The translations under genes were made by a program, and so were the position numbers. Shown here piece by piece: positions 1 through 64,000 of a stretch of DNA of 64,000 bases. Position 1 is the first letter of the stretch; every line of letters begins with the position of its first letter. Below the pieces are notes generated by a model, which did not search any database, was not told the origin of the DNA, and was given only the letters and a program-made list of their open reading frames with translations. The stretch is from Candidatus Bathyarchaeota archaeon (GTDB lineage Archaea > Thermoproteota > Bathyarchaeia > TCS64): contig JADHWN010000002.1 in assembly GCA_016783455.1 (NCBI GenBank), positions 25,836-89,835 of the forward strand. Direction: 5' to 3'.

Positions 1-147
1 CAGTCTCTCTCTCGTCACCTTCGCGTCGAACTCGGGGGGCATGAGGTTGCGGAGGGCTCTTTCCACCTTCTCCTCATCCTCGGTCGCGTAGGAGATGACC
101 GAGAGCTCTACGCTGTTGACGAAGCCAGTCCCCCTAATCCCGTCCAA
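1..147 (-). CDS. Partial (5' end) COG1325-type RNA-binding protein / predicted exosome-associated protein
   Basis: Manual translation from TTG at 147: LDGIRGTGFVNSVELSVISYATEDEEKVERALRNL...; the ATEDxEKV motif is typical of this archaeal family; runs off the window edge. Confidence 0.7.
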   Translation of the reverse strand, partial: MDGIRGTGFVNSVELSVISYATEDEEKVERALRNLMPPEFDAKVTRERL

Positions 148-246
148 GTCCGCTCAGCCTTCTAACGGTGTATGGGGCTTCATGGTCATAAATGTCTTGA
201 TAGTATGGACAAACCTAAATAGGCGGGGGATTTACGTGTTGTCCGA

Positions 247-341
247 GCGGCCGTGGCTCAGTCTGGATAGAGCGTGGGTCTTCGGATAGATTTCTAGGAG
301 AAAACCCATGGTCGCGGGTTCGAATCCTGCCGGCCGCGCCA
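247..341 (+). tRNA. tRNA-Arg(TCG) with a 17-nt intron (286-302) at canonical position 37/38
   Basis: Acceptor GCGGCCG/CGGCCGC + G + CCA; D-arm GCTC/GAGC; anticodon stem TGGGT/ACCCA, anticodon TCG at 282-284; T-loop GTTCGAATC; bulge-helix-bulge: helix CTTC(280-283)/GGAG(297-300) with bulges GGA and AAA. Confidence 0.95.
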
Positions 342-399
342 TCAAAACGGGCAACCGTAATATGTTCCCCGGTGTAATTCGTGGGTATACGGTGATCTT

Positions 400-984
400 A
401 TGGAGAAGAAGATAGTCTACTTTGAGAAGACGGGCCCCGAGAACACGGACAAGCTTCTCAAATTGGCGAAGGAGAGAGCCGACGAGCTCGGGATAGCTGA
501 CTTGGTCGTGGCTACGACGCATGGCGGGACGGCCCTGAAGGCATTGGAGGCCTTCGCGTCTCCGGAGCTCAACATAGTTGCGGTGACCATCTCAGAGGGA
601 TACAAGGACAGGGGATGGTGCATCACTGAGCAGGAGAGGCGGAGGCTTGAGGAGAAGGGCATCAAGGTGCTGACGGCCACACACACCCTGGGGGATGGGG
701 TCGCCTCGGCCTTCGCTGAGAAGTACGGGGGGAAACCGCTGGAGGAGGTTGTCAGGGACGCCTTCTACAGGTTCGGGCAAGGCATGAAGGTCTGCGTGGA
801 GACAGTGCTGATGGCAGCCGACGCCGGGATGATCTCCATGGACGGGGAGGTGATGGCCATCGGCGGGACAAGCTCCGGGGCGGACACCTGCATCGTGGTG
901 AAGCCGGCTTACTCCAGGAAGTTCTTCGATCTGGAGATAAGGGAGATTGTGGCAAAGCCGAGGGGCAATTTATCCGAAGCCTGA
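400..984 (+). CDS. Pyruvate kinase C-terminal-like domain protein (COG1751 type)
   Basis: YFEKTGPENT, VVATTHGGTA, FGQGMKVCVE..LMAADAG, AIGGTSSGADT motifs. Confidence 0.85.
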   Translation: MEKKIVYFEKTGPENTDKLLKLAKERADELGIADLVVATTHGGTALKALEAFASPELNIVAVTISEGYKDRGWCITEQERRRLEEKGIKVLTATHTLGDGVASAFAEKYGGKPLEEVVRDAFYRFGQGMKVCVETVLMAADAGMISMDGEVMAIGGTSSGADTCIVVKPAYSRKFFDLEIREIVAKPRGNLSEA

Positions 985-991
985 TGGATGC

Positions 992-2218
992 CTACTTGAG
1001 CTGACTCTTGGCTATAATCGGGCTGAGAAGCGCCGCAAAGAGGACCGTGCCCAGGACTATGGGGAAGCAGAGGTCTGGGTAGATGCCCGGGTTCAGTATG
1101 AACTCCCTCGCCGGGTCGTAGATCTGGGGGATCTGGGACATCACCAGCGTCGAGGTCCCGAGGGTGAAGACGAGCCTTGAGATCACCCTCTCCTCGCGCG
1201 TGAACCTCATCAGTCTCCCTGTCAGGGAGGCGACGATGTACCTGATGACGAGGAGGAGGGCCACAACGGCGAACCCGACCGTGAGGTACTGGTAGGAGAT
1301 GCTGACGATGAGGCCGATGTAGACGAAGTAGTAAGACTTGAGGAGGAACGCGATCTCCTCGTTGAACTCCATGATCTTACCGTAGTCGGGCTTCAGGTTC
1401 CTGTTCATCCCCAGCCACTTCGCGACGTTGTTGTAGTTGGCGAGGACGAGGCCGAAGATGAACGAAGCCATGGTCCCACCGCCGTTCCCCGCCATCTCCC
1501 CGACGATGTACGTGGGGAAGAGCACGGCCATGGTCATCATGTAGTTGAGGGGGCGCCCCCTGAGCCTGTCCAGCACCTCCGACCAGAGGAGGCTGAATAC
1601 GAGGCCAACGAGTATCCCGACGACGAAGGTGAAGACGATGTCCTTGGCGCTGCTCTGAAGGGAGAACCCTGGGGTCATCAGCATCCGGATGAGGGTGATG
1701 GCCGCGACGACCCTGATGGGGTCGCAGAGGGTGGACTCCAGTGTGAGGATGGCCCTGGTGCTCTCAAGGTTGGGGATGAGCTTCTGGAGGCCGTCCAGGA
1801 GGCTGGTGACCGCCATGGTGCTTATTCCCGCCACCATGGTCCCCAGGAGCATGCCTTCTAGCAGACTGAAGGTTTCGGGCATGGCGAAGTGCACGGCGAA
1901 GCCCACTGTTAGCATGACGGTGAAGAAGGTCAGTATGGTCAGTGTGAAGGACTTGAAGAGGGCCTTCCTGAAGGTCTTAACGTCGAGGCTGATCCCCGAC
2001 TCGAAGGTGATGATGCAGATGGCCACCACGCTCATCAGGGGGGAGATGGCGACGAATGTGTCCTTCTGGAATATGCCCAGCACCGGCCCCAGCAGGACCC
2101 CGAATCCCAGGAGGATCAGGATGTCGGGTATCCTCGTCTTCGTGTAGATGAGGCCGCTGACATAGCACAGGAAGAGGGTGGCTGATATAAGCAGCAGGAA
2201 CTCCTCGGCGCCGATCAA
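992..2218 (-). CDS. Cation:proton antiporter (NhaP/CPA1-like)
   Basis: About 12 hydrophobic segments; IPDILILLGFGVLLGP and LTLESTLCD motifs. Confidence 0.85.
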   Translation of the reverse strand: MIGAEEFLLLISATLFLCYVSGLIYTKTRIPDILILLGFGVLLGPVLGIFQKDTFVAISPLMSVVAICIITFESGISLDVKTFRKALFKSFTLTILTFFTVMLTVGFAVHFAMPETFSLLEGMLLGTMVAGISTMAVTSLLDGLQKLIPNLESTRAILTLESTLCDPIRVVAAITLIRMLMTPGFSLQSSAKDIVFTFVVGILVGLVFSLLWSEVLDRLRGRPLNYMMTMAVLFPTYIVGEMAGNGGGTMASFIFGLVLANYNNVAKWLGMNRNLKPDYGKIMEFNEEIAFLLKSYYFVYIGLIVSISYQYLTVGFAVVALLLVIRYIVASLTGRLMRFTREERVISRLVFTLGTSTLVMSQIPQIYDPAREFILNPGIYPDLCFPIVLGTVLFAALLSPIIAKSQLK

Positions 2219-2349
2219 CTCAGATTCTCCATTATTACTATATTCCTTGAATTACGTTCGACGGCTTCCCCGAAATAGTAAGAGACCAGTACCTCCACCC
2301 CATATTTATTCATTTACGGGTGCGGCTCAACGCGGGGAGGCTATGCACA

Positions 2350-3453
2350 CTAGAGCTGGTTACCCTTTCGGCCCATCGTTATGAAGTACAGGGCGAACGC
2401 TCCCACTGCGGCGGCGCCTAGGACGTAATAGATTATCTTCATCCAGTCTGTGCCCGCCTCCACGTCGAGGGTCACCTCGACCACGGTGACGTACACGTCG
2501 CTCTCTATGTACCTCTCCCTGGACGCCCGGCTGTCGCCTATGTATGCCTGCTCCGAGACGTCCAGCGCCCTCACTATGTAGCTATCGTACTCGGGGGCCG
2601 CGTCGAGGATGTCCATGGGGTCCTGGCCTGATGCTAGGGTCAGGTCTACGGGTATCCAGCCCCAGGGGGGGATGTAGACCATCGTCCAGGCGTGCCAGCC
2701 CATCCCCTCGGTGTGGATCATGAGGTGTCCGTCCCAGGAGGGGTTGTCGCTACCGATCCTGTCGTTGAAGACCACGCCGACTTGGAGGAAGGCTGGGATG
2801 CCCAGGCTGCGGAGCATGGAGATGAGGAGGATGCTCTGGTCGTCGCAGTCCCCCTGCCCGCTCTCCAACGTATCGTTGGGGTAGTTGGGGAACTCGAAGT
2901 TGCAGTAGGTCAGACTGCTGTACGTCCAGTCTACCAGGTTTGTGAGCATCCCCAGGGCGGTCGTCTCATCCGAGGTGAGCTCCTGGGCCAGCTCCTCTAT
3001 CTCATCGTTCCAGAAGAAGCTCTCAGACTGGACGCAGTACTCCTCGACGAGCTGTGAGGGAATCTCCGAGGGTCCTTCTGCCTCCGTGAGCTTGATGGAG
3101 GGCCTGTCTCTGCTTGAGGAGGTGATGTCGTACTCGATGGAGAATGTGATAGCGGTCCCCCCTGGGAGCACCGCTGGAATGTCGGGGAGCGCCAAGTCGT
3201 TGCCGTCCTCGTCGGTGTACTCCCTGACGATGCCGTGGCTGGAGTTCCTGAGTGTCGCCTTCTGCCACTCGTCATCGGGGAATATTACAATCGCCAGGTC
3301 CTCATCCATCAGCGTAAAGGGCTCTTCACCTCGATTCTCGAAGGTATAGGTCGTCCTGAAGACGTATCTCTGGCTCTTAGTGGCCTGAGCGAGGGGAACG
3401 GTGGAGGCCACTAGGATGATCAGGATCAGGGCGGCGGCGTTCCTGGGCTTCAA
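2350..3453 (-). CDS. Secreted, membrane-anchored transglutaminase-like protein
   Basis: Signal peptide, GDCDD / WHAW / WIPVD catalytic triad motifs, C-terminal TM helix. Confidence 0.85.
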   Translation of the reverse strand: MKPRNAAALILIILVASTVPLAQATKSQRYVFRTTYTFENRGEEPFTLMDEDLAIVIFPDDEWQKATLRNSSHGIVREYTDEDGNDLALPDIPAVLPGGTAITFSIEYDITSSSRDRPSIKLTEAEGPSEIPSQLVEEYCVQSESFFWNDEIEELAQELTSDETTALGMLTNLVDWTYSSLTYCNFEFPNYPNDTLESGQGDCDDQSILLISMLRSLGIPAFLQVGVVFNDRIGSDNPSWDGHLMIHTEGMGWHAWTMVYIPPWGWIPVDLTLASGQDPMDILDAAPEYDSYIVRALDVSEQAYIGDSRASRERYIESDVYVTVVEVTLDVEAGTDWMKIIYYVLGAAAVGAFALYFITMGRKGNQL

Positions 3454-3506
3454 CGTCGGGACTCCTAGGAAAGGGGATAGGGGCGCTTATTTATCTTGTT
3501 CAGCGC

Positions 3507-4853
3507 CTACTCGGTGTGCACCCTGAACAGGTCGATGTCCCCCTGGAGCAGGCTCAGGAAGTTCCTGACCGAGCGCTCGATGTCCTTGGACTGGGTGATG
3601 TATCTCCCCACGATGAGGACGTCCGCCCCTGCGTCGAGGGCTATCTGGGCCGTGTTGGGCCTGATGCCCCCGGCGACGGCGACCAGGACCCTCCTCTCCG
3701 GGAACGCCTCCTTAATCTTGGGTATGTCCCCCCAGCTGATCTCCACCCCGCTCTTCTCGACGTCTATGGCGCGGTGGAGGATGACCCCGTCCGGAGGCCT
3801 CTGGAGCACCTTGAGCTTCGCCACGGGGTCCTCGACCTGCATCATGTCCACGAAACTGTAGATCCCCATCCTCCTGCACTCGTAGATGAAGTCGTCGATG
3901 GTGGCCGACGAGGCCGCGCCGGCGCAGCAGACGGCGTCGGCGGTCTGCTCGAAGGCCATGTCGACCTCTACCTTCCCGACGTCCATGGTCTTCAGGTCGG
4001 CGATGATGAAGCTGTCCTTCCGGGCCTCCCTGATCCTCTTGATGACCTCCACACCGTAGCGTTTCAGGAGGGGGGTCCCGGCCTCGAGGAGGACGTTATC
4101 GTTCTTCGGGACGCTCTTGACGACCCCCAGGATGCTGTCGATGTTGGGGTTGTCCAGGGCGATCTGGAGGTAGGGCGGCCTCCACAGCCTCGGGGGCCTG
4201 AAGCCCATGAGGGGGTGGCGGGCCCGGTCCTTTTCGTACATTATCTTGTCTAAGGAGGGGTATGACTCCAGTGCCCTGCTGATGGAGAGCTTGGTGGCGC
4301 TGTAGTTGTACTGGTAGATCCTGCGTTCGTCCTCGGCCTTGGGGTGGATGAAGACGCTGACGACGACGACCCAGTCGTCCACGACCTCCCGGGGGATGAT
4401 GCCGTCCTCCACGGCGTCGGCGACTGCCTTGGCCACGGCGGACTGGGCGGGGCCGAAGATCTTCCCGGCGTCCTCCATGTTCTTGATAGTGACCTTGGGG
4501 ACGATGACCGTATGGGGCTTTGGGGGAAGGTTGGGCCTGATGACCGCCAGTAGCGGTGTGTGCCCCATGGAGAGCTGGCTGAGCGACTGGGCGAACGCGG
4601 TGCCCACGGGCCCCGACTTGTCGCCTATCATGAGGTCTATGTGGGCGATCTCGTCTCCCTCGCCGACGAGGGCTTCTCCGATGAGGAATGTGCCCCCGGG
4701 TGAGGAGGCTGAGACGTTGAACCTGTTGATGGCCCCTCGGAGGGCCTCGCTTATTGAGGCGTACCTTCCCTGCTCCACGAGCTCCTCCAGGAACTTGTAC
4801 TGCTCCTGCGTGATCCTTCCAGGTGCCCTGACCAGGCCCTTATCTTCGCTCAT
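3507..4853 (-). CDS. fae-hps: Bifunctional formaldehyde-activating enzyme / 3-hexulose-6-phosphate synthase with an extra N-terminal ribbon-helix-helix domain
   Basis: Fae motifs GEALVGEG..AHIDL, GHTPLLAV.RPNL, PKVT; Hps motifs LQIALD, EAGTPL, ADLKTMD, AVAGGI, IVGR; N-terminal LEELVEQGRYASISEALRGAI. Confidence 0.92.
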   Translation of the reverse strand: MSEDKGLVRAPGRITQEQYKFLEELVEQGRYASISEALRGAINRFNVSASSPGGTFLIGEALVGEGDEIAHIDLMIGDKSGPVGTAFAQSLSQLSMGHTPLLAVIRPNLPPKPHTVIVPKVTIKNMEDAGKIFGPAQSAVAKAVADAVEDGIIPREVVDDWVVVVSVFIHPKAEDERRIYQYNYSATKLSISRALESYPSLDKIMYEKDRARHPLMGFRPPRLWRPPYLQIALDNPNIDSILGVVKSVPKNDNVLLEAGTPLLKRYGVEVIKRIREARKDSFIIADLKTMDVGKVEVDMAFEQTADAVCCAGAASSATIDDFIYECRRMGIYSFVDMMQVEDPVAKLKVLQRPPDGVILHRAIDVEKSGVEISWGDIPKIKEAFPERRVLVAVAGGIRPNTAQIALDAGADVLIVGRYITQSKDIERSVRNFLSLLQGDIDLFRVHTE

Positions 4854-4971
4854 GCCGAATCGGGCAATAAAGGATTCGAAGGAGTATATAACCGTTACGA
4901 GATGCTGTGACCTCTAGGTGACACAATAATGATAAATGAATATAATTTTTATCCTTATTTTCTCATTTGTG

Positions 4972-5400
4972 TCACAGGGAGGCCTCAATGATTAGTGAAA
5001 TCTGGCATTTCTCCTTCCGGAGAAGCTCGATCATGAAGTTATCGATGTCGCAGGCTGCCTTATCGGCCCTTATCATGAGGGTCCTGTCGCAGATGTAGCC
5101 GCTCTTGCGTATGACCATGTCTGAGGGGTGGCTCAGGGTCAGCCTTGGGTCCCCGAATCCCTCGACTGTGAATGTCTTCCCCTCTGTTTCAATGATGAGC
5201 CTGACCGTTGAGCCCTCACGCCTGATCGCCTCTTTGATCCGCGGGTCCAGATCCCTGAGACCTTTCTCGGCACTGACTGCTATTATGCAGTCTCCCTTGG
5301 TTGACAGGTGGTCATCAGTGGTCGTCATGAGGGTGGTCCTGTGGGTCGACCTGACGTTGGGGTGGCCCCGTGCCTTGAACGTCTCTCGAAGAGGCATCAT
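4972..5400 (-). CDS. DUF371 family protein
   Basis: ARGHPNVRSTHRTT, GDCII, DMVIRKS..ICDRTL..ADKAA motifs. Confidence 0.88.
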   Translation of the reverse strand: MMPLRETFKARGHPNVRSTHRTTLMTTTDDHLSTKGDCIIAVSAEKGLRDLDPRIKEAIRREGSTVRLIIETEGKTFTVEGFGDPRLTLSHPSDMVIRKSGYICDRTLMIRADKAACDIDNFMIELLRKEKCQISLIIEASL

Positions 5401-5537
5401 GCGTTAGGCGTCGGATTCCGTTTTTAGGGTTTTTGATGAAGCTCGCGCGCGCGAGTTAGCAAGCTCCGAGGTGGGGAGATATACAGGTGCACTCGCGAAC
5501 CATTGTGCATCGTCAAGCGCTCAAACACCTTCATATT

Positions 5538-7088
5538 TTATTCGATGTTTCTGAGCTTCCTCGCCTCGAGGTAGAGGAATACAATCCCAACGAACCAGAT
5601 CAGCGGGACATATAATCCCCAGTTGGATCCCGAAATAATCAATATTACAAACCCGAGCTGAGGAACTATCATCACGTTTACCATGAAATTTCCCGACTTC
5701 GCCGTGAAGGCCGGATTCAGGAGGGAGAGGCCGAGAGCGAGAACCACGTTCGCTGCGACGATTAGAACTATTATTCCGATGTTGGTCAGCACAGAAATGA
5801 GGGTGGCGCTTGGGATTAAGATTGTTCTAACAGCTGTAATCGTCACCGTGATTGGGACAAGCACGAGCAGACCATGCAACAACCTCGCCTTGACAAGCCT
5901 TCCCACACCAGACGGCGCTTTCCTATATATGAAGAGGCCCTCCTTCCCTCGGAGCGTCACCTCGCCGACCACGAACACCGCAAGAACAGAGAATATCAAT
6001 GGGGCCACTTCTAACACCATATATTGAGGATGCTCAGGATCGCCTAGGAAAATATTCATTAGAATAAGGAGACCCACGACATAAGCGATCTTCGAAATGT
6101 TTTCAAGCCTTCGACCATAGTTCTTGAAGACAGATACCAGGAGAGTGCCGAAAGACCCGCCGCCCCCCAGATATCTAATGATTTTATAGAAGGCTCCGTC
6201 GGGCATAGCTCTTGAAGCTATGAAGGTGGTGGGTTCGAGACTGTAGGCGCGATTTGCAGCCTTCAATCCAAGCCACAACGACGCTACAAAAAAGACTACG
6301 AGGCCACCGAACCGGGTCAGCGTCTCAAGACCAACGGCGCTGATATTTCCTAGATTAGATGCGAAGCCAACAATAACTTCCGCTCCCCAAGAGCTGGGTA
6401 ACCAGCCCAGAACGGCTTGGACCATCCCACTCGTCCCGGGATTGGCGAGGGTTTCGAGCAAGCTTCCACCCATCATCGAGTACATCAACGCGATCATGGG
6501 TAAGGCCATGACTAATGCGAGGGCTTTGCCAATATCGCGTCCACGAGCGGTCTTTCCAAGCCTTGTTCTCAGGAGGGCAGCGATCACTGTGCCAATCCAT
6601 TGGGCGGAAAAGAACGTGACGGCGAAGATTATGATGATGACCGCCATCTGAACCACGTCCAGCCCCAATGGAGCTAGGATGGCCGTGAATAGGCCTGCGA
6701 TCACCGTGACTGCGATGGCGTAGAAGGGCATCTGACCTAGAAACTCACCTAATAAGACATCGCTGGGCTTTATGGGGGCCGCTAGGAAGAGCTCCAGCAG
6801 CTCGGTCTGTGTATCCTTCAGCGTATTGGTGATTGGAAATATTGTGAAGTAGACGAAGATCATAAACAGTATTATCTGGACCATGGCTATGGCGACCTGG
6901 GATAGGAAGAAGACGAGGAGGTCGTCGATGAACAGGCCGATAACTGCTGGTGCGATGAACAGCACGTAAACCGCTAGAAGCCCGATGGCCAGATAGGGAA
7001 AGTAGGGCCTTATCCCACGTATTCTACTGGTGTAAACACGATATTCATTCTTGGCAACTACGAGCCACTTAGGAGCTGGCAATTCCAT
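5538..7088 (-). CDS. ABC exporter permease (ABC-2-like)
   Basis: Many TM segments; overlaps the 3' end of the ABC ATPase gene. Confidence 0.75.
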   Translation of the reverse strand: MELPAPKWLVVAKNEYRVYTSRIRGIRPYFPYLAIGLLAVYVLFIAPAVIGLFIDDLLVFFLSQVAIAMVQIILFMIFVYFTIFPITNTLKDTQTELLELFLAAPIKPSDVLLGEFLGQMPFYAIAVTVIAGLFTAILAPLGLDVVQMAVIIIIFAVTFFSAQWIGTVIAALLRTRLGKTARGRDIGKALALVMALPMIALMYSMMGGSLLETLANPGTSGMVQAVLGWLPSSWGAEVIVGFASNLGNISAVGLETLTRFGGLVVFFVASLWLGLKAANRAYSLEPTTFIASRAMPDGAFYKIIRYLGGGGSFGTLLVSVFKNYGRRLENISKIAYVVGLLILMNIFLGDPEHPQYMVLEVAPLIFSVLAVFVVGEVTLRGKEGLFIYRKAPSGVGRLVKARLLHGLLVLVPITVTITAVRTILIPSATLISVLTNIGIIVLIVAANVVLALGLSLLNPAFTAKSGNFMVNVMIVPQLGFVILIISGSNWGLYVPLIWFVGIVFLYLEARKLRNIE

Positions 7089-7863
7089 TCTCTCTCCATG
7101 CCAGGAGCTCGTTCTCGATCACGCCCCCTGTGAGCGCGATGAACGCGTCCTCTAGGGATTGCGTACCCGTCTGGGCCATGATCTCCTTCACCGTCCCGAC
7201 CGCAATGAGCCTCCCGTTGTTGATGATACCAATCCTGTCACAGAGCTCTTCCACGACCGGTAGAAGATGGCTGCACATGAAGATGGTCTTCCCCGCCGTG
7301 TCAGCAAGCTCCTCGATGAGCTCCTTTACCATGTGGGAAGCCCTTGGATCTAGGGTTGATGTAGGCTCGTCCAGGAATAGAATTGGTGGATCGTGGATAA
7401 GGGCGGCGGCGATGAGGAGCTTTTGCTTCATCCCGCTACTATAGCCCTCTATCAGATGGTCCCGCCTATCGTGTAAGCCAAAGAGCTTCAACAATTCATC
7501 TATTCTCTCCTTGAGGATTTCTTCAGGGACGTCATAGAGAGCCCCCATAAACTCGAGGAACTCGTAGCCACTAAGCTTGTCATAGAGTCCAGGGGATTCG
7601 GCAAGGAGACCTGTGATCCGCTTAACTTCATTCTCTTGTATGAAAATATCAAATCCGTTTACCGTGGCGATACCTCCAGTAGGCTTAATGATACCGTTCA
7701 GTAAGCGGACAGTCGTGGTCTTCCCCGAACCATTCGGGCCTAGGAGGCCGAAGGTCTCCCCCTCGTAGACCTCAAGGTCAAGACCGTCCACGGCCCTGAT
7801 CTCACCGCCCTTGCCATAGTACTTGGACAAACCCTCGCTCTTAATCACAGCTTTCACAGTCAA
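7069..7863 (-). CDS. ABC transporter ATP-binding protein
   Basis: Walker A GPNGSGKTT, signature YSSGMKQK, Walker B LFLDEP, H-loop SH. Confidence 0.95.
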   Translation of the reverse strand: MTVKAVIKSEGLSKYYGKGGEIRAVDGLDLEVYEGETFGLLGPNGSGKTTTVRLLNGIIKPTGGIATVNGFDIFIQENEVKRITGLLAESPGLYDKLSGYEFLEFMGALYDVPEEILKERIDELLKLFGLHDRRDHLIEGYSSGMKQKLLIAAALIHDPPILFLDEPTSTLDPRASHMVKELIEELADTAGKTIFMCSHLLPVVEELCDRIGIINNGRLIAVGTVKEIMAQTGTQSLEDAFIALTGGVIENELLAWRENGIASS

Positions 7864-7889
7864 TCACCTCTCAAACTTTTAATCGGAAC

Positions 7890-8066
7890 TCAGAAACCGC
7901 CCTGGGTAAATTTCCAGACGATATACCCCCCAACTATTACGGCTCCGATGATCAAGCCTATGATGGTGCCCTTCCTGCTCTGCTTCACCTGGGGCTTCAT
8001 AACGGATAAGCATAGGATCCCAACGAGAGGAAAGAGCATCCAGAGTAAACTATCGATCTTCATCAT
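7890..8066 (-). CDS. Small two-TM membrane protein (58 aa, not in the ORF track)
   Basis: MMKIDSLLWMLFPLVGILCLSVMKPQVKQSRKGTIIGLIIGAVIVGGYIVWKFTQGGF; its start directly follows the stop of the upstream gene. Confidence 0.65.
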   Translation of the reverse strand: MMKIDSLLWMLFPLVGILCLSVMKPQVKQSRKGTIIGLIIGAVIVGGYIVWKFTQGGF

Positions 8067-8312
8067 TCATACCTCTGTTCGCGCGCGCAGCTTCTGCCAC
8101 AGCTCTTCTTTGCTTATGTCGATTCTCATTACGCCATTGGCTCCCTTGAACTGTATCAACGCATTTTCTATCATCTCGATCTCGGAAAACTCGCCGAGGA
8201 ATCCTTCAATCACAATCTGTTCGTGTGGCTTGTTTGAAATTGAGACGTTTGTTAGTTGCTTTTTTGATTCAATCTCCACAGAGAAGAATCCTTTTTTCTT
8301 TGATCGCTCCAT
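8067..8312 (-). CDS. Small hypothetical protein (81 aa), first gene of the ABC operon
   Basis: Intact ORF; a degraded paralogue lies at 10568-10710. Confidence 0.7.
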   Translation of the reverse strand: MERSKKKGFFSVEIESKKQLTNVSISNKPHEQIVIEGFLGEFSEIEMIENALIQFKGANGVMRIDISKEELWQKLRARTEV

Positions 8313-8425
8313 TTTTCAATCGAGGAATAAAGCTAAGCTAGTCTGTATTAGTTCTCCTCATAACGAACTCGAAAAAACTTTAATCAACTGAAAAAATTTT
8401 GGATCGATTGAAGCTATTCAACAGT

Positions 8426-8640
8426 ATGGAAAATGTCTGCAGCCTCTTCTTAGAGCTAATAAGGACCGCCTGAGTATGATGTTTGAACTGGAAAAGGATA
8501 CGTTCAAGCTCACCCATGTCTCAAGGAAGCTTGACTTAAATTCATCGGAGTCTCATCGCCAGCTACCGAGGCTGAGTGAGATGAAACTGGTCGTGAAAGA
8601 CGTTGAAGGTTCTTCAGCCTCACACATTCGGAGAACAAAC
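8426..8640 (+). pseudogene. Frameshifted, truncated copy of the wHTH regulator at 10818-11630
   Basis: Closely similar to 10818-11036 (MENVC..., KLTHVS.KLDL.SSE.HRQL.RLSE) but with indels and no C-terminal domain. Confidence 0.85.
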
Positions 8641-8742
8641 ACGCGCAGTGCATTCGCTAGCCCGTTGCTCAATTACATATTTTGCTCGATACTCTGCGCG
8701 CGTATTAGCTAGAGGAAAAAGATGAGTGGGTAGGTTGTCTCG

Positions 8743-10587
8743 TCAATGAAAGACGAGAGAGTCGAGGTGTCCCTGGAACTCCCTTAGCAGGTCTTGTTGG
8801 GTGACGAACTCGGGGAGGGTCATATAGAAGAACATGTAGATCCGGTTGACCTCGTCGCAGTACCAGCTACCTAATATGCCTGTTATTAGGAGTCCTGGCT
8901 CTGTCATGTTGACACGCTGGTACACCATCTCATGGTCCTCCTTCACCATAGTCACCAGCGGTCCTTTGTCGTTGACCTCCGTTCCGCCACTCTCCACCAT
9001 AGCTAATAGCTCATCAAGAACCGCTTCCAGCTCAGGGACGGACTCAACTGTATCCCATATTATGTTGATTATCTCAAGGGGATACTCGAACCTGAATTGA
9101 ACTACACCCGAGATCTCGGATGTGGATTCCTCCCTGAAATCGTTCTCCCGTATAGTCATTCCAATGGGATAGTCAAAGGAGAAGCCATACTTGGAGTATA
9201 TCTCACGCTCGTTCGTGGCACAGATTAATTGGTGCAACAATTCGGGTTCTGGGTCGGGGCCTTCCCGGATATTAGCAGTGAAGACAACTACCATATCAAA
9301 ATCGGGAACAACGTATATTCTCTGCTGGTATAGTCCCAACGCGTAATATGCTCCGCTCTGTGGGAGCGTCCACCAGTGGTATCCATAACCGCTGGATTCT
9401 GAATGGTAGAAGGAAGTTTCAGTTGACCTAGCCACCCATTCCGATGGCACGATCTGTTCGCCGTCCCAAGTGCCGTTGTCTAGATATAGATGACCCAACT
9501 TCGCCATGTCACGAGGCTTCAGACTCAGTCCACCGCCCGTATTATAGTACCCCTTACGACGAGCCCAGTTTACGTTCTCTATTCCCAAGGGTTTAAAGAG
9601 GTATTCGCGTGCAAACTCAAGAGTTGTATTCCCCGTTACCTGTTCTAATATTTCTCCGAGAAGAATAGAACATCCCGAATTGTAGACCCATTCCACTCCA
9701 GGGTCATTTGCCATTGGCCTGTCAAGGACGAATTGTACAGGATCGTCGCTAAGCCACATCTGACGGTTGACACTCCGATCATCCGTGTACGGGTAAGTCC
9801 ACTCATCCCACTCAAGTCCCGAAGTCATAATTAGCAGATGCTCCAGCGTCATATTCTGCTTGCGTGCGTCCAAGTTGGAGATCTCCCTGTCTGGGAAGAA
9901 ATCTACTACCTTTTGCTCCACGCTATCGAGACAGCCTTCATGAATGGCGATACCGATGAGGGCGGAGGTGAAGCTCTTTGTTACAGAGTAGAGTTCGTGT
10001 AGCCTATCTTGATAGTAATTTGGGTTGGGAAACTCCTCCAGCACGATGTGCCCGTTGCGGACTACCATCACGGAGTCGATGGCGAAACCCTGTTCGTCGA
10101 TATACTCCATCATTTGGGCCAGCTTCTTCGAGTTCATGCTCTGCTCTTCAGGTATGGAGGTCGGCCACTCTGCCGTAGGCCAATAATCATTTGGGAGAAC
10201 TTCTATTGTTATCGTATCTTTACCCTCGTTTCCTGCTTTGTCGGCCACGGTCAACGTTACGGTGAAGTCTCCCGCCTCTGAGTAGGCGTGAATAAAGGCC
10301 TCACCCGTTCCGGTGGTGCCATCGCCAAAGTCCCACCTGTAGTTTGTGATCCCGACATTGTCCGTGGAGTCACCGGCAGAAAACTGGATAAGATTATCCG
10401 CTTCGACCTCTGCGAAGTTTGTACTCAATATGGCGACTGGAGGCGTATTGTCACTGCGTGTTAGAAAGAAGAATCCGCTCATAATCAATAAACCGACTAT
10501 TCCTGTGATGATGATTGCTTGAAGACTAGAAACAGCCTTTGATACGCTGGGGCACAGCACCCTCCTGCTAGTTGACATCCATCCCAA
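8743..10587 (-). CDS. Membrane-anchored PKD domain + serine hydrolase (beta-lactamase/AmpC-like) protein
   Basis: N-terminal TM helix; PKD motif YRWDFGDG..H.Y..AG.FTVTLTV; SxxK (YSVTKS), YNS, GYGYHWW. Confidence 0.88.
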   Translation of the reverse strand: MGWMSTSRRVLCPSVSKAVSSLQAIIITGIVGLLIMSGFFFLTRSDNTPPVAILSTNFAEVEADNLIQFSAGDSTDNVGITNYRWDFGDGTTGTGEAFIHAYSEAGDFTVTLTVADKAGNEGKDTITIEVLPNDYWPTAEWPTSIPEEQSMNSKKLAQMMEYIDEQGFAIDSVMVVRNGHIVLEEFPNPNYYQDRLHELYSVTKSFTSALIGIAIHEGCLDSVEQKVVDFFPDREISNLDARKQNMTLEHLLIMTSGLEWDEWTYPYTDDRSVNRQMWLSDDPVQFVLDRPMANDPGVEWVYNSGCSILLGEILEQVTGNTTLEFAREYLFKPLGIENVNWARRKGYYNTGGGLSLKPRDMAKLGHLYLDNGTWDGEQIVPSEWVARSTETSFYHSESSGYGYHWWTLPQSGAYYALGLYQQRIYVVPDFDMVVVFTANIREGPDPEPELLHQLICATNEREIYSKYGFSFDYPIGMTIRENDFREESTSEISGVVQFRFEYPLEIINIIWDTVESVPELEAVLDELLAMVESGGTEVNDKGPLVTMVKEDHEMVYQRVNMTEPGLLITGILGSWYCDEVNRIYMFFYMTLPEFVTQQDLLREFQGHLDSLVFH

Positions 10588-10710
10588 CTCCTTTCTCCTT
10601 AGCGAGCTTCTGCCACCGCTCGTCTTTGCTAAGGTCGATTCTCAATACACCATTGGCTCCTTTAAACTGTATCAACGCATTTTCTATCATCTCGATCTCT
10701 CTATTTTCCA
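10568..10710 (-). pseudogene. Internally deleted copy of the 81-aa gene at 8067-8312
   Basis: EIEMIENALIQFKGANGV.RID.SK shared; roughly 125 bp of the N-terminal part is missing. Confidence 0.75.
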
Positions 10711-10817
10711 TTCGAGAAGTAAAGGTAAGCACATCTGTATTTGCTCTCCTCATAACGAACTCGAAAAAATTCTAGTCAACTGAAAAAATTTAAAATCGAT
10801 TGAATCTATACTATAAT

Positions 10818-11630
10818 ATGGAAAACGTCTGCAACCTCTTCTTTGAGCTATCTAATGAGGACCGCCTGAGGATAATGCTCGAACTGGAAAAGGAACCTTT
10901 GAAGCTCACCCATGTCTCAAAGAAGCTCGACCTGACTTCATCGGAGGCCCATCGCCAGCTATCGAGGCTGAGTGAAGCGAAACTGGTCGCGAAAGACGTT
11001 GAAGGCTTCTTCAGCCTCACACCCTTCGGAGAACAAGCATTAAACTGGATTCCAGGCTACACGTTCATCTCCGATAATAGCGAATACTTCCAATCTCACA
11101 CTCTCTCAAACCTACCCCCTGGCCTATTGCATGGATTGGGAGATTTATCGGGCTGCGTGTTTTCACATGATGCCCTGGTATCAGTCAGTCACATCGAGAT
11201 GATGATACGAGAAGCAGATGAGTATATCTACAATATTCACGACCAATTCCTCCTAAATGCTTATCCTTTAGCGAGTGAAGCCGTCGAACGAGGGGTAAGT
11301 ATCAAATCCATCGATCCTGTTGTATATAGTCCATCTCTTCAAATGAAAGGAGAAGTGAGTGAGGAAGATCAAAAAACATTGTCGCAAGCTATGGAGGATG
11401 GCAGACTCATTAATAGAAAAATGGAGCAATTCGATGTATTTCTTTGGATGTCTGAGAAAGAAGTAGCCATACTCTCATTCCCAACACTTGATGGAAAATT
11501 TGATTATCTCGGTTTTACATCAAAAGATGATAGGGCTCTTGAATGGTGTTTTGATCTTTTCAGGTACTATTGGGAAAGCGCCGTACCAAAGCATGAATTA
11601 TCTTTCGCGCGTCCTTACGAAGCACAGTAA
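10818..11630 (+). CDS. Archaeal wHTH transcriptional regulator (ArsR-like N-terminus, COG4742/DUF1724-like C-terminus)
   Basis: LFFELSNEDRLRIM..L, HRQLSRL, FSLTPFG, ALEWCFDLFRYYW; an alternative TTG start at 10800. Confidence 0.82.
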   Translation: MENVCNLFFELSNEDRLRIMLELEKEPLKLTHVSKKLDLTSSEAHRQLSRLSEAKLVAKDVEGFFSLTPFGEQALNWIPGYTFISDNSEYFQSHTLSNLPPGLLHGLGDLSGCVFSHDALVSVSHIEMMIREADEYIYNIHDQFLLNAYPLASEAVERGVSIKSIDPVVYSPSLQMKGEVSEEDQKTLSQAMEDGRLINRKMEQFDVFLWMSEKEVAILSFPTLDGKFDYLGFTSKDDRALEWCFDLFRYYWESAVPKHELSFARPYEAQ

Positions 11631-11821
11631 TCAATTACTAGATCACTTGCGAGCTGAGTAAAATAGCATAGCTCAGAATGTTTTTATTTACCTGTAATGG
11701 TGATGTGTAAGGGAGTGACCGGGGATTATAATGTCCCTCGTGGTCAGGGTCACTCTCGTCCAACAGAGAAATCCCTACTACCTAACGATGGTGGCTAAGG
11801 GGTTAACACGTGTTGGTGGAA

Positions 11822-11898
11822 GGGCTGGTAGTTCAGTTGGTATGAATACTGCCTTGGCATGGCAGGGGTCGGGGGTTCAAATCCCTCCCAGTCCACCA
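11822..11898 (+). tRNA. tRNA-Ala(GGC), provirus integration target
   Basis: Acceptor GGGCTGG/CCAGTCC with G3:U70, discriminator A, encoded CCA; anticodon arm CTGCC-TTGGCAT-GGCAG; T-loop GTTCAAATC. Confidence 0.96.
11886..11898 (+). repeat. attL core, 13 bp TCCCAGTCCACCA
   Basis: 3' end of tRNA-Ala; identical direct copy at 52607-52619. Confidence 0.85.
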
Positions 11899-12030
11899 TT
11901 TAAAATCTCTTAATTGGGTAGTTTTTGGGGTTGTTTTGGGGTTTAAAGCTGGTTAATCTATTCTCTAGTTTTACCCCCCTCAGAGGTTTCCAGCCAAGGT
12001 TTAAATTTCTCGTTACATATAGTTGAATCT

Positions 12031-13656
12031 ATGGGAAGCACGGGCAGCAGAGGCCTCATCCTGGGGGCGCTGATGGACGGAGACCCCATGAGCTGCAGGG
12101 GTATCATGGAGGCGACGGGTCTCCGCAGGTCGCAGGTGTACGGTGCCATCTCTCGCTGTTGGCGTTCGGGGCTCGTACTCCGGACCGAGGAGGCCATCCT
12201 GGAGCATGAGCGCGTCTTCAGGGGTCGAAGGGGCGTTTCACGGCACCTTCATCCCTATCACCTGTATGTCCTCAGGCCGGAGGGCGTGGACGGGGCCTCC
12301 ATGGATGGGAGGAGGTTCGTGTGTTTCTCCGTTGATCACCTGGACCCCAGGGGAGGGGGTAAGATCAGCAAGGCGAGGAGGATCTTGGGCTTCCTCGAGG
12401 AGAATGGGGACGGGGCTTTCTTCTCCACTGATGTCGTGGAGGCTCTCAGCGAGCACGGGGTCACGGTTCAGGATATCATGCCGAACGTCCGCCGCTTCGA
12501 GAGGCAGGGCCTGGTCTACGTGCGGGGGTACAAGTCGGATGATAGGCAGACGCCCTTCAAGGAGGGGTATCTCCTTACCTGGATCGATCAGGAGATACCT
12601 CGGGAGGGTGCCATCGCCGAGGCCGTGAAGCGTACGGACGTCGCCCTCGCGGGTCGGGTCTCCAGCAGCCCCATAATGGAGAGGGTGCACAGGATTCGGG
12701 ACATGGTGCTGGAGCACACGGAGCTAAGGAAGCTGGTGGCTGCCTCCTACATCGAGAACAATCTTGGATGCACCCACTACGAGGTCGAGCACGCCCTGAA
12801 GCGGACCCTCCAGCTCTACCCCGACATGAAGGTGCTGAAGATATTCGGCAACTGGAGGTACTACTACCACACTTCGATGAGCCCGGAGGACCTGGGCGCC
12901 GCGGTGGAGATGAAGAGGAACTACATCCGGAAGGCGAAGGGCCGGGCGAATAGGATAGGGCACAACTGGGAGGCGGTGGCCGAGTGGTTCATCGACAGGT
13001 TCACGACGGGGGCCCGGTTCTGGACCCAGAATCACAGGAAGGGCAGGATGGACCCCCGGAGGATCACGCTGCACCTTCTCAAAGGCGTGGGTGGGCGTAG
13101 GAACGCCGCTGAGGTGGACCGGGTCTGGGATGTCACGCCGGGGCCTTTCGCTCCCACCGTCACGTATGTGCTGAGCTGCAAGTGGGGCCTCGTCGGCAAG
13201 GGGCACGTCGACGACTTCCTCAAGGTGCTAACTTGGAGCAGGGACTTCGGGGTCGACACCGAGGACGGCAGGAAGATCAAAAACGGCATCGTCGGGGTGT
13301 TCGCGGCCAGCGCCTTCAACCCCAGGGAGAACATACAGATGAAGGATGGGTCGATGGTGAGTCTGACCCAGTACGCCGCCAGGCGGGAGCTTCAGATCAT
13401 CACGGCGGCTCAGTTCAACGAGAAGCAGAGGGAGCGGGGTATCCCCAGGAAGGTGACGGTGCAGGCGGTCTGCCGTGTCGCCCGGGATGAGGCGGAGGTG
13501 AGGGAGGTCTTGGACGCCCTCTGGGAGGACCCGGAGCGGGCTGAGGAGATTCTGGGGGAGGTTCGGGCTGAGAACGCTGACATCTACAAGTTCGAGGAGA
13601 TGCTAGAGAACAGCGGGGATGAGCTGACCGGAGCTCACCCGGATGTGGAGGAATAA
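12031..13656 (+). CDS. Multi-wHTH protein with a C-terminal PD-(D/E)xK-like (restriction-endonuclease-fold) domain
   Basis: wHTH-like segments (IMEATGLRRSQVYGAISRCWRSGLV; DVVEAL..VRRFERQGLV); GHNWE...EVDRVW...LSCKW. Confidence 0.55.
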   Translation: MGSTGSRGLILGALMDGDPMSCRGIMEATGLRRSQVYGAISRCWRSGLVLRTEEAILEHERVFRGRRGVSRHLHPYHLYVLRPEGVDGASMDGRRFVCFSVDHLDPRGGGKISKARRILGFLEENGDGAFFSTDVVEALSEHGVTVQDIMPNVRRFERQGLVYVRGYKSDDRQTPFKEGYLLTWIDQEIPREGAIAEAVKRTDVALAGRVSSSPIMERVHRIRDMVLEHTELRKLVAASYIENNLGCTHYEVEHALKRTLQLYPDMKVLKIFGNWRYYYHTSMSPEDLGAAVEMKRNYIRKAKGRANRIGHNWEAVAEWFIDRFTTGARFWTQNHRKGRMDPRRITLHLLKGVGGRRNAAEVDRVWDVTPGPFAPTVTYVLSCKWGLVGKGHVDDFLKVLTWSRDFGVDTEDGRKIKNGIVGVFAASAFNPRENIQMKDGSMVSLTQYAARRELQIITAAQFNEKQRERGIPRKVTVQAVCRVARDEAEVREVLDALWEDPERAEEILGEVRAENADIYKFEEMLENSGDELTGAHPDVEE

Positions 13657-13698
13657 TCCGCATCTTTTATCTTCATCTTCATGTGAATCCTGAATACA

Positions 13699-13851
13699 TT
13701 GGATCTGCTGACTGTTGGGATACTGGTGTCGATTGTCTGCGTCGTCGCGGTCTCCGTGACGGGCGTAATGACGTACCTGAAGCTGGGGGAGCTGATCAGG
13801 GAGCTTAGGATGGCTCACAGGCTCGAGGAAGAGGAGAGGGACGGAAGATGA
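13699..13851 (+). CDS. Small single-TM protein (50 aa, not in the ORF track)
   Basis: TTG start, MDLLTVGILVSIVCVVAVSVTGVMTYLKLGELIRELRMAHRLEEEERDGR; ATGA overlap with the next gene. Confidence 0.6.
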   Translation: MDLLTVGILVSIVCVVAVSVTGVMTYLKLGELIRELRMAHRLEEEERDGR

Positions 13852-14237
13852 GAGGGTATAGTGATTTGAAGGGTGCTTTTCAAGTGAATCCAGTGAAGCG
13901 TATCAAAGATGCAATTAATAACGAGGATTATTTATCTGCCTTTTCTAGTGCTGTAACATATTTTCAATTATTTAGTTACATACTACTAGCACGAAAATTG
14001 AAAGGAAAAATAGGTAGTGAAAAATTAGAGAAATTAAACGTTCCAGGAATAATCATGCTGTCACACGTACTAAAAATAATAGACCAACCAGAATATTGTA
14101 CAATGTGGGATGTTTTAAGCGCTAGAAATAAGTTGGTTCATCCAAATGAAGGTGTAATGCATGATCCAACAGATGAAGAGAAACGAGCATTATCTAAGTC
14201 AATACTCTGTATTGGAAAATTGTTGCAAAAAATCTAA
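13848..14237 (+). CDS. HEPN-domain protein (putative RNase)
   Basis: Helical 129-aa protein with the Rx4H motif RNKLVH; low GC. Confidence 0.6.
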   Translation: MRGYSDLKGAFQVNPVKRIKDAINNEDYLSAFSSAVTYFQLFSYILLARKLKGKIGSEKLEKLNVPGIIMLSHVLKIIDQPEYCTMWDVLSARNKLVHPNEGVMHDPTDEEKRALSKSILCIGKLLQKI

Positions 14238-14314
14238 ATTGTCTTCACTTAGGTCTGCCCGCTAGCGCCGGGGCTTGTTCTGAGGCGTATTTAGCGAGGG
14301 AAAGTGATCAGAAC

Positions 14315-14500
14315 CTATCGTCGACGATCTCGTGCGGGTCCGGCTTCGTTCATGTTCTCTCTGGCCATCTCGACGGCGTCCCTGCTCAGCCCTGTGAGCG
14401 CGCTGAGCTCGACTGTGGTCGCGGAGCCCCTGTCCTTGAGGGATATGAGGACCCTGCGCTCGTTCTCGTGCAGCTGTGAGGCTACTTCTTCGGGGTTCAC
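14315..14500 (-). pseudogene. pheS: Fragment resembling the N-terminal wHTH of archaeal phenylalanyl-tRNA synthetase alpha subunit
   Basis: LHENERRVLISLKDRGSATTVELSALTGLSRDAV; similarity stops after about 46 aa; host-like GC. Confidence 0.5.
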
Positions 14501-14704
14501 GGTCTCATCAACCTACCATTACAGGCTTGTGACTCATCTTAAAAATTGTACTGGATAAAATGAATTGGCTTATATTACGGTATAAGCAGAAAGCGACATA
14601 CTTTCTAATGTTCTTTATTTGCTTAACGCGTTCAAACACCTATATTCTTAACATTTACTATTATTATCAAAAAATTATAAATATAAGTTATACTGTTAGT
14701 TTAG

Positions 14705-15529
14705 GTGGAAATTTTGAAGCAGAAGGTTAGAATGGTAATCGCGTTAGTAACTCTCATTTTCCTAAACATGGTATCCACAATTGCTTTTACAGGAGCAGAT
14801 GACGAAACTGATACTGAAGTTGGTATATGGTGGGAAAACTACAATGGCACAGAAGATCAACTGAATTATACTGATGAAGATGCTAGATCATTCTCAGATA
14901 ATCTAGTTGATGATGGATGGACAGAGTTGTTTGATCGAGGAAACGCAGATTCAGATGAGGAACACTGGGTCAATTCGGCAAATAACGGAAGTGATAATTC
15001 ATGGGTGGATGACTGCGACTTCGTGTACTGGACCGGTCACGGCCAGGCAACTCTGTTCCATGTTGAGTTTCCTAGTATACCAATCTACAACGATTGGGAA
15101 ATAGTAGAAGCGGAAGAATGTACTTGGGGAGACGACGAAGGCGATCTGGAATGGGTTTTTCTAAATTCATGTGAAGCTTTACATGCCAATTACGTGTCGG
15201 ACTGGGATGATGCCTTTGCTGGGCTTCATGGGATATGCGGATTTCACTCGTTATCTCTTTGGGACCCAACATATCGACTGGGTAACGCTACAGCAAACTA
15301 CTTGGTATCTCAAACATGTATCGGAGGTTCTTGGAAAAAAGCAACTGAGTGGTATTTCGAAGAGATAGATAAGGGCAGCGTTACTGCCGCATGTTACTCA
15401 GCCTTAATCAACAGACCGGGATACAGCCCCTTCAACTATTACTATGAGTCTACAGACGGCATGTGGCCCGATTACGGATCAGGCGGAATCACATTATCCG
15501 ACATAGAATATACCGATTGGAATTGCTAG
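14705..15529 (+). CDS. Secreted DUF6345-like protein (possible caspase/gingipain-fold peptidase)
   Basis: Signal peptide; VDDCDFVYWTGHG, WGDDEGDLEWVFLNSC, GLHGICGF motifs. Confidence 0.7.
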   Translation: MEILKQKVRMVIALVTLIFLNMVSTIAFTGADDETDTEVGIWWENYNGTEDQLNYTDEDARSFSDNLVDDGWTELFDRGNADSDEEHWVNSANNGSDNSWVDDCDFVYWTGHGQATLFHVEFPSIPIYNDWEIVEAEECTWGDDEGDLEWVFLNSCEALHANYVSDWDDAFAGLHGICGFHSLSLWDPTYRLGNATANYLVSQTCIGGSWKKATEWYFEEIDKGSVTAACYSALINRPGYSPFNYYYESTDGMWPDYGSGGITLSDIEYTDWNC

Positions 15530-15540
15530 GAGATGATAAA

Positions 15541-16530
15541 ATGAGGAAAAAAGACATAGTATGGAGCACCATGATAATCTCAAGTATCCTTCTACTGTCG
15601 AACATCGCATTAACCATGAGCAAAAAAGAGCAAGCCGTTGCACCTACAAAATACATACTCCCACTGACGCTGGGGTCAACCACTACAGACGAGACACTAA
15701 CAGTGATACGCACCTGTTCACTATCCCCTAAATATGAGATCGTCCCAGTGCTGCAAGCTAAGAAGACATTAGCCACCGATGATGAACTCTTAGTTCTCGC
15801 CAAGAAATACGGGGTAATCTCGTCATCCGCTAAGATACGTGACTTCGGCGGCGGAGACAAGGTGCTATTCGGCAACGGTAAATCCTTCCACACACACGGC
15901 CTGGACCACTTCATGCTATCATACGATGATGTAACACATCTAAACAACACGATATCGGAAGAGTCAGCGAAAAAGGTTGCAGACGAATTCGTAGCGAGGC
16001 TTCTTAAAGACAACCCTGACTACCCGTGCACGATCGAATATGACCGGACTGTAATAGGGTCTAGACGTATAAGTACAAATCCTGAGACTGGCGAAAAGAT
16101 AGAGACGATCCATGCATTGAAAGTGAATTATGACCTATACTATGATGGAATACCAATCTATGGTAATGGCGCGGATGTCTCCGTCTCAGTGTGTAACTTC
16201 AGAATAGTAGGACTGGAGGTGCACCTACCAAAAATCTTCTTCAAGCATAAAACCAGCGATTATAAAACTCCTGATCAGGCTTTTCAGGAGATGCTTGATA
16301 GTCCTAAGCTATCTTTCGGAATACGGTTCAATAGGGATAGAAATGAATCAACTTTCATCGAGCGCCACGTTGATACTATTGAGCTTTGTTACTATTACCA
16401 ATTCACACACCCCGAAACAGAGACTGAACTCCTATTATATTATCTCATCTCAGGGACAGACTATCTGAAAACCAGCAAGGGAATCGTAGACGAGGACTAC
16501 TTCTATACGCTTATCCCGGCTACTACCTAA
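15541..16530 (+). CDS. Membrane-anchored extracellular partner of the DUF6345-like protein
   Basis: Start ATG 15541 after GGAG; N-terminal TM helix; ISEESAKKVADEF and TPDQAFQEM (PepSY/YycH-like helices). Confidence 0.6.
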   Translation: MRKKDIVWSTMIISSILLLSNIALTMSKKEQAVAPTKYILPLTLGSTTTDETLTVIRTCSLSPKYEIVPVLQAKKTLATDDELLVLAKKYGVISSSAKIRDFGGGDKVLFGNGKSFHTHGLDHFMLSYDDVTHLNNTISEESAKKVADEFVARLLKDNPDYPCTIEYDRTVIGSRRISTNPETGEKIETIHALKVNYDLYYDGIPIYGNGADVSVSVCNFRIVGLEVHLPKIFFKHKTSDYKTPDQAFQEMLDSPKLSFGIRFNRDRNESTFIERHVDTIELCYYYQFTHPETETELLLYYLISGTDYLKTSKGIVDEDYFYTLIPATT

Positions 16531-16566
16531 TCTTACATTTTTTTAACAAGCATAATATAAGCAGGA

Positions 16567-17067
16567 CTATTCCTTTATCCTGGGCTTCGAGACTATCTGG
16601 ATGGTTTTCCCCTCGGAGTCCTTCATGTACAAGTAGGTGATGATCCCCAGGAGGTCGGTGTACTCCGAGGTCTCCACTCCCTTCCCCTCCAGGTAGGCCT
16701 TGAGGTATCCCTGCATGTTGGCGAAGGTGACTCCCTCCCCGACGACGATGCCGTCGGTCTGGTAGAACTCGCCTGGTGAGAGAACCCCTTTCGTCTCGGC
16801 CCATGAGCACGCCTTCTCGATGATCTCGTCGCTGCCAAGGGTCCTGAAATACGGTGGCTCGTCTCCGTCTTCGACATTGCTCAACGCCTCACCTATCCAG
16901 CCTGGGGCCCACCGCTTAACCAGTTCGCCTACCATGCTGCAGCAGACGGGGCATATAGTGCATTTCCCGAGAGCGCTCTCGTGTGACACTCCGCCCTCTT
17001 TCAGCAATCTACCGCACCATTCACACCTGGGCCAGTACTCATCAGGTATATCCCTTTCATTTGACAT
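16567..17067 (-). CDS. Hypothetical protein with N-terminal zinc finger
   Basis: CEWC...CTICPVCC. Confidence 0.6.
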   Translation of the reverse strand: MSNERDIPDEYWPRCEWCGRLLKEGGVSHESALGKCTICPVCCSMVGELVKRWAPGWIGEALSNVEDGDEPPYFRTLGSDEIIEKACSWAETKGVLSPGEFYQTDGIVVGEGVTFANMQGYLKAYLEGKGVETSEYTDLLGIITYLYMKDSEGKTIQIVSKPRIKE

Positions 17068-17130
17068 ATACGATACCTCTTAGGATATCCGGATGGTATA
17101 TTCTACCCAGAGGGAGGGTATTAAATATAC

Positions 17131-17148
17131 TGTATGGATATCCATACA
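17131..17148. promoter_or_regulatory. Perfect 18-bp palindrome TGTATGGATATCCATACA, probable operator
   Basis: Immediately downstream of the TATA-like TATTAAATAT (17119-17128) and upstream of the AbrB-type gene. Confidence 0.7.
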
Positions 17149-17163
17149 ATAAGGGGGATGATT

Positions 17164-17319
17164 ATGCCAATTCAGTTTGAAATGAGCGTCGTCAAGGTTG
17201 GTAATAGCCTAAGAATGACTATTCCAAAGGAAATCGTAAGAGCAATGAACTTGGAAAAAGGAGACACGCTGCTAGTAGGCATGAATAACGGGGACATGAT
17301 AGTCAAAAAGAAGATTTGA
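17164..17319 (+). CDS. AbrB/MazE/SpoVT-family DNA-binding protein
   Basis: VVKVGNSLRMTIPKEIVRAMNLEKGD. Confidence 0.88.
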   Translation: MPIQFEMSVVKVGNSLRMTIPKEIVRAMNLEKGDTLLVGMNNGDMIVKKKI

Positions 17320-17420
17320 CTAACGGCTACACATCATCGAAAGCACCTGCGAATGCAAATAGGATCGGGCTCACACTGTGAAAACATATAAATATCTAAT
17401 ACATTTAACATTTATCTGCG

Positions 17421-18086
17421 ATGAAATCTATCATATCGCATACGTTATCTAAGCGTATCAATCTACTTACATTAGCAGTGGTTCTTGTATTCAGTTCATT
17501 CTTGGCTCCTTTAGCTTTAGCAACGAGGTACAATGTATATGGACAACATGACAGTAAATCGTACTATGGTACTAGAGGATATAAACGAATATACGATCTC
17601 GATGTTGTAGATGAAAGTATTGTAAATGGTTTTGTATGTATAGCCTCAAGCTCGGATCAGTTCATGTGCGTTGGATACTACCAAGGTTTAAATCCTGATG
17701 ACGATTGGTATGACGAACCTCGCTATTATTGGGACAGGAAATTACGTGGTGTTTATGACTTCGATGATGTAGGCGCCGCAAGTGAGAATACAAATCATGA
17801 GTTTAGAGTAGAACTGCATTCAAATGGCTACATGCTAGCCTATGTGGACTCCTCATGTAAAAAGTCTGAAAGCGGGTACTCCTATATTGCACACTATTCA
17901 AGTGGTCAAGGAGAATCGGATAATATTCAAAATGAAATGTATTACCATTTCTGGGACATGAAGAAATGTAATCAGTACATCACTTGGAGTTCATTTACAG
18001 ATACAGATTTCGGAAAATACCCAACCTCTGGTAACCCATACTCATGGCTAGAAATTGACGATGACGAATGGTACTTCAGTGATTAG
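17421..18086 (+). CDS. Secreted beta-rich protein (possibly neprosin/glutamic-peptidase-like fold)
   Basis: Signal peptide ending ALA; rich in Tyr, Trp and Asp; YGTRG, FMCVGYYQG and GQGES loosely match neprosin-like motifs. Confidence 0.45.
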   Translation: MKSIISHTLSKRINLLTLAVVLVFSSFLAPLALATRYNVYGQHDSKSYYGTRGYKRIYDLDVVDESIVNGFVCIASSSDQFMCVGYYQGLNPDDDWYDEPRYYWDRKLRGVYDFDDVGAASENTNHEFRVELHSNGYMLAYVDSSCKKSESGYSYIAHYSSGQGESDNIQNEMYYHFWDMKKCNQYITWSSFTDTDFGKYPTSGNPYSWLEIDDDEWYFSD

Positions 18087-18097
18087 GATGTGAGATA

Positions 18098-18724
18098 ATG
18101 AAAAGTAAAAAAGGAAAATCTATCTTTGGACTAATCATCGTAGTTCTACTACTTCCGTCAATCATGTTATTATCTAGCCTTAATACAAAAGAAAAAGGAA
18201 CAGACGAAGAAACCAGGTATCTATATCCCTCATTTCCAGCATTCTCTAAAATAAGTAAAAAGGTTGATCTAGGTGATTTAGATAAAGCGATAGATTTCGA
18301 TGTAAAAATACCACCAGTTCTGGGAGTTCCCGATGAAGTCCTCGTGGAACAAGGTAATGAACGAGTGTGGATAATTTATACGATGTCTAAAATCGATGAC
18401 CATCAGCTTTTACAGTTTCTTAACAGCTCAGATTCTGAGGTTCTTATACGAAATGCTGGGGGTATTGTGCTGACAGTTTGGAAACATAATATGACCTATG
18501 AAGAATCTGTGAATGTTACTGAAAGTGCTATTATTGCTACAGAGGGAAAACTTGAAAGGGTAAACATCAATGGCTATGTAGGTTCAATGGGAGGAGATGA
18601 CGCTCATCTCATCTATTGGAGTACGGAGTCAACCTGGTACAAACTATCAGCAGGTGTAAAAGAAGACTATTCAAACCTACTAGAAATAGCTAGAAACATC
18701 GATATGAAACGAGTTACCCAATAA
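18098..18724 (+). CDS. Membrane-anchored protein with DUF4367-like C-terminus
   Basis: N-terminal TM helix; VNINGYVG...LIYW...WYKLSA...LLEIARNI. Confidence 0.6.
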   Translation: MKSKKGKSIFGLIIVVLLLPSIMLLSSLNTKEKGTDEETRYLYPSFPAFSKISKKVDLGDLDKAIDFDVKIPPVLGVPDEVLVEQGNERVWIIYTMSKIDDHQLLQFLNSSDSEVLIRNAGGIVLTVWKHNMTYEESVNVTESAIIATEGKLERVNINGYVGSMGGDDAHLIYWSTESTWYKLSAGVKEDYSNLLEIARNIDMKRVTQ

Positions 18725-18769
18725 TCCCTTTTTTTCAATAATCTTCAGTTACAGCTAGTTGGGATCTTC

Positions 18770-18973
18770 TCACTCTGCGCGGCGCACGAGCGTCCAAATT
18801 AGCGTCCAAACGATTGTCAGTAGCATCAGAATGTCGAATATCAGCTTGAATTTGGGGGAAGCGGGTCTTGAGCCCGTGGCTATGCCGTATGAGTAACATG
18901 CTCCAACGGCGAGGCCCACGATGAGCAGAAAGGCCGCCTTCACCCTGGCTGGCAGTTGACGGAGTTCCAACAT
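18770..18973 (-). CDS. Small two-TM membrane protein
   Basis: Two hydrophobic segments in 67 aa. Confidence 0.5.
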   Translation of the reverse strand: MLELRQLPARVKAAFLLIVGLAVGACYSYGIATGSRPASPKFKLIFDILMLLTIVWTLIWTLVRRAE

Positions 18974-19067
18974 GCGGCTTCTGCGATTATAGGAGGCTGC
19001 TTGTATTAATATTTTATTGAATGTTTGTCAGTGCGTTGTGCCCTTGTTTTAAGCAGTGATACGGGTG

Positions 19068-20588
19068 TTAAATTGTCCTTGCGATGGGCTTCGAGGGCGG
19101 TGGGACCTGATCGGCAGCATACACCGCTAAGGCTAAGGACCAGAACCTGTCGTCGTTGGTTCCCTGGGGATGGTTGAAGAGCAGCTTCCCCGACTTCGAC
19201 AGCTCGTACCTCTCCAGGTTCAGCTCATGGAACAGGTCGGGGTCGAAAGGGATGTGTAGCAGGGGCCTGAGGCCCACCCTATTTCCCTCCTCGTTGAAGC
19301 ATCCCTCGGGGCAGACGGTCATCCAGGCCTCCTCCTCGCCATCCACGTAGCCCCTCCAGCCGCAGCTGGGGCAGACTGCGCTCCTCATCTTCTCCTTGAG
19401 GCACGTGGCCATAGCCTCCTTGCTCTGGTCGGTGAAGTTGACGCCGGTGACGTTGCGCAGGCCCCCCCGTTCCATGTCCTCGACGATGTAGTCCCCGACC
19501 CCGGTCTTGTCGGCGTAGACGGCGTTGACTGTGCGCCAGCGGTCCTGGAGGCGCTTCATGTAGCCTATCACGGCGCCGTAGCTGGTCTCCAGGGGGAACC
19601 TGTGGAGGTGGCGCAGGTACAGGTGACCATGGAGCCTCTCGACGACCGCCACCACGGAGTAGTCGACGTGCTTCCCGAAGTCGGCTCCCAGGTAGAACTC
19701 GCCCCTGGGGCCTACGTCGTAGTCCAGGTAGTCGAGGGCGGAGTCCTGGGCGAGGGTGATGAGGCTGGTGGGCAGCCAGACGTTGAGGTCCTCGGTCCAC
19801 TCGCATAGCATCTCCCGTTTCCACCGGGCGGGGTCCCCGGCCAGCTGCTTCTCTATCATCTCCACAACCTCGGGGCTGAGGGGTCCCTGGGGAGGCATGG
19901 CCTCGGTGTAGAGGACCCTGTGACGGCTGAACTGGTCATACGCCGGGTCGTGAAACATCTTGTAGAACACGCTGTCCGTGTTCCAGGGCGTCGACTCGGC
20001 GTAGAGATAGCCGTTCGTCGTGTTCAGCGTGAAGAGTACGGAGGTGTAGAGATCCTCGTCCTCCCGGATGAAGTTGCACTCCATGAGGTAGATCACCTTC
20101 GCCGTGTGGCCCCTGATGGTCTCGGGGATGGGGGACTCTGCAAGGATCTGGCTGCCATTCCTGAACCTGATCACCGTCCTGAGTACGTTCCTCTCCCCGA
20201 CGGCGTACCTGAAGAAAGCGGGGTCCCCAGTCTGAAGGCGCTTCAGGTGCTCCGCGAGGGCCTTGAAGGCGATGTTCTTCACCTGGTCATACTTCGGCGC
20301 CGTCACCAGGATGAGGCTCCCTGGATACCTGAAGGCCAGATAGAGGAGCTTCGCCATGCCGTTGAAGGTCTTCCCGGTCTGACGGGCCTGGACGTTGGCG
20401 ACGAAGTGCCCCCTGTCCCGGAGGAAGGGCCACATGTACTCGAAGGGCTCGTACCCCAGCCACTCCACGCAGAACCGGACGGGGTCACTCGGCAGGATCT
20501 TCCTCGACTTCGTAACCGATTTCTCTAGTGCCTCTTCCTGCCTGTGTTTCCCGACTCTTCTCCTTAAGTTCCTCAAGCTCACTTTCAA
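19068..20588 (-). CDS. terL: Terminase large subunit
   Basis: Walker A ARQTGKT, IRG, variant Walker B YLMEC, STP coupling motif, RNase H-like GADFGKHVDYS and NDDRFWSLALA; Cys-rich insertion. Confidence 0.92.
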   Translation of the reverse strand: MKVSLRNLRRRVGKHRQEEALEKSVTKSRKILPSDPVRFCVEWLGYEPFEYMWPFLRDRGHFVANVQARQTGKTFNGMAKLLYLAFRYPGSLILVTAPKYDQVKNIAFKALAEHLKRLQTGDPAFFRYAVGERNVLRTVIRFRNGSQILAESPIPETIRGHTAKVIYLMECNFIREDEDLYTSVLFTLNTTNGYLYAESTPWNTDSVFYKMFHDPAYDQFSRHRVLYTEAMPPQGPLSPEVVEMIEKQLAGDPARWKREMLCEWTEDLNVWLPTSLITLAQDSALDYLDYDVGPRGEFYLGADFGKHVDYSVVAVVERLHGHLYLRHLHRFPLETSYGAVIGYMKRLQDRWRTVNAVYADKTGVGDYIVEDMERGGLRNVTGVNFTDQSKEAMATCLKEKMRSAVCPSCGWRGYVDGEEEAWMTVCPEGCFNEEGNRVGLRPLLHIPFDPDLFHELNLERYELSKSGKLLFNHPQGTNDDRFWSLALAVYAADQVPPPSKPIARTI

Positions 20589-20820
20589 GCAGCTCCACGT
20601 CGACGTCCCGGACGATGGTGTAGCAGAGGCGCACCGCCTTGATCAGGGTGTCCATGGCGTCCAGCTGGATGTCCTCGTAGCCCTCCGGGTCGGCTATGAT
20701 GGCGTCGAGCTCCTGGATGAGCAGCTCAAGCCTGTTCAGGTACTGGGCCCTCTTAGCCTCTGGGTCGATGCGGACACGGCGCGCCGTAATGTTGACGACA
20801 ACCGTCTCGGCAGCGTGGAC
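20485..20820 (-). CDS. Putative terminase small subunit (start uncertain; ORF open to 21009)
   Basis: Helical/coiled-coil protein immediately upstream of and overlapping terL. Confidence 0.45.
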   Translation of the reverse strand, partial: VHAAETVVVNITARRVRIDPEAKRAQYLNRLELLIQELDAIIADPEGYEDIQLDAMDTLIKAVRLCYTIVRDVDVELLESELEELKEKSRETQAGRGTREIGYEVEEDPAE

Positions 20821-21011
20821 CTCCCCGTGAACCGGCCCCTGCTCCTCAGCTCCCGGGCCACCTCCAGCATTAGGCTTAGGTCCGCCCTCAGCGCGTTCAG
20901 GTTCCTCCTCACCCCGACGAACAGCATCCGGGTCGTGGCGTCCTCCTCCCCGGTCTCCAGCCATCTCCTCAGGCGCCTCCTCTCGCTCTCGGTGAAGACG
21001 TAGCTCCACAT
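20736..21011 (-). CDS. Small hypothetical viral protein
   Basis: MWSYVFTESERRRLRRWL..., in operon. Confidence 0.55.
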   Translation of the reverse strand: MWSYVFTESERRRLRRWLETGEEDATTRMLFVGVRRNLNALRADLSLMLEVARELRSRGRFTGRSTLPRRLSSTLRRAVSASTQRLRGPST

Positions 21012-21072
21012 CCCATCCACCATATCCAACATGCTGCAGGATTCCTTGTAAGTGGTAGCTGCTTACAAGGCT

Positions 21073-21336
21073 TCAAGGCTGGATGTCACCCCTCCTGAGG
21101 CGCACCCGCCGGGCCAGGGGGTTCACCTCATCGCCCGTAGAGCCGCCCAGGATGTCCGTGAGGACTAAGGCCTGGTCGCTGAGGTCCAGGAACAGGTTGA
21201 GGCCTATGATCTTGTGCCTCTCGTTCTCGGACCTCATGAGCTCCTGAGCTACCTGGATGGCCTCGACGGTGTCCTTGAGGAGCACCCTGTAGGTCTCCCC
21301 CGCCTGTTCACTCACCTTCATCCACCTCCCCTTCAT
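21073..21336 (-). CDS. Hypothetical viral protein
   Basis: Short helical ORF coupled to the upstream gene. Confidence 0.55.
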   Translation of the reverse strand: MKGRWMKVSEQAGETYRVLLKDTVEAIQVAQELMRSENERHKIIGLNLFLDLSDQALVLTDILGGSTGDEVNPLARRVRLRRGDIQP

Positions 21337-22774
21337 CCATCCAGTCCCTGCACCAGTACAGGTACGCCTTGGACTGGCTGAGCACCGCCAGGTTGGCGAG
21401 CACCCTGTCCAGCCGCTCCCTGGGAACCTCGTGGAGCCACTCCCTGAACTCCTCCTTCCTCACGTAGGGCCTCCCGCTGCTCGTCAGCCTCTTGTAGTAC
21501 TGTGTGGAGACGCCGAGCAGGATCTCCCTCGCCTCCTCCATCTCAGCGTCGGAGAGCTCCCCCAGCCTCCGTCTGTTGTAGGACTTTGAGGACATCAGCG
21601 GAGGGTTGAACCCCAGCTCCCGTAGCCCGTCGACGGCCTTAACGACGGACACGTGGGGCTCCCTCCTTAGAAGGAGCTTCATCCCTGCCCTCTCGGCGAA
21701 GGGATTGTACTGGGCCATCACCGCCATGAGCTCCACGTGGCGCCGCCCGCAGAGGGGCAGCGTCTCCTCTACAAGCCGCCTTCCGAGGCCTATGGTCCGG
21801 TATTTGGGGTGGACGACAACCCTGGAGATGATGGTCCACTCCCTGTTGAGCTCCCCGAGCCTGGGCCTGTAGCCGACGGCCTTCTTCCTGCCGGCGGAGT
21901 TCACGGGGGGATAGCAGTATGCGATCACCCCGATGATCTCCCCGTCCCTCTCCATGGCGAAGAACCTGTGGGGCACGGGGACCCGGCTGTCCCTGTAGTG
22001 GAAGTGGGAGAGGCGCTCATAATCCTCCCTGGTGCCCAGCCGGATGTTGACATCTTCGGCCACGGAGCAGCCCGGGGCCTCCCGGTTCTCCCTGTAGTCG
22101 ACCTCGATCTCCTCGCCCCAGCCCTTCCGTATCAGGATGGACGGGTTCAGGTCCTCCTCCAGGTCGGTGTGCGTCGTGGCCACCACCAGGGTCGCCCCGC
22201 ATCGGCGGGCCAGCTTCTGGATGTTGAAGGCGACGACCTTAGCCGTGGTCCGGTCCAGGGTGCTGCAGAACTCGTCGGCCAGCCAGAACCTCCTCCCCGT
22301 GTCGATCATCCGGGCGATCCTGTACCTGTACCTCTGCCCGTCGCTGAGCTGATCCCAGCTCCTCAGGAAGAGGAAGGCGTCGTTGAGCCCCACCTTGCAG
22401 AGGAGCCTCAGCGCCTCCTGGAACGTTGAGCCCACCGTGTCGATGAGGGGCGTATCCTCGTCGACCTCCACGTCGGCGATGTCCACGGCTTCCTCCCCCA
22501 GGTCCTCCTGGAGGGCGCGGAGGAGCACCGACTTGCCGGAGCCCGAGTCGCCCGTGATGTAGACGACGTCTCCCTCGGCGAGGTGGAGCTCGAAGTCCCT
22601 GTAGAGGACGTGCTCCTTCTCCCCGTCGACGCCCAGGCCGAAGGCCTCCGCCACCTCGACGGTCCTCGCTGTCAGGGGGACGGTCGTCGTGAAGCTGACG
22701 TCGTAGACGTAGCAGCCCCGCTGCTTGTCGTATCGCCTCGCCCGACTTGCCCTGATGGGGACGGCTTCAGTCAT
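21308..22774 (-). CDS. ABC-type ATPase fused to a GNAT acetyltransferase (COG2401 type)
   Basis: GDSGSGKS, LSDGQ, DEF, ATTH; GNAT HFHY, ISRVVVHPKYRTIGLG, NPFAERAGM. Confidence 0.88.
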   Translation of the reverse strand: MTEAVPIRASRARRYDKQRGCYVYDVSFTTTVPLTARTVEVAEAFGLGVDGEKEHVLYRDFELHLAEGDVVYITGDSGSGKSVLLRALQEDLGEEAVDIADVEVDEDTPLIDTVGSTFQEALRLLCKVGLNDAFLFLRSWDQLSDGQRYRYRIARMIDTGRRFWLADEFCSTLDRTTAKVVAFNIQKLARRCGATLVVATTHTDLEEDLNPSILIRKGWGEEIEVDYRENREAPGCSVAEDVNIRLGTREDYERLSHFHYRDSRVPVPHRFFAMERDGEIIGVIAYCYPPVNSAGRKKAVGYRPRLGELNREWTIISRVVVHPKYRTIGLGRRLVEETLPLCGRRHVELMAVMAQYNPFAERAGMKLLLRREPHVSVVKAVDGLRELGFNPPLMSSKSYNRRRLGELSDAEMEEAREILLGVSTQYYKRLTSSGRPYVRKEEFREWLHEVPRERLDRVLANLAVLSQSKAYLYWCRDWMDEGEVDEGE

Positions 22775-23079
22775 GGCGGGGCTTCCCTGTACCCGAATAT
22801 GGACCCGACTATGCTTCCCACGATGAGCATGATGCCGTTGAAGATGGCATCATTCCAGGTGCCCATCATCACCATGTGCACAACCTCCAGGATGATGAAC
22901 CCCACGAAGAAGAGTATCATCAGCCCTATGATCAGCACGAAGCCCTCGGGGGGCTGCTGTTCCTGGATCCGGACGCGGCGGTCCACCGTCCCCGGCGTGC
23001 TGCTGCGCCTAGTCAATGCTGCTCGAAGCCAATCTAACATACTCCGCATTCTCCCTCGAATATCTCCTAACCCGGACAC
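22771..23079 (-). CDS. Two-TM membrane protein (holin-like position)
   Basis: Two TM helices; downstream of the tail genes. Confidence 0.5.
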   Translation of the reverse strand: MSGLGDIRGRMRSMLDWLRAALTRRSSTPGTVDRRVRIQEQQPPEGFVLIIGLMILFFVGFIILEVVHMVMMGTWNDAIFNGIMLIVGSIVGSIFGYREAPP

Positions 23080-23392
23080 GTCGACCCAAGGTCTTCACCT
23101 CGCCGATGGCGCCCATGACCTCGTCCCTCCCCATCAGACGAGTTATGTTCTCCACCAGTTCCAGCGGGATCCTGCTGGCACCCCACTCGCTCTGGGTGAC
23201 GACGACGTCCTTCCCGATGATGATGAACTTGCGTTCACGGCCGCTCACGCCTAGGTAGACTCCCCAGTCCTTGCACAGTGTCTCAGGGCTCACCTCGTGC
23301 TCCCTCAGGGTGGCAGTGACGTCGCTGGCGTCAAGCCACCGCACTATGATGAGGTCTCCCTTCTCAAGGTCCTCTACGCTTACATCCTCCAA
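23009..23392 (-). CDS. Hypothetical viral protein
   Basis: IIVRWLDAS...WGVYLG; in operon. Confidence 0.6.
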   Translation of the reverse strand: MEDVSVEDLEKGDLIIVRWLDASDVTATLREHEVSPETLCKDWGVYLGVSGRERKFIIIGKDVVVTQSEWGASRIPLELVENITRLMGRDEVMGAIGEVKTLGRRVRVRRYSRENAEYVRLASSSID

Positions 23393-23413
23393 TCTCTCAC
23401 ATCCTTCAACCTC

Positions 23414-26149
23414 TCACATCCACTCCTTCCTCAGGGCGTTGAGCTCGCGCTCTCTCGCACGTGCGCGGATTCCAGCCATGATCGCCGTGATGTCGAATTG
23501 AACGGGGCAGACCTTGGGCTCGTATGTTCCATCAGGTTTCTTGGCTGCGACGAGCTCGACGTCACAGAAGTACCCTTGTTCGGGGATGTAGGAGTGACGG
23601 GCTCTCTGTATCTGGAAGGTCTCTAGGGTCAGGCCGTCCTTCAGGCTCGTCACGGTCGTCATCTCCGGGGGCCTGAAGCCTGTCTGGGCTCTGCCCTGAA
23701 CCCTGGCCGCGACCACGACCAGGGGATTCTTACGGTGTTCAACGATGTTCTCGGCTACGTAGCCCGCATAGTCTAGGGTCGTGATCGTCTTGTCTACTAG
23801 CCTAAGCTCCCTCTTGCCGTAGTTCGTCTGGCTCGTTGCGTCTGAGTCAGTGCCGGCCTTCTCTGCCCTGGCGAATCTGAGCTTGTCGACCTTGAAGCCC
23901 CCGACCCCCAGGTCGCCGGCTGCTCTGTAGGGCCTGATCTGCAGGTGGTCGACGATCCTCCCAGGGTTGCCTCCCTTGGAGAAGCTGGAGATGTCGAGGT
24001 CGTATTCGACCCAGGTGTCGGCTGCGGGTACTGAGAGACCCGTCTTAAGGTAGTAGTCCCAGGTCCATATCCAGAGGCCTTTCTGCATGCGGACCTCAAG
24101 GTTCTCGGGGCTCAAGCCGGCGCCGTACTTGAACCAGAACTTGAGCCTGTCCATGCCTGAGATGTCGACCTCTGAGAAGACGTGACGCATCCTGTACTGA
24201 CTGCCCGGGTTTGTCGTCTGGAATTTTATGCTCGCGGTTCCCCTCTGCTTGTCGCCCGTGTCTGATGCGGGGAAGTTGGCGTCGGTGGGGTCGGGGCTGC
24301 TCCAGGAGTCGGCGGCCTCAGTCCAGCTGTCCTCATCCTTGGGATCATTCTCTTCCTCGAAGATCACGACCCTGACGTCGTTCACGAGGCGTGGCTGGCC
24401 TTTCATGGTCTCCCTTATGCCTATCTCGAAGATGTTGGCCGGGTATCCGTCGCTTCCGTCGCTGATCTTCGAGGTCGAATTGAATGCCCCGTATTTCTTG
24501 AATCTCAGGGCCCCACCTGGATCTATGTAGAAGTTTGCTCCGGTCTCCCCTGACGCGAACTTGGACGTCTCCGCCAGTTTTTGAACGAGGCTCCAAACGT
24601 TCTCCAGCCTGAACTTGTTGACGATCGACCTGCTTGTAGCATCTATCTGATGGAAGACCTCGGGCAGAGACTGATCGCTGATGGCGTCTATTATTGTGCT
24701 TATCAGAGTGGGGTTGGCGTACTCGTATGTGAAGGTGCGCTCGTACATGATCTCGTCAAGGGATTCGCCCACGATCTCAAGTGCGGGCTCCCCGGGCTCT
24801 CCCGAAGTCACGCGGTCGATTATCCGAGCCGTCATGATTTTACGTACAAGCGTCTCGTTGTGGGCCGCCAGGTAGACCATGACGATGTTTCCGGTTGAGG
24901 CCCGGGCAGCTCCGCTTGGTGGGTCCCTTGTGAGCAGATGATAGATCTCGTCTCTGACCAGGGCCTTTTCGTAGATCATGGGCTCGTCGACGTAGCCCAC
25001 AGCCCAATCACTGAAAACGCCCTGATTGTGTAGGCAGCCCCAGGTGAGCTCGTCGACTAGGGTTAACGTGCCGAGGGTTCCGGTGGCGCCGCCGTCGTAG
25101 TAGTCGTTCACCCATAGCTCTGTCTTGTCTCCGGCCGGGTCTATGATGCCCGTTATCAGGTTCCACTCGTTGCTGCAGACGATCGATGTGCTCGTGTACT
25201 GCCTGGTGTTCCCGGCGTCGTCCCTCACGTAGAGCCTGAGTTTATTGGCGTCGAAGTTGAACTGAATGCGGTTCCAGCCTCCACCTCCCCCGTACGCGCT
25301 GCCGAAGCCGCAGATCACACCTGTCGCTCCAGGGGGTGCTTTTAACCAGAAGCTGATGGTGAGGGCCCCGGTCGCCGGGATGGTCTTGGTGTAGCCCGTC
25401 TGCATGCGCGAGCTTGACCCGTTGAAGAGGAGGCAGTATCCCTCTTTGCCTCCAGCACTCCAGGCCGTGTTTACCAGGTGGGCGTGTCCTCGATTCTTGC
25501 TCAGATCGTAGGCGTGGCCTCCCGTGGCCTCGTTAAGCAGGTAGCGTCTCTCAGTGACTCCGAGCATGACGTCGTTTAGGATCTTCATGTTGAGGCTGCT
25601 TACTCTCACCGTCGTTTGAAGGTCGACCACGAGCTTCATGATCTCGTTGGGGATCAGCGGGGGATTCTTCCCTAGAACGGCGTAGTCGTAGTCAATGTAG
25701 GCTGTTGAGGATGCTGTGCTACTCTTTGCGTAGAGCTTGACGTATTTTACTGTCTTTCCTGTTATCAGCTCGATTCCGAGGGTTTCTGGGATAACCGGGG
25801 CGTCTAGCCAGCCTGTCCCGTTTGAGCTGGTGTCTGTGTATTCGACCTCCAGCTTGTATCTAGGCGTGGTCCCTCTGCCTCTGAGGCGAACCCTGAGACG
25901 GGGGTAATCGTCCGTGCTCAGGGCCAAGCTGCTTACGTCTATTCGGTAGCCGCAGCCGCTCGGGGTCCCTCCCTCAGTCACCGCCATTTCAGCCAAGTCG
26001 CCGGATATGCCTGAGTCGGGGGTGAAGCTCTCGGAAGCTGCTGACTGAAACTTCGTCCATAGACTGCTCCTGAAGCAGTCGTCCAGCCACCCGGGGGCCT
26101 CGTGTATCTCCACGTGGCATCGAGCCCAATCTGGTGTAGGCGTCTCTAT
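23414..26149 (-). CDS. Large tail-tip/adhesin protein with a LamG domain and CBM-like jelly rolls (~910 aa)
   Basis: LamG motifs LLFNG, LTISFWLK, NEWNLITG, GYVDE; follows the tape measure; ORF is open to 26440 but that part overlaps the TMP gene. Confidence 0.75.
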   Translation of the reverse strand: METPTPDWARCHVEIHEAPGWLDDCFRSSLWTKFQSAASESFTPDSGISGDLAEMAVTEGGTPSGCGYRIDVSSLALSTDDYPRLRVRLRGRGTTPRYKLEVEYTDTSSNGTGWLDAPVIPETLGIELITGKTVKYVKLYAKSSTASSTAYIDYDYAVLGKNPPLIPNEIMKLVVDLQTTVRVSSLNMKILNDVMLGVTERRYLLNEATGGHAYDLSKNRGHAHLVNTAWSAGGKEGYCLLFNGSSSRMQTGYTKTIPATGALTISFWLKAPPGATGVICGFGSAYGGGGGWNRIQFNFDANKLRLYVRDDAGNTRQYTSTSIVCSNEWNLITGIIDPAGDKTELWVNDYYDGGATGTLGTLTLVDELTWGCLHNQGVFSDWAVGYVDEPMIYEKALVRDEIYHLLTRDPPSGAARASTGNIVMVYLAAHNETLVRKIMTARIIDRVTSGEPGEPALEIVGESLDEIMYERTFTYEYANPTLISTIIDAISDQSLPEVFHQIDATSRSIVNKFRLENVWSLVQKLAETSKFASGETGANFYIDPGGALRFKKYGAFNSTSKISDGSDGYPANIFEIGIRETMKGQPRLVNDVRVVIFEEENDPKDEDSWTEAADSWSSPDPTDANFPASDTGDKQRGTASIKFQTTNPGSQYRMRHVFSEVDISGMDRLKFWFKYGAGLSPENLEVRMQKGLWIWTWDYYLKTGLSVPAADTWVEYDLDISSFSKGGNPGRIVDHLQIRPYRAAGDLGVGGFKVDKLRFARAEKAGTDSDATSQTNYGKRELRLVDKTITTLDYAGYVAENIVEHRKNPLVVVAARVQGRAQTGFRPPEMTTVTSLKDGLTLETFQIQRARHSYIPEQGYFCDVELVAAKKPDGTYEPKVCPVQFDITAIMAGIRARARERELNALRKEWM

Positions 26150-26808
26150 CCCCTCCTGGCCTCTTCGAAGAGCCTGGGCCCCAGGGACCTCACCCACGCG
26201 TCGACGTCCAGGCCTTCTCTGGGTTGCTTCTCGAACGTGATGAAGATCGGGCCGAAGGATTGAACGGTTCTGGGGCTGACATATTCCCTTCGAGTGTAGG
26301 ATCGATGGATAGGCAGGACCTCCTCCCCCTTGTGGAGCAGGTAGGGACCCGTCTCTGGGACCAGGCCGCCCATCTGCATGCTCTTTATCTTGGAGTAGAC
26401 TACGGCGCCGGCAGCGAGGGCGAGAGGTATGATCCACCACCTGCCCGTGAGGACTGCGAGAATGGCCTGTGCTGCTGAGGCCGCCCCGGTCGATGTTTTG
26501 AGCATCGTCATGAGGGCTGTCAGGTTCCTTACCACCTGGATCATATTCAAGAAGCCGTACATGGCTGCTCTGGGGTCCAGTTCGAGAAACGCCTTCGATG
26601 TCTGCTCGACCGCCAGCCTGGCGGCGTTCACGGATCGGACGCTCATCAGCATCATGGGGAGGGTGCGCGACGCGCTCTGGCGGGCCCCGGTTAGTGCCAG
26701 GGAGGCCTGGTCCGCGCTTCTGCTGGCGTCATCAGCCATAGCCTGGGCTTGGTTTAGGCCTGAGACCGTGACCAGGTAGTCGATGTACTCCTTATCGGCA
26801 GCAGCCAT
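26146..26808 (-). CDS. Very short tape measure protein (220 aa)
   Basis: Ala-rich helical region, hydrophobic stretch, C-terminal GGLVPETGPYLLHKGEEVLP motif typical of TMPs; downstream of the tail chaperones. Confidence 0.72.
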   Translation of the reverse strand: MAAADKEYIDYLVTVSGLNQAQAMADDASRSADQASLALTGARQSASRTLPMMLMSVRSVNAARLAVEQTSKAFLELDPRAAMYGFLNMIQVVRNLTALMTMLKTSTGAASAAQAILAVLTGRWWIIPLALAAGAVVYSKIKSMQMGGLVPETGPYLLHKGEEVLPIHRSYTRREYVSPRTVQSFGPIFITFEKQPREGLDVDAWVRSLGPRLFEEARRG

Positions 26809-27185
26809 CAGGTCGCCTCCGCTGTCCTCTCAAGGATCTCGCCTCTGAGCCTATGCTTCTCGGCTAGAATTGCCTGAAGTAAGAAGGGCCTGGGAGGCAT
26901 TCTGCTTGATCCGTCGTGGACATGCCTCGCATAGTCGACGGGTCGACCTGTCCTCGGGTTGATGTATTGCTCGCCCCCGGCGACCAAGGCCACGGAGTAG
27001 GGGCCCCTGCGCTCCTCTCGTATCGAGTCCATCAGGGCCCCCGTGTCGACCGGGCAGAAGGCCTTTGCAGCGGCGACCATGTAGGGTACATTCAGGCTGT
27101 CCTGGACTGCTTGGGCCATCTTCTGGGGTAGCATTCGGAGCTCTATGGCCAGGTCCTCGAGGCTGACCGTTTTCGTTATTCTCAT
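26808..27185 (-). CDS. HK97 gp10-like tail completion protein
   Basis: CPVDTGALMDSI and YARHVHDGSSRMPPRPFL motifs. Confidence 0.85.
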   Translation of the reverse strand: MRITKTVSLEDLAIELRMLPQKMAQAVQDSLNVPYMVAAAKAFCPVDTGALMDSIREERRGPYSVALVAGGEQYINPRTGRPVDYARHVHDGSSRMPPRPFLLQAILAEKHRLRGEILERTAEAT

Positions 27186-27394
27186 CTTCCCCTGCTCCTT
27201 AAGCGAGCAATTTCGTCCTCGAAACGTCTCCGCTCCCGGGCCTCCTTGTCTCCTATCGCGTCCATGTAGACCCGCAGCTTCTCCACGAAGCGCGCCGGCT
27301 GTCTCATGAGCTCCTCGTACGTCCAGCCCATGTGAACGCAGAGAGAGACGTCGTCCAGTAGCGGCTCAGACTTCTCGCGCTTCACTGCCGCCAC
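27182..27394 (-). CDS. Tail assembly chaperone, frameshift extension (gpT-like)
   Basis: MGWTYEELMRQP motif; lies in the -1 frame after the slippery site. Confidence 0.75.
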   Translation of the reverse strand: MAAVKREKSEPLLDDVSLCVHMGWTYEELMRQPARFVEKLRVYMDAIGDKEARERRRFEDEIARLRSRGR

Positions 27395-27720
27395 TATTTT
27401 TTTCTCTCTTCAACTGTCACTCCGTTTATTTTCTGGGTCTCGGCTATCATGGCCTCCACGAGCTCGGGGGGCTCGATATTGTGGATGTTCTCGATGGTTA
27501 TGGGTAGAGGCTGTCCGTCCTCGTCCTCGAGGTCCCATTCAACCAATGTCTGCGCGAGCATCATGTCGTTGAGGACCCAGGGGTCGACGTCCGGCTCAAG
27601 CGAGCCCGATGCGCCTCGTGTCCACGTGGTCGCCTTTCTTAGGGCCTTCTGCTTCATGCCGTAGTTCCAGGTTCGGAACACGGCCCTGTGGCCCATTAAT
27701 TCGACTTCGTGTCTTGTCAT
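27394..27720 (-). CDS. Tail assembly chaperone (gpG-like)
   Basis: LVEWDLEDEDGQPLPIT.ENI; ends ERKK at A AAA AAA TAG. Confidence 0.8.
   Translation of the reverse strand: MTRHEVELMGHRAVFRTWNYGMKQKALRKATTWTRGASGSLEPDVDPWVLNDMMLAQTLVEWDLEDEDGQPLPITIENIHNIEPPELVEAMIAETQKINGVTVEERKK
27397..27403 (-). other. -1 programmed ribosomal frameshift heptamer A AAA AAA
   Basis: AGA AAA AAA TAG; a -1 shift reads K-I-V-A-A-V-K into the downstream ORF. Confidence 0.8.
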
Positions 27721-27725
27721 TCAGA

Positions 27726-28610
27726 TCAATCCCATGACGTGGTTAAGTATCGTCCCTCGAACTCTATTCGGCAGGCGATCAGGTCCTCGGGCTTCAGCAC
27801 GGGCTCGACGAGAGAGAACTTGCCTTTATTGAGCTTTATCCAGTTGGAGTTAGGCATCACGAGTTTCAGGTAGAGCTCCGTCTGGTCGACCAGGTAGTCC
27901 AGGAACGTGTTGCTCGTGAAGTTTACGGTGAGTCTCGCCGTCTGTATCTGCTCCATCTCCTCGAGGGTGGTGACTGTCTTGGCTCCTGCGGCGTTGAAGA
28001 CGAAGTTGGGCTTCAGCCGGTTGTCGATTCGGAACTCCCAATCTGTGACGTCGGGGATCGTGGTCCAGTCTGCGTCGTTGAGGCTCGTCTGCACGTAGAA
28101 GTCCTCCCACTCGTCCGGCAGGCCTAAGGCAGCTCCGTAGCTGTGAATGGTCGAGTCCTTCGAGTCGAATGTCTTCCCAAGCAGATCAGCTTCGAAGACT
28201 ACGTCCTCTCCGACGCTCCCGCGAATTGTGAGGACGTCAAGCTTTAAGCCCGTCCAGTAAAGGTAGACCTCGTCTGATCCCTTCTTCATTATGGCCTCCG
28301 CGAAGAAGTTCTCGCCCTCGACGAGCATTCTGTCTATCCAGTACTGAGCACTGTGACCCTGAAGCCACTTTAGTCTCAGGCCGACGTTCTCCCTTCGTCT
28401 CGTGAGGCTTACGGCTCTTCCGGCCTCGGCTTCTTCGCCTCTGAGAACGAAGACCCTGGACAGCTCGGGGTCGTACAGGGGCGTAAGCTCCTGCACGTGT
28501 CCGGCTCTGAAGAGCGTGGTCGGCGTGGCGCCGGGGCTGTTCCCGTAGAGGGCCTCGGTGTAGTTCTTGTACCCGAACTCGATTTGGTCCTTCCCTTTGT
28601 ATCTGACCAT
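27726..28610 (-). CDS. Major tail (tube) protein
   Basis: 294 aa, beta-rich, WEFRIDNRL motif; between the terminator and chaperone genes; no sheath gene present. Confidence 0.75.
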   Translation of the reverse strand: MVRYKGKDQIEFGYKNYTEALYGNSPGATPTTLFRAGHVQELTPLYDPELSRVFVLRGEEAEAGRAVSLTRRRENVGLRLKWLQGHSAQYWIDRMLVEGENFFAEAIMKKGSDEVYLYWTGLKLDVLTIRGSVGEDVVFEADLLGKTFDSKDSTIHSYGAALGLPDEWEDFYVQTSLNDADWTTIPDVTDWEFRIDNRLKPNFVFNAAGAKTVTTLEEMEQIQTARLTVNFTSNTFLDYLVDQTELYLKLVMPNSNWIKLNKGKFSLVEPVLKPEDLIACRIEFEGRYLTTSWD

Positions 28611-28618
28611 ATTACCTC

Positions 28619-29026
28619 CTACTTGTAGTATCTGACCTCGAGGCGCAGCCGGCTCCTGTAGAGTCGGGGGTGCGTCTCTCCCTCATCGAGATCCCGCCAG
28701 TTGGAGGTCTCGATGAAATCCAAGCCGCCTCCTGGGTCACTGCACTTGGATTGGATGATCCGGTCCACCTCTTCGATCATCCTGTGTCTCTTCTCCTGGT
28801 CTCCCTTGCTCCAAACATCGATGGCGTATGTAGACGTGACCCTTCTCTGCTGGTTTGGCAGGTCCTCGTGAAACCCCATGAAGCGGGGTTGCGTGAGGAC
28901 ATGGGAGACCACGACCTGGGGCATTTTCTGCTTGGCCTCGTACCAGTCGGTGCTGAACTGAGGCGTGAAGTCTACACCCCAGTCTTCCTCGAGGAGGGTC
29001 ATCAAAATGACCTTGACGTCTGTCAA
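28619..29026 (-). CDS. Tail terminator protein
   Basis: Position; YAIDVWS..EVDRII and YRSRLRLEVRY patterns. Confidence 0.65.
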   Translation of the reverse strand: MTDVKVILMTLLEEDWGVDFTPQFSTDWYEAKQKMPQVVVSHVLTQPRFMGFHEDLPNQQRRVTSTYAIDVWSKGDQEKRHRMIEEVDRIIQSKCSDPGGGLDFIETSNWRDLDEGETHPRLYRSRLRLEVRYYK

Positions 29027-29409
29027 TCTACCTTTCTCACCGCCTCGAGCATCAGGTAGGCGTCGGTCTTGATTGAGGCCTCGACGTGGTATCGAATGCC
29101 CTCGATCTCCACCTCGTAGCCACCCTCATCGACCGCCGCCCATAGAGCCAGGTAGATCCTGACCGTGTCCAGCTTCAGGATACCCGGGGGCTCGTTTCGC
29201 TCCCGGCCTCTCCTTTCGATGAAGGCCTTCTCCGTGTGGCTTGTCTCGGAGTAGACGGGCTGTCTGTAGCTGTCAACGCCTGTCTGCGTGAGTTCGATGA
29301 TTGTCAGGTTCGTGCCTCGATTCTTTACGGCCTCATCGAAGTGCATGGCTGATTCTGGGGGCCAGGACCTTAGGAAGCCCGTCCCGAACTGACCGTATTG
29401 AAAGCTCAT
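29023..29409 (-). CDS. Head-closure (stopper) protein
   Basis: GVDSYRQPVY and VEIEGIRYHV patterns; position. Confidence 0.6.
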   Translation of the reverse strand: MSFQYGQFGTGFLRSWPPESAMHFDEAVKNRGTNLTIIELTQTGVDSYRQPVYSETSHTEKAFIERRGRERNEPPGILKLDTVRIYLALWAAVDEGGYEVEIEGIRYHVEASIKTDAYLMLEAVRKVD

Positions 29410-29413
29410 GGGA

Positions 29414-29746
29414 TTATCCCCACGCGCAGTAGTCGTAGACCTGCTCGTTCACGTTGATGTTGTCGTTTCCGACTGTGAACCCGTCGGCGTCGAGGCTCTT
29501 GATTCGGTTCGCCCGGTTCAGGTGGTAGCTGCTATAGTGAGTCGTACACCGATCCGCCGCATGCCGATCGGTCTTCACGAAGACCCACGAGTCGCCGTCT
29601 CCGTCGAGATGCTTCACAATCTCTACCCTCTTGGGCTGGAATCCGACGCCAGTAATGGCTTGTGTGGCCTGACCGTCCCCGGTGAACGTCCCGGTCTTGA
29701 AGCCTACATGAAATTCTTGTTTGCTCAACTTACATACCTCACGCAA
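29414..29746 (-). CDS. Small virion/fibre-associated protein
   Basis: TGTFTGDGQATQAITGVGFQP...GFTVG..N..YDYCAW, a motif seen in viral fibre domains. Confidence 0.55.
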   Translation of the reverse strand: MREVCKLSKQEFHVGFKTGTFTGDGQATQAITGVGFQPKRVEIVKHLDGDGDSWVFVKTDRHAADRCTTHYSSYHLNRANRIKSLDADGFTVGNDNINVNEQVYDYCAWG

Positions 29747-31246
29747 TTATGTTGTGGGCCGACTCCGTGTTCGTGCCCCCATCGATGATAGCGCCCACAG
29801 GGGAGCCCGTGTACTGATAGCAGTGATTACCTAAACAGAGAGTCCTGTCAGCGGTGCCCATGATTTCAATGGCGTATTTATCGCAGTTGTCAAGCCGATT
29901 TCCCACAACCGCGTTTCTATCCCCAGCTACCAGAATGCCGCTGTAGGTCGCGGCGTCGAGAGAGTCGATGTCGACCAGTGAGTTCCCCTGGATCGTGCTA
30001 TCCCTGAAGAGAGCGGCGACGTAGACCCCGTGCTTCTTGATCTTGCGGATGGAGTTACCGTTAATTGTGATGTAAGCCCCATCCTCGCCGTAGATCCCGT
30101 ATCCTGCTGTGAGCTCGATTGTGTTCCCGCAGATCGTCCCGATTGAGCACTCCGCCTCGATGTGGATACCTGAGGTAGTCATGTCACTGACATCGTCGGC
30201 TCCGGTGATCAAGTTCCCCGTCACATTGAATCGATCCAAGCTGTAGAGAGATATCCCATCCACTCGATTATTCTCAAGTACGTTCCCGACTATGGCCACG
30301 TTCGCCCCGCCTTGAGCGGCGATGCCCTGCCTGTTGTTGTAGCAATGGTTCCCGATCACGAGAACGGATCCTGTCGGGTTGGTCATATAGCCTACCTGAA
30401 TGCCGTTCCAGGAGACCTGATCATGACACAGGTTCCCCCTAACCAGGATCCTATCACATTCCGGCTCGATGTTGATCCCGTCGTACTCGCTGTCCCAGCA
30501 GTCGTTCTCGGTATACCTGCAATCGTCCCCCGCGCTACATATCCCGTGTGCTGCAGCTGATTTTATCCAGCAGTGATCGACTTGGATGAACGAGCATGTG
30601 GAGCTTACTCTGACACAGTCTCCCTGGTGCTCTAAGGGGTAATACCCCGTCCTGCCGAACTCCTGGTTCAGTCGGTTGCCGTCGACGAGGAGGTTCGTGA
30701 TCCGGATGTTCTTTGATGTGCCCGTGACGTAGAACGTGCTGTGACAGGTGTAGACCCGTCCATTGTCGGCGACCTCGTACTGGTTCGCCAGGTCGTTGAC
30801 CATCGTGAGCACGTCGCCGTTTATCTGGGAGATCTCGTTGACCTCAGAGGCAGAATCGTCTCTCACGCAGACGTGCTGGCCCACTTCGAAGCTGCCGCCT
30901 ACGGCGACCTGGACCTCTTTCTGGGATGCGGCCGCGTCACTCGCTATGAGCTCCTGTACTTTGTTGGCTGTCTTGAACCTGGTGGCTTTTCCGACGCCTC
31001 TGATCACCAGGTCCTCGACGCCTTGATCTCTATGGCCTTCGTCACGGTCTCAAGGCCTTTCTTAACCAGGATCTCCCCGGCGTCCGTGGTTTGCAGGGCG
31101 TCGATGGCTTCTTGAAGTGTGCTGTAGTCTCCCTTTCCGTTGAAGTCGACTATCAGGGTGGCGGCCTTACCTGCGTAGTTGTCGGCGAGGTCGTTCCAAT
31201 CCTGGTAGGATATCTCGGTCGGTGGATAGGGCTTACTCAGAGGCAT
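29739..31246 (-). CDS. Right-handed beta-helix (pectate-lyase-like) spike, split by a frameshift near 31020 (ORFs 31004-31246 and 29739-31007)
   Basis: N-terminal cap GDYSTLQEAIDAL in the first ORF and repeated GN..N..GI beta-helix rungs in the second; adding one G gives ..AIEIKGVEDLVIRGVG.. Confidence 0.72.
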
Positions 31247-31598
31247 CTAACGCCTCCCCTGGATACCTGGTGTCCTCGTCGATGTGCCTGTACTCCGAGG
31301 CCTCCACCGAGACGCCTCCGTGGAGCCTGTAGATCCTCTCCATCTCCCTCTCCCAGACCTCAAGGGGGTTATGGGCCTCCTTCCATTCCCCGACTGCTTG
31401 GCTCTCGGGTTGTCGTGTCTTTATGGCGTGAGCCGCCAGCAGCATGCTCAGCTTCTTCACCAGCTTGTCCGATGCGCTCTGGACACCTATCCTCCTGTCG
31501 ATCTCGGCGTCACTCATCTCGATGATGCCGGAGATCTCCGTGTCCGTGAGGCTGGTCGACACTATGAGCCGCACATCAGCAGCCGTGCAGTAAACCAA
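31233..31598 (-). CDS. Head-tail adaptor protein
   Basis: YCTAADVR...IEMSDAEIDR motif; downstream of MCP. Confidence 0.72.
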   Translation of the reverse strand: MVYCTAADVRLIVSTSLTDTEISGIIEMSDAEIDRRIGVQSASDKLVKKLSMLLAAHAIKTRQPESQAVGEWKEAHNPLEVWEREMERIYRLHGGVSVEASEYRHIDEDTRYPGEALDASE

Positions 31599-31600
31599 GT

Positions 31601-31828
31601 CTACTCCTCCTCAGCCCTCTTCTCCGGTTCCTCGACCTTCGTCTCCTGGACCTTGGACCTCTTGGGCTCCTTTTCCTTCGGCGGCCTCCTCAGAACCTTG
31701 AAGTCAAGCTGCCCCCCGAGCTCCTCCGCCACTTCGTCCTCGACCTCGAGGACCTCCCCCGGAGACCACATCCTCCTGGGCCTCAGGGTTCCGACTCGGC
31801 GGATACCGGTGAACCTTACTCTTCTCAT
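31601..31828 (-). CDS. Small viral protein typical of the post-MCP position
   Basis: PGEVLEVEDEVAEEL plus charged tail. Confidence 0.6.
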   Translation of the reverse strand: MRRVRFTGIRRVGTLRPRRMWSPGEVLEVEDEVAEELGGQLDFKVLRRPPKEKEPKRSKVQETKVEEPEKRAEEE

Positions 31829-31899
31829 CTCCTTCCTCCCTTGTTTAGGGGTGAATACGCCCTCTGAAACGGGCGTGGACCTCTGTCGCTGACTTCAGT

Positions 31900-31928
31900 G
31901 TAGCCTCGGACCCCCAGGCTGAGGCTAC
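31900..31928 (-). terminator. Stem-loop overlapping the MCP stop codon (terminator or mRNA stabiliser)
   Basis: GTAGCCTCGG...CTGAGGCTAC, 10-bp arms with one non-Watson-Crick position. Confidence 0.45.
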
Positions 31929-32854
31929 GTACATATCTTGTCGATGCCGTCGTCAAGCACAAGCTTGGGCTCAAGGTACTGACGGATTATGTAAGCGTCG
32001 TAGCCGGCCTTCTCATCCCTGTACCTGGCCGCCTCCGTTGGACCCTGACCCAGGACGAGAGCAGGCGCCGAGGTGCTGCCAACCAGCGGGCCAAGGCTCG
32101 CCGTCGGCGTCTCAGTGAGAGCGTAGTCCACGAAGACCTTAACCGTCGGAAAACCGGGAAGCGTGAACTGCCCCCCGGCTGCTCCGATGGATGCGATGCC
32201 GGCGTGCACCAGATCTCTCACGTAGGTGTTCTGGATGAACTTCCCCCACAGCGTCGGGTGCAATGCCATGAAATCCGGTTCGTAGCCCTTGCCCTCGATG
32301 TACTGCAGGCTCGCCTGGATGGCCAGCATCGGGTTGGTGTCGCTTAAGCCGCTCGTAATGGCGCCCCAGTCGCTGTACGCTGTTCCGGCCACTTTCTCGG
32401 TGCAGGCCTCCGCGATCTCCACGATCTGCTTGTTCTCCATCCGGGCGAGGTCCCTCGCCGCATCGGAGACGTGCAGTCCGAGGATGTCGTGGGCCGCCTT
32501 CTTCCGAGCCTCGTCGCTGAGGACGACGTGGACAACGTTCTTCCAGAGGTCGAAGTCGACTACGGTGTACGCCTCAGCTGTGATCTCCGCCTCCACGAGG
32601 GCGGGGACCTTCTCCTGGCCTGCGAGAGCCGTGGCGACGTCGATCCTGGCGGTGAGGCTGTCCATCCGGATGGGCCGGCAGACTGGCCTGAGCTTGTACT
32701 GCGGCCTGGCGAGGCCTAGGACCTCGTCGAGGATGGTGACGGCCTCTATGTCGGCGATGTCTCCCGGCGTGATCATCTGGGCCTCGAAGACGGTGCTCCT
32801 GGGCTGCGTGTAGTAGCCTCCGTTAACCGCTGAACTGTAGATTCTTGGTTCCAT
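31925..32854 (-). CDS. Major capsid protein (HK97 fold)
   Basis: 309 aa after scaffold and decoration genes; AARDLARMENKQI spine helix, GYEPDFMALHP motif. Confidence 0.82.
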   Translation of the reverse strand: MEPRIYSSAVNGGYYTQPRSTVFEAQMITPGDIADIEAVTILDEVLGLARPQYKLRPVCRPIRMDSLTARIDVATALAGQEKVPALVEAEITAEAYTVVDFDLWKNVVHVVLSDEARKKAAHDILGLHVSDAARDLARMENKQIVEIAEACTEKVAGTAYSDWGAITSGLSDTNPMLAIQASLQYIEGKGYEPDFMALHPTLWGKFIQNTYVRDLVHAGIASIGAAGGQFTLPGFPTVKVFVDYALTETPTASLGPLVGSTSAPALVLGQGPTEAARYRDEKAGYDAYIIRQYLEPKLVLDDGIDKICT

Positions 32855-32862
32855 ATACTCAC

Positions 32863-33270
32863 CTACATGTATCCGAGCTGCACTTTCACGGCAGCGGCTC
32901 CGTCGGCGCCGGTTTCAAGAGCTGTGCCTACAACTTCGTCGAAGGTGGGACTGGACACGTCCACGATCCTTCCCTCCTCTGAGGTCTGCTCAGAGGGCAT
33001 GACGTGTGTGAAGGCCGTGCATCCTGCTGCTCCAGGCAGGCAGTAGACAACGGTTGGCGCGATCGCCACCTCTCCGTCTTCGCCGTTGTCGATGTCCATG
33101 ATGGCGACCCCGAAGGGCCCCGTCTCGGCTGCGGTGATGTCGGCGATGTTGGCGTCGACCAGCGTGACGACGTTGCCCTTCTTGATGTCCTCGGCTGCGG
33201 TGATGGTGATGATCCGCATTCCCTGTTCGACCGCTATGTCGCCGGCTTTGGTGGTCTCGATCCAAGCCAT
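32863..33270 (-). CDS. Capsid decoration/cement protein (DUF2190-like)
   Basis: TAAEDIKKGNVV, GVAIMD..NGE, VVGTALE motifs. Confidence 0.75.
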   Translation of the reverse strand: MAWIETTKAGDIAVEQGMRIITITAAEDIKKGNVVTLVDANIADITAAETGPFGVAIMDIDNGEDGEVAIAPTVVYCLPGAAGCTAFTHVMPSEQTSEEGRIVDVSSPTFDEVVGTALETGADGAAAVKVQLGYM

Positions 33271-34319
33271 CAGTTAGCCGCCTCCCTGCGGTGGCCGAAG
33301 AGGCGCTCCCTGGTGTCCTCGACGGCGGCCTCGAAGCTGCTTTTATCGTCCTTGGTGTACTTCGCCTTGGGGCCAGCGGGCTGAGCCTTCTCGATTCTCT
33401 CGGCGACCTTCCCAGCGTCCTCCGCCAGGAGAACGAGGGTCTTGTCGTCGAGCTCCTTCAGGCGCTCCGCCTCTTTATCCCCGTCCGCAACGAGGCCCGC
33501 TTTGAACCGAGCCTCCAAGGCTGTGTCAACTCGTTCTTGGTGTCTCTCAGCCTCCAGGGCCTCGACGCGCTCCTTGAGCTCGTCCTTCTCAGTCTGCACT
33601 CCGTTGAGGTTCTCGTTCTCCGCCTTCAGAGTGTCGATCTCCTTCTGTTTATCCGTCAGTTGCTGACGAAGCTCCTCTATCTGAGCTTCCATTCCATTTT
33701 TTTCCTCCTTTTCATCGGGTTTCAGGTTGCCCTGGGGACCCTGGGCCCCGTCCATGTTGGACTGTGATGTGTAGAGTACTCCCGGGCCCGCCATGTGGCC
33801 CACGGTGAGTATTCCTGCCTGGGGGTAGGCGGGGTCGGCGACGAAGTCCACCCGCTCGAAGGTGAAGCTCTCTATGACCTCGTGGCCCTCGCCGCTGGTG
33901 ATGTGCTCGTCGGGGGCTCCTGTGATGTCCTCGCCGCAGACGCTGCAGGTCACCCTGAAGGCTCTGATCACGACGCTGACGGGCCCCCATTCGCCGCCTG
34001 TGAGCTTCTCCCAGGCTGTCTCGTCGGTTATCTCGGCGGTGGCGAGGGCGTAGCCGTCGGGCTTCTCCACACGGACCCACTTGCCCACCTCCAGGGGCTC
34101 GTGGACGTGGTTCACCCTGTACCCGGGTATGCAGCCTAATGGCTTCCCCAGCAGCCCGGGGTAGGCGTCCTCGAGGGCCTTGTCGGTGACCCTCCAGTTG
34201 TTCCTGTTCAGGCTGGTGTTCATCAGGTAGAAGGTGGCCAGCATATCCTCGTCCCCGGACTCGATGCTGTGCACCGCTGCCCAGAACCTCAGCTCTATTC
34301 CTTCACTCACTCTCCTCAT
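33270..34319 (-). CDS. Prohead protease with C-terminal scaffold coiled coil
   Basis: NRNNW, H, VS, FVADPAYPQA motifs; long E/K-rich coiled coil. Confidence 0.78.
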   Translation of the reverse strand: MRRVSEGIELRFWAAVHSIESGDEDMLATFYLMNTSLNRNNWRVTDKALEDAYPGLLGKPLGCIPGYRVNHVHEPLEVGKWVRVEKPDGYALATAEITDETAWEKLTGGEWGPVSVVIRAFRVTCSVCGEDITGAPDEHITSGEGHEVIESFTFERVDFVADPAYPQAGILTVGHMAGPGVLYTSQSNMDGAQGPQGNLKPDEKEEKNGMEAQIEELRQQLTDKQKEIDTLKAENENLNGVQTEKDELKERVEALEAERHQERVDTALEARFKAGLVADGDKEAERLKELDDKTLVLLAEDAGKVAERIEKAQPAGPKAKYTKDDKSSFEAAVEDTRERLFGHRREAAN

Positions 34320-35541
34320 CCTCCAGCTCAGCGAGGTCCCAGCCCATCATCTCCCACGCCTTCCCCAGGCGGCCCCCTATCGGCCCCTGGCCCCGCCCAT
34401 GGAGAACCGCCACGGCCTTCGCCATCTCGTAGACGTCGGACACCCTGACGGGGTTCCACACGTGCTTCACCAGCACCGGGAGCTGCTCACCCTCGGGCAC
34501 GGGCTGGCCCTCGTCCTCCAGTATGTTCCGGGTCCACCTGTCGTACCACTGGGCCTCCAGCTCCCGCTTGAAGTACCTCTGGATGTGGGTGACTGGCCCC
34601 TGCACGTAGGCCTCCAGCTCCGCGTAGGCGGTGGCCCTGTTCTCGATGGGCCTCCCCAGCAGGAACCGTGGGGTCCCGAAGTTCCCGATGATCGATTGGT
34701 CCAGCCGCTCAAGGAGCTCGTTGAGCCCCTTGATGTCCGGCGTCATGTCGACGACGGTGGGGGTAACGCTCTCGTTGACCGCGATGCTCTTCCCGGCCCT
34801 GGCCACGGCCGCGAGGTCCTGAACGGCCCTGTCGGCCTCCTCCTTGCCGAGTCCTGAGGTGTCCGCCTGAAGTATCGTGTAGGGCGCCCAGATCGTCCGT
34901 ACGATCTCAGGGAAGTTCTCCCGGAGGAGGTCGTGGCGGGCCTTGCAGATGTCCCTGATGGGCTCCACGTCGCTGAGTCCTTCCCGGTCTGCCTCCAGGG
35001 GCAGGTTGAGGAAGTACAGGAGCTCCGTGGGCTCGTAGAAGCCGTCCCTGCCCTCGTACTTGTAGCCCTGGAGCTCCCAGTCCTCGGAGAGGTTGGGCTT
35101 CAGCCTGGAGCTCTGCAACGAGAGGAGCCACGACGGGTACTCCTCGTCGTCCAGGACGATCTCGAACCCCGCCTTCCCGTATACGCTGCGCTTGACCTGG
35201 GCGACGAACAGGACCTGGTCCATGTTCACCCGCTTGTTGAACCCGTCGACGCCCTCCTCCACGAAGGCGTAATCCTCTACATTATCGTCCTCGCCTACAG
35301 CTTCGAGGACAGTCTCAAAGCCGGCCGTCATGGTCGCAAAATAGGCATTTGTCACGACACACTTGCGGACGAGCTCGTCCTGGCGGAACCAGCGGTAGTC
35401 CTCGGGCATCCCCGCGTAATACGAGCTGGTCGTGGGCGTCGTGGTCTCCCCGTACCTCTTCGCCTTCGGCGCCCTGGCCTCCCCGTGGAGGAACCGCCTG
35501 AAAACGGGTATGATTCCGGGCCACGTCCTCCCCGACATCAT
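34303..35541 (-). CDS. Portal protein
   Basis: VYGKAGFEI, EGLSDVE, FGTPRFLLG..NRATA motifs; first large gene of the virion operon. Confidence 0.82.
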   Translation of the reverse strand: MMSGRTWPGIIPVFRRFLHGEARAPKAKRYGETTTPTTSSYYAGMPEDYRWFRQDELVRKCVVTNAYFATMTAGFETVLEAVGEDDNVEDYAFVEEGVDGFNKRVNMDQVLFVAQVKRSVYGKAGFEIVLDDEEYPSWLLSLQSSRLKPNLSEDWELQGYKYEGRDGFYEPTELLYFLNLPLEADREGLSDVEPIRDICKARHDLLRENFPEIVRTIWAPYTILQADTSGLGKEEADRAVQDLAAVARAGKSIAVNESVTPTVVDMTPDIKGLNELLERLDQSIIGNFGTPRFLLGRPIENRATAYAELEAYVQGPVTHIQRYFKRELEAQWYDRWTRNILEDEGQPVPEGEQLPVLVKHVWNPVRVSDVYEMAKAVAVLHGRGQGPIGGRLGKAWEMMGWDLAELEDEESE

Positions 35542-35669
35542 CTCTCCCTCGGGCCGCGCCTCGCCACGTCGAGGATCTTTACGCCCTGTCTCTCCCTGAG
35601 CCCCTTGAACGGGTCCTCTGGGTGTGACGGGGCCCTCTCCACGACGGCCTTAGGCGGATTTTTCGGCAT
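35538..35669 (-). CDS. Small basic protein (43 aa, not in the ORF track)
   Basis: MPKNPPKAVVERAPSHPEDPFKGLRERQGVKILDVARRGPRER; ATGA overlap with portal. Confidence 0.5.
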   Translation of the reverse strand: MPKNPPKAVVERAPSHPEDPFKGLRERQGVKILDVARRGPRER

Positions 35670-35784
35670 AGCTGAGCCTCTTCAGAATCTTGGATATCAC
35701 TAGGAAAGTGGATCATAAAAAAGTGGGTGAGAAAAGTAGGAAATGTAGCAATAGATATATAATGTTCTGACGATTACTAATTAT

Positions 35785-35970
35785 GTGATGGTTCTAAGAG
35801 AGGATAAAAAGGAGAAAATATCCATCTCGCTTTCTTCAGATGTTTTAGAACGTGTCAACGAAGATGTTAGAAGAGAGGGTAGAAAGAGGTCAACCTACAT
35901 CGATTACATCCTGAAGAACCACTTCGGCCTCACCAAGACCTCCAAGCCCCTAGCCAGGAGCGCCCGATAG
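35785..35970 (+). CDS. Ribbon-helix-helix regulator, divergent from the virion operon
   Basis: KISISLSSDVLERVNE..RREGRKRSTYIDYIL. Confidence 0.78.
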   Translation: MMVLREDKKEKISISLSSDVLERVNEDVRREGRKRSTYIDYILKNHFGLTKTSKPLARSAR

Positions 35971-36091
35971 CCGGGACCGGAAAAGTATCGCGCGCGTTAC
36001 TCCAATGTTCAGTTAAAATTGGCGTATGCTTTATGGGTGACAACGTCCCAATTAATGCTGGCTGAGGGGCCCGCACCTGTGTCCGCACGGA

Positions 36092-36177
36092 CATTGGTAC
36101 ACTCCAAAACCCCTCAGCCACCCCCACGAATAATTTATTAATATATACGCCTAAATGTTAGACGGAGTGTACCAATG
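36092..36177. repeat. Perfect 14-bp inverted repeat flanking an AT-rich promoter
   Basis: CATTGGTACACTCC (36092-36105) and GGAGTGTACCAATG (36164-36177). Confidence 0.8.
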
Positions 36178-36531
36178 AAACTGGATACAGATGAGACGGT
36201 ACTAGAAGAAGTTATCAAGGAATACGAGCTAGCGATAATGAACCATCTCTTCAGCGTGAAGAAGCCAACGGGTAGCGGCATTGTCTGGACCTGGATCAAC
36301 GAGGGCTCCAAGTGGGGCCAGGAACCAGGGAACTCGATCAGCAGAGCCAGCGTCATCATGTTCCTCAACCGCCTCGTAGACGAGGACCTCCTCACGTGGG
36401 AGGACGCCACGGGCAAGGGAGGCCACCACAGGCTATACGTGATGGAGTTGAGCCGACCCGAGTTCGCCAAAAAGGTGATCGACAAGTTCCTCAACACGCT
36501 GAAGACGATAAAGGACCAGGAGAAAATGTAG
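36175..36531 (+). CDS. wHTH regulator (BlaI/CopY-like)
   Basis: ISRASVIMFLNRLVDEDLL...TGKGGHHRLY. Confidence 0.72.
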   Translation: MKLDTDETVLEEVIKEYELAIMNHLFSVKKPTGSGIVWTWINEGSKWGQEPGNSISRASVIMFLNRLVDEDLLTWEDATGKGGHHRLYVMELSRPEFAKKVIDKFLNTLKTIKDQEKM

Positions 36532-36567
36532 TATCCCGAAAAAGCCACTCTTTTTTTTCTTGTGCGC

Positions 36568-36732
36568 ATGACGCGTAGCATGATGAGGGAGCTTGATGAG
36601 TTCTTCCTGTCCAGGGTTGAGATCCCTGCCATGAGGCATGAGAAAAATCAGGCCATAGAAATCCTAATCAGTGAAGAGGCCCTGCTTCTTGCGAAATATC
36701 TGAGAAATAAAATTATGACTTGGATCCCATGA
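36568..36732 (+). pseudogene. cas1: C-terminal remnant of a stand-alone Cas1-like endonuclease (54 aa)
   Basis: MTRSMMRELDEFFLSRVEIPAMRHEKNQAIEILISEEALLLAKYLRNKIMTWIP resembles, from memory, the C-terminus of archaeal solo Cas1 (VEIPR..HG..Q.IETLI.EEALL.AKYLR....W.P). Confidence 0.6.
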
Positions 36733-36807
36733 ATATCATAAAGAAATTTTCTTTTGGTATTCTCTAATGATGGAAATCATATTACATTTATTTTTCTAGC
36801 TAAGTAA

Positions 36808-39378
36808 ATGCTTTTAATAATTTTACTTAAAGATATAAATGATAATATGAACATCCCCGATCTAAGAATAATTGAGTTTCAAGGTCCATTACATTACATG
36901 CGCACACATTACCCGGAGCTTTTTTCAGATTCGAAAATAATTTCTGAACCTATACTGACAGAATCATTACTGGGATATCATCTTGACACGTTAACTAATC
37001 GGAAACAGGAATTAGAGTTTGAGAGTTTTGCAACTAGGCTTGTTGAATTGGAAATATGTCCAAACATTAAGCCACAAACAGGACCTGTTGGAGGTGGAGA
37101 TGGTGGTTTTGATGCTTCGACTTATCCAGTTTCTCCTGAACTTAGTGAGAGAACATGGTGGGGTAATCCTAATCCGCCAACAGATGAAAAATGGGCTTTT
37201 GCGATAAGCTGTAAGAAAAAATGGACTGATAAAGTACACTCAGATATAAAAAAAATATATGAATTAGATGAAAATTTCTCAAAAGTATTTTTTATTACAA
37301 ACCAATATGCTCGTGCTGCAACTCGTGGAAAAAAAGAAAAAGAATTAGGAGAAGAATACGATTTTGAAGTTCATATTCTTGATCGCACATGGATTATTAC
37401 GAAAGTTCTTGAAAACAAACATGAAGAAATGACAATTGAATTATTGGACCTTAAAGTAGAAAAAAGGGACAGGATAAAATGGGGACCACTAGATACATCC
37501 AGAAATGAGGAACTAGAAAATCTCGAAAAAAAATTGGGTGATCCTAAAAGCTATTATGGTAATGATTTTTTACTAGCACGAGATTATTTCAAAGCAGCAA
37601 CTCTTGCTCGAGGTCTTGAAAAACCCAGGGCAACCATTGAAGGGTTATTTGTACGGTCTTTTCAAATAGCAGAAAAAGTAGGATTATCTGGTCAAATTAT
37701 TGAAATTGGTTATGAATATGCTTGGACTTGTTTTTGGTGGTTTGAAGATTACGAATCTTTGAATAGAATTTATGGAGAAATTGAGGAATACTTGAATCAG
37801 ACAGATGATTCATATGACTGCGAATATTTTCTTAATCTTTGGATGCTACTTTTTGGTGCTGTAAATGGAGGTATATTATCATCAGAATCTGTAGATTTAT
37901 CGAATAGAATAAATGTCATAAAAAAATGGTTAGATGAAAACTCACAAGATGAAAGTCGACCAAATAACGCACTTTTTTCAAAGATATTATCCAGAACTGT
38001 TGATTTAATAGAATCAATAGGCGACTCCGATGAGATAGACGATATTTTTAAAGCGATTATTGAGGATTTGGAGGAGTCAGAAGGACTTGTTACATTCCCG
38101 TTTATGAAGATAATAAATAGATTCATTAACTTTGGTCAATTTTTTTCAAAAAATGAAGGATACAATTTATTATTTGAAACAATTGAAAAACTTTCAATAG
38201 ATAGAACTAGCGAAAATCAAAGAGGAGAATTATTTTATATTCGAGGAGTACAATGTCTTGAAAATGATCAATTAGAATTAGCTCTCAAATATTTAGGTCA
38301 AGCAAGAGTTTTACTAGCTAAAGAAGAAACAATAGTAAAAAGTATACGGGCATCATACGGGTGTTCAATTGCATATTTTGGGTTGGAGCATCATTGGGCT
38401 GCAAAGATGGAAGCGTTAATATCCGTTTTTCTAAGTACAAGTGGTAAAACATTGGATTCTATGCAGTTTCTTTTAGAACATTTTTTAGCGATAAAATTGT
38501 TATGTTGGGAAGAATTACGATTGGGGCAAATTAGGTCCTTTTCACAGTGGTATCGGTATAACTTGATCGTATTGGACTATCTTGAAAAGGATGGACATGA
38601 TTGCGAGAAATTTAAAGAAGAATTAATGATACAAGATTGTGTCCTTGGTTGTTTTCTGTTAAACATTTCTGATAGCAACCTCAATGATTTAAAGCAGATA
38701 CAGAATCGCTTAGAATCTAACGGTTTATTTATGAGCGAACTTTGTTTAAAATATCGAAATCAAGGTTTTCAAGGAGTACAAGAAGAGTTTCCAGAGGAAT
38801 TGAGTGCTGAAGAAAAAATATACGAATATTTTTATATGTTGAAACAGAATCCGGCTTCTGCTCAAATACCTGCTGAGTTGACTGACGAGTTTAAAGAGTA
38901 TAAAAAAATTGACACAGAGATTATGGGAATCAAATATATCGTCACTACGAGGAATTTCTTAGGTACAATCTTAATCTCTGAAAATCTTTTAGGAGTCATT
39001 GAAGCTGCTTTATGTTTAGCAAAATGGGAGAATTTTGCATTTATAGTTGATGAAATACATTTTCTTGTGGATATACATGATTCAGGCAATAATCCCCCAT
39101 TGAACATTATTGCACAAGAAACTAATCCAGATGGTTATTTTTTAATTTGGAAACCTGATGTTCTTGAATACATAATAAAATCACCAAAAGAGATTCGAGA
39201 TTTTTTTCATAAATTCTTTTTCAAAATATTACTTGATTCCACCATAGATCCGAAAGAAGACTTACAAGAAGAATTTGAAAGATTACATTCAGAACATACG
39301 TTTAGTAGAGCAATGAGTTTTACTCCAACAGGGATAATGAACTTAACTATATTAGGAGAGAATTACTATGACATCTAA
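36808..39378 (+). CDS. Large protein with N-terminal PD-(D/E)xK-like nuclease and TPR-like helical repeats (putative defence protein); start may be 36847
   Basis: EFESFATRL..EICPNI.PQTGPVGGGDGGFDA...FAISCKK; TPR-like ALKYLGQA..LL; very low GC. Confidence 0.6.
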   Translation: MLLIILLKDINDNMNIPDLRIIEFQGPLHYMRTHYPELFSDSKIISEPILTESLLGYHLDTLTNRKQELEFESFATRLVELEICPNIKPQTGPVGGGDGGFDASTYPVSPELSERTWWGNPNPPTDEKWAFAISCKKKWTDKVHSDIKKIYELDENFSKVFFITNQYARAATRGKKEKELGEEYDFEVHILDRTWIITKVLENKHEEMTIELLDLKVEKRDRIKWGPLDTSRNEELENLEKKLGDPKSYYGNDFLLARDYFKAATLARGLEKPRATIEGLFVRSFQIAEKVGLSGQIIEIGYEYAWTCFWWFEDYESLNRIYGEIEEYLNQTDDSYDCEYFLNLWMLLFGAVNGGILSSESVDLSNRINVIKKWLDENSQDESRPNNALFSKILSRTVDLIESIGDSDEIDDIFKAIIEDLEESEGLVTFPFMKIINRFINFGQFFSKNEGYNLLFETIEKLSIDRTSENQRGELFYIRGVQCLENDQLELALKYLGQARVLLAKEETIVKSIRASYGCSIAYFGLEHHWAAKMEALISVFLSTSGKTLDSMQFLLEHFLAIKLLCWEELRLGQIRSFSQWYRYNLIVLDYLEKDGHDCEKFKEELMIQDCVLGCFLLNISDSNLNDLKQIQNRLESNGLFMSELCLKYRNQGFQGVQEEFPEELSAEEKIYEYFYMLKQNPASAQIPAELTDEFKEYKKIDTEIMGIKYIVTTRNFLGTILISENLLGVIEAALCLAKWENFAFIVDEIHFLVDIHDSGNNPPLNIIAQETNPDGYFLIWKPDVLEYIIKSPKEIRDFFHKFFFKILLDSTIDPKEDLQEEFERLHSEHTFSRAMSFTPTGIMNLTILGENYYDI

Positions 39379-39883
39379 AAATAAAAAAGCCCCATTACAT
39401 AAATTATACGATGCAGAAAAATCACTAGAATATATAAAAAATAGATACATCAGAATTAGAGAGATGATGGAAAAACAGATTACTGCGTTACAACAAGACC
39501 AAGAGTTTAAAAAAATATGTCAAAAGTATAATAAAGATGGATACCCTGATTGGGTAATTTTAAGTGCAATTATGAATTGTGTAATAAATACTAGAATGAA
39601 AGATTTACAATATGATGTATTAAGAAATCCAGAGAAATTCTTAGAAATCTCAGAAGAAATAAAGGAGTTAGTATATTCACCAAAAAAAATTTTAAAGGAT
39701 TTGGACAAGAACATAAAGTTACATGCTATAATATGTTTACCCACATATGGGTTTGAATTAAGAAGAAAGGATATTACACCAGAAGTAGTTGAACGGTTCC
39801 TGAGAGAAAGAATGGTGCATTACTCTCATGATCTCCCTCATAATCCACTTTTTGGTGAGTCTGATGGAAATTGGCCTGTTTGA
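39368..39883 (+). CDS. Hypothetical protein coupled to the nuclease-TPR gene
   Basis: Overlaps the upstream stop; same low GC; GYPDWVILSAIMN. Confidence 0.6.
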   Translation: MTSKNKKAPLHKLYDAEKSLEYIKNRYIRIREMMEKQITALQQDQEFKKICQKYNKDGYPDWVILSAIMNCVINTRMKDLQYDVLRNPEKFLEISEEIKELVYSPKKILKDLDKNIKLHAIICLPTYGFELRRKDITPEVVERFLRERMVHYSHDLPHNPLFGESDGNWPV

Positions 39884-40044
39884 TTCATGCGCGAGCGCGA
39901 AAATGCACACTGATTATTTGAAAGAGCATATAATTTTAGTTTGGTTGACTCTAAAACCATGATTAATAATACACGAATTAGGAGGTATAATCTTTTATAA
40001 ATCGTGTTTGTGTTTGTGTATTTCAGAGGGTATTCTTACCAACA

Positions 40045-40581
40045 TCAGTAGCCAATGATCGTGATCGTGTAAGGTAACTTTACTCTCGTATTTCCGGACA
40101 GGGCATTGCAGATATCTACGCACTTTTCGAAATCCTTGGATATTATCTGCTTACTCTTGGATTTGTACCTATACTCATTTGCTACTGCGATCACGAGATG
40201 GTCAACATTCGTCATCACCATACCTAGGATCAAGTCTCTGTATATCGCATTTCCCATGACACCCCTACCAGCTTCTATTTCTAATCCGACTCGAGTCTTA
40301 CTATTATAGGCGTCAATCTCGTACTTCAGCTGGGGATTGCCGTTAATACCAAACGTGACAGGTCGGAAAATTTTGTCAGAACTTTTCTTGGATTTTTCGA
40401 CGTCAAATCCGATTGCTTCTAAGTCGGTTCGTATAAACCCAAGAACAACATCACTGCTTCCGGACATCCCTTGTACGGTAGAGATGGATGATTCATTTTT
40501 TCGCAAACACTCAACGACGTCTAACACGAATTGGGGTGGTTCGTGAGTTATTGGGAAATGTTGGAATCTAATATCTGACAT
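40045..40581 (-). CDS. Orphan restriction-endonuclease-fold protein (BglII/BstYI-like)
   Basis: YEIDAY...GLEIEAGRG..GNAIYRDL. Confidence 0.6.
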   Translation of the reverse strand: MSDIRFQHFPITHEPPQFVLDVVECLRKNESSISTVQGMSGSSDVVLGFIRTDLEAIGFDVEKSKKSSDKIFRPVTFGINGNPQLKYEIDAYNSKTRVGLEIEAGRGVMGNAIYRDLILGMVMTNVDHLVIAVANEYRYKSKSKQIISKDFEKCVDICNALSGNTRVKLPYTITIIGY

Positions 40582-40621
40582 TTTTCTCGTGTTTTACCTT
40601 ATTATCCTATGAAATAATCTT

Positions 40622-40702
40622 TGTGTGTGCGTGTGTGTACAGAGACTGAGTGAGAGGGAGAGTGAGAGAGGGGAGGAGTAGGAGAAGGGTTTGGGTTTGG
40701 GG
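40622..40702 (+). repeat. Low-complexity (TG)n / (GA)n / GGGTTT tract
   Basis: tgtgtgtgcgtgtgtgt...gagtgagagggagagtgagagaggggagg...gggtttgggtttgggg. Confidence 0.7.
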
Positions 40703-40763
40703 ATTAAATTTAACTCCCGCATACTTGGGTTTGGATCGTATGCACGAGAGAATCATTCATACA

Positions 40764-41378
40764 TCATCGCCAGACCTTGATGCCCTTCTCGTGGATGTAG
40801 TCCGCTGCGAGCTCCGCGATATCTGGGGCGTTGAAGGATATCCACCGGTTATCCTTGACGTAGGCCACGATCTCCCTGTAGGATATCTCCTTCAAGTGGC
40901 GGGGCTCCAGGTACTCAGTGAGCATCGACTGGGCGACCTCCCTCGCCAGCCTGTACTTGGGGCTCAAGGTCCTGTAGTGAAGGTTGATGGCCTTCGCCAC
41001 ATCCTCCGGGACGTAATGGCCACGGAGCCCCCAGACCTTGGGAATGGGTCCACTGCGCTTCATCCTCCGCCGGGGCATCTTGATGACCGGCTCCACAATC
41101 TCCAAGGCCATCAACTGCTTTAGGACGCGGTGGGAGGTGGTCTCGGGCATCCCGAGCTGGATCTGGAGCAGCCAGGCGGTGACCGCCCCGGTCCTGCAGA
41201 GATAGATGAAGGCCTGCCCCATCCACTCTGAGCTGAAGATACGCCCACACGCTGACAGTATTTCACGATCAGTAGCTAAACTATTTCTACTAATAATACT
41301 GTCATTTGATAGTATTATTCTAAAAGCCCTTATTATATATAATATGGGAATACTGTCATGGCGTGGCAGTTTTACCAT
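40764..41378 (-). CDS. wHTH protein, candidate replication initiator; 5' region AT-rich with repeats
   Basis: AWLLQIQLGMPETTSHRVLKQLMALEIV HTH; last gene of the early operon; start uncertain. Confidence 0.55.
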   Translation of the reverse strand: MVKLPRHDSIPILYIIRAFRIILSNDSIISRNSLATDREILSACGRIFSSEWMGQAFIYLCRTGAVTAWLLQIQLGMPETTSHRVLKQLMALEIVEPVIKMPRRRMKRSGPIPKVWGLRGHYVPEDVAKAINLHYRTLSPKYRLAREVAQSMLTEYLEPRHLKEISYREIVAYVKDNRWISFNAPDIAELAADYIHEKGIKVWR

Positions 41379-41519
41379 AGAAAATCTCCGTACAACTGTG
41401 TTCTCACATGTGGGTTCCCTTTAATTACCCTTTTTATTAACTGCATAATCGTCACATCCTGTGATTCCGGGAAACATAGGAGACGCGCACATATGGAATA
41501 TCTAACATGATTACATGGC

Positions 41520-43376
41520 TCAGCTCTGAGCCTCCGGGAGCAGCAGGCTCACCAGAAACGTCTCTACCTGAGCGATGGCCTCCGAGTCGACCAGCCCTGT
41601 GAGCCTGTCCTCGAGGAACTCTCCCAGGCTCCAGGTGACGAAGCCGGTGTTCTTGGAGTAGGTCGCCAGGCGGGCCTCCTCAAGCCTGTGCAGCTGCTGA
41701 TAGAAATTGCCCGGGATCCTACCAGTCTTCCCCCTCATAATGAGGTAGAGCTCCGACGTCTTCAGCGGAGTTCTCTCCCTGATGATTAGGGCGGCGCGTT
41801 TAGGCTCAGCCGAGAGGGCCCTTATCCTGTCAGCCGCCTCCGATATGAAGGCCTCCTTGAGCACATCCCGGGCAGCCTGGTCGACGTCGACGGTGACAAC
41901 TCGGACCTCGGGCAGCTCCTGGAGGACCTGGGAGAGTCGACCGTCGACGATGGCCGTGACCTCGCTGGCGGCCATGGATGGCGCCGTGGAGCCCCCCCGT
42001 TTGAAGTCGTCGCTGTCGAGCTGCAGTATCGTGATCAGGGCCTCCCGGAGCCCATTGACTGCGTCGACGCCCTGCATGACGTTCGAGAGCTCCTCTCGGA
42101 GTTCGTCAACGGTTTTCTTGAGGGCGTCCACCTGGTCTAGGTCGGAGAGCTGCGCCTCCAGCTTGTCGACATCGCGCTCAAATCCCTCCTTCTCACCCTT
42201 TACGGCCTCTAGCTCCTCTCGGAGGGCTTCGACGTCTACCTCTGGTTCAGATCCCTCTTGGAGGACCTGCAACCGTTCTTTCAGTACCGCTATCTCTTCC
42301 TTCAGGGTTTCATTTTCCTGTCGATACATCTCCTCATCACCTTGAGCCCCGTCTTCCTTCATACTCCTCAGGTAGTCACTCACGATGTGGACGGAGAGCT
42401 CCCCCACGGCCACCCTGCGCCCCATCTCCTCGGGGACGCCGGCGGGGAGGACGTAGACGTGGACCAGCTCGTTCCTCTTGTTCCTCAGGTAGAAGTGGCC
42501 CAACCTGAGGCCCTGGATATCCTCCACCTTCACCCGGTTCCCCAGGGAGACCCTGGTCCTCTTCGCCTCGTTCTCCTCCACCTGAACCCCCAGCAGCCAC
42601 GTCGTGCACTGCCCGATGAGCTCGTTGTCGACGCCCCTCAGGTCCTGGCTGTCGACCCAGATGTGGTTCCCGATCGAGGCTCCCTCCCGGGCCAACTCTA
42701 TCGCAGCGGCCTTCACCGGCGTCGTCAGCTGGTAGGGCACGTACTTCCAGCCCTCGGGGAGCATCACGACGACGTCCCTCATCTTCTCCATGACGTAGGT
42801 TATGGTGCGCTCCATGACGAGGCAGCACATCTCGAAGGTGAGGGGCTCCAGATCCATGAGGTTGATCCCCTTCTCCAGCTTCAGGCTCGACGCGTACTCC
42901 CTCTCCTCCAGCTGGGGAAGGATTATGTCGAAATAGGCCGTCAGCTTCAGGTACTGGTTCTCGTCGATACCCCGCCGAGCATCCTCCTGGAGCCTCCTGA
43001 TGTTCTCGTAGACGTCACGGAGGGCCCTGGCGCCGTCGCATGCCCTGATGATCCAGGCCTCCTCGAAGTTCATCGCCCTCCCCTGGCTCGCCTCGAGGAT
43101 ACTCTTCACGTACTGCCAGCTGATGTACCTGCTCCGCTGCGCCCGGGGCTCCCTGTAGAAGGGCTTCAGAATGTTGACGGCGTCGAAGGCCATCTCCCCG
43201 CGCTTGGTCCTGAAGGCTATAGCCCGGCGCCCCGATCGGCTTACCAGGGCGTTCAACGTCTCAGTCTTCCCCGCCATGCGGGTCTGACCCGTGATTATGG
43301 CGTGATCCGGATCTATGTGTACGGGCTTCCCGCTTCCCAGCTCGAAGCCCAGGAGTATCTCCGTCGGCTCCTTCAC
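41520..43376 (-). CDS. HerA/FtsK-like (DUF87-type) ATPase with coiled coil and C-terminal wHTH
   Basis: HAIITGQTRMAGKT, variant Walker B VMLPEGW, AREG, DSQ motifs. Confidence 0.72.
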   Translation of the reverse strand: MKEPTEILLGFELGSGKPVHIDPDHAIITGQTRMAGKTETLNALVSRSGRRAIAFRTKRGEMAFDAVNILKPFYREPRAQRSRYISWQYVKSILEASQGRAMNFEEAWIIRACDGARALRDVYENIRRLQEDARRGIDENQYLKLTAYFDIILPQLEEREYASSLKLEKGINLMDLEPLTFEMCCLVMERTITYVMEKMRDVVVMLPEGWKYVPYQLTTPVKAAAIELAREGASIGNHIWVDSQDLRGVDNELIGQCTTWLLGVQVEENEAKRTRVSLGNRVKVEDIQGLRLGHFYLRNKRNELVHVYVLPAGVPEEMGRRVAVGELSVHIVSDYLRSMKEDGAQGDEEMYRQENETLKEEIAVLKERLQVLQEGSEPEVDVEALREELEAVKGEKEGFERDVDKLEAQLSDLDQVDALKKTVDELREELSNVMQGVDAVNGLREALITILQLDSDDFKRGGSTAPSMAASEVTAIVDGRLSQVLQELPEVRVVTVDVDQAARDVLKEAFISEAADRIRALSAEPKRAALIIRERTPLKTSELYLIMRGKTGRIPGNFYQQLHRLEEARLATYSKNTGFVTWSLGEFLEDRLTGLVDSEAIAQVETFLVSLLLPEAQS

Positions 43377-43861
43377 GGGTCCTCCTCCACGTGACTCTTC
43401 ATGTCGGGGCCTCTGGCGAGGGCATCCAGGATACCCAGATCCTTGGCGCAGCTGTCGCAGAAGTCGAGCTCTCCCCTCTCTCCCTCGTCAAGGTAGAGGA
43501 CGATGGGTACCCCCACGACGAGCTCCTGACAGTGGAGGCACAGGGCGACGTTTGCCTTCGCCCTGAGGGGCATCCACTCGAAGCCGGCGACGGTCACCGA
43601 CTCCTCGGCGTACTCCCAGCCTACGAGGTCACGTCGGTCCCAGCTCTCGCCCATGTCGTGGCCGTAGGGCCCCATCTCAAGGACCTCGGGGCAGTCCTCC
43701 TGATGGTGGCCCTTCACGAGGACGTCTCCCAAGTTCCCCTCATCGTCGACATATGTCACCTTGACCATGTAGGGGCCCTCGCAGACGGGGCACGTGTCGG
43801 CGGCCTCCATCCAGACGTCCCGGGGGAAGTCCTTGAGCCGTTTAAGCAGCCTTTGCTCCAT
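43373..43861 (-). CDS. Zinc-finger protein
   Basis: CPVC, H..DC, CLHC, CDSC. Confidence 0.6.
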   Translation of the reverse strand: MEQRLLKRLKDFPRDVWMEAADTCPVCEGPYMVKVTYVDDEGNLGDVLVKGHHQEDCPEVLEMGPYGHDMGESWDRRDLVGWEYAEESVTVAGFEWMPLRAKANVALCLHCQELVVGVPIVLYLDEGERGELDFCDSCAKDLGILDALARGPDMKSHVEEDP

Positions 43862-44111
43862 GCTTCTCCCTCTCCCTGCTGTAGACCTCGCCGCGGCCCA
43901 GAGGCGACTTCATGCTCCGGACACGGGGGGCCTCCTGTATCCTCATGATGAGGCTGATCCACCGGGACACCGTCTCCCAGCTCGAACCCGTCCTGCGGGC
44001 GATCTCCTCGACGGTGACGTAGTTCCGGACGGGCAGGGCGTCCATTATCGCCCAGAATATCTCCTCATTTGACTTCTTCGACTTCCGCCTGCTCATGAAA
44101 ACGGCCTCCAA
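43842..44111 (-). CDS. Small HTH protein
   Basis: TVEEIARRTGSSWETVSRWI. Confidence 0.7.
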   Translation of the reverse strand: MEAVFMSRRKSKKSNEEIFWAIMDALPVRNYVTVEEIARRTGSSWETVSRWISLIMRIQEAPRVRSMKSPLGRGEVYSREREKHGAKAA

Positions 44112-44261
44112 CCTCCCTGTGAGAGGGGTACGGCCTCCACTCTGAATGGGGTGAGTCTGGCTCTACAGCCCGACTGTCCCCCAGAATATTGAGTCTGGGT
44201 ATCTTCACTTTCAGGAACATACCCTATTTTGGACACAGCTTACCCTCCAGACAAAGTGCGT

Positions 44262-44525
44262 TCATCTGACCTCCTCCATGTGGGCCATCAGCTCATCCCT
44301 CCTGGTGGCGACGAACCCACACCTGCAGTAATAGGCAAGGCCGTGAGGGCCCCTGTGGCGTCTATGGCCTGCGGGCTTCCCGCAGATACAGCTCTCGTGT
44401 ATGACGTTGATCTGCTTCCCGCACCCCCAGCAGTACTTGACGATTGAGGATACGACGGTCGCCTCATCTCCTGTCTTGCAGTGGGGGCAGGCCACGGTTA
44501 GGGGCATGGGCACGAGTACAGTCAA
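44262..44525 (-). CDS. Small zinc-finger protein
   Basis: CPHC, CWGC, CICG, CRCG...H. Confidence 0.6.
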   Translation of the reverse strand: MTVLVPMPLTVACPHCKTGDEATVVSSIVKYCWGCGKQINVIHESCICGKPAGHRRHRGPHGLAYYCRCGFVATRRDELMAHMEEVR

Positions 44526-46042
44526 CCAGCCGCCACCTCCGGGGCCTGGTCCTGGACGAACTGCTCAAGGGTCATCTGCGAGAACCGGGTGTCCCTCGCC
44601 AGCCTTCTGATGAGCACAGTATCGGCGCCGTGGCGCTTGCAGAGAGGGCAGAGGGTCGGAGGATCCCTGGAGTCCCCACGCTCCACGTAGAGCTCCCTCT
44701 GTACACGCCTGACCAGCCCCCCAGCTTCGTATTCGGAGAGGCCGTAGGCCACAGCTATCTCCCAGACGTATACGTCAAGGTTCGCCTCGGGATGCTCCAC
44801 GAGATACTCTCTGACGTACTCCTCCGCAGGCTGCTCCGGGGCTACAGGACCGCGAGGTTCGTGCACAGGTTCACTTCTCGGCTTCTCCGGGAGCATCTGA
44901 GGTTCGAGGGCGCCAAGATCCGCCTGCTGAACTACGGCCTCAGGCTCCTCGACGGAGTAGTCGATGTCCTTGATCTGGTTCCACTGCTGCAACGTGTTCC
45001 ACTCACCCGAGCCCCTGTGAGGCCTCTTCGACTCCAAGCCGTAGGCGACCTCCCTGATCATCTCGTCGTTGATGGGCAACCCCAGGAGGATCTCCGCCCT
45101 CTCGGGCTCCATGACCCGGTTATAGGCGGCGTAGAACAGGAGACCGTACTTGACGGCCCTCTGGATATCCTCCAGCTGATCCCTGTGCTCCCTGCACCAC
45201 TGCCTCACATCCCGGGCCTTCACAGTGGAGAGCCCCTGCCTCTCGGGGAGGGGTGGCCTGATCATGTTCTGGGCCTCGCTGGACCGCATCCTCAGGGGCT
45301 CAACCCTCCTGGTCAGGTCGTCGAAGTCCTTCACCGGCTCAACCTCGAATTCCTCCAGCTGCTCCTTGACCTCGGAGACAGGCTGACGCTCCTGCCGCCT
45401 CATGAACTCCCGGCGCACCTCGCTGAACAGCATGGATATCTGGGTCGACGGAGGAAGATCCTCGTGGACCTTCACGTAGTGCTCTATCTCCCTGCCCAGC
45501 TCACAGAGCTCCTCCTGTGTGGCACCAAGGTTTAGGACGGCTTGGGCCTGTCTGAGACTCATACGGTGGACTGTCGCGCGCGACAGAACTTCCTCCAACC
45601 GGAGAATAGCTAGGCGACGTGAAACCCACTGCTCCCCAGCGTTACCAGGGCGCCCTATTCGTTCAGCTAGTTCCCTCTGAGAGTGGCCGTGCTCCTGGAT
45701 CATGTGCCTCAGCCACCGCCCCCTGTCGTACTCTGAGAGGGGCAGCCGGTTCTCGTTCTCAGCCCACTGGGCAAGGAGAAACCTCTCCCCGTCCAGCTCC
45801 TCGACGATGGCGTTCACCTCATCGACACCTATGAGCTCCAAAGCCTCCAGCCGGCAATCACCGAACACAAGCTCGAAGTCGCCCTCAATCTCAGGGTGAG
45901 GCCTCACCTTGATGTCCGACTGCTGGCCATCCTCCCTCAGGCTACCGGCGAGGCGCTCGATCTCTTCGGCCGGCTTATGGCTCCGTATGACGAACTTAGG
46001 CCGGTGTATCCGGCTGATTGATACCCGAATAGACTGGCTCAC
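44522..46042 (-). CDS. ParB/RepB/Spo0J-family protein with C-terminal extension
   Basis: LAGSLREDGQQSDIKVR, LVFGDCRLEA, AENENR, HTH SQRELAERIG..VSRRL. Confidence 0.85.
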   Translation of the reverse strand: MSQSIRVSISRIHRPKFVIRSHKPAEEIERLAGSLREDGQQSDIKVRPHPEIEGDFELVFGDCRLEALELIGVDEVNAIVEELDGERFLLAQWAENENRLPLSEYDRGRWLRHMIQEHGHSQRELAERIGRPGNAGEQWVSRRLAILRLEEVLSRATVHRMSLRQAQAVLNLGATQEELCELGREIEHYVKVHEDLPPSTQISMLFSEVRREFMRRQERQPVSEVKEQLEEFEVEPVKDFDDLTRRVEPLRMRSSEAQNMIRPPLPERQGLSTVKARDVRQWCREHRDQLEDIQRAVKYGLLFYAAYNRVMEPERAEILLGLPINDEMIREVAYGLESKRPHRGSGEWNTLQQWNQIKDIDYSVEEPEAVVQQADLGALEPQMLPEKPRSEPVHEPRGPVAPEQPAEEYVREYLVEHPEANLDVYVWEIAVAYGLSEYEAGGLVRRVQRELYVERGDSRDPPTLCPLCKRHGADTVLIRRLARDTRFSQMTLEQFVQDQAPEVAAG

Positions 46043-46098
46043 GGCCTACATCCTCCGAGCCGGCGCCCCTGGGGACCCGCACCTGTGTCCACACTTTT

Positions 46099-46446
46099 TC
46101 ATGTCATGCACCTCGTGTGCAACCTACATATCACCAGGGACACCGGCTCCCGTATGGGGAAGTACCCCAGGGACTCGAAGTGCTCCCGCACGTCCCCGGG
46201 GATCCCTCCGAACTTTTCAGCGAGCAGCCTGAACATGGCGGCCTTCTGCTCCTCTGAGAGGCGGCCCAGGTCTCCCTCGAAGAACCTCCCCTGCCCGTTC
46301 CTGTGGGCCACGGGATGCTTGATGGGCATCCGCGCCTCAGGATCCACCTCAGCCCACATGTCATACCTGGGGTCCAGGCAGGAGACCATGGCCCAGCACT
46401 CGCACTCAGACATCGCCCCGGGCCTCCTCGAGGCGGAACCTATCAA
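46099..46446 (-). CDS. Hypothetical viral protein
   Basis: In operon, same strand. Confidence 0.5.
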   Translation of the reverse strand: MIGSASRRPGAMSECECWAMVSCLDPRYDMWAEVDPEARMPIKHPVAHRNGQGRFFEGDLGRLSEEQKAAMFRLLAEKFGGIPGDVREHFESLGYFPIREPVSLVICRLHTRCMT

Positions 46447-46609
46447 TGAGAACCAGCCAGGCAGGCCGTAGCACCCCCTTGTTCTCGCCGTTCGCCAGCA
46501 GCCAGGCCTCCGCGAGCTTCCTCAGGAACTCGCTCTGACTCGGGTCCTCGGAGACCTCGATGGCGATCCTGTCCAGGATATCCGAGACCGAGGTGGGCTT
46601 TTCAGCCAT
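46406..46609 (-). CDS. Hypothetical viral protein
   Basis: Overlaps the integrase stop; FLRKLAEAWLLANGENK. Confidence 0.55.
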   Translation of the reverse strand: MAEKPTSVSDILDRIAIEVSEDPSQSEFLRKLAEAWLLANGENKGVLRPAWLVLIDRFRLEEARGDV

Positions 46610-47771
46610 CCCGCAGAGCCTCCCAGGGCATGCACGTTCCGCTAAGCGTTGTCTGCACGGGGCCCTTGTTGATCCTGAGGAACGTCTTCAGGGCGAACAC
46701 CCGGATCTCCTCATTCGGGCTGCCCATGAGGCCTCGCGCCGCCTCCAGGGCGTCCCGCGTGTATCCGTCCATGCGTCCGGTTACTCCCTCGAGGCGGAGG
46801 ATAGCCGGTATATGGTCCTGGCCGCTGAGGTGAATGTACTTCGCCGCCATCTTGCTGTTCGGCGTCCACCCCGCGAACCTCTTCAGCACATACTCGCCGA
46901 CCCCGGCCCGGGCCAGCTCCGTCAGCTTGGTGTGCCTGATCATGTGGGGCCTGATCCGCCTGACCCCAGCCCTGAGGCAGACCCTCTCGAAGGCCTTGTT
47001 AGGCGAACGAGGGTTCATGAAGCGGACGTCGCCGTCGTAGACCGTGGCGAACAGGGGAGCGCTGGGACGCGGGTCAGGGTGGGCGGCCAGCCAGTCCTGC
47101 AGTATCGGCACCGACCGGGTGAGGGGCAGAGTCCGCTCCCCGGTCTTCCCCATGACCCTGAGCTCCGCGTAGCCGGACCTCTCCGTCAGGTCCTTAACCC
47201 GGGCGCTGAGGAGCTCCCCCTTCCGGCACGCCGAGTCGTAGTCGACGGAGATGAAGGCCTTCAGCCTGGGACTCTCCACGGCCTCCCACATCGCCGAGAA
47301 CTCCTGAGGCATAACCAGGCACTCCCTGAACTCCTCCCTGAGCTTTATCTCCCGGCGGAGATCCCTGCGGGGCACGCCGTCCATGATGGCCTCCACCCGG
47401 CCCCGGGCCTCAGACTTCGCCAGGCCTCTGGTCCGCAGGGCGCGGTGGAGGACGTTCTCGATGTAGTAGGCGTAGAGGGCTATCGTGGAGGCGCTGAGGC
47501 CCCCGGCGTTGGCCCTCCTGTACCACGCCCTCAGGTCGAGCTCCCCGGCCTCCTCCAGGGGCACCACGGCGCCCTCGCTGAAGCTGAGGAGGGCGGCCCT
47601 GTACCCGTCACGGCTGCTGGCGCTCAGCCTGCGATCCCCGAGGAACCCGTCGAGAAGCACCTGATTCCTGCAGAGGACGCCCCCAAGCGCGACGTCTACT
47701 TTATGATGCTTAAAGTAGACATCTTCACCGGGCTCTGAAACGACTTGGACTCTTGAAGACCTCTTCACCAC
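46602..47771 (-). CDS. int: Tyrosine recombinase/integrase
   Basis: Catalytic R (SACRKGE), K (MGKTG), HxxR (HMIRH), W (AGW), Y (AKYIH). Confidence 0.93.
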   Translation of the reverse strand: MVKRSSRVQVVSEPGEDVYFKHHKVDVALGGVLCRNQVLLDGFLGDRRLSASSRDGYRAALLSFSEGAVVPLEEAGELDLRAWYRRANAGGLSASTIALYAYYIENVLHRALRTRGLAKSEARGRVEAIMDGVPRRDLRREIKLREEFRECLVMPQEFSAMWEAVESPRLKAFISVDYDSACRKGELLSARVKDLTERSGYAELRVMGKTGERTLPLTRSVPILQDWLAAHPDPRPSAPLFATVYDGDVRFMNPRSPNKAFERVCLRAGVRRIRPHMIRHTKLTELARAGVGEYVLKRFAGWTPNSKMAAKYIHLSGQDHIPAILRLEGVTGRMDGYTRDALEAARGLMGSPNEEIRVFALKTFLRINKGPVQTTLSGTCMPWEALRDG

Positions 47772-47780
47772 GAGGCCTCC

Positions 47781-48008
47781 TTACTGGGAAGCCTTGGCGG
47801 CGATGCGCGTGCCAGTCCGGGCCTGAGCCTCTCGGAGGTCCCTCACCATCACCTGATCCCAATAGGTGAGTAACCCCTGCACGACAGCCTCCCTGACGCT
47901 CTTCACGATACCCCGTCTCTTGAGCTCCTTCACTATCCTAGCAGGCTTTCCCTCAAGCTCGCACTTTACCCACACTATCTCAGTTTCTTCTTGAGACAAA
48001 CAAACCAC
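47781..48008 (-). CDS. Ribbon-helix-helix protein leading the early operon
   Basis: VKCELEG..ARIVKELKRRGIVKSVREAVVQGL. Confidence 0.65.
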   Translation of the reverse strand: MVCLSQEETEIVWVKCELEGKPARIVKELKRRGIVKSVREAVVQGLLTYWDQVMVRDLREAQARTGTRIAAKASQ

Positions 48009-48226
48009 TTATAATACCGGAAAAAATGGGACTGAAACCGCCCAAAATGGGCAATTCTTAAAAATGCACCTTATAAATATGTCGGAAAAGGGTTCTGTTA
48101 AGTCTGTGGGACCCAGACCTAGGTGTTAACTATCGGGACCTATACGCCCGCAGTAATTTACTAAGTATTGATAATCTTGGTTTTATAACGATAAAGTATT
48201 AAAGTAGTGTGATGATCCATAATTTG

Positions 48227-48277
48227 CGACTGGGAGGGCCGAAAGGGCTCGCTAAGGATAATATCCTTACCCGGTCG
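48227..48277 (+). ncRNA. Structured RNA (three-way junction) upstream of DUF3800, DUF3800-RNA-motif-like
   Basis: Closing stem CGACTGGG/CCCGGTCG, GAAA-capped hairpin (48236-48250), hairpin TAAGGAT-AAT-ATCCTTA; GC-rich within AT-rich DNA, about 25 nt after a TATA-like TATTAAA. Confidence 0.65.
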
Positions 48278-48313
48278 ACTATTTTAAAAGTCTATTAATA
48301 CCATGTATTTCAA

Positions 48314-49054
48314 ATGCGCATTTTATATTTAGATGAGTCTGGCGGTCCAAATAGTTGGGACAATCAAAAAAACTTCGTATTAGGAGGAGTTGCTGTTCAT
48401 GAAGGGCAAATATATTCCTTGACGCGAGATCTAAATGACCTCCAAGAAAAATATTTTCCTGGCATTAGAATACCAATAGAATTTCATGTAAGACCCATAA
48501 GACAGGGGAAAGGACCACATTTCAACAAATTTAGCTATGAAGAACGTCACAATATTATTGATGAGGTTTATGAGATCATCAGAACATGTGGTTTTCCGAA
48601 TATAATTCCTTTCGCTACAGTACTTGATGTATCATCTGCCATTAATTCGAATCAAGTATGTCGTGATTGTTTTGAAGATGTATGTAAAAATTTTAACCTG
48701 TATCTATTAGATCAATTTAAAAAAGGCTTTCCAAGCAAAGGCTTGTTAATTATTGATCGAGGTCGTGAAGGACAATATCGTCAACATTTTGGCGAATTAA
48801 AAAAGTCTGAGGCAGTCGAGGAATATTTGGGGAATATTGTTGACATCCCTTATTTTGCGGCATGTAGAGAAACGCGCATGCTACAAATTGCAGATTTTAT
48901 TTCTAATGCGGTTTTCAGATATTATGAGTGGAATGTTACAGACAATTTTGATAAAATAACCTCTCTATTTTTCAGGGGATCATACCGTTTTCCTGTCAAT
49001 GGATTAAATCATATAACAAAGGATGAATCGTGTCAATGCTGCGTTTGTAGATAA
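48314..49054 (+). CDS. DUF3800 family protein (RNase H-like fold)
   Basis: LYLDESG, FVLGG, EFH, LIID, LQIADF motifs. Confidence 0.88.
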   Translation: MRILYLDESGGPNSWDNQKNFVLGGVAVHEGQIYSLTRDLNDLQEKYFPGIRIPIEFHVRPIRQGKGPHFNKFSYEERHNIIDEVYEIIRTCGFPNIIPFATVLDVSSAINSNQVCRDCFEDVCKNFNLYLLDQFKKGFPSKGLLIIDRGREGQYRQHFGELKKSEAVEEYLGNIVDIPYFAACRETRMLQIADFISNAVFRYYEWNVTDNFDKITSLFFRGSYRFPVNGLNHITKDESCQCCVCR

Positions 49055-49277
49055 AAACTTGAGCGTGACTCATGAGTTGTCATTGGTTCGCGTTTTGGAT
49101 TAAAGTCAACCATTTATTCTCACCTTCTATCTCGATTCCACAGGCTTCCGCTGGGGTCTTGCCTTTGCGCGCGCGAGCGAATTCAATAATTATGGGTAAA
49201 ATGGTTTTAATTCGTTTTTTATGATTTAAGGGCAGTTCTTGGGCGCATCATCGCTAAAAATTTACGAGCGCGCACTA

Positions 49278-50666
49278 TTAATTCCCTAATACGAAAATGT
49301 CATAGAGAGGAGCACCAACCCAGTATGAGCTTGTCTCATAAAATCCTTGATCAGTGTATTTAGTAATTTCAGCAAACTGAACGCTTACTTCATCTACTTC
49401 CAAATCTCCAAGTGGGTATCGTATCTCTATCGTGTAGATCCCGTCAGCTCCAGATTCTCCATCGCCTGTATGACTATATTGAGAAACTGCTTCATATGTT
49501 GCCCACAAATTTTCGCGATATGGATTCTCAGTTGTCCAACGTATAGTAGTTCGGGGTTCACCGTTAAGATAAAGATAAAGGGCGTCTATCTGATAGTCTT
49601 CACTCAAATAGTCATCGGGGATAACTGCACAAACATAGAGATTGGAATCATTGATCATTGCAGAGATTTCCATGGCCTTATTTTGTTTATCCCAAGCGGA
49701 TAGTTCAGAACGAATTGAATTATGATAAGTGACATGATAAACTAGAGTCGTGTTCTTAAAAGGCGACCATTCACCGATTTCCACGAATCCATCTATATTA
49801 GGTATATCATATACGTCGATGTAAGCAGACCAGGAACCCCCTATCGTTGGAAGATTTGTAGTTATAGTGCCCAGAACCCAGATTTTATTCAGATCATCTG
49901 TTGACAGATAATATTCCACCTTAACAATACCCCATAGATGTTCTTGATAACCATAGTAATGTACTGATTCCTCTCGTGTTATGGTTATTCCTGAGCTGCC
50001 AACAAAATACCTCTCTTCTCCCCTTCGCCAAGCATGTCTCTGACAGACTCTATCACCACTGAAGTCAAGCGTAGCCTCCCAAATGATGCCATACTTTGGT
50101 ATCAGAAACTCCCATGTCTTTGCAGTTCCAGCAGAAAAATTGTATTCAATGCTTTGAACATAGCTATCAATAACAGTTGAATCAAGGCAACTCAATAGGT
50201 CAGCATAGCTCTGATTTAAGCTTTCAAAAGACGCCTGGAGGACATCATAGTTTTTTTCGATTTCCACATATGCATCATGGAGTTCCTCATATTCACCTTC
50301 AATATATTCAATATAGTCTTGCAGGCTATTTATCTCCGCTTCAAGGTCCATAACAGATTGTTGAAGCACTAGATTTTCCTTATCTATTACAAGCATTTCC
50401 ATGTATCGCTCTTCAAGAAGTGCAACGGCTCTCTGTTCCTCAACAAGCAGCTCCTGAGTAGAATCCAACTCGGCTGCAAGGCCTTGAAGGGTCAAATATA
50501 AGGAATCACATTCTGCCTCAAGTTGATCTCTCTCTTCCGTTAAACTCGATACAGGTGAATTGCCGACCATGTACCCGGCCCCGGCTCCTACGATGAGCGC
50601 GATGACGACGGCGATGGAGATAATCCTATAATCAAAAACGGTCCTCAAAGCATCATTCGATCCCAC
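49278..50666 (-). CDS. Membrane-anchored coiled-coil extracellular protein
   Basis: N-terminal TM helix, long acidic coiled coil, beta-rich C-terminus. Confidence 0.65.
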   Translation of the reverse strand: MGSNDALRTVFDYRIISIAVVIALIVGAGAGYMVGNSPVSSLTEERDQLEAECDSLYLTLQGLAAELDSTQELLVEEQRAVALLEERYMEMLVIDKENLVLQQSVMDLEAEINSLQDYIEYIEGEYEELHDAYVEIEKNYDVLQASFESLNQSYADLLSCLDSTVIDSYVQSIEYNFSAGTAKTWEFLIPKYGIIWEATLDFSGDRVCQRHAWRRGEERYFVGSSGITITREESVHYYGYQEHLWGIVKVEYYLSTDDLNKIWVLGTITTNLPTIGGSWSAYIDVYDIPNIDGFVEIGEWSPFKNTTLVYHVTYHNSIRSELSAWDKQNKAMEISAMINDSNLYVCAVIPDDYLSEDYQIDALYLYLNGEPRTTIRWTTENPYRENLWATYEAVSQYSHTGDGESGADGIYTIEIRYPLGDLEVDEVSVQFAEITKYTDQGFYETSSYWVGAPLYDIFVLGN

Positions 50667-51093
50667 GTTTTGTCACTCCATTGTATGGGGTGCATCACCG
50701 ATTAAGACTTACCGTACAATGATGATAATAGTTGACGCATTAACTCACTTCCCATATCCGCGCGCGCAGCAGGTTCTACGGGTAGGAGTGTATCAGGTAG
50801 AAACGGAAAAGTCACTATCGAAGCTAATAATGACGAAATTTAAAAAAAAGGTACAATGGTTCTCAGAATAAAAATTAATTCACTATAATTGTTCTGGTAT
50901 AAGGGAGAAGTGCGCACGTAGGAGTTAGAGTCGCGCGCGCATGTTGAAAGAACATTAGGATTCAACGAGCAGGATCACGATCAATACCCCGATGATCACA
51001 GGTGACAGGGTAGGAGCCGCCCGCGCACGCAGGCCTTATAGGGACTTCGATCACCGTTAATTTTAAATACAGAAAAAAGAAATTTGAACCAAA

Positions 51094-51654
51094 ATGTCCG
51101 CACACAAAAGCACGAATATTGTAGTTCTTTTAATCCAAGGCTTAATAATTCTACTTGGATTGTTATTTTTCATATCAGGTTATTTACATGGCATAAAAGA
51201 AGTTCTAACATTTGGGATTGGTGAATTATCGATAGCACTAGGAACATTACTCCTAGCTCTCTATACATACAGGTTGGCTAATGTTGAAATTGAAGAAAAC
51301 AGAAAAGATAGAGAACATAATAAAATACGTGAAAAATTATATTTTTATTCTGAACTTATATCAGGAATGCCAGAAGGTGATATAAATTTAGAAGATTTAG
51401 AAAATATGTCATATACTATCAAATCTGGATATATTGATTTCCTCCGAAGAAACTCACATATTAACGTTAGATATCCGTTTTTATCGGAACCAGAACTAAA
51501 TAAAGCATTATCACAAATTATGCCAAAAGTCACACATCCACGAACCTTACGAAACCAATTAACTGAAGAGGAAGAAAAAATTCCGAACATCATTAAACTC
51601 ATACATGAAGACTTCGAAAAATTAAAAAAAGGATATAACAAATTAAACGAATAA
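51094..51654 (+). CDS. Hypothetical two-TM membrane protein
   Basis: Two N-terminal TM helices, low GC. Confidence 0.6.
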   Translation: MSAHKSTNIVVLLIQGLIILLGLLFFISGYLHGIKEVLTFGIGELSIALGTLLLALYTYRLANVEIEENRKDREHNKIREKLYFYSELISGMPEGDINLEDLENMSYTIKSGYIDFLRRNSHINVRYPFLSEPELNKALSQIMPKVTHPRTLRNQLTEEEEKIPNIIKLIHEDFEKLKKGYNKLNE

Positions 51655-51698
51655 ATCATAATCATACTTTTTTGCTATTCGCGCGTGCGTGCGTCTCC

Positions 51699-51986
51699 CT
51701 AAACCTCAACGACCCAATAGAGATATCTATCATCCTGAGACACATACCTCCTCCCAAGCAGGTCCTTCAACGCCCTGTCGACGGTCATCCTCCCAATACC
51801 TAAAGACCGCCTTATTGATACGAACGTCTGGGGCTGGGTCTTCACCAAGTGCAGGTAGATCAGCTTCTCGGAGGGTGCACGAATGGTCAGGATCCTCTCG
51901 TAGTGAGCCCTCCTCAGCTTCACGCTCAGGGCTGGAACCAGCGCCTCGGCGAGGCTCTCGACCAGGATACTCCACTCGCCCTCCAT
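51699..51986 (-). CDS. Small wHTH protein
   Basis: SEKLIYLHL..QTFVSIRRSLGIGRMTVDRALKDL. Confidence 0.65.
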   Translation of the reverse strand: MEGEWSILVESLAEALVPALSVKLRRAHYERILTIRAPSEKLIYLHLVKTQPQTFVSIRRSLGIGRMTVDRALKDLLGRRYVSQDDRYLYWVVEV

Positions 51987-52038
51987 CCTACATCAAGACC
52001 AGCTCAATGAATGTAACTGAGGTCGCAATACTCAGGCC

Positions 52039-52332
52039 CTAACCTAGACAGGCCTTCACCTTATCGATGAGAATCATGAAACTCCTCCCCTTCTCCGTCG
52101 GATAGAAAAAGGGCGGCCTCTCCGAGAGCAGCCCACGCTCGATCAACAACGCAAGGTAGCTCCGAATCACGCAGAAGTTCAGGTTCGCCCTGTAGACCAT
52201 CTGGGTCTTCCTGGCTCCTCCCTCCGCCGCTCCGATGAGGTCGGCGCATATCTCAATATTACTCCGTCTCAAACCATCCACGCCCCCATTCAGTGTTAGG
52301 GACAAATGCGGCAGCCCTCTCGGGTCAGTCAC
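52039..52332 (-). CDS. Archaeal wHTH regulator (COG3432-like)
   Basis: RRSNIEICADLI..GARKTQMVYRANLNF..YL..LIERGLL..TEKG. Confidence 0.82.
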   Translation of the reverse strand: MTDPRGLPHLSLTLNGGVDGLRRSNIEICADLIGAAEGGARKTQMVYRANLNFCVIRSYLALLIERGLLSERPPFFYPTEKGRSFMILIDKVKACLG

Positions 52333-52606
52333 GCCTCATATCCCATCTCATTCCCTGAGTCGGCATGGACCCAGATTCCTAGAGATAAGTATCAATAAAA
52401 TATAAAACCATAGGAAACCAGCGTCCATAGGAGAGAATCAGATACCTACGACCGCACGAGCATTCTGAACCCCGAGTATGAATGACCTGACGTCTCCTCC
52501 GAATGCCTGTACATGCCCAAGATTAAGAAAATGATGCATGTGTGCCACGATGATAATGACTCAGTCTTTACACGTATCGATAAATATTGACGAACCTGTC
52601 GACCTA

Positions 52607-52619
52607 TCCCAGTCCACCA
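52607..52619 (+). repeat. attR core, 13 bp TCCCAGTCCACCA
   Basis: Exact copy of the tRNA-Ala 3' end; host genes follow. Confidence 0.85.
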
Positions 52620-52655
52620 CTTCTCCACGATACAGAAAAAAAGGGGTTTCTGGGA

Positions 52656-53867
52656 TCACTTCGGCCAGCAGGCCTCGATGACCCGGAGCCCGTTGAGGCC
52701 CATGACCTTCGCGATCTCATCATCCGAGTATCCGTCGCGGACCAGACCCTTCGCGATGTTCCTGAACTCTGACGGGCTCTCCAACCCCTTGATGTAGTCG
52801 AGGTCCCTCACCATCTCCCCTGAGTCGAAGGCCTCAGGGAGATCAGCGGACTTTTCACGACTATAGCGCCCGTTTCCAAGTCTCGGCCTCACCGTGCCTA
52901 TGGGTCCGCCGCGGTACAGCCCAGCGTGGTCTCCCCACAGGGTGTCCGGGCCGGCGCCGACGTAGTCGACTCCGAGGAGGTCAACGAGGTACTCCAGATG
53001 CTCCAGCAGGCACTCGATGGTCCCCTCAGGGTTCTTCTCGGTCCTCGGCGCGAAGCCGGCGACCTCCATGCCCACTACGCCGCCCTTCTTGGCCATGGCC
53101 TGGTAGACCTCGTCGGGGAGCATGCGTTCGTTGTCCGTGAGGGTCCTGGACCCGCAGTGGCTTATGCAGAGCGGCTTATCGGAGGCCTCCACGACGTCCA
53201 TGGCGGTCCTGTCCCCAGCGTGGCTCACGTCGATGACGATCCCCGTCTTGTTCATCCTCTTCACGGCGTCGTATCCCAGGTCGGTCAGCCCACCGTCGCC
53301 CAGCTCGCTCAACCCAGACCCCAGAGTGTTCGACTCGCTGTAGACGATCCCCATGGAACGGACGCCTAACCCGAACAGGAGGTCGATCCTGTCCACGTCC
53401 CTGTCGATGGCGGAGGCCTGCTCTATGGTCTGGATCACGGCCACCTTCCCCTCCTTGAAGGCATCGGTGATGTCGGCCACCTTCAGCGCAGGCACAACGA
53501 AGCCCTGATGCGCGTAGTCACACTGGCGCATACCCAGGAAGTTGATCACCTGATCATATGTGCTGCACACACAGTTGTCGAAGACGGCGTCCATCCCCGA
53601 ATAAGCGAGGCCCTCGTAGCCCGTGAAAGGGCGTCGCCTCACGCCCGGTGTCCTCTCAGCCGGGAAGACGTTGAGGTGCTCGTGGAGGCTGATGACGATG
53701 TTCTTCTCAAGGAGCGCCTCGACCCGCTCCTCCTGGGATTTGTCGAGGCCGAAGTCGTGGGGAGGCACCCGGTCAACCTGTTTCTCTAGGGGGTACTTCA
53801 CGTAGTCTCTGTCGGCTTCAAGATAGCTCCAGGACGTGTAGCCGTCCCACTTCTTATTCCTACCCAA
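52656..53867 (-). CDS. Membrane dipeptidase (peptidase M19)
   Basis: SLHEH, GGLTDLG..AVKRMN..GIVIDVSH, ISH, GVDYVGAGPD. Confidence 0.9.
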   Translation of the reverse strand: MGRNKKWDGYTSWSYLEADRDYVKYPLEKQVDRVPPHDFGLDKSQEERVEALLEKNIVISLHEHLNVFPAERTPGVRRRPFTGYEGLAYSGMDAVFDNCVCSTYDQVINFLGMRQCDYAHQGFVVPALKVADITDAFKEGKVAVIQTIEQASAIDRDVDRIDLLFGLGVRSMGIVYSESNTLGSGLSELGDGGLTDLGYDAVKRMNKTGIVIDVSHAGDRTAMDVVEASDKPLCISHCGSRTLTDNERMLPDEVYQAMAKKGGVVGMEVAGFAPRTEKNPEGTIECLLEHLEYLVDLLGVDYVGAGPDTLWGDHAGLYRGGPIGTVRPRLGNGRYSREKSADLPEAFDSGEMVRDLDYIKGLESPSEFRNIAKGLVRDGYSDDEIAKVMGLNGLRVIEACWPK

Positions 53868-54117
53868 ACCGGATCGAGATGAGGTTCTGTCGCTTTGTCA
53901 ATATAACGATAGTGACCTTATGCACGGCATCAATGAGAGTGATAGAATCAGGCAAGAGATCTGTTGAATCAGCCTAAATAAAAAACCTCACAGAAGCAAT
54001 ATCTATTCAATTCGATTCTCTTAGCCCCTAGGTTCATCGGGATCCCCGCAGTCAACCAACAGTAACCTACTTATTTTGACCAGTGCGTAAAGAGTTAAAT
54101 TTGGAAAAATATAAGCC

Positions 54118-54669
54118 ATGCAGAATAGACCTTTGGCCACCGATAAACGAGGCTTCGGCACCCGAGACTGGGCGATAATTGCGATTCTGAGCTCCCTCGG
54201 CGCGACCCTGAGCGTCACCGCCAACTACGCGGGGAACATCCTGAAGGCGATCCCGTTCCTCCCGTTTGGGTCGAAGCAGCTCATCGCGGGCATCCACGTC
54301 CTCTGGATAACCCTGGCCATATCCCTGACGGGCAAGACGGGCACGGGGACCGTGACGGGGATACTCAAGGGCCTCGTGGAGATGACCCTCTTCAGCTCCC
54401 ACGGCGTAACAGTCATCATCATAAGCACTCTGCAGGGGATAATCGTCGACGTCGTGTATGGATTACTGAAGGACAAAAGGTATTCCATCTACATCGCTGG
54501 CGGCCTCTCATCTATGAGCAACGTGGCGGTCATCCAGTTCCTCCTCCTCTTCTCGTTCCCGAGCAGCGTCTTCGCCGTCATGTACGCGTCAGCCTTCATC
54601 TCCGGTGTCCTCTTCTCCGGCCTGATAGGCGTCAGGGTGAAGAAAATCGTATCGAGGATGAACCTGTAG
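54118..54669 (+). CDS. ECF transporter S-component-like membrane protein
   Basis: About 6 TM helices, FGTRD N-terminus, GKTGTG..G..KGLVE. Confidence 0.7.
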   Translation: MQNRPLATDKRGFGTRDWAIIAILSSLGATLSVTANYAGNILKAIPFLPFGSKQLIAGIHVLWITLAISLTGKTGTGTVTGILKGLVEMTLFSSHGVTVIIISTLQGIIVDVVYGLLKDKRYSIYIAGGLSSMSNVAVIQFLLLFSFPSSVFAVMYASAFISGVLFSGLIGVRVKKIVSRMNL

Positions 54670-54678
54670 CGCCCTGGG

Positions 54679-55083
54679 CTAACTGAAGTCCTCGGGCTTG
54701 TAGCTGTAGATCTCGTGGATGTTCCCATCGGGGTCCGCTATGAAGGCGGTCTTCCGGCCCCAGGGCATCATCTCGGGCCCCTTGATCGGGGTCGCACCCC
54801 CGGCCACCACCTCATCGTAGACCCTGTCGACGTCATCTGGGTCCCCCACGGGGAAGGCAATCTCGAAAGCGTGGCTCCCCCTCTCCTCCCTGTAGCTCTC
54901 TTGACCGGTGGCCTCGTACATCACCTCCCGGGTGCAGATGGCGAAGCGGACTCCCGGGTTCCTGAACTCAACGTAGTTGCCGAGGTCCTCTATCACCTCG
55001 AATCCGAGGACATCAGAGTAGAAAGCCTTCATCGGCTCAAGGTCGCCTGTCAGTATCGTGACTAACCCTACTACGCCTTCCAT
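54679..55083 (-). CDS. VOC/glyoxalase family protein
   Basis: FYSDVLGF, PWGRKTAFIADPDGNIHEI. Confidence 0.9.
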   Translation of the reverse strand: MEGVVGLVTILTGDLEPMKAFYSDVLGFEVIEDLGNYVEFRNPGVRFAICTREVMYEATGQESYREERGSHAFEIAFPVGDPDDVDRVYDEVVAGGATPIKGPEMMPWGRKTAFIADPDGNIHEIYSYKPEDFS

Positions 55084-55142
55084 GCTCTGTAAGAACGGGT
55101 TTGATGTATAAATAACCTAGAAATCTGCCATTGAACTGGCTG

Positions 55143-55331
55143 CTACGCCTTCTCGTACTTGTCGCATTCCCTGGGCATGAACTTCCGCATGTCACTCATC
55201 TTCTCCCCCTCAAGCTCAGGATGGGTACACTGCCACGTGAAGGGCGCGTTGGGGTCCACCCACTCGGTGTCGTCGAGGTGCTTCAGGTACCTGCAGGGGC
55301 TGCACCTCACCTTCTCAGAGTTGCCGCTCAT
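55143..55331 (-). CDS. Small Cys-rich hypothetical protein
   Basis: CSPCRY...CTHP...ECDKY. Confidence 0.45.
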   Translation of the reverse strand: MSGNSEKVRCSPCRYLKHLDDTEWVDPNAPFTWQCTHPELEGEKMSDMRKFMPRECDKYEKA

Positions 55332-55481
55332 AAACGCTCAATGCTGAGGATGCACGGCACGTATAATCTATTTCGCCCCGTGAAGGGTAGAACCCATTCG
55401 GTGGAGACCTCCGAGGGTAATTTCTCGAAAGACTGAGAGAGGTTTTTTATTTCCCCCTGCTCCACTCCCAACGATAACCCC

Positions 55482-56648
55482 ATGCCGAGTGAACGCAGCT
55501 TCGATGAGACCTACCCCGCCAATGAAAGCTACGAGAGGTTCGACCAGAGGGACTCCGCCTTCGGCAGGCATCTGAAGAAGACGGGCAGGACTGTAGGCTT
55601 CGGCTCCGACGAGGAGAAGGCCGAGAGGATCAGGAAAGACCTGCCCGGGTACTCCCTCGTCGACTACGCGTTCAACTCGGCTGCGGGGATGTACGAGACC
55701 CTCCCGGGGGAGCACTACTCTCAGGGGACGGGCTTCTACAAATGGAGCTCACTGGGCGTCGCCCGCAAGCCCGAGGGGATCCCCCGATGGGAGGGGACAC
55801 CCGAGAAAGCCGCCAAGATCGTTGAAAAGGCGGCGAAGTACTACGGGGCAGCCGGCGTCGGCTTCTGTGAGCTTGACAGGCGCTGGGTGTACACTGCGAC
55901 CCGCTTCGGGAAGCCCATCGTCTTCGAGGACATAGAGGAGGGGTACGTCAGCGAGGAGAAGGCGGTGATCCCGGAGAGCCACAAGTACGTCATCGCCCTC
56001 ACGGTGCCCATGGAGTACGAGGAGACCCTCTACTCCCCGACCCGCCTCGAGGTCGCCACCGTCATGGGGTACAGCAGGATGCACATCCTGGCGGGCCACG
56101 TCGCCGAGTTCATACGGGGCATCGGCTACCACGCCGTCCCCACCGGCAACGACACAGCCATGAGCATCCCCATCGCCATCCAAGCCGGCCTCGGCCACCT
56201 GGGCCGCCACGGCAGGCTCATCACCTGGGAGAGGGGCCCCCTCGTCAGGATCCTCAAGATATTCACTGACCTCCCCCTGCCGGTCAGCCCCCAAGCCGCC
56301 GATGGGATCATCGAGTTCTGCGAGGTCTGCAAGAAGTGCGCGAAGCACTGCCCGAGCAAGTCCATCTCCGAGGGGCCGCGGACCTGGGAGGGGCCGAGTG
56401 CAGCCAACAACCCGGGAGTGTACAAGTGGTACACGGACGCCGAGGCGTGCCTTGAGTACTGGAACGAGATCGGGAACGGGTGCAACAACTGCTTCCGGGT
56501 CTGCAGCTTCACAAAGTCTCCCGGATTCCTCCACGACGCTGTGAAGTGGTTCATCCGGAACGTCCCCCAGCTCAACAGGCTCTGGGTCTGGGCCAACGAC
56601 GCCATGGGCTACGGCAAAATGCCTGATCCCCGGAAGTACTGGGATTAG
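55482..56648 (+). CDS. rdhA: Reductive dehalogenase homologue (cobalamin, two Fe-S clusters), no Tat signal
   Basis: RFDQR, RWEGTPE, YGA..VG..ELDRRWVY, AGLG..GR.G.LIT...GP.VR..KIFTDLPL, FCEVCKKCAKHCP, C..C..CFRVC. Confidence 0.85.
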   Translation: MPSERSFDETYPANESYERFDQRDSAFGRHLKKTGRTVGFGSDEEKAERIRKDLPGYSLVDYAFNSAAGMYETLPGEHYSQGTGFYKWSSLGVARKPEGIPRWEGTPEKAAKIVEKAAKYYGAAGVGFCELDRRWVYTATRFGKPIVFEDIEEGYVSEEKAVIPESHKYVIALTVPMEYEETLYSPTRLEVATVMGYSRMHILAGHVAEFIRGIGYHAVPTGNDTAMSIPIAIQAGLGHLGRHGRLITWERGPLVRILKIFTDLPLPVSPQAADGIIEFCEVCKKCAKHCPSKSISEGPRTWEGPSAANNPGVYKWYTDAEACLEYWNEIGNGCNNCFRVCSFTKSPGFLHDAVKWFIRNVPQLNRLWVWANDAMGYGKMPDPRKYWD

Positions 56649-56672
56649 AGGAATCCTGTATCGAGATTGTCC

Positions 56673-56996
56673 TCAGTCGGGGATCTCTGCTATTGCTGTG
56701 ATCTCTATCTCCCTGCCCATGAGCCCTGCCTGGACGCAGGTCCGCGTCGGCGGGTTCTCGGGGAAGAACTCCCTCCAGAGGGGGTTCAGGATAGTGGGCC
56801 TGTCATCGAGGTCCTCCAGGTAGACGGGGGCGTTGACCACGTGCTCCAGGGAGGAGCCATTCTCCTCGAGGGTCTCCTTGATCCTCTCGAAGGTGTTCCT
56901 GAAGCGGGTCTCCTTGTCATCTCCCCTGCCGATCATTCCACTGAGGAATAGGATGTTCCCCACGCGCCTCACCCTTGAAAGAAGAGGTTTCGACAT
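56673..56996 (-). CDS. RidA/YjgF family protein
   Basis: LFLSG, GSSLEHVV, PPTRTCV, IEITAIA. Confidence 0.88.
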   Translation of the reverse strand: MSKPLLSRVRRVGNILFLSGMIGRGDDKETRFRNTFERIKETLEENGSSLEHVVNAPVYLEDLDDRPTILNPLWREFFPENPPTRTCVQAGLMGREIEITAIAEIPD

Positions 56997-57091
56997 TTCA
57001 CATCAAACTCAGAGATGAAGGCATAGTAGTAATAAGACTATCGTGAACCTCTGCAAAGAGACAAATAATGAAGAGGAGAATAGGGACCACC

Positions 57092-58081
57092 ATGGGCGAC
57101 GAATCTCCGAAAGTGAAAGTGGCTGTCGTGCAGGCCGCATCCGTCCTATTCGATCGCGAGGCGTCCGTGGAGAAGGCGGTCCGCCTGATCGCTGAGGCCG
57201 CGGGGAAGGGGGCCAAGCTGATCCTGTTCCCGGAGGCCTTCATACCCGCATACCCCCGGGGGCTGGGCTTTGGCACCGTCGTAGGCGACAGGAAGCCCGA
57301 GGGTCGCCTGACCTGGGAGAGGTACTGGGCCAATTCGGTGGAGGTACCCGGTCCGGTCACCGAGAGGCTGGGGGAGGCGGCCCGTGAGGCCGGCGCCTAC
57401 CTGGCGTTGGGTGTCATCGAGAGGGATAGCGAGTACAGCCGGGGCACGGTCTACTGCACCCTGCTCTACTTCAACCCTGATGGTAGGCTCATGGGGAAGC
57501 ACAGGAAGCTGATGCCCACGGCTGCGGAGCGCCTCATCTGGGGGTCAGGGGACGGGAGCACCCTGGCAACGTTCAAGACGGAGATCGGCGTCATCGGGGG
57601 ACTTATTTGTTGGGAGAACTACATGCCCCTGGCAAGGGTCTCCATGTACGGCAAGGGGGTCGAGATCTACCTCGCCCCTACGGCGGACCAGCGGGAACGA
57701 TGGCAGAGCACCCTCGTCCACATCGCACTTGAGGGACGCTGCTTCGTCCTCGGCTGCAACCAGTACGTGACGAAGAGCATGTACCCCTCCGACCTCGCTG
57801 GGGTCGAGGACCTCGAGGAGCTGCCTGAGGTGATCTGCCGGGGAGGGAGCGTCATAATCTCCCCCCTGGGGGAGGTGATAGCCGGGCCGCTGTACGACGA
57901 GGAGGGGATACTCTACGCGGACCTCGACCTCGCCAACGTGGTGCGGAGCCGCTTCGACTTCGACGCCGTGGGCCACTACTCCAGGCCTGATGTATTTCAG
58001 CTGCACGTGGATGAGCGCCCCAAGCCTGAGGTGAACTACGAGAAGCCCACGAACATCAAGGGGTCCGATGAACAACAATAA
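57092..58081 (+). CDS. Nitrilase (carbon-nitrogen hydrolase)
   Basis: E-K-C triad: FPEAF, HRKLMPT, LICWENYMP; alternative start at 57068. Confidence 0.92.
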   Translation: MGDESPKVKVAVVQAASVLFDREASVEKAVRLIAEAAGKGAKLILFPEAFIPAYPRGLGFGTVVGDRKPEGRLTWERYWANSVEVPGPVTERLGEAAREAGAYLALGVIERDSEYSRGTVYCTLLYFNPDGRLMGKHRKLMPTAAERLIWGSGDGSTLATFKTEIGVIGGLICWENYMPLARVSMYGKGVEIYLAPTADQRERWQSTLVHIALEGRCFVLGCNQYVTKSMYPSDLAGVEDLEELPEVICRGGSVIISPLGEVIAGPLYDEEGILYADLDLANVVRSRFDFDAVGHYSRPDVFQLHVDERPKPEVNYEKPTNIKGSDEQQ

Positions 58082-58147
58082 CTGATGAAAGGAGATCATC
58101 TCAACAGGCTACAGGGTTTTTTAAACGTACGAGCACCCTGAAGTTGG

Positions 58148-59335
58148 ATGGGCTCAGTGGGAGAAAAGAGGGGGCTGACCAGGAAGGTTGCCCTCCTAAG
58201 CCTGGCGATATTCCTCGCCGACGCCAGCCACAGCACCGTGATGCCCATATTCCCCGGCTTCGCCCAAGGGATAGGGGCGAGCCTGAGCGTTCTGGGCTCC
58301 TACGGTTCCGTGGCGGCCTTCGCCATGCTGCTGCTCTCCCTTCCCTTCGGCAGGCTCTCCGATAAACTGGGGAGGAAGCGGATGATGACCCCGGGACTCC
58401 TCATCTTCATCGTCGTCCCCCTCTCCTACATGCTGGCGTCGAACCCCCTCCACCTCTACCCCATCAGGATACTGCTGGGGCTGGGAGTCGGGCTGATCTT
58501 CGGTAACGGTTTCCTCCTCATGACCGAGGTCGCCGAGCCCGTGTTCAGGAGCACCGCTCAGGGGATGTACATGACCTCCATGGGGCTGGGCTTCACCGTG
58601 GGCCCCCTCCTGGGGGGCTTCACCACGAAACTCTACGGATCCGACGTTAGCTTCATGCTGAGCAGCGGCTTCGCCGTCCTGAGCATCATACTGCTCCAGT
58701 TCGTGGAGGAGAAGGAGAGGGGGGAGGCGAGGGAGAGCGTGGAGAGGCCGAGCATCTCCTCGATCATCGGGGACCCCCGGGTCCTTGCCGCGGGGTTCGC
58801 CAACTACCTCAACTCCCTCATGTTCAACGCCCTCACCCTGTTCTTCCCCGTCTACGGGGCGAGTATCGGGCTCGACGAAGCCGAGGTGGGCATCGGGTTC
58901 ACGACGAGGGGGCTGGCGAGCACCGCCGTGAGGCTGCCCGTGGGCTCGTTGACCAAGCGGTTCAGGGTCCTCTACCTCATGGTCTTCGGGCTGCTGATGT
59001 CGGCGGTCACGATCTTCAGTGTCTCCCAGTCCACGGGGCTGATCCTCGTGAGCGCCCTCCTGGGAATCCAGGGGATCGCCTACGGCATCTACCTGACCTC
59101 GGGCAACGTCTACGTCGCGCAGAGCTCGGGGGAGGAGAGCAGGGGGACGGCCATGGCGGTGTTCTCCATGTTTGGGAACGTGAGCGGTATCATCAACCCC
59201 CTTATACTGGGCCTGATAGCGGAGATCCTCGGGGCCAGGGGGGCGCTGCAGTTCTCCACTGGGATGACTCTGGTGGGCTTGATCCTTGTCTTCTATTTGG
59301 CCAGCAGGGACCGTGAAGAGAGCCTACCCACTTGA
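58148..59335 (+). CDS. MFS transporter
   Basis: GRLSDKLGRKR motif A; about 12 TM helices. Confidence 0.92.
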   Translation: MGSVGEKRGLTRKVALLSLAIFLADASHSTVMPIFPGFAQGIGASLSVLGSYGSVAAFAMLLLSLPFGRLSDKLGRKRMMTPGLLIFIVVPLSYMLASNPLHLYPIRILLGLGVGLIFGNGFLLMTEVAEPVFRSTAQGMYMTSMGLGFTVGPLLGGFTTKLYGSDVSFMLSSGFAVLSIILLQFVEEKERGEARESVERPSISSIIGDPRVLAAGFANYLNSLMFNALTLFFPVYGASIGLDEAEVGIGFTTRGLASTAVRLPVGSLTKRFRVLYLMVFGLLMSAVTIFSVSQSTGLILVSALLGIQGIAYGIYLTSGNVYVAQSSGEESRGTAMAVFSMFGNVSGIINPLILGLIAEILGARGALQFSTGMTLVGLILVFYLASRDREESLPT

Positions 59336-59416
59336 AAGGGTACCATGCAAAGACGGGAGGATGCTACCTATGAGGTTTTTAATGTCCTCGGTCATAGTTG
59401 GGTCGGTGGATTCTGG

Positions 59417-60352
59417 ATGTCAGGTTTTCACGGAGCCAAGTACTGCTGGATGAACGGCGAGGTAAAGGAGACCAAGGACGCCCTAGTCTCGGCCATGGAG
59501 CCCTTCCACTACGGGATATTCGAGGGGATAAGGGCCTACGTCGAGGGGGATATCCTCGGCGAGGGCGACCTCAACATCTTCAGGTGGCAGGCCCACGTCG
59601 ACCGCCTCAGGAGGAGCGCCGTGGTCTGCGGCCTCGGGGTGCCCTACACCGACGAGGAGTTGCTGGAGGCGACCCGGGAGATCATCAAGCTCAACGGATA
59701 CCGGAAGACGACATACATCATGCCTCGCATCTGGCCCAAGGCAGAGGCCGTCAGGAGACGGGGGCTGGCCGACGACTGGCACGTCGTCATCCCGGTCTGG
59801 GAGATGCCCACGAGGCTCGAGGAGGAGGCCTTCACAAGGGAGAGGCGGTACATGATCAGCAGCTGGAGACGACTCGCCCCCGACGCTCTCCCCACCCAGG
59901 CCAAGGCGTGGGCAAACTACGCCAACTCGGGGCTCGCGGGGAGGGAGGCAGCGAGGCTCGGCTTCGACGACGCCATATTCCTAGACAGCCGGGGCTTCGT
60001 CAGCGAGGCCACAGGGGCCTGCCTCATGACCGTGCGCAACGGGAAGGTGATCACCCCGCCCGTGACGGCCTCTATCTTGGAGTCGGTCACGAGGGACGCA
60101 TTCCTCGAGTTCTTACCGGAGGACCTGGGGATCCCCGTCGAGGTGAAGGACATCACGCGGGTGGAGCTCTACGCCTCGGACGAGGCCTTCGCATGTGGCA
60201 CCGGGGGGGAGGTCACGCCGATAACCAGCGTCGACGACATCAGGTTCGGGGACGAGTACCCCGGCCCCATAACCGACGAGATAGCCAAGCACTTTATGAA
60301 GGTCCTCGGCGGGAACGTGGAGAAGCGCAGGGGCTGGCTCACCCCAGTCTAA
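59417..60352 (+). CDS. ilvE: Branched-chain amino acid aminotransferase (class IV)
   Basis: HYGIFEG, H..RL..SA, QAKAWANY, EATGAC, ILESVTR, CGTGGEVTP; ORF open from 59345. Confidence 0.85.
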   Translation: MSGFHGAKYCWMNGEVKETKDALVSAMEPFHYGIFEGIRAYVEGDILGEGDLNIFRWQAHVDRLRRSAVVCGLGVPYTDEELLEATREIIKLNGYRKTTYIMPRIWPKAEAVRRRGLADDWHVVIPVWEMPTRLEEEAFTRERRYMISSWRRLAPDALPTQAKAWANYANSGLAGREAARLGFDDAIFLDSRGFVSEATGACLMTVRNGKVITPPVTASILESVTRDAFLEFLPEDLGIPVEVKDITRVELYASDEAFACGTGGEVTPITSVDDIRFGDEYPGPITDEIAKHFMKVLGGNVEKRRGWLTPV

Positions 60353-60373
60353 GCGGATGAGGGGGGCTGAACG

Positions 60374-60811
60374 TTGCCCGAGATAGATGAGCGGAGCTTC
60401 AACCTGGGGAAGCAGGTCGGAGAGATCAAGGCCTGGTGCGAGGCCGCGAGGAGCGGCGCGAAGGATATGTCCCTCAGCGCGCCCTTCAGGCCCAAGGACT
60501 ACGAGAGCATCCTCCCCCACATGGAGGAGCAGGCGGGGCGCAACGATGTCAAGTTCCACCTGGAGAGGAGCCTCATGGGCACCGACCTCTTCGGGGAGAT
60601 GGACCTGTCCGGGATATGGATCTTCATCATATACGCCCAGGAGGAGGTGCTGGAGAGGTACCTAGCCCTCAAGGCCGAGAAGGAGATGCTCAAGGCGGAG
60701 GGAAAGTACGAGGGGGAAGCCAAGAGGAGTATCGCCATTGGATTGGGCAGGCTCCTCGGCTACAGCGAGGCGCACATCAACAGGCGCCTCAAGATGAATT
60801 ATGGGAGTTAG
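60374..60811 (+). CDS. Hypothetical protein
   Basis: In operon; GRLLGYS motif. Confidence 0.65.
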   Translation: MPEIDERSFNLGKQVGEIKAWCEAARSGAKDMSLSAPFRPKDYESILPHMEEQAGRNDVKFHLERSLMGTDLFGEMDLSGIWIFIIYAQEEVLERYLALKAEKEMLKAEGKYEGEAKRSIAIGLGRLLGYSEAHINRRLKMNYGS

Positions 60812-60814
60812 TCC

Positions 60815-62089
60815 TCACAGCCTCTTCATTACCTGCTTCTGGTACTCGACGAAGGCGTCGATCTCCCCCTCGGTGTTGTAGATGTGGGGGCTGACCCGTA
60901 TCCCGCCGAAGCCCCCCTGGTACTTGACCGTGGGCCCCCCTATGGGCTTCAGGGGCCTGGCCCTCATCGCCCTTGCCGAGGCCTGATCCCCCTCGTAGCT
61001 CCCCGTCGAGTACATGATCAGCCCGTGCCTCAGGGTGTTGAGCGCCCCCTCCTCGGGGTCATCAGGGGTCTTCACGTCGCAGCCTATCTCCCTGAGCCCC
61101 TCCATGAGGTACCCCCCTAGGCCGTGAACCCGCTCCTCGATCTTCTCCTTACCGAGGCTGTTGAGCCACCTCAGGGCCGCATGCCAGCCCCAGAGCTGGT
61201 CAGTGGCGGTGGTCCCTGGTTCGAACCTCTGAGCGTTCCCTGGGAAGGAGGCGGGATAGCTCTCCAATGGGTCATGGTCCTGAGCTCCGAAGGGGAACAT
61301 GTCCATCCCCGTCACCCCGGGCCCCCTGTCCACGTTGATGTAGGACCAGAAGGCGGGCTCAAGCCCCTCGCAGAGCTCCCTCCTGACGTATAGGATCCCC
61401 GCCTCGGGGGGTCCGCACTGCCACTTGTAGCTCCCGGAGACCAGGAAGTCGACGCCGTCCCGCTTGACGTCTATCACCTTCGCCCCCAGGGTCTGGATGG
61501 CGTCGTCGACGACGAGGGCCCCCGCCTCGTGGGCTATCGAGCAGACGGCCTCGACGTCGTAGGTGAAGCCGCTGCCGACGCTCGTCCTGTTGATGCAGAC
61601 GAGCTTCGTGCGGTCGTCAACGGCGGCCTCCATGTCCTCCCGCATGATACGCCCGTTGACGTTCCCCACCTTCCTGAGTTCGACCCCCATCCTCCGGAGC
61701 GCCAGCATAGTGTGCCCCGTGGAGGGGTAGGCCTGGTCTGTGAGGACGACGTTGTCCCCCTTGGCCCAGGGGTCGTTGTGGCCTATGATGTCCCTCACCA
61801 TGTTCAGGCCCTGGACGACCCTTGAGACGAAGCAGATGTCGTCGGCGTCCGCGTTGATGAGCCTCGCGGCCTCCTCCCTGCATTGGACCGCCTTCTCAGA
61901 GAACCAGGCGTGGCCCGTCCCCTCCAGGTCGCTCCCCCGCCTCCTCCGGTTCCAACAGTCCATCACTGCGTCGTAGACGACGAGGCTGAAGGGGGCGGAG
62001 CCTGCTGCGCCCAGGTAGATCATCCCGTCGATGTGGGGGAAGACCCCCCTGATCTCGTCGAGCTTGCTTTCTAGACCCAAATGGTCCAC
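60815..62089 (-). CDS. Class V PLP-dependent enzyme
   Basis: VDDAIQ, SYKWQCGP, RFEPGT, IRVSPHIYN. Confidence 0.88.
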   Translation of the reverse strand: MDHLGLESKLDEIRGVFPHIDGMIYLGAAGSAPFSLVVYDAVMDCWNRRRRGSDLEGTGHAWFSEKAVQCREEAARLINADADDICFVSRVVQGLNMVRDIIGHNDPWAKGDNVVLTDQAYPSTGHTMLALRRMGVELRKVGNVNGRIMREDMEAAVDDRTKLVCINRTSVGSGFTYDVEAVCSIAHEAGALVVDDAIQTLGAKVIDVKRDGVDFLVSGSYKWQCGPPEAGILYVRRELCEGLEPAFWSYINVDRGPGVTGMDMFPFGAQDHDPLESYPASFPGNAQRFEPGTTATDQLWGWHAALRWLNSLGKEKIEERVHGLGGYLMEGLREIGCDVKTPDDPEEGALNTLRHGLIMYSTGSYEGDQASARAMRARPLKPIGGPTVKYQGGFGGIRVSPHIYNTEGEIDAFVEYQKQVMKRL

Positions 62090-62181
62090 CGGATTAGATA
62101 GAGCGTTTTCTCCTTATATCGTCGCGCTGTCGAATCCTGCAGTTTTATATCGCTCGATGGGCATCATCGAATTGGTGTCAG

Positions 62182-62382
62182 ATGTTCCCGGAGCTGACGG
62201 TGATGATCGTCGAGGAAGAGGCCACCCTCCGGGAGCTCGTGGAAGGCCTTGGGAGGAATTACCTCTACGCCTTCGATAAGGGCGTCATCGGAGTCACCGT
62301 CAACGGGAAGCGGCTCTGGCCCTCGGCAGTGCTCAAAAAGGGGGATAAGGTGGTCATCTACCCCATCATAACGGGGGGCTGA
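62182..62382 (+). CDS. MoaD/ThiS/SAMP ubiquitin-like protein
   Basis: VNG..LKKGD.V.IYP..GG C-terminus. Confidence 0.8.
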   Translation: MFPELTVMIVEEEATLRELVEGLGRNYLYAFDKGVIGVTVNGKRLWPSAVLKKGDKVVIYPIITGG

Positions 62383-62389
62383 CCCGCCC

Positions 62390-63136
62390 TCAGTCCTGGA
62401 CTATGCCGGGGAAGAAGAAGTCCAGGGCGTCGGGGATCGCCTTCAGAGGAAGGTTCGAGTGATCAGCGTCCTCGTAACGCTTGTAGCTCCAGGCGAAGTC
62501 CTCGCGTGGGTTCCCCTTTAGGACCCCTATTAGCTTCACGATGCGATCCTCTATCTCCGTCCTGGCGATGGGCTCGTGGGCGACGTAGAGCATCTTCGAC
62601 TCGGGTGGCCCCTCCTTCAGGTGGGCCTCGACCTTGGATATGAGGGCGTCATCGTCCTCCCCGAACCAGGGGCTGCATGCGATGTAGGCCCTGAAGAGCT
62701 TGGGCTTGGCCACCGCGGCGTGGACCGCGAAGAGGCCTCCCAGGGAGTGGCCGATGAGGACCCTGTAGTCCCTCGTCGGGTACTTCTCCTCCACCACGGG
62801 GAACAGTTCCTCTGAGAGGAATGCGAGGAACTTGTCAGCGCCTCCCCCTGAGGGCTCTCCTCCCCGCCATCCCACCCTCACGGTGGGGGTGAAGTCCCGC
62901 ATCCTGTCTGTGCTCGCGATGCTCACCACTATCATGGGTGGTATCCTGGCCCTCCCCGAGTAGTGCTGCACGAAGCTGGACACCACGTTGTGAAGGCTGT
63001 GGCCGTCAAGCAGGTAGATGACGGGGTAGATCTCCCCCGACTCCTCGTAGCCCGGGGGCAGGTAGACGTAGATCTCCCTCTCCTCGCCCAGTATCTTGGA
63101 GTCGATGATGAATGAGTCTCCTTTCAATGGATCCAT
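62390..63136 (-). CDS. Alpha/beta hydrolase, putative esterase (IroE-like)
   Basis: YPVIYLLDG, GHSLGG, ADH. Confidence 0.88.
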   Translation of the reverse strand: MDPLKGDSFIIDSKILGEEREIYVYLPPGYEESGEIYPVIYLLDGHSLHNVVSSFVQHYSGRARIPPMIVVSIASTDRMRDFTPTVRVGWRGGEPSGGGADKFLAFLSEELFPVVEEKYPTRDYRVLIGHSLGGLFAVHAAVAKPKLFRAYIACSPWFGEDDDALISKVEAHLKEGPPESKMLYVAHEPIARTEIEDRIVKLIGVLKGNPREDFAWSYKRYEDADHSNLPLKAIPDALDFFFPGIVQD

Positions 63137-63274
63137 GACAATACGATCCTCCTGGAGATATTGGGGCTCTATGGGTATAAGACAGATCTCATCGACTTCT
63201 AGTCTTCCTCACGTCGCGAGGGGGGAGCATGAAAGAGGGTCGGAGGCTGCTCCTCACATCTATGAGGCTGCAGT

Positions 63275-63994
63275 TCATCGGGGGACGTCCTCCCGTCTTC
63301 TCCGCCTCATCGTAGACTTCAGGTCCTTCAGCGAATCGGCCACCTCCTTGGCGATCCTCGGGCCGAGGTTCCTGAGCTCCTCCGGCTCAATGATACCTCC
63401 TTCGTCGATGACCAGCCTCTTCCCACCGGGACCCCTGATTGAGACTCTACCATCGTCCACCATCACGTAACTTTCGTCGCTCAGGGTGTAGACGGTCTTG
63501 TCCTTGACGAGCACCTGGCTGCCCCCCTTGGCCGTTATGACGTTCTTCTTCACCCCGTCGTCGGACCAGATGACGACGCCCTCCCCTAGGCCCCCGGAGG
63601 AGCTAACGTTGCTGTCATTGTGCAGGTTGTGCAGGCCAAGTGCTCCACACACGCCCTCGATGAAGTCCTCTGCACTGGAGAAGTCTCTGGTCAGGAACTC
63701 CTCGTGTGAGGCGGCCCTCGACGATCCCTGGAGGTCGGTGCCGCCCACGTAGATCTTGAACCCTCCCATGTCGCCTCTGAAGCTCTTCCCCAGGGCTCCC
63801 TCCTCAGTCTCGGCAATGGCGTCGAAGGCGTACTCGGCGGGTCCCTGAATAACGGCGCCGACATGTCTTCCATCCTGCATCAGCTCGGTCCAGAGGCAGC
63901 CGGGTTGGACTTTGACAAGGACCTTCTCGGTGGAGATGACCTCGATGGGGTCCACGACGACCTTGACCCCTGCATGGGGGTTGACCTCGATCAT
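63275..63994 (-). CDS. Hypothetical protein
   Basis: 239-aa ORF with host-like codon usage; may extend beyond the window. Confidence 0.55.
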   Translation of the reverse strand: MIEVNPHAGVKVVVDPIEVISTEKVLVKVQPGCLWTELMQDGRHVGAVIQGPAEYAFDAIAETEEGALGKSFRGDMGGFKIYVGGTDLQGSSRAASHEEFLTRDFSSAEDFIEGVCGALGLHNLHNDSNVSSSGGLGEGVVIWSDDGVKKNVITAKGGSQVLVKDKTVYTLSDESYVMVDDGRVSIRGPGGKRLVIDEGGIIEPEELRNLGPRIAKEVADSLKDLKSTMRRRRREDVPR

Positions 63995-64000
63995 CAGTAC

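Follow-up and report, generated by a model that had tools for sequence, protein, structure and literature searches.

The window, i.e. the whole 64,000-nucleotide stretch of DNA that was analysed, comes from an uncultured sediment Bathyarchaeon and carries an intact tRNA-Ala(GGC) gene with an encoded CCA (11822..11898, plus strand; ARAGORN; Rfam 62.8 bits), at the 3' end of which a tailed provirus is inserted. The provirus lies between two exact copies of the 13-mer TCCCAGTCCACCA: the attL core is formed by the last 13 bases of the tRNA (11886-11898, within the plus-strand tRNA gene), and the attR core is an exact copy of these at 52607..52619 (plus strand). With one mismatch permitted, no further site was found in the window; the count expected by chance is 0.11, and 1 of 100 shuffles reached two. 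Across the entire 2.19-Mb assembly of 83 contigs the 13-mer occurs twice, both copies being those that bracket the element.

Comparisons with related sequences place the borders at the same positions. On the left, four genomes of the genus have an identical tRNA-Ala through the CCA, and their sequences part from the very next base; the left end of the element proper (11899..12030) has ~110-170 bp in common, at ~81% identity, with the sequence after the tRNA-Ala in the sister genome G002. On the right, three contigs from run X7 match the window up to 52619 and differ from exactly there, while the sister genome G004 resembles the window from ~52591 (~16 bases before the 13-mer) into the flank, and not further left. 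An M19 dipeptidase gene starts 37 bp past attR, and the flank at 54.0-63.2 kb matches contigs from two sister genomes at ~90% identity. No viral genes were found outside the repeats.

Packaging, head and tail genes

All the core genes are on the minus strand. The portal protein (34303..35541) was recovered with the Phage_portal profile (E 2e-9; 37.6 bits vs a cut-off of 39.1) and phrog_12, and contig C23 of the genome G000 ends in a copy that is 76% identical. Next to it are weakly matching scaffold or decoration-like proteins of 135 aa and 349 aa with a coiled coil (32863..34319), followed by the major capsid protein (31925..32854), which has 383 homologues. An AF2 model of the latter (pLDDT 81.7, pTM 0.78) displays the HK97 fold in Foldseek searches, with the capsid of the archaeal siphovirus HFTV1 (Haloferax tailed virus 1; 8qpq) as its best structural match (E 5e-13, TM 0.59-0.62), followed by encapsulins and phage capsids. 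The neck and tail accessory genes (28619..31598), delineated by profile searches, include a fibre-like protein of 110 aa, a spike-like protein of 422 aa with a right-handed beta-helix and a protein that weakly resembles tail terminators, together with small ORFs. The tail tube protein of the two-domain type (27726..28610) matches Phage_tube_2 (E 1.4e-5; 25.3 bits vs a cut-off of 27); its AF2 model is of low confidence (pLDDT 50), and the best matches of this model among 48,161 chains are tail tubes, namely those of P74-26 (Z 14.1), T5 pb6, SPP1 and HFTV1 (Z 8.6).

The next pair of genes (26808..27720) specifies an acidic protein of 108 aa (27394-27720), placed where a tail chaperone would be expected, and a tail-completion/Neck1-like protein (26808-27185), with profile matches to phrog_5 (E 2.3e-11) and phrog_9046 (E 3e-14). 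These are succeeded by a 220-aa helical protein with a hydrophobic segment (26146..26808), which gene order and a reading of the sequence suggest to be a candidate short tape measure, and by a large distal-tail or receptor-binding protein that is rich in beta structure and has a ConA-like lectin domain (23414..26440; Laminin_G_3 E 3e-12); the true start of the latter is probably near residue 152 of the ORF. Two relatives, L039 and L042, retain both of these, the receptor-binding protein being 54% identical in them. Beyond two small conserved tail-module proteins of 102 and 127 aa with no family match (22771..23392), the series continues with a soluble ABC-type ATPase fused to a GNAT acetyltransferase (21308..22774), a gene that adjoins TerL throughout the lineage, and with a 174-aa protein (20485..21009) lying directly upstream of TerL. 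The latter protein has matches in 10 of 21 MAG loci and no family match in the profile searches, and its position points to a candidate small terminase. The large terminase subunit, TerL, closes the series (19068..20588; Terminase_6N E 6.7e-7; phrog_2 E 1.5e-34). Profile searches gave no family match for a small terminase, tape measure, protease or lysis genes, and no lysis genes were recognised; any putative assignment of these roles derives from position or sequence reading. The structural genes are under purifying selection, with dN/dS values against relatives of 0.11-0.19 for TerL, portal and tube.

Integrase, early genes and low-GC cargo

The tyrosine integrase (46602..47771, minus strand; PF00589 E 2.4e-18; phrog_1 E 4e-27) has a readable catalytic R...HxxR...W...Y signature, a weak match to the P. 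abyssi XerA (4a8e) and 50 homologues, the best of which is 94% identical. It is the sole integrase in the 40.7 kb, shares its strand with the viral genes and lies directly upstream of an early or maintenance block (40045..46446, minus strand), which contains a ParB-like protein with ParB_N and HTH domains (44522-46042), a 618-aa P-loop ATPase with a coiled coil and a C-terminal domain (41520-43376), and small ORFs. The start of the integrase is 4.8 kb from attR because the third of three low-GC blocks lies between them.

These blocks make the element a mosaic, in which ~24 kb of viral core at host-like GC is combined with ~16 kb of low-GC DNA at 13.8-19.0, 36-40.6 and 48.2-52.6 kb. The first block (13848..18724, plus strand; GC 0.40-0.49) has six or more ORFs without a family and a DUF6345/caspase-like protein (14705-15529, plus strand). 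It is preceded by a 541-aa protein at host-like GC (12031..13656, plus strand; MarR_2 E 9e-7), a candidate regulator with two winged-helix (MarR/TrmB-like) regions. The second block (36808..39883), with a GC of 0.31-0.39, is likewise on the plus strand, i.e. opposite to the core genes, and codes for 856-aa and 171-aa proteins with no family; as a lead, its ESM Atlas features are reminiscent of large hypothetical/TPR proteins of bacteria. The third block (48227..52332; GC 0.38-0.41) has a DUF3800 gene (48314-49054) with a DUF3800-VI RNA motif upstream of it (48227-48277), and further codes for a membrane protein, a coiled-coil protein of 462 aa and, at 52039-52332, a wHTH protein; a variant without 51965-52399 is present in run X7. 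All three blocks are cargo that is not found in relatives. Since the relatives' loci span just 10 kb on either side of TerL, the lack there of early and cargo genes, including the first block and any homologue of the 541-aa winged-helix protein, is weak evidence.

The preliminary description had proposed an apparently complete ~40.7 kb tailed provirus of a probable Bathyarchaeon, bracketed by the tRNA-derived duplication, with an intact integrase, a head-neck-tail set, an early operon and host genes resuming after attR. The above results bear this out down to the atypical layout, in which TerL comes last in the tail operon and the integrase stands away from att. The gene set looks complete and its ORFs are intact, consistent with an apparently intact virus genome. 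The idea of a single ~40.7 kb unit needs amending: it holds for the bracketing by the repeat, and the content is the mosaic of core and cargo just described.

Relatives and known archaeal viruses

The element is a specimen of a virus lineage that is common in the host family and is not formally classified. TerL homologues of at least 59% identity are found in 16 of 37 genomes of this family, and public MAGs and metagenomes hold the lineage in abundance; the MAG of the element itself carries a second, fragmentary copy that is 60-82% identical. Of the 47 ORFs of the element, 14, all from 19.0-31.6 kb, recur in the same order in 21 TerL-bearing loci, 18 of which are titled Bathyarchaeia or Bathyarchaeota, and the placement of TerL after the tail genes is conserved across the lineage. 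In the relative L039 the geometry is alike: a tRNA-Ser, encoded on the opposite strand, lies 2.2 kb beyond TerL. No close relative was detected among the 50,697 records of the GenBank phage collection, a set that does not include PP467601, the exemplar for the Bathyarchaeia virus families discussed below. The only tblastn match to the capsid therein (26.7% identity, 84% coverage, E 1e-10) is the distant Caudoviricetes sp. vir524 (BK063669), whose stated host, Methanomicrobiales, belongs to another archaeal phylum. The preliminary description thought an undescribed virus group possible; the lack of a close relative in this collection suits that idea, whereas the abundance of the lineage in public data and the tailed Bathyarchaeia proviruses and two ICTV families already in print (PMC11705971, PMC10848311, PMC12451623) do not favour it.

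HFTV1, with solved capsid and tail structures (PDB 8qpq, 8qsy, 9fkb), provides the best structural match of the capsid at 13% sequence identity only. It is a lytic virus and its host is a haloarchaeon. Closer in host are the Fuxiviridae and Kunpengviridae, the ICTV 2025 families of head-tailed Bathyarchaeia viruses (PMC10848311, PMC12451623), with which the element is compared here by way of their published descriptions. As described there, they resemble the element in being Caudoviricetes linked to Bathyarchaeia with an HK97 capsid protein, portal, TerL and tail tube, and the Kunpengvirus likewise encodes an integrase. According to the same descriptions, TerL and portal are neighbours (genes 27 and 28) in the Fuxivirus (31,982 bp, hot springs), whereas they are ~14 kb apart here; the Kunpengvirus has PolB, MCM and a dNMP kinase, none of which was found here in profile searches.

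Head-tailed proviruses have also been described from Bathyarchaeia MAGs, as is the case here. In the published account these are BATPV1, BATPV2 and six others, delimited by the capsid protein, integrase, direct repeat and tRNA, ranging over 10-63 kb and carrying defence or metabolic cargo (Microbiol Spectr 2024; PMC11705971). Their accession prefixes, as given there, do not occur among the 21 TerL loci, and the comparison is by description. The insertion itself agrees with the lambda/P4/P22 paradigm of temperate phages and integrative elements that target tRNAs with tyrosine integrases (Williams 2002, as cited in PMC11705971): the att core is the tRNA 3' end, a restored tRNA stands at attL, a PF00589 enzyme serves as the integrase and cargo lies beside att. 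It departs from this paradigm in the 4.8 kb separating the integrase from att and in having TerL at the tail end of the late operon rather than ahead of the portal.

Origin and state of the insertion

Taken together, the region is probably a temperate, siphovirus-like member of the class Caudoviricetes, a head-tailed virus of a Bathyarchaeia archaeon that integrated via the 13-bp core. Recombination by the tyrosine integrase would have taken place between this core, as carried by the viral attP, and its identical counterpart at the 3' end of the host's tRNA-Ala(GGC) gene, thereby leaving the tRNA intact at attL and duplicating the 13 bp at attR, 40.7 kb away. The core runs from the integrase through the ParB-like and ATPase genes to portal, scaffold and HK97 capsid, continues with neck, tube, chaperone and putative short tape measure, and ends with the receptor-binding protein, the ABC-ATPase/GNAT gene, the candidate small terminase and TerL. 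The three cargo blocks would have been acquired later, one at each end by att and one between the early and late genes.

The occupied junction was found without differences in runs X8 and X3 (X3 may be the source), and it is also present in both of the metagenome contigs in which the junction word occurs; L091, a diverged variant (94% identical), has the same junction and the same right-end genes adjoining attR. Neither attP nor an empty attB was seen in the runs, all of them Logan contigs, which are blind to rare forms. This uniform occupancy in independent samples would be expected of a fixed, cryptic or domesticated provirus, an old insertion inherited vertically that no longer excises and is kept for its cargo or a particle-related function. 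The att relics of sister species and the unrecognised lysis genes fit it too, as does the depth in X3 (32.6 for the element contig vs 29.2-34.4 for the flank contigs, a contig-level figure). We nevertheless regard such a state as unlikely: all 47 picked ORFs are open, the tightly packed late operon shows no frameshift, the catalytic residues of the integrase and both att cores are intact, the low dN/dS of the packaging and structural genes fits continued viral use, and the second copy in the same MAG and the many elsewhere indicate ongoing spread of the lineage. We infer that the temperate virus may still be able to excise and form particles.

The tRNA-Ala is a recurrent integration site, at which sister genomes hold other elements or att relics. 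None of the 47 ORFs has a tblastn match in 10 loci from sister genomes, taken around the dipeptidase gene, the tRNA-Ala and the attR relics. At the homologous site, G004 carries the identical 13-mer with 12 of 16 upstream bases beside an MFS transporter gene, with no such virus at the site and no integrase detected in its 88%-complete assembly. G002, a complete genome with no PF00589 integrase, shares ~170 bp of the left end of the element next to its tRNA-Ala, where its relic repeat, a tRNA fragment, measures 47 bp vs 13 bp here. We read the G004 and G002 sequences as att relics that related elements probably left at a hot spot and allow that they are also compatible with an old, inherited insertion. 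These occurrences go part of the way towards the outcome that the preliminary description had named as counter-evidence, such as a 13-mer that exists independently of the element. The empty arrangement that it had proposed to look for in related genomes was not found, no sister genome having the tRNA-Ala joined to the right flank.

As G002 lacks an integrase and shares the first ~170 bp, the att sequences may be older than the virus copy. A rival view is that an older element had left remnants at the hot spot (the 170 bp on the left, attR with its arm and perhaps the 12-19 kb block), inside or beside which the tailed core came to lie, such that the 13-bp repeat would bracket an accretion of elements rather than a single virus genome. 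The sharp GC steps at about 13.7, 19.0, 36, 40.6 and 48.2 kb are in line with such a composite island, as are the G002 tRNA fragment, the attR arm and core in virus-free G004, and the distance from TerL to host-like genes or a tRNA, which is 2-4 kb in L037 and L039 vs 7.2 kb here. However, no third copy of the tRNA end was found at up to 4 mismatches in 20, including at the internal GC borders, and these are linked neither by another 11-mer nor by any repeat pair of at least 11 bp. Moreover, the sole integrase is co-directional with the viral genes directly upstream of the early ones, and L091 retains the same right-end genes by attR. Cargo beside att and between modules is also ordinary in prophages. 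We hold the composite origin to be quite improbable.

That the repeat arose by chance, with the true ends of the provirus lying elsewhere, is very improbable despite its shortness (13 bp) and the one shuffle in 100 that reached two matches, for the exact 13-mer is found just twice in 2.19 Mb, with no viral gene outside the pair, one copy being precisely the tRNA 3' end and the other falling exactly where the G004 flank similarity and the X7 contigs break.

Boundaries and integration site of the provirus

The element at window positions 11899-52606 is a predicted temperate, siphovirus-like provirus of a Bathyarchaeon that is integrated at a tRNA-Ala(GGC) gene and carries three blocks of cargo. 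The observation stands, and the limits of the element are well defined; the mechanism is unsurprising and reveals nothing new. ARAGORN and Rfam agree on an intact tRNA-Ala(GGC) at 11822-11898 with an encoded CCA, and its last 13 bases, which constitute the attL core (11886-11898), are repeated exactly in the attR core at 52607-52619. The direct repeat thereby places the tRNA 3' end on both sides of the element and leaves the tRNA gene itself intact. The preliminary description had placed the provirus within an exact 13-bp duplication of the tRNA 3' end, and this is borne out: there is no further exact copy of the 13-mer in the 2.19-Mb, 83-contig assembly (57.5% GC, 75% complete) to which the window belongs. 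When one mismatch is allowed, the window still holds these two matches only, against an expectation of 0.11, and as many as two were reached in 1 of 100 shuffles. A 20-base scan recovered no third copy of the tRNA end at up to four mismatches, nor do any two of the internal composition borders have an exact 11-mer in common. An arrangement of tandem or nested elements was rejected, there being no internal att copy.

The element codes for a tyrosine integrase (PF00589, E 2.4e-18; phrog_1, E 4e-27), in the translation of which the catalytic R, HxxR, W and Y are all legible; among solved structures it has no more than a weak match, to the XerA protein of P. abyssi. The distance of this gene from the att site, to which attention had been drawn earlier, is genuine and has an ordinary cause in the placement of cargo: the gene is far from attR because the third cargo block (48.2-52.6 kb) sits between them. 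Metagenomic homologues of the integrase number 50 at E<=1e-10, with the best being 94% identical. Within the genus a homologue is present only in the sister genome G001 (49% identity, with a stop), and in the relatives defined by the large terminase (TerL) it is found in 1 of 5 genomes, at 38% identity. The TerL-bearing relatives of the virus do not have this integrase in common with it.

Sequencing runs and metagenomes were used to inspect the right junction. At least part of the 50-55 kb region is contained in 20 of the 22 runs listed, which come from 11 studies. Four runs (X3, X6, X7 and X8), all represented by Logan assembled contigs, were compared over 40000-59999, and the junction is present in its occupied form in the assembled contigs of all four. 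These contigs contain no attP or attB junction, which in assembled contigs is no evidence against excision. A single contig from X3, which may be the source sample of the assembly, spans 40000-52701 with 0 differences, and X8, from a different study, offers a 522-nt contig that runs through attR (52367-52888), likewise with 0 differences. X7 has a variant without 51965-52399 and 52440-52568; moreover, three of its contigs match up to 52619 and then differ from the window, and the consensus of their continuations has an agreement of 0.62. The last base of the core is precisely where these contigs depart from the window, which supports 52619 as a recombination boundary. We considered the X7 sequence past 52619 as a potential attP and rejected it on account of this consensus value and its being, by eye, unlike the left end of the element. 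Similarly, the presence of about half of the sampled words in X6-X8 was rejected as a sign of an empty site: it reflects patchy cover, at a depth of 2-6, of element and flank alike. JGI metagenome contigs were scanned with a 29-nt word that fits attR or an empty attB alike, and both of the contigs obtained are occupied (L092 at 99.9%; L091 at 93.8% and lacking 25 bp). An unoccupied site, that is tRNA-Ala joined directly to the right flank, was found neither in the JGI metagenome contigs scanned nor in five sister genomes (G001-G004 and G017). The capsid protein recurs in identical form on contigs of up to 198.8 kb.

The equivalent neighborhoods were compared in the sister genomes. The tRNA-Ala of four genomes of the genus is identical up to the CCA and divergent thereafter, and none of the 47 ORFs of the element has a tblastn match in 10 sister-genome loci. 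In G001, the closest sister genome, the flanks are about 93% identical, and past its tRNA-Ala (8554-16503 of the retrieved locus L027, G001:C196) there are other genes, coding for a 450-aa ORF without a family, HD-CE + TPR and DUF2130; this gene set is presumably another integrated element. In the complete genome G002, about 170 bp following the tRNA-Ala (C1:1794295-1794371) are approximately 81% like window 11899-12010, and a 47-nt copy of the 3' part of the tRNA is found at 2074235-2074281 (L026, L029), 280 kb from the full tRNA and in inverted orientation. No PF00589 integrase is found anywhere in G002, and the combination of tRNA and fragment looks like a decayed element that was split by a large inversion. 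The flank past the fragment resembles the right flank of the window in short patches only, which is suggestive but does not prove the point. On contig C71 of G004 the 13-mer is retained together with 12 of the 16 bases that precede it, and the sequence beyond resembles window 52630-52690 and 54027-57165 at about 87-90%. Here the M19 dipeptidase gene of the right flank has been deleted but for its last ~35 nt, and an MFS transporter gene is found upstream of this att relic. As for synteny around the dipeptidase in G002, G003 and G017, the gene itself alone matches.

In our reading, tRNA-Ala(GGC) has repeatedly served as an integration site in this genus, G002 and G004 retain relics of related elements, and the sequence from window position 52620 onward is the native downstream flank of the tRNA gene. 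The same sister-genome facts also allow for an old insertion that was inherited; therefore, two rivals to this reading, a composite island at the tRNA gene and a fixed provirus, keep some probability.

Virion and packaging genes

Among the 47 ORFs, which were selected from a mechanical ORF list, the viral ones are all on the minus strand, with a gene order that follows transcription from 47771 down to 19068. The series begins with the tyrosine integrase, a ParB_N + HTH protein and a 618-aa P-loop protein, and continues with the portal, scaffold-like proteins, the capsid protein, and neck, fibre and beta-helix proteins. These are followed by the tube, a Neck1/tail-completion protein (phrog_5, E 2.3e-11), a 220-aa helical protein and a large lectin-bearing distal-tail protein, and the series closes with two small conserved proteins, an ABC-type ATPase/GNAT protein, a 174-aa protein and TerL.

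The large terminase is recognized by Terminase_6N (29.6 bits, above the cut-off of 22), weakly by Terminase_6C, and by phrog_2 (E 1.5e-34). The portal matches Phage_portal at E 2e-9 with 37.6 bits, just below the Pfam cut-off of 39.1, as well as phrog_12 (E 4e-4), and its gene is located directly upstream of those for the scaffold and the major capsid protein (MCP). Since the capsid protein has only a weak sequence match (Pfam Phage_capsid, E 0.0095), its assignment was tested by structure. An AF2 model (pLDDT 81.7, pTM 0.78) was obtained, with an alignment of 28 of the 120 homologues listed from a total of 383. A Foldseek comparison of this model with the PDB returned 392 chains at E<=0.001, with the capsid of Haloferax tailed virus 1 (HFTV1) first (E 5e-13), followed by encapsulins and the HK97-fold capsids of phages. 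On the basis of the model, the MCP is predicted to possess the HK97 fold. Taken together, the element presents all three features of Caudoviricetes membership, namely TerL, the portal and an MCP with a predicted HK97 fold. For the tube, an alignment of 6 sequences gave a poor AF2 model (pLDDT 50). Out of 48,161 chains compared with it, those most similar are nonetheless tail tubes, namely those of P74-26 (Z 14.1 over 213 residues), T5 pb6, SPP1 and HFTV1, with many other tubes also matched, and even a model of this pLDDT lends support to a predicted tube fold.

None of the libraries searched recognized a sheath, a protease, a lysis gene or a small terminase. From their position and sequence character, the 220-aa helical, hydrophobic protein is a candidate tape measure and the 174-aa protein, which has no family match, a candidate small terminase (TerS). 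Two other proteins were rejected as the tape measure: the 618-aa protein, in which an N-terminal P-loop is followed by a coiled coil and a C-terminal domain, on account of that P-loop and its location in the early block, and the large distal-tail protein (1008 aa) for being beta-rich with a lectin domain. The ORF of this 1008-aa protein shares 295 nt (26146-26440) with that of the 220-aa candidate, and this overlap is retained in the related locus L042. It could represent either a later start of the long ORF, near residue 152, or, by analogy with tail chaperone genes, a programmed frameshift. A further peculiarity of this region is the fusion of a soluble ABC-type ATPase to a GNAT acetyltransferase (21308-22774), which adjoins TerL in most of the MAG and IMG/VR relatives (45-87% identical).

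Distribution of the lineage and relation to described viruses

A TerL query of a one-genome-per-species collection recovered 21 loci, 18 of which are in MAGs titled Bathyarchaeia or Bathyarchaeota. The other three bear the titles Patescibacteria group bacterium, Pirellulales bacterium and 'uncultured archaeon'; the first two of these (L033 and L047, with TerL 90% and 61% identical, respectively) probably owe their placement to binning errors. Two of the named MAGs reappear, at identical coordinates, as G050 and G051, which GTDB assigns to the family of the window's own genome. In the MAG loci L039, L042, L041, L044 and L036, 14 of the 47 element ORFs, all within 19.0-31.6 kb, are found in the same order from the tube to TerL, and in L039 a tRNA-Ser is found on the opposite strand 2.2 kb past TerL, in a geometry like that of the window. 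A search of IMG/VR with a single TerL sequence gave no match; with a TerL alignment it yielded 35 contigs, several of them 30-39 kb long, with 33 at 38-46% identity. These relatives have in common the two small tail proteins, the tube and an ABC-ATPase/GNAT gene adjoining TerL, and one of them (L073) shows the usual adjacency of TerL and portal.

With the source assembly (G000) counted, 32 of 61 host relatives have a TerL match at E<=1e-20. TerL is at least 59% identical in 16 genomes, all of which are among the 37 searched of the host's own family. G000 additionally contains fragments of a second copy: contig C50 carries TerL (81%) and ABC/GNAT (67%), C51 the stretch from the tube to the lectin protein (61-79%), and C23:68102-68920, where a host contig of 68.9 kb ends, a portal that is 76% identical. 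This second, 60-82% identical copy could stem either from polylysogeny or from a mixture of strains. Three TerL pairs gave dN/dS values of 0.11-0.19; the value is 0.17 for the portal and 0.18 for the tube. The lineage is thus widespread in the host family, with a conserved and unusual placement of its packaging genes.

Bathyarchaeia are uncultured and among the most abundant archaea of sediments, and to our knowledge few of their viruses have defined ends. In the provirus, a long contig preserves the two att sites together with an intact integrase and a virion module that looks full; it could anchor the classification of a lineage present in 16 of the 37 host-family genomes, and it supplies primers for attP/attB tests in samples containing it. 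Among the 50,697 records of the GenBank phage collection, TerL is matched best by bacterial phages, at 20-29% identity, and the capsid protein has a single match, at 26.7%, to a Methanomicrobiales-linked virus. The published head-tailed viruses of Bathyarchaeia include the families Fuxiviridae and Kunpengviridae (PMC10848311, PMC12451623). According to its published description, Fuxivirus has adjacent TerL and portal genes, unlike the provirus; Kunpengvirus, again as described, differs from it in having PolB and MCM. Eight Bathyarchaeia proviruses, BATPV1 and BATPV2 among them, have also been published (PMC11705971), and a 2026 survey reports 770 archaeal proviruses with 266 in Thermoproteota (PMC13573593); these published sets may already include the lineage.

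We tentatively propose, while leaning slightly away from the proposal in its entirety, that the element might be the complete reference genome of an unclassified, family-level lineage of temperate siphoviruses; in one Bathyarchaeia family, no other tailed virus would be as common. Its markers would be the candidate TerS and TerL, relocated to the 3' end of the tail operon, with the conserved ABC-ATPase/GNAT fusion beside them. Each member would shuttle a different low-GC cargo, possibly inclusive of new defence genes such as that for an 856-aa protein, into tRNA hot spots. Independently of this proposal, the provirus is useful as a reference genome and supplies cargo genes for testing.

Cargo blocks and flanking sequence

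The viral core has a host-like GC content of 0.56-0.64, and the three cargo blocks are set off by lower values: 0.40-0.49 at 13.8-19.0 kb, 0.31-0.39 at 36-40.6 kb, where the genes are on the strand opposite to the viral core, and 0.38-0.41 at 48.2-52.6 kb. The first block encodes a DUF6345 protein (14705-15529, E 1e-33) with a weak match to Peptidase_C14 (caspase) and neighboring ORFs without a family; this block could form a protease-based defence or abortive-infection module. In the second block, the region 36808-39883 has a GC content of 0.31-0.33 versus 0.575 for the genome, and its two genes, coding for 856-aa and 171-aa proteins, belong to no Pfam, PHROG, PADLOC or NCBIfam family. NCBIfam and PHROGs also gave no match for the 541-aa and 355-aa proteins. 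In its ESM Atlas features the 856-aa protein is like bacterial hypothetical/TPR proteins of 1000-1100 aa, a lead only. The cargo further holds a coiled-coil protein, a membrane protein and a wHTH protein. PADLOC detected no defence system in the cargo, only weak coiled-coil or P-loop noise, and a crude k-mer finder detected no CRISPR arrays in G000. The cargo genes without an assigned function are worth testing for a role in defence.

The third block contains, within the cargo of an archaeal provirus, a DUF3800-VI RNA motif at 48227-48277 (Rfam RF02915, 40.8 bits versus a gathering score of 35) that immediately precedes a DUF3800 gene (48314-49054). In the same block, contigs of X3 and X6 have loose ends on either side of a 37-nt intergenic stretch (49182-49218), and contigs of X8 have them behind it. 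The summed depth of the 667-nt bin containing this stretch (48671-49337) is raised (64.5 versus 32.6 in X3; 20 versus about 2 in X8). The 37-nt stretch may represent a short repeat that other DNA of these samples also contains.

On the 5' side, the equivalent of window 984-5443 directly abuts the tRNA in G001; therefore, window 5444-11806 is an extra block. This 6.4-kb block, with a GC content of 0.45-0.52, is absent at this position from G001, G002 and G003, and encodes an ABC-2 permease with its ATPase, a PKD + beta-lactamase-fold protein and wHTH regulators. A duplication of about 0.5 kb is found inside it, with 8089-8609 and 10605-11005 being 83-92% identical. Farther upstream, at 247-341, there is a 95-nt tRNA that ARAGORN leaves unnamed (anticodon 'cgga'); its equivalents in G002 and G003 are tRNA-Pro(CGG), and it probably contains an intron.
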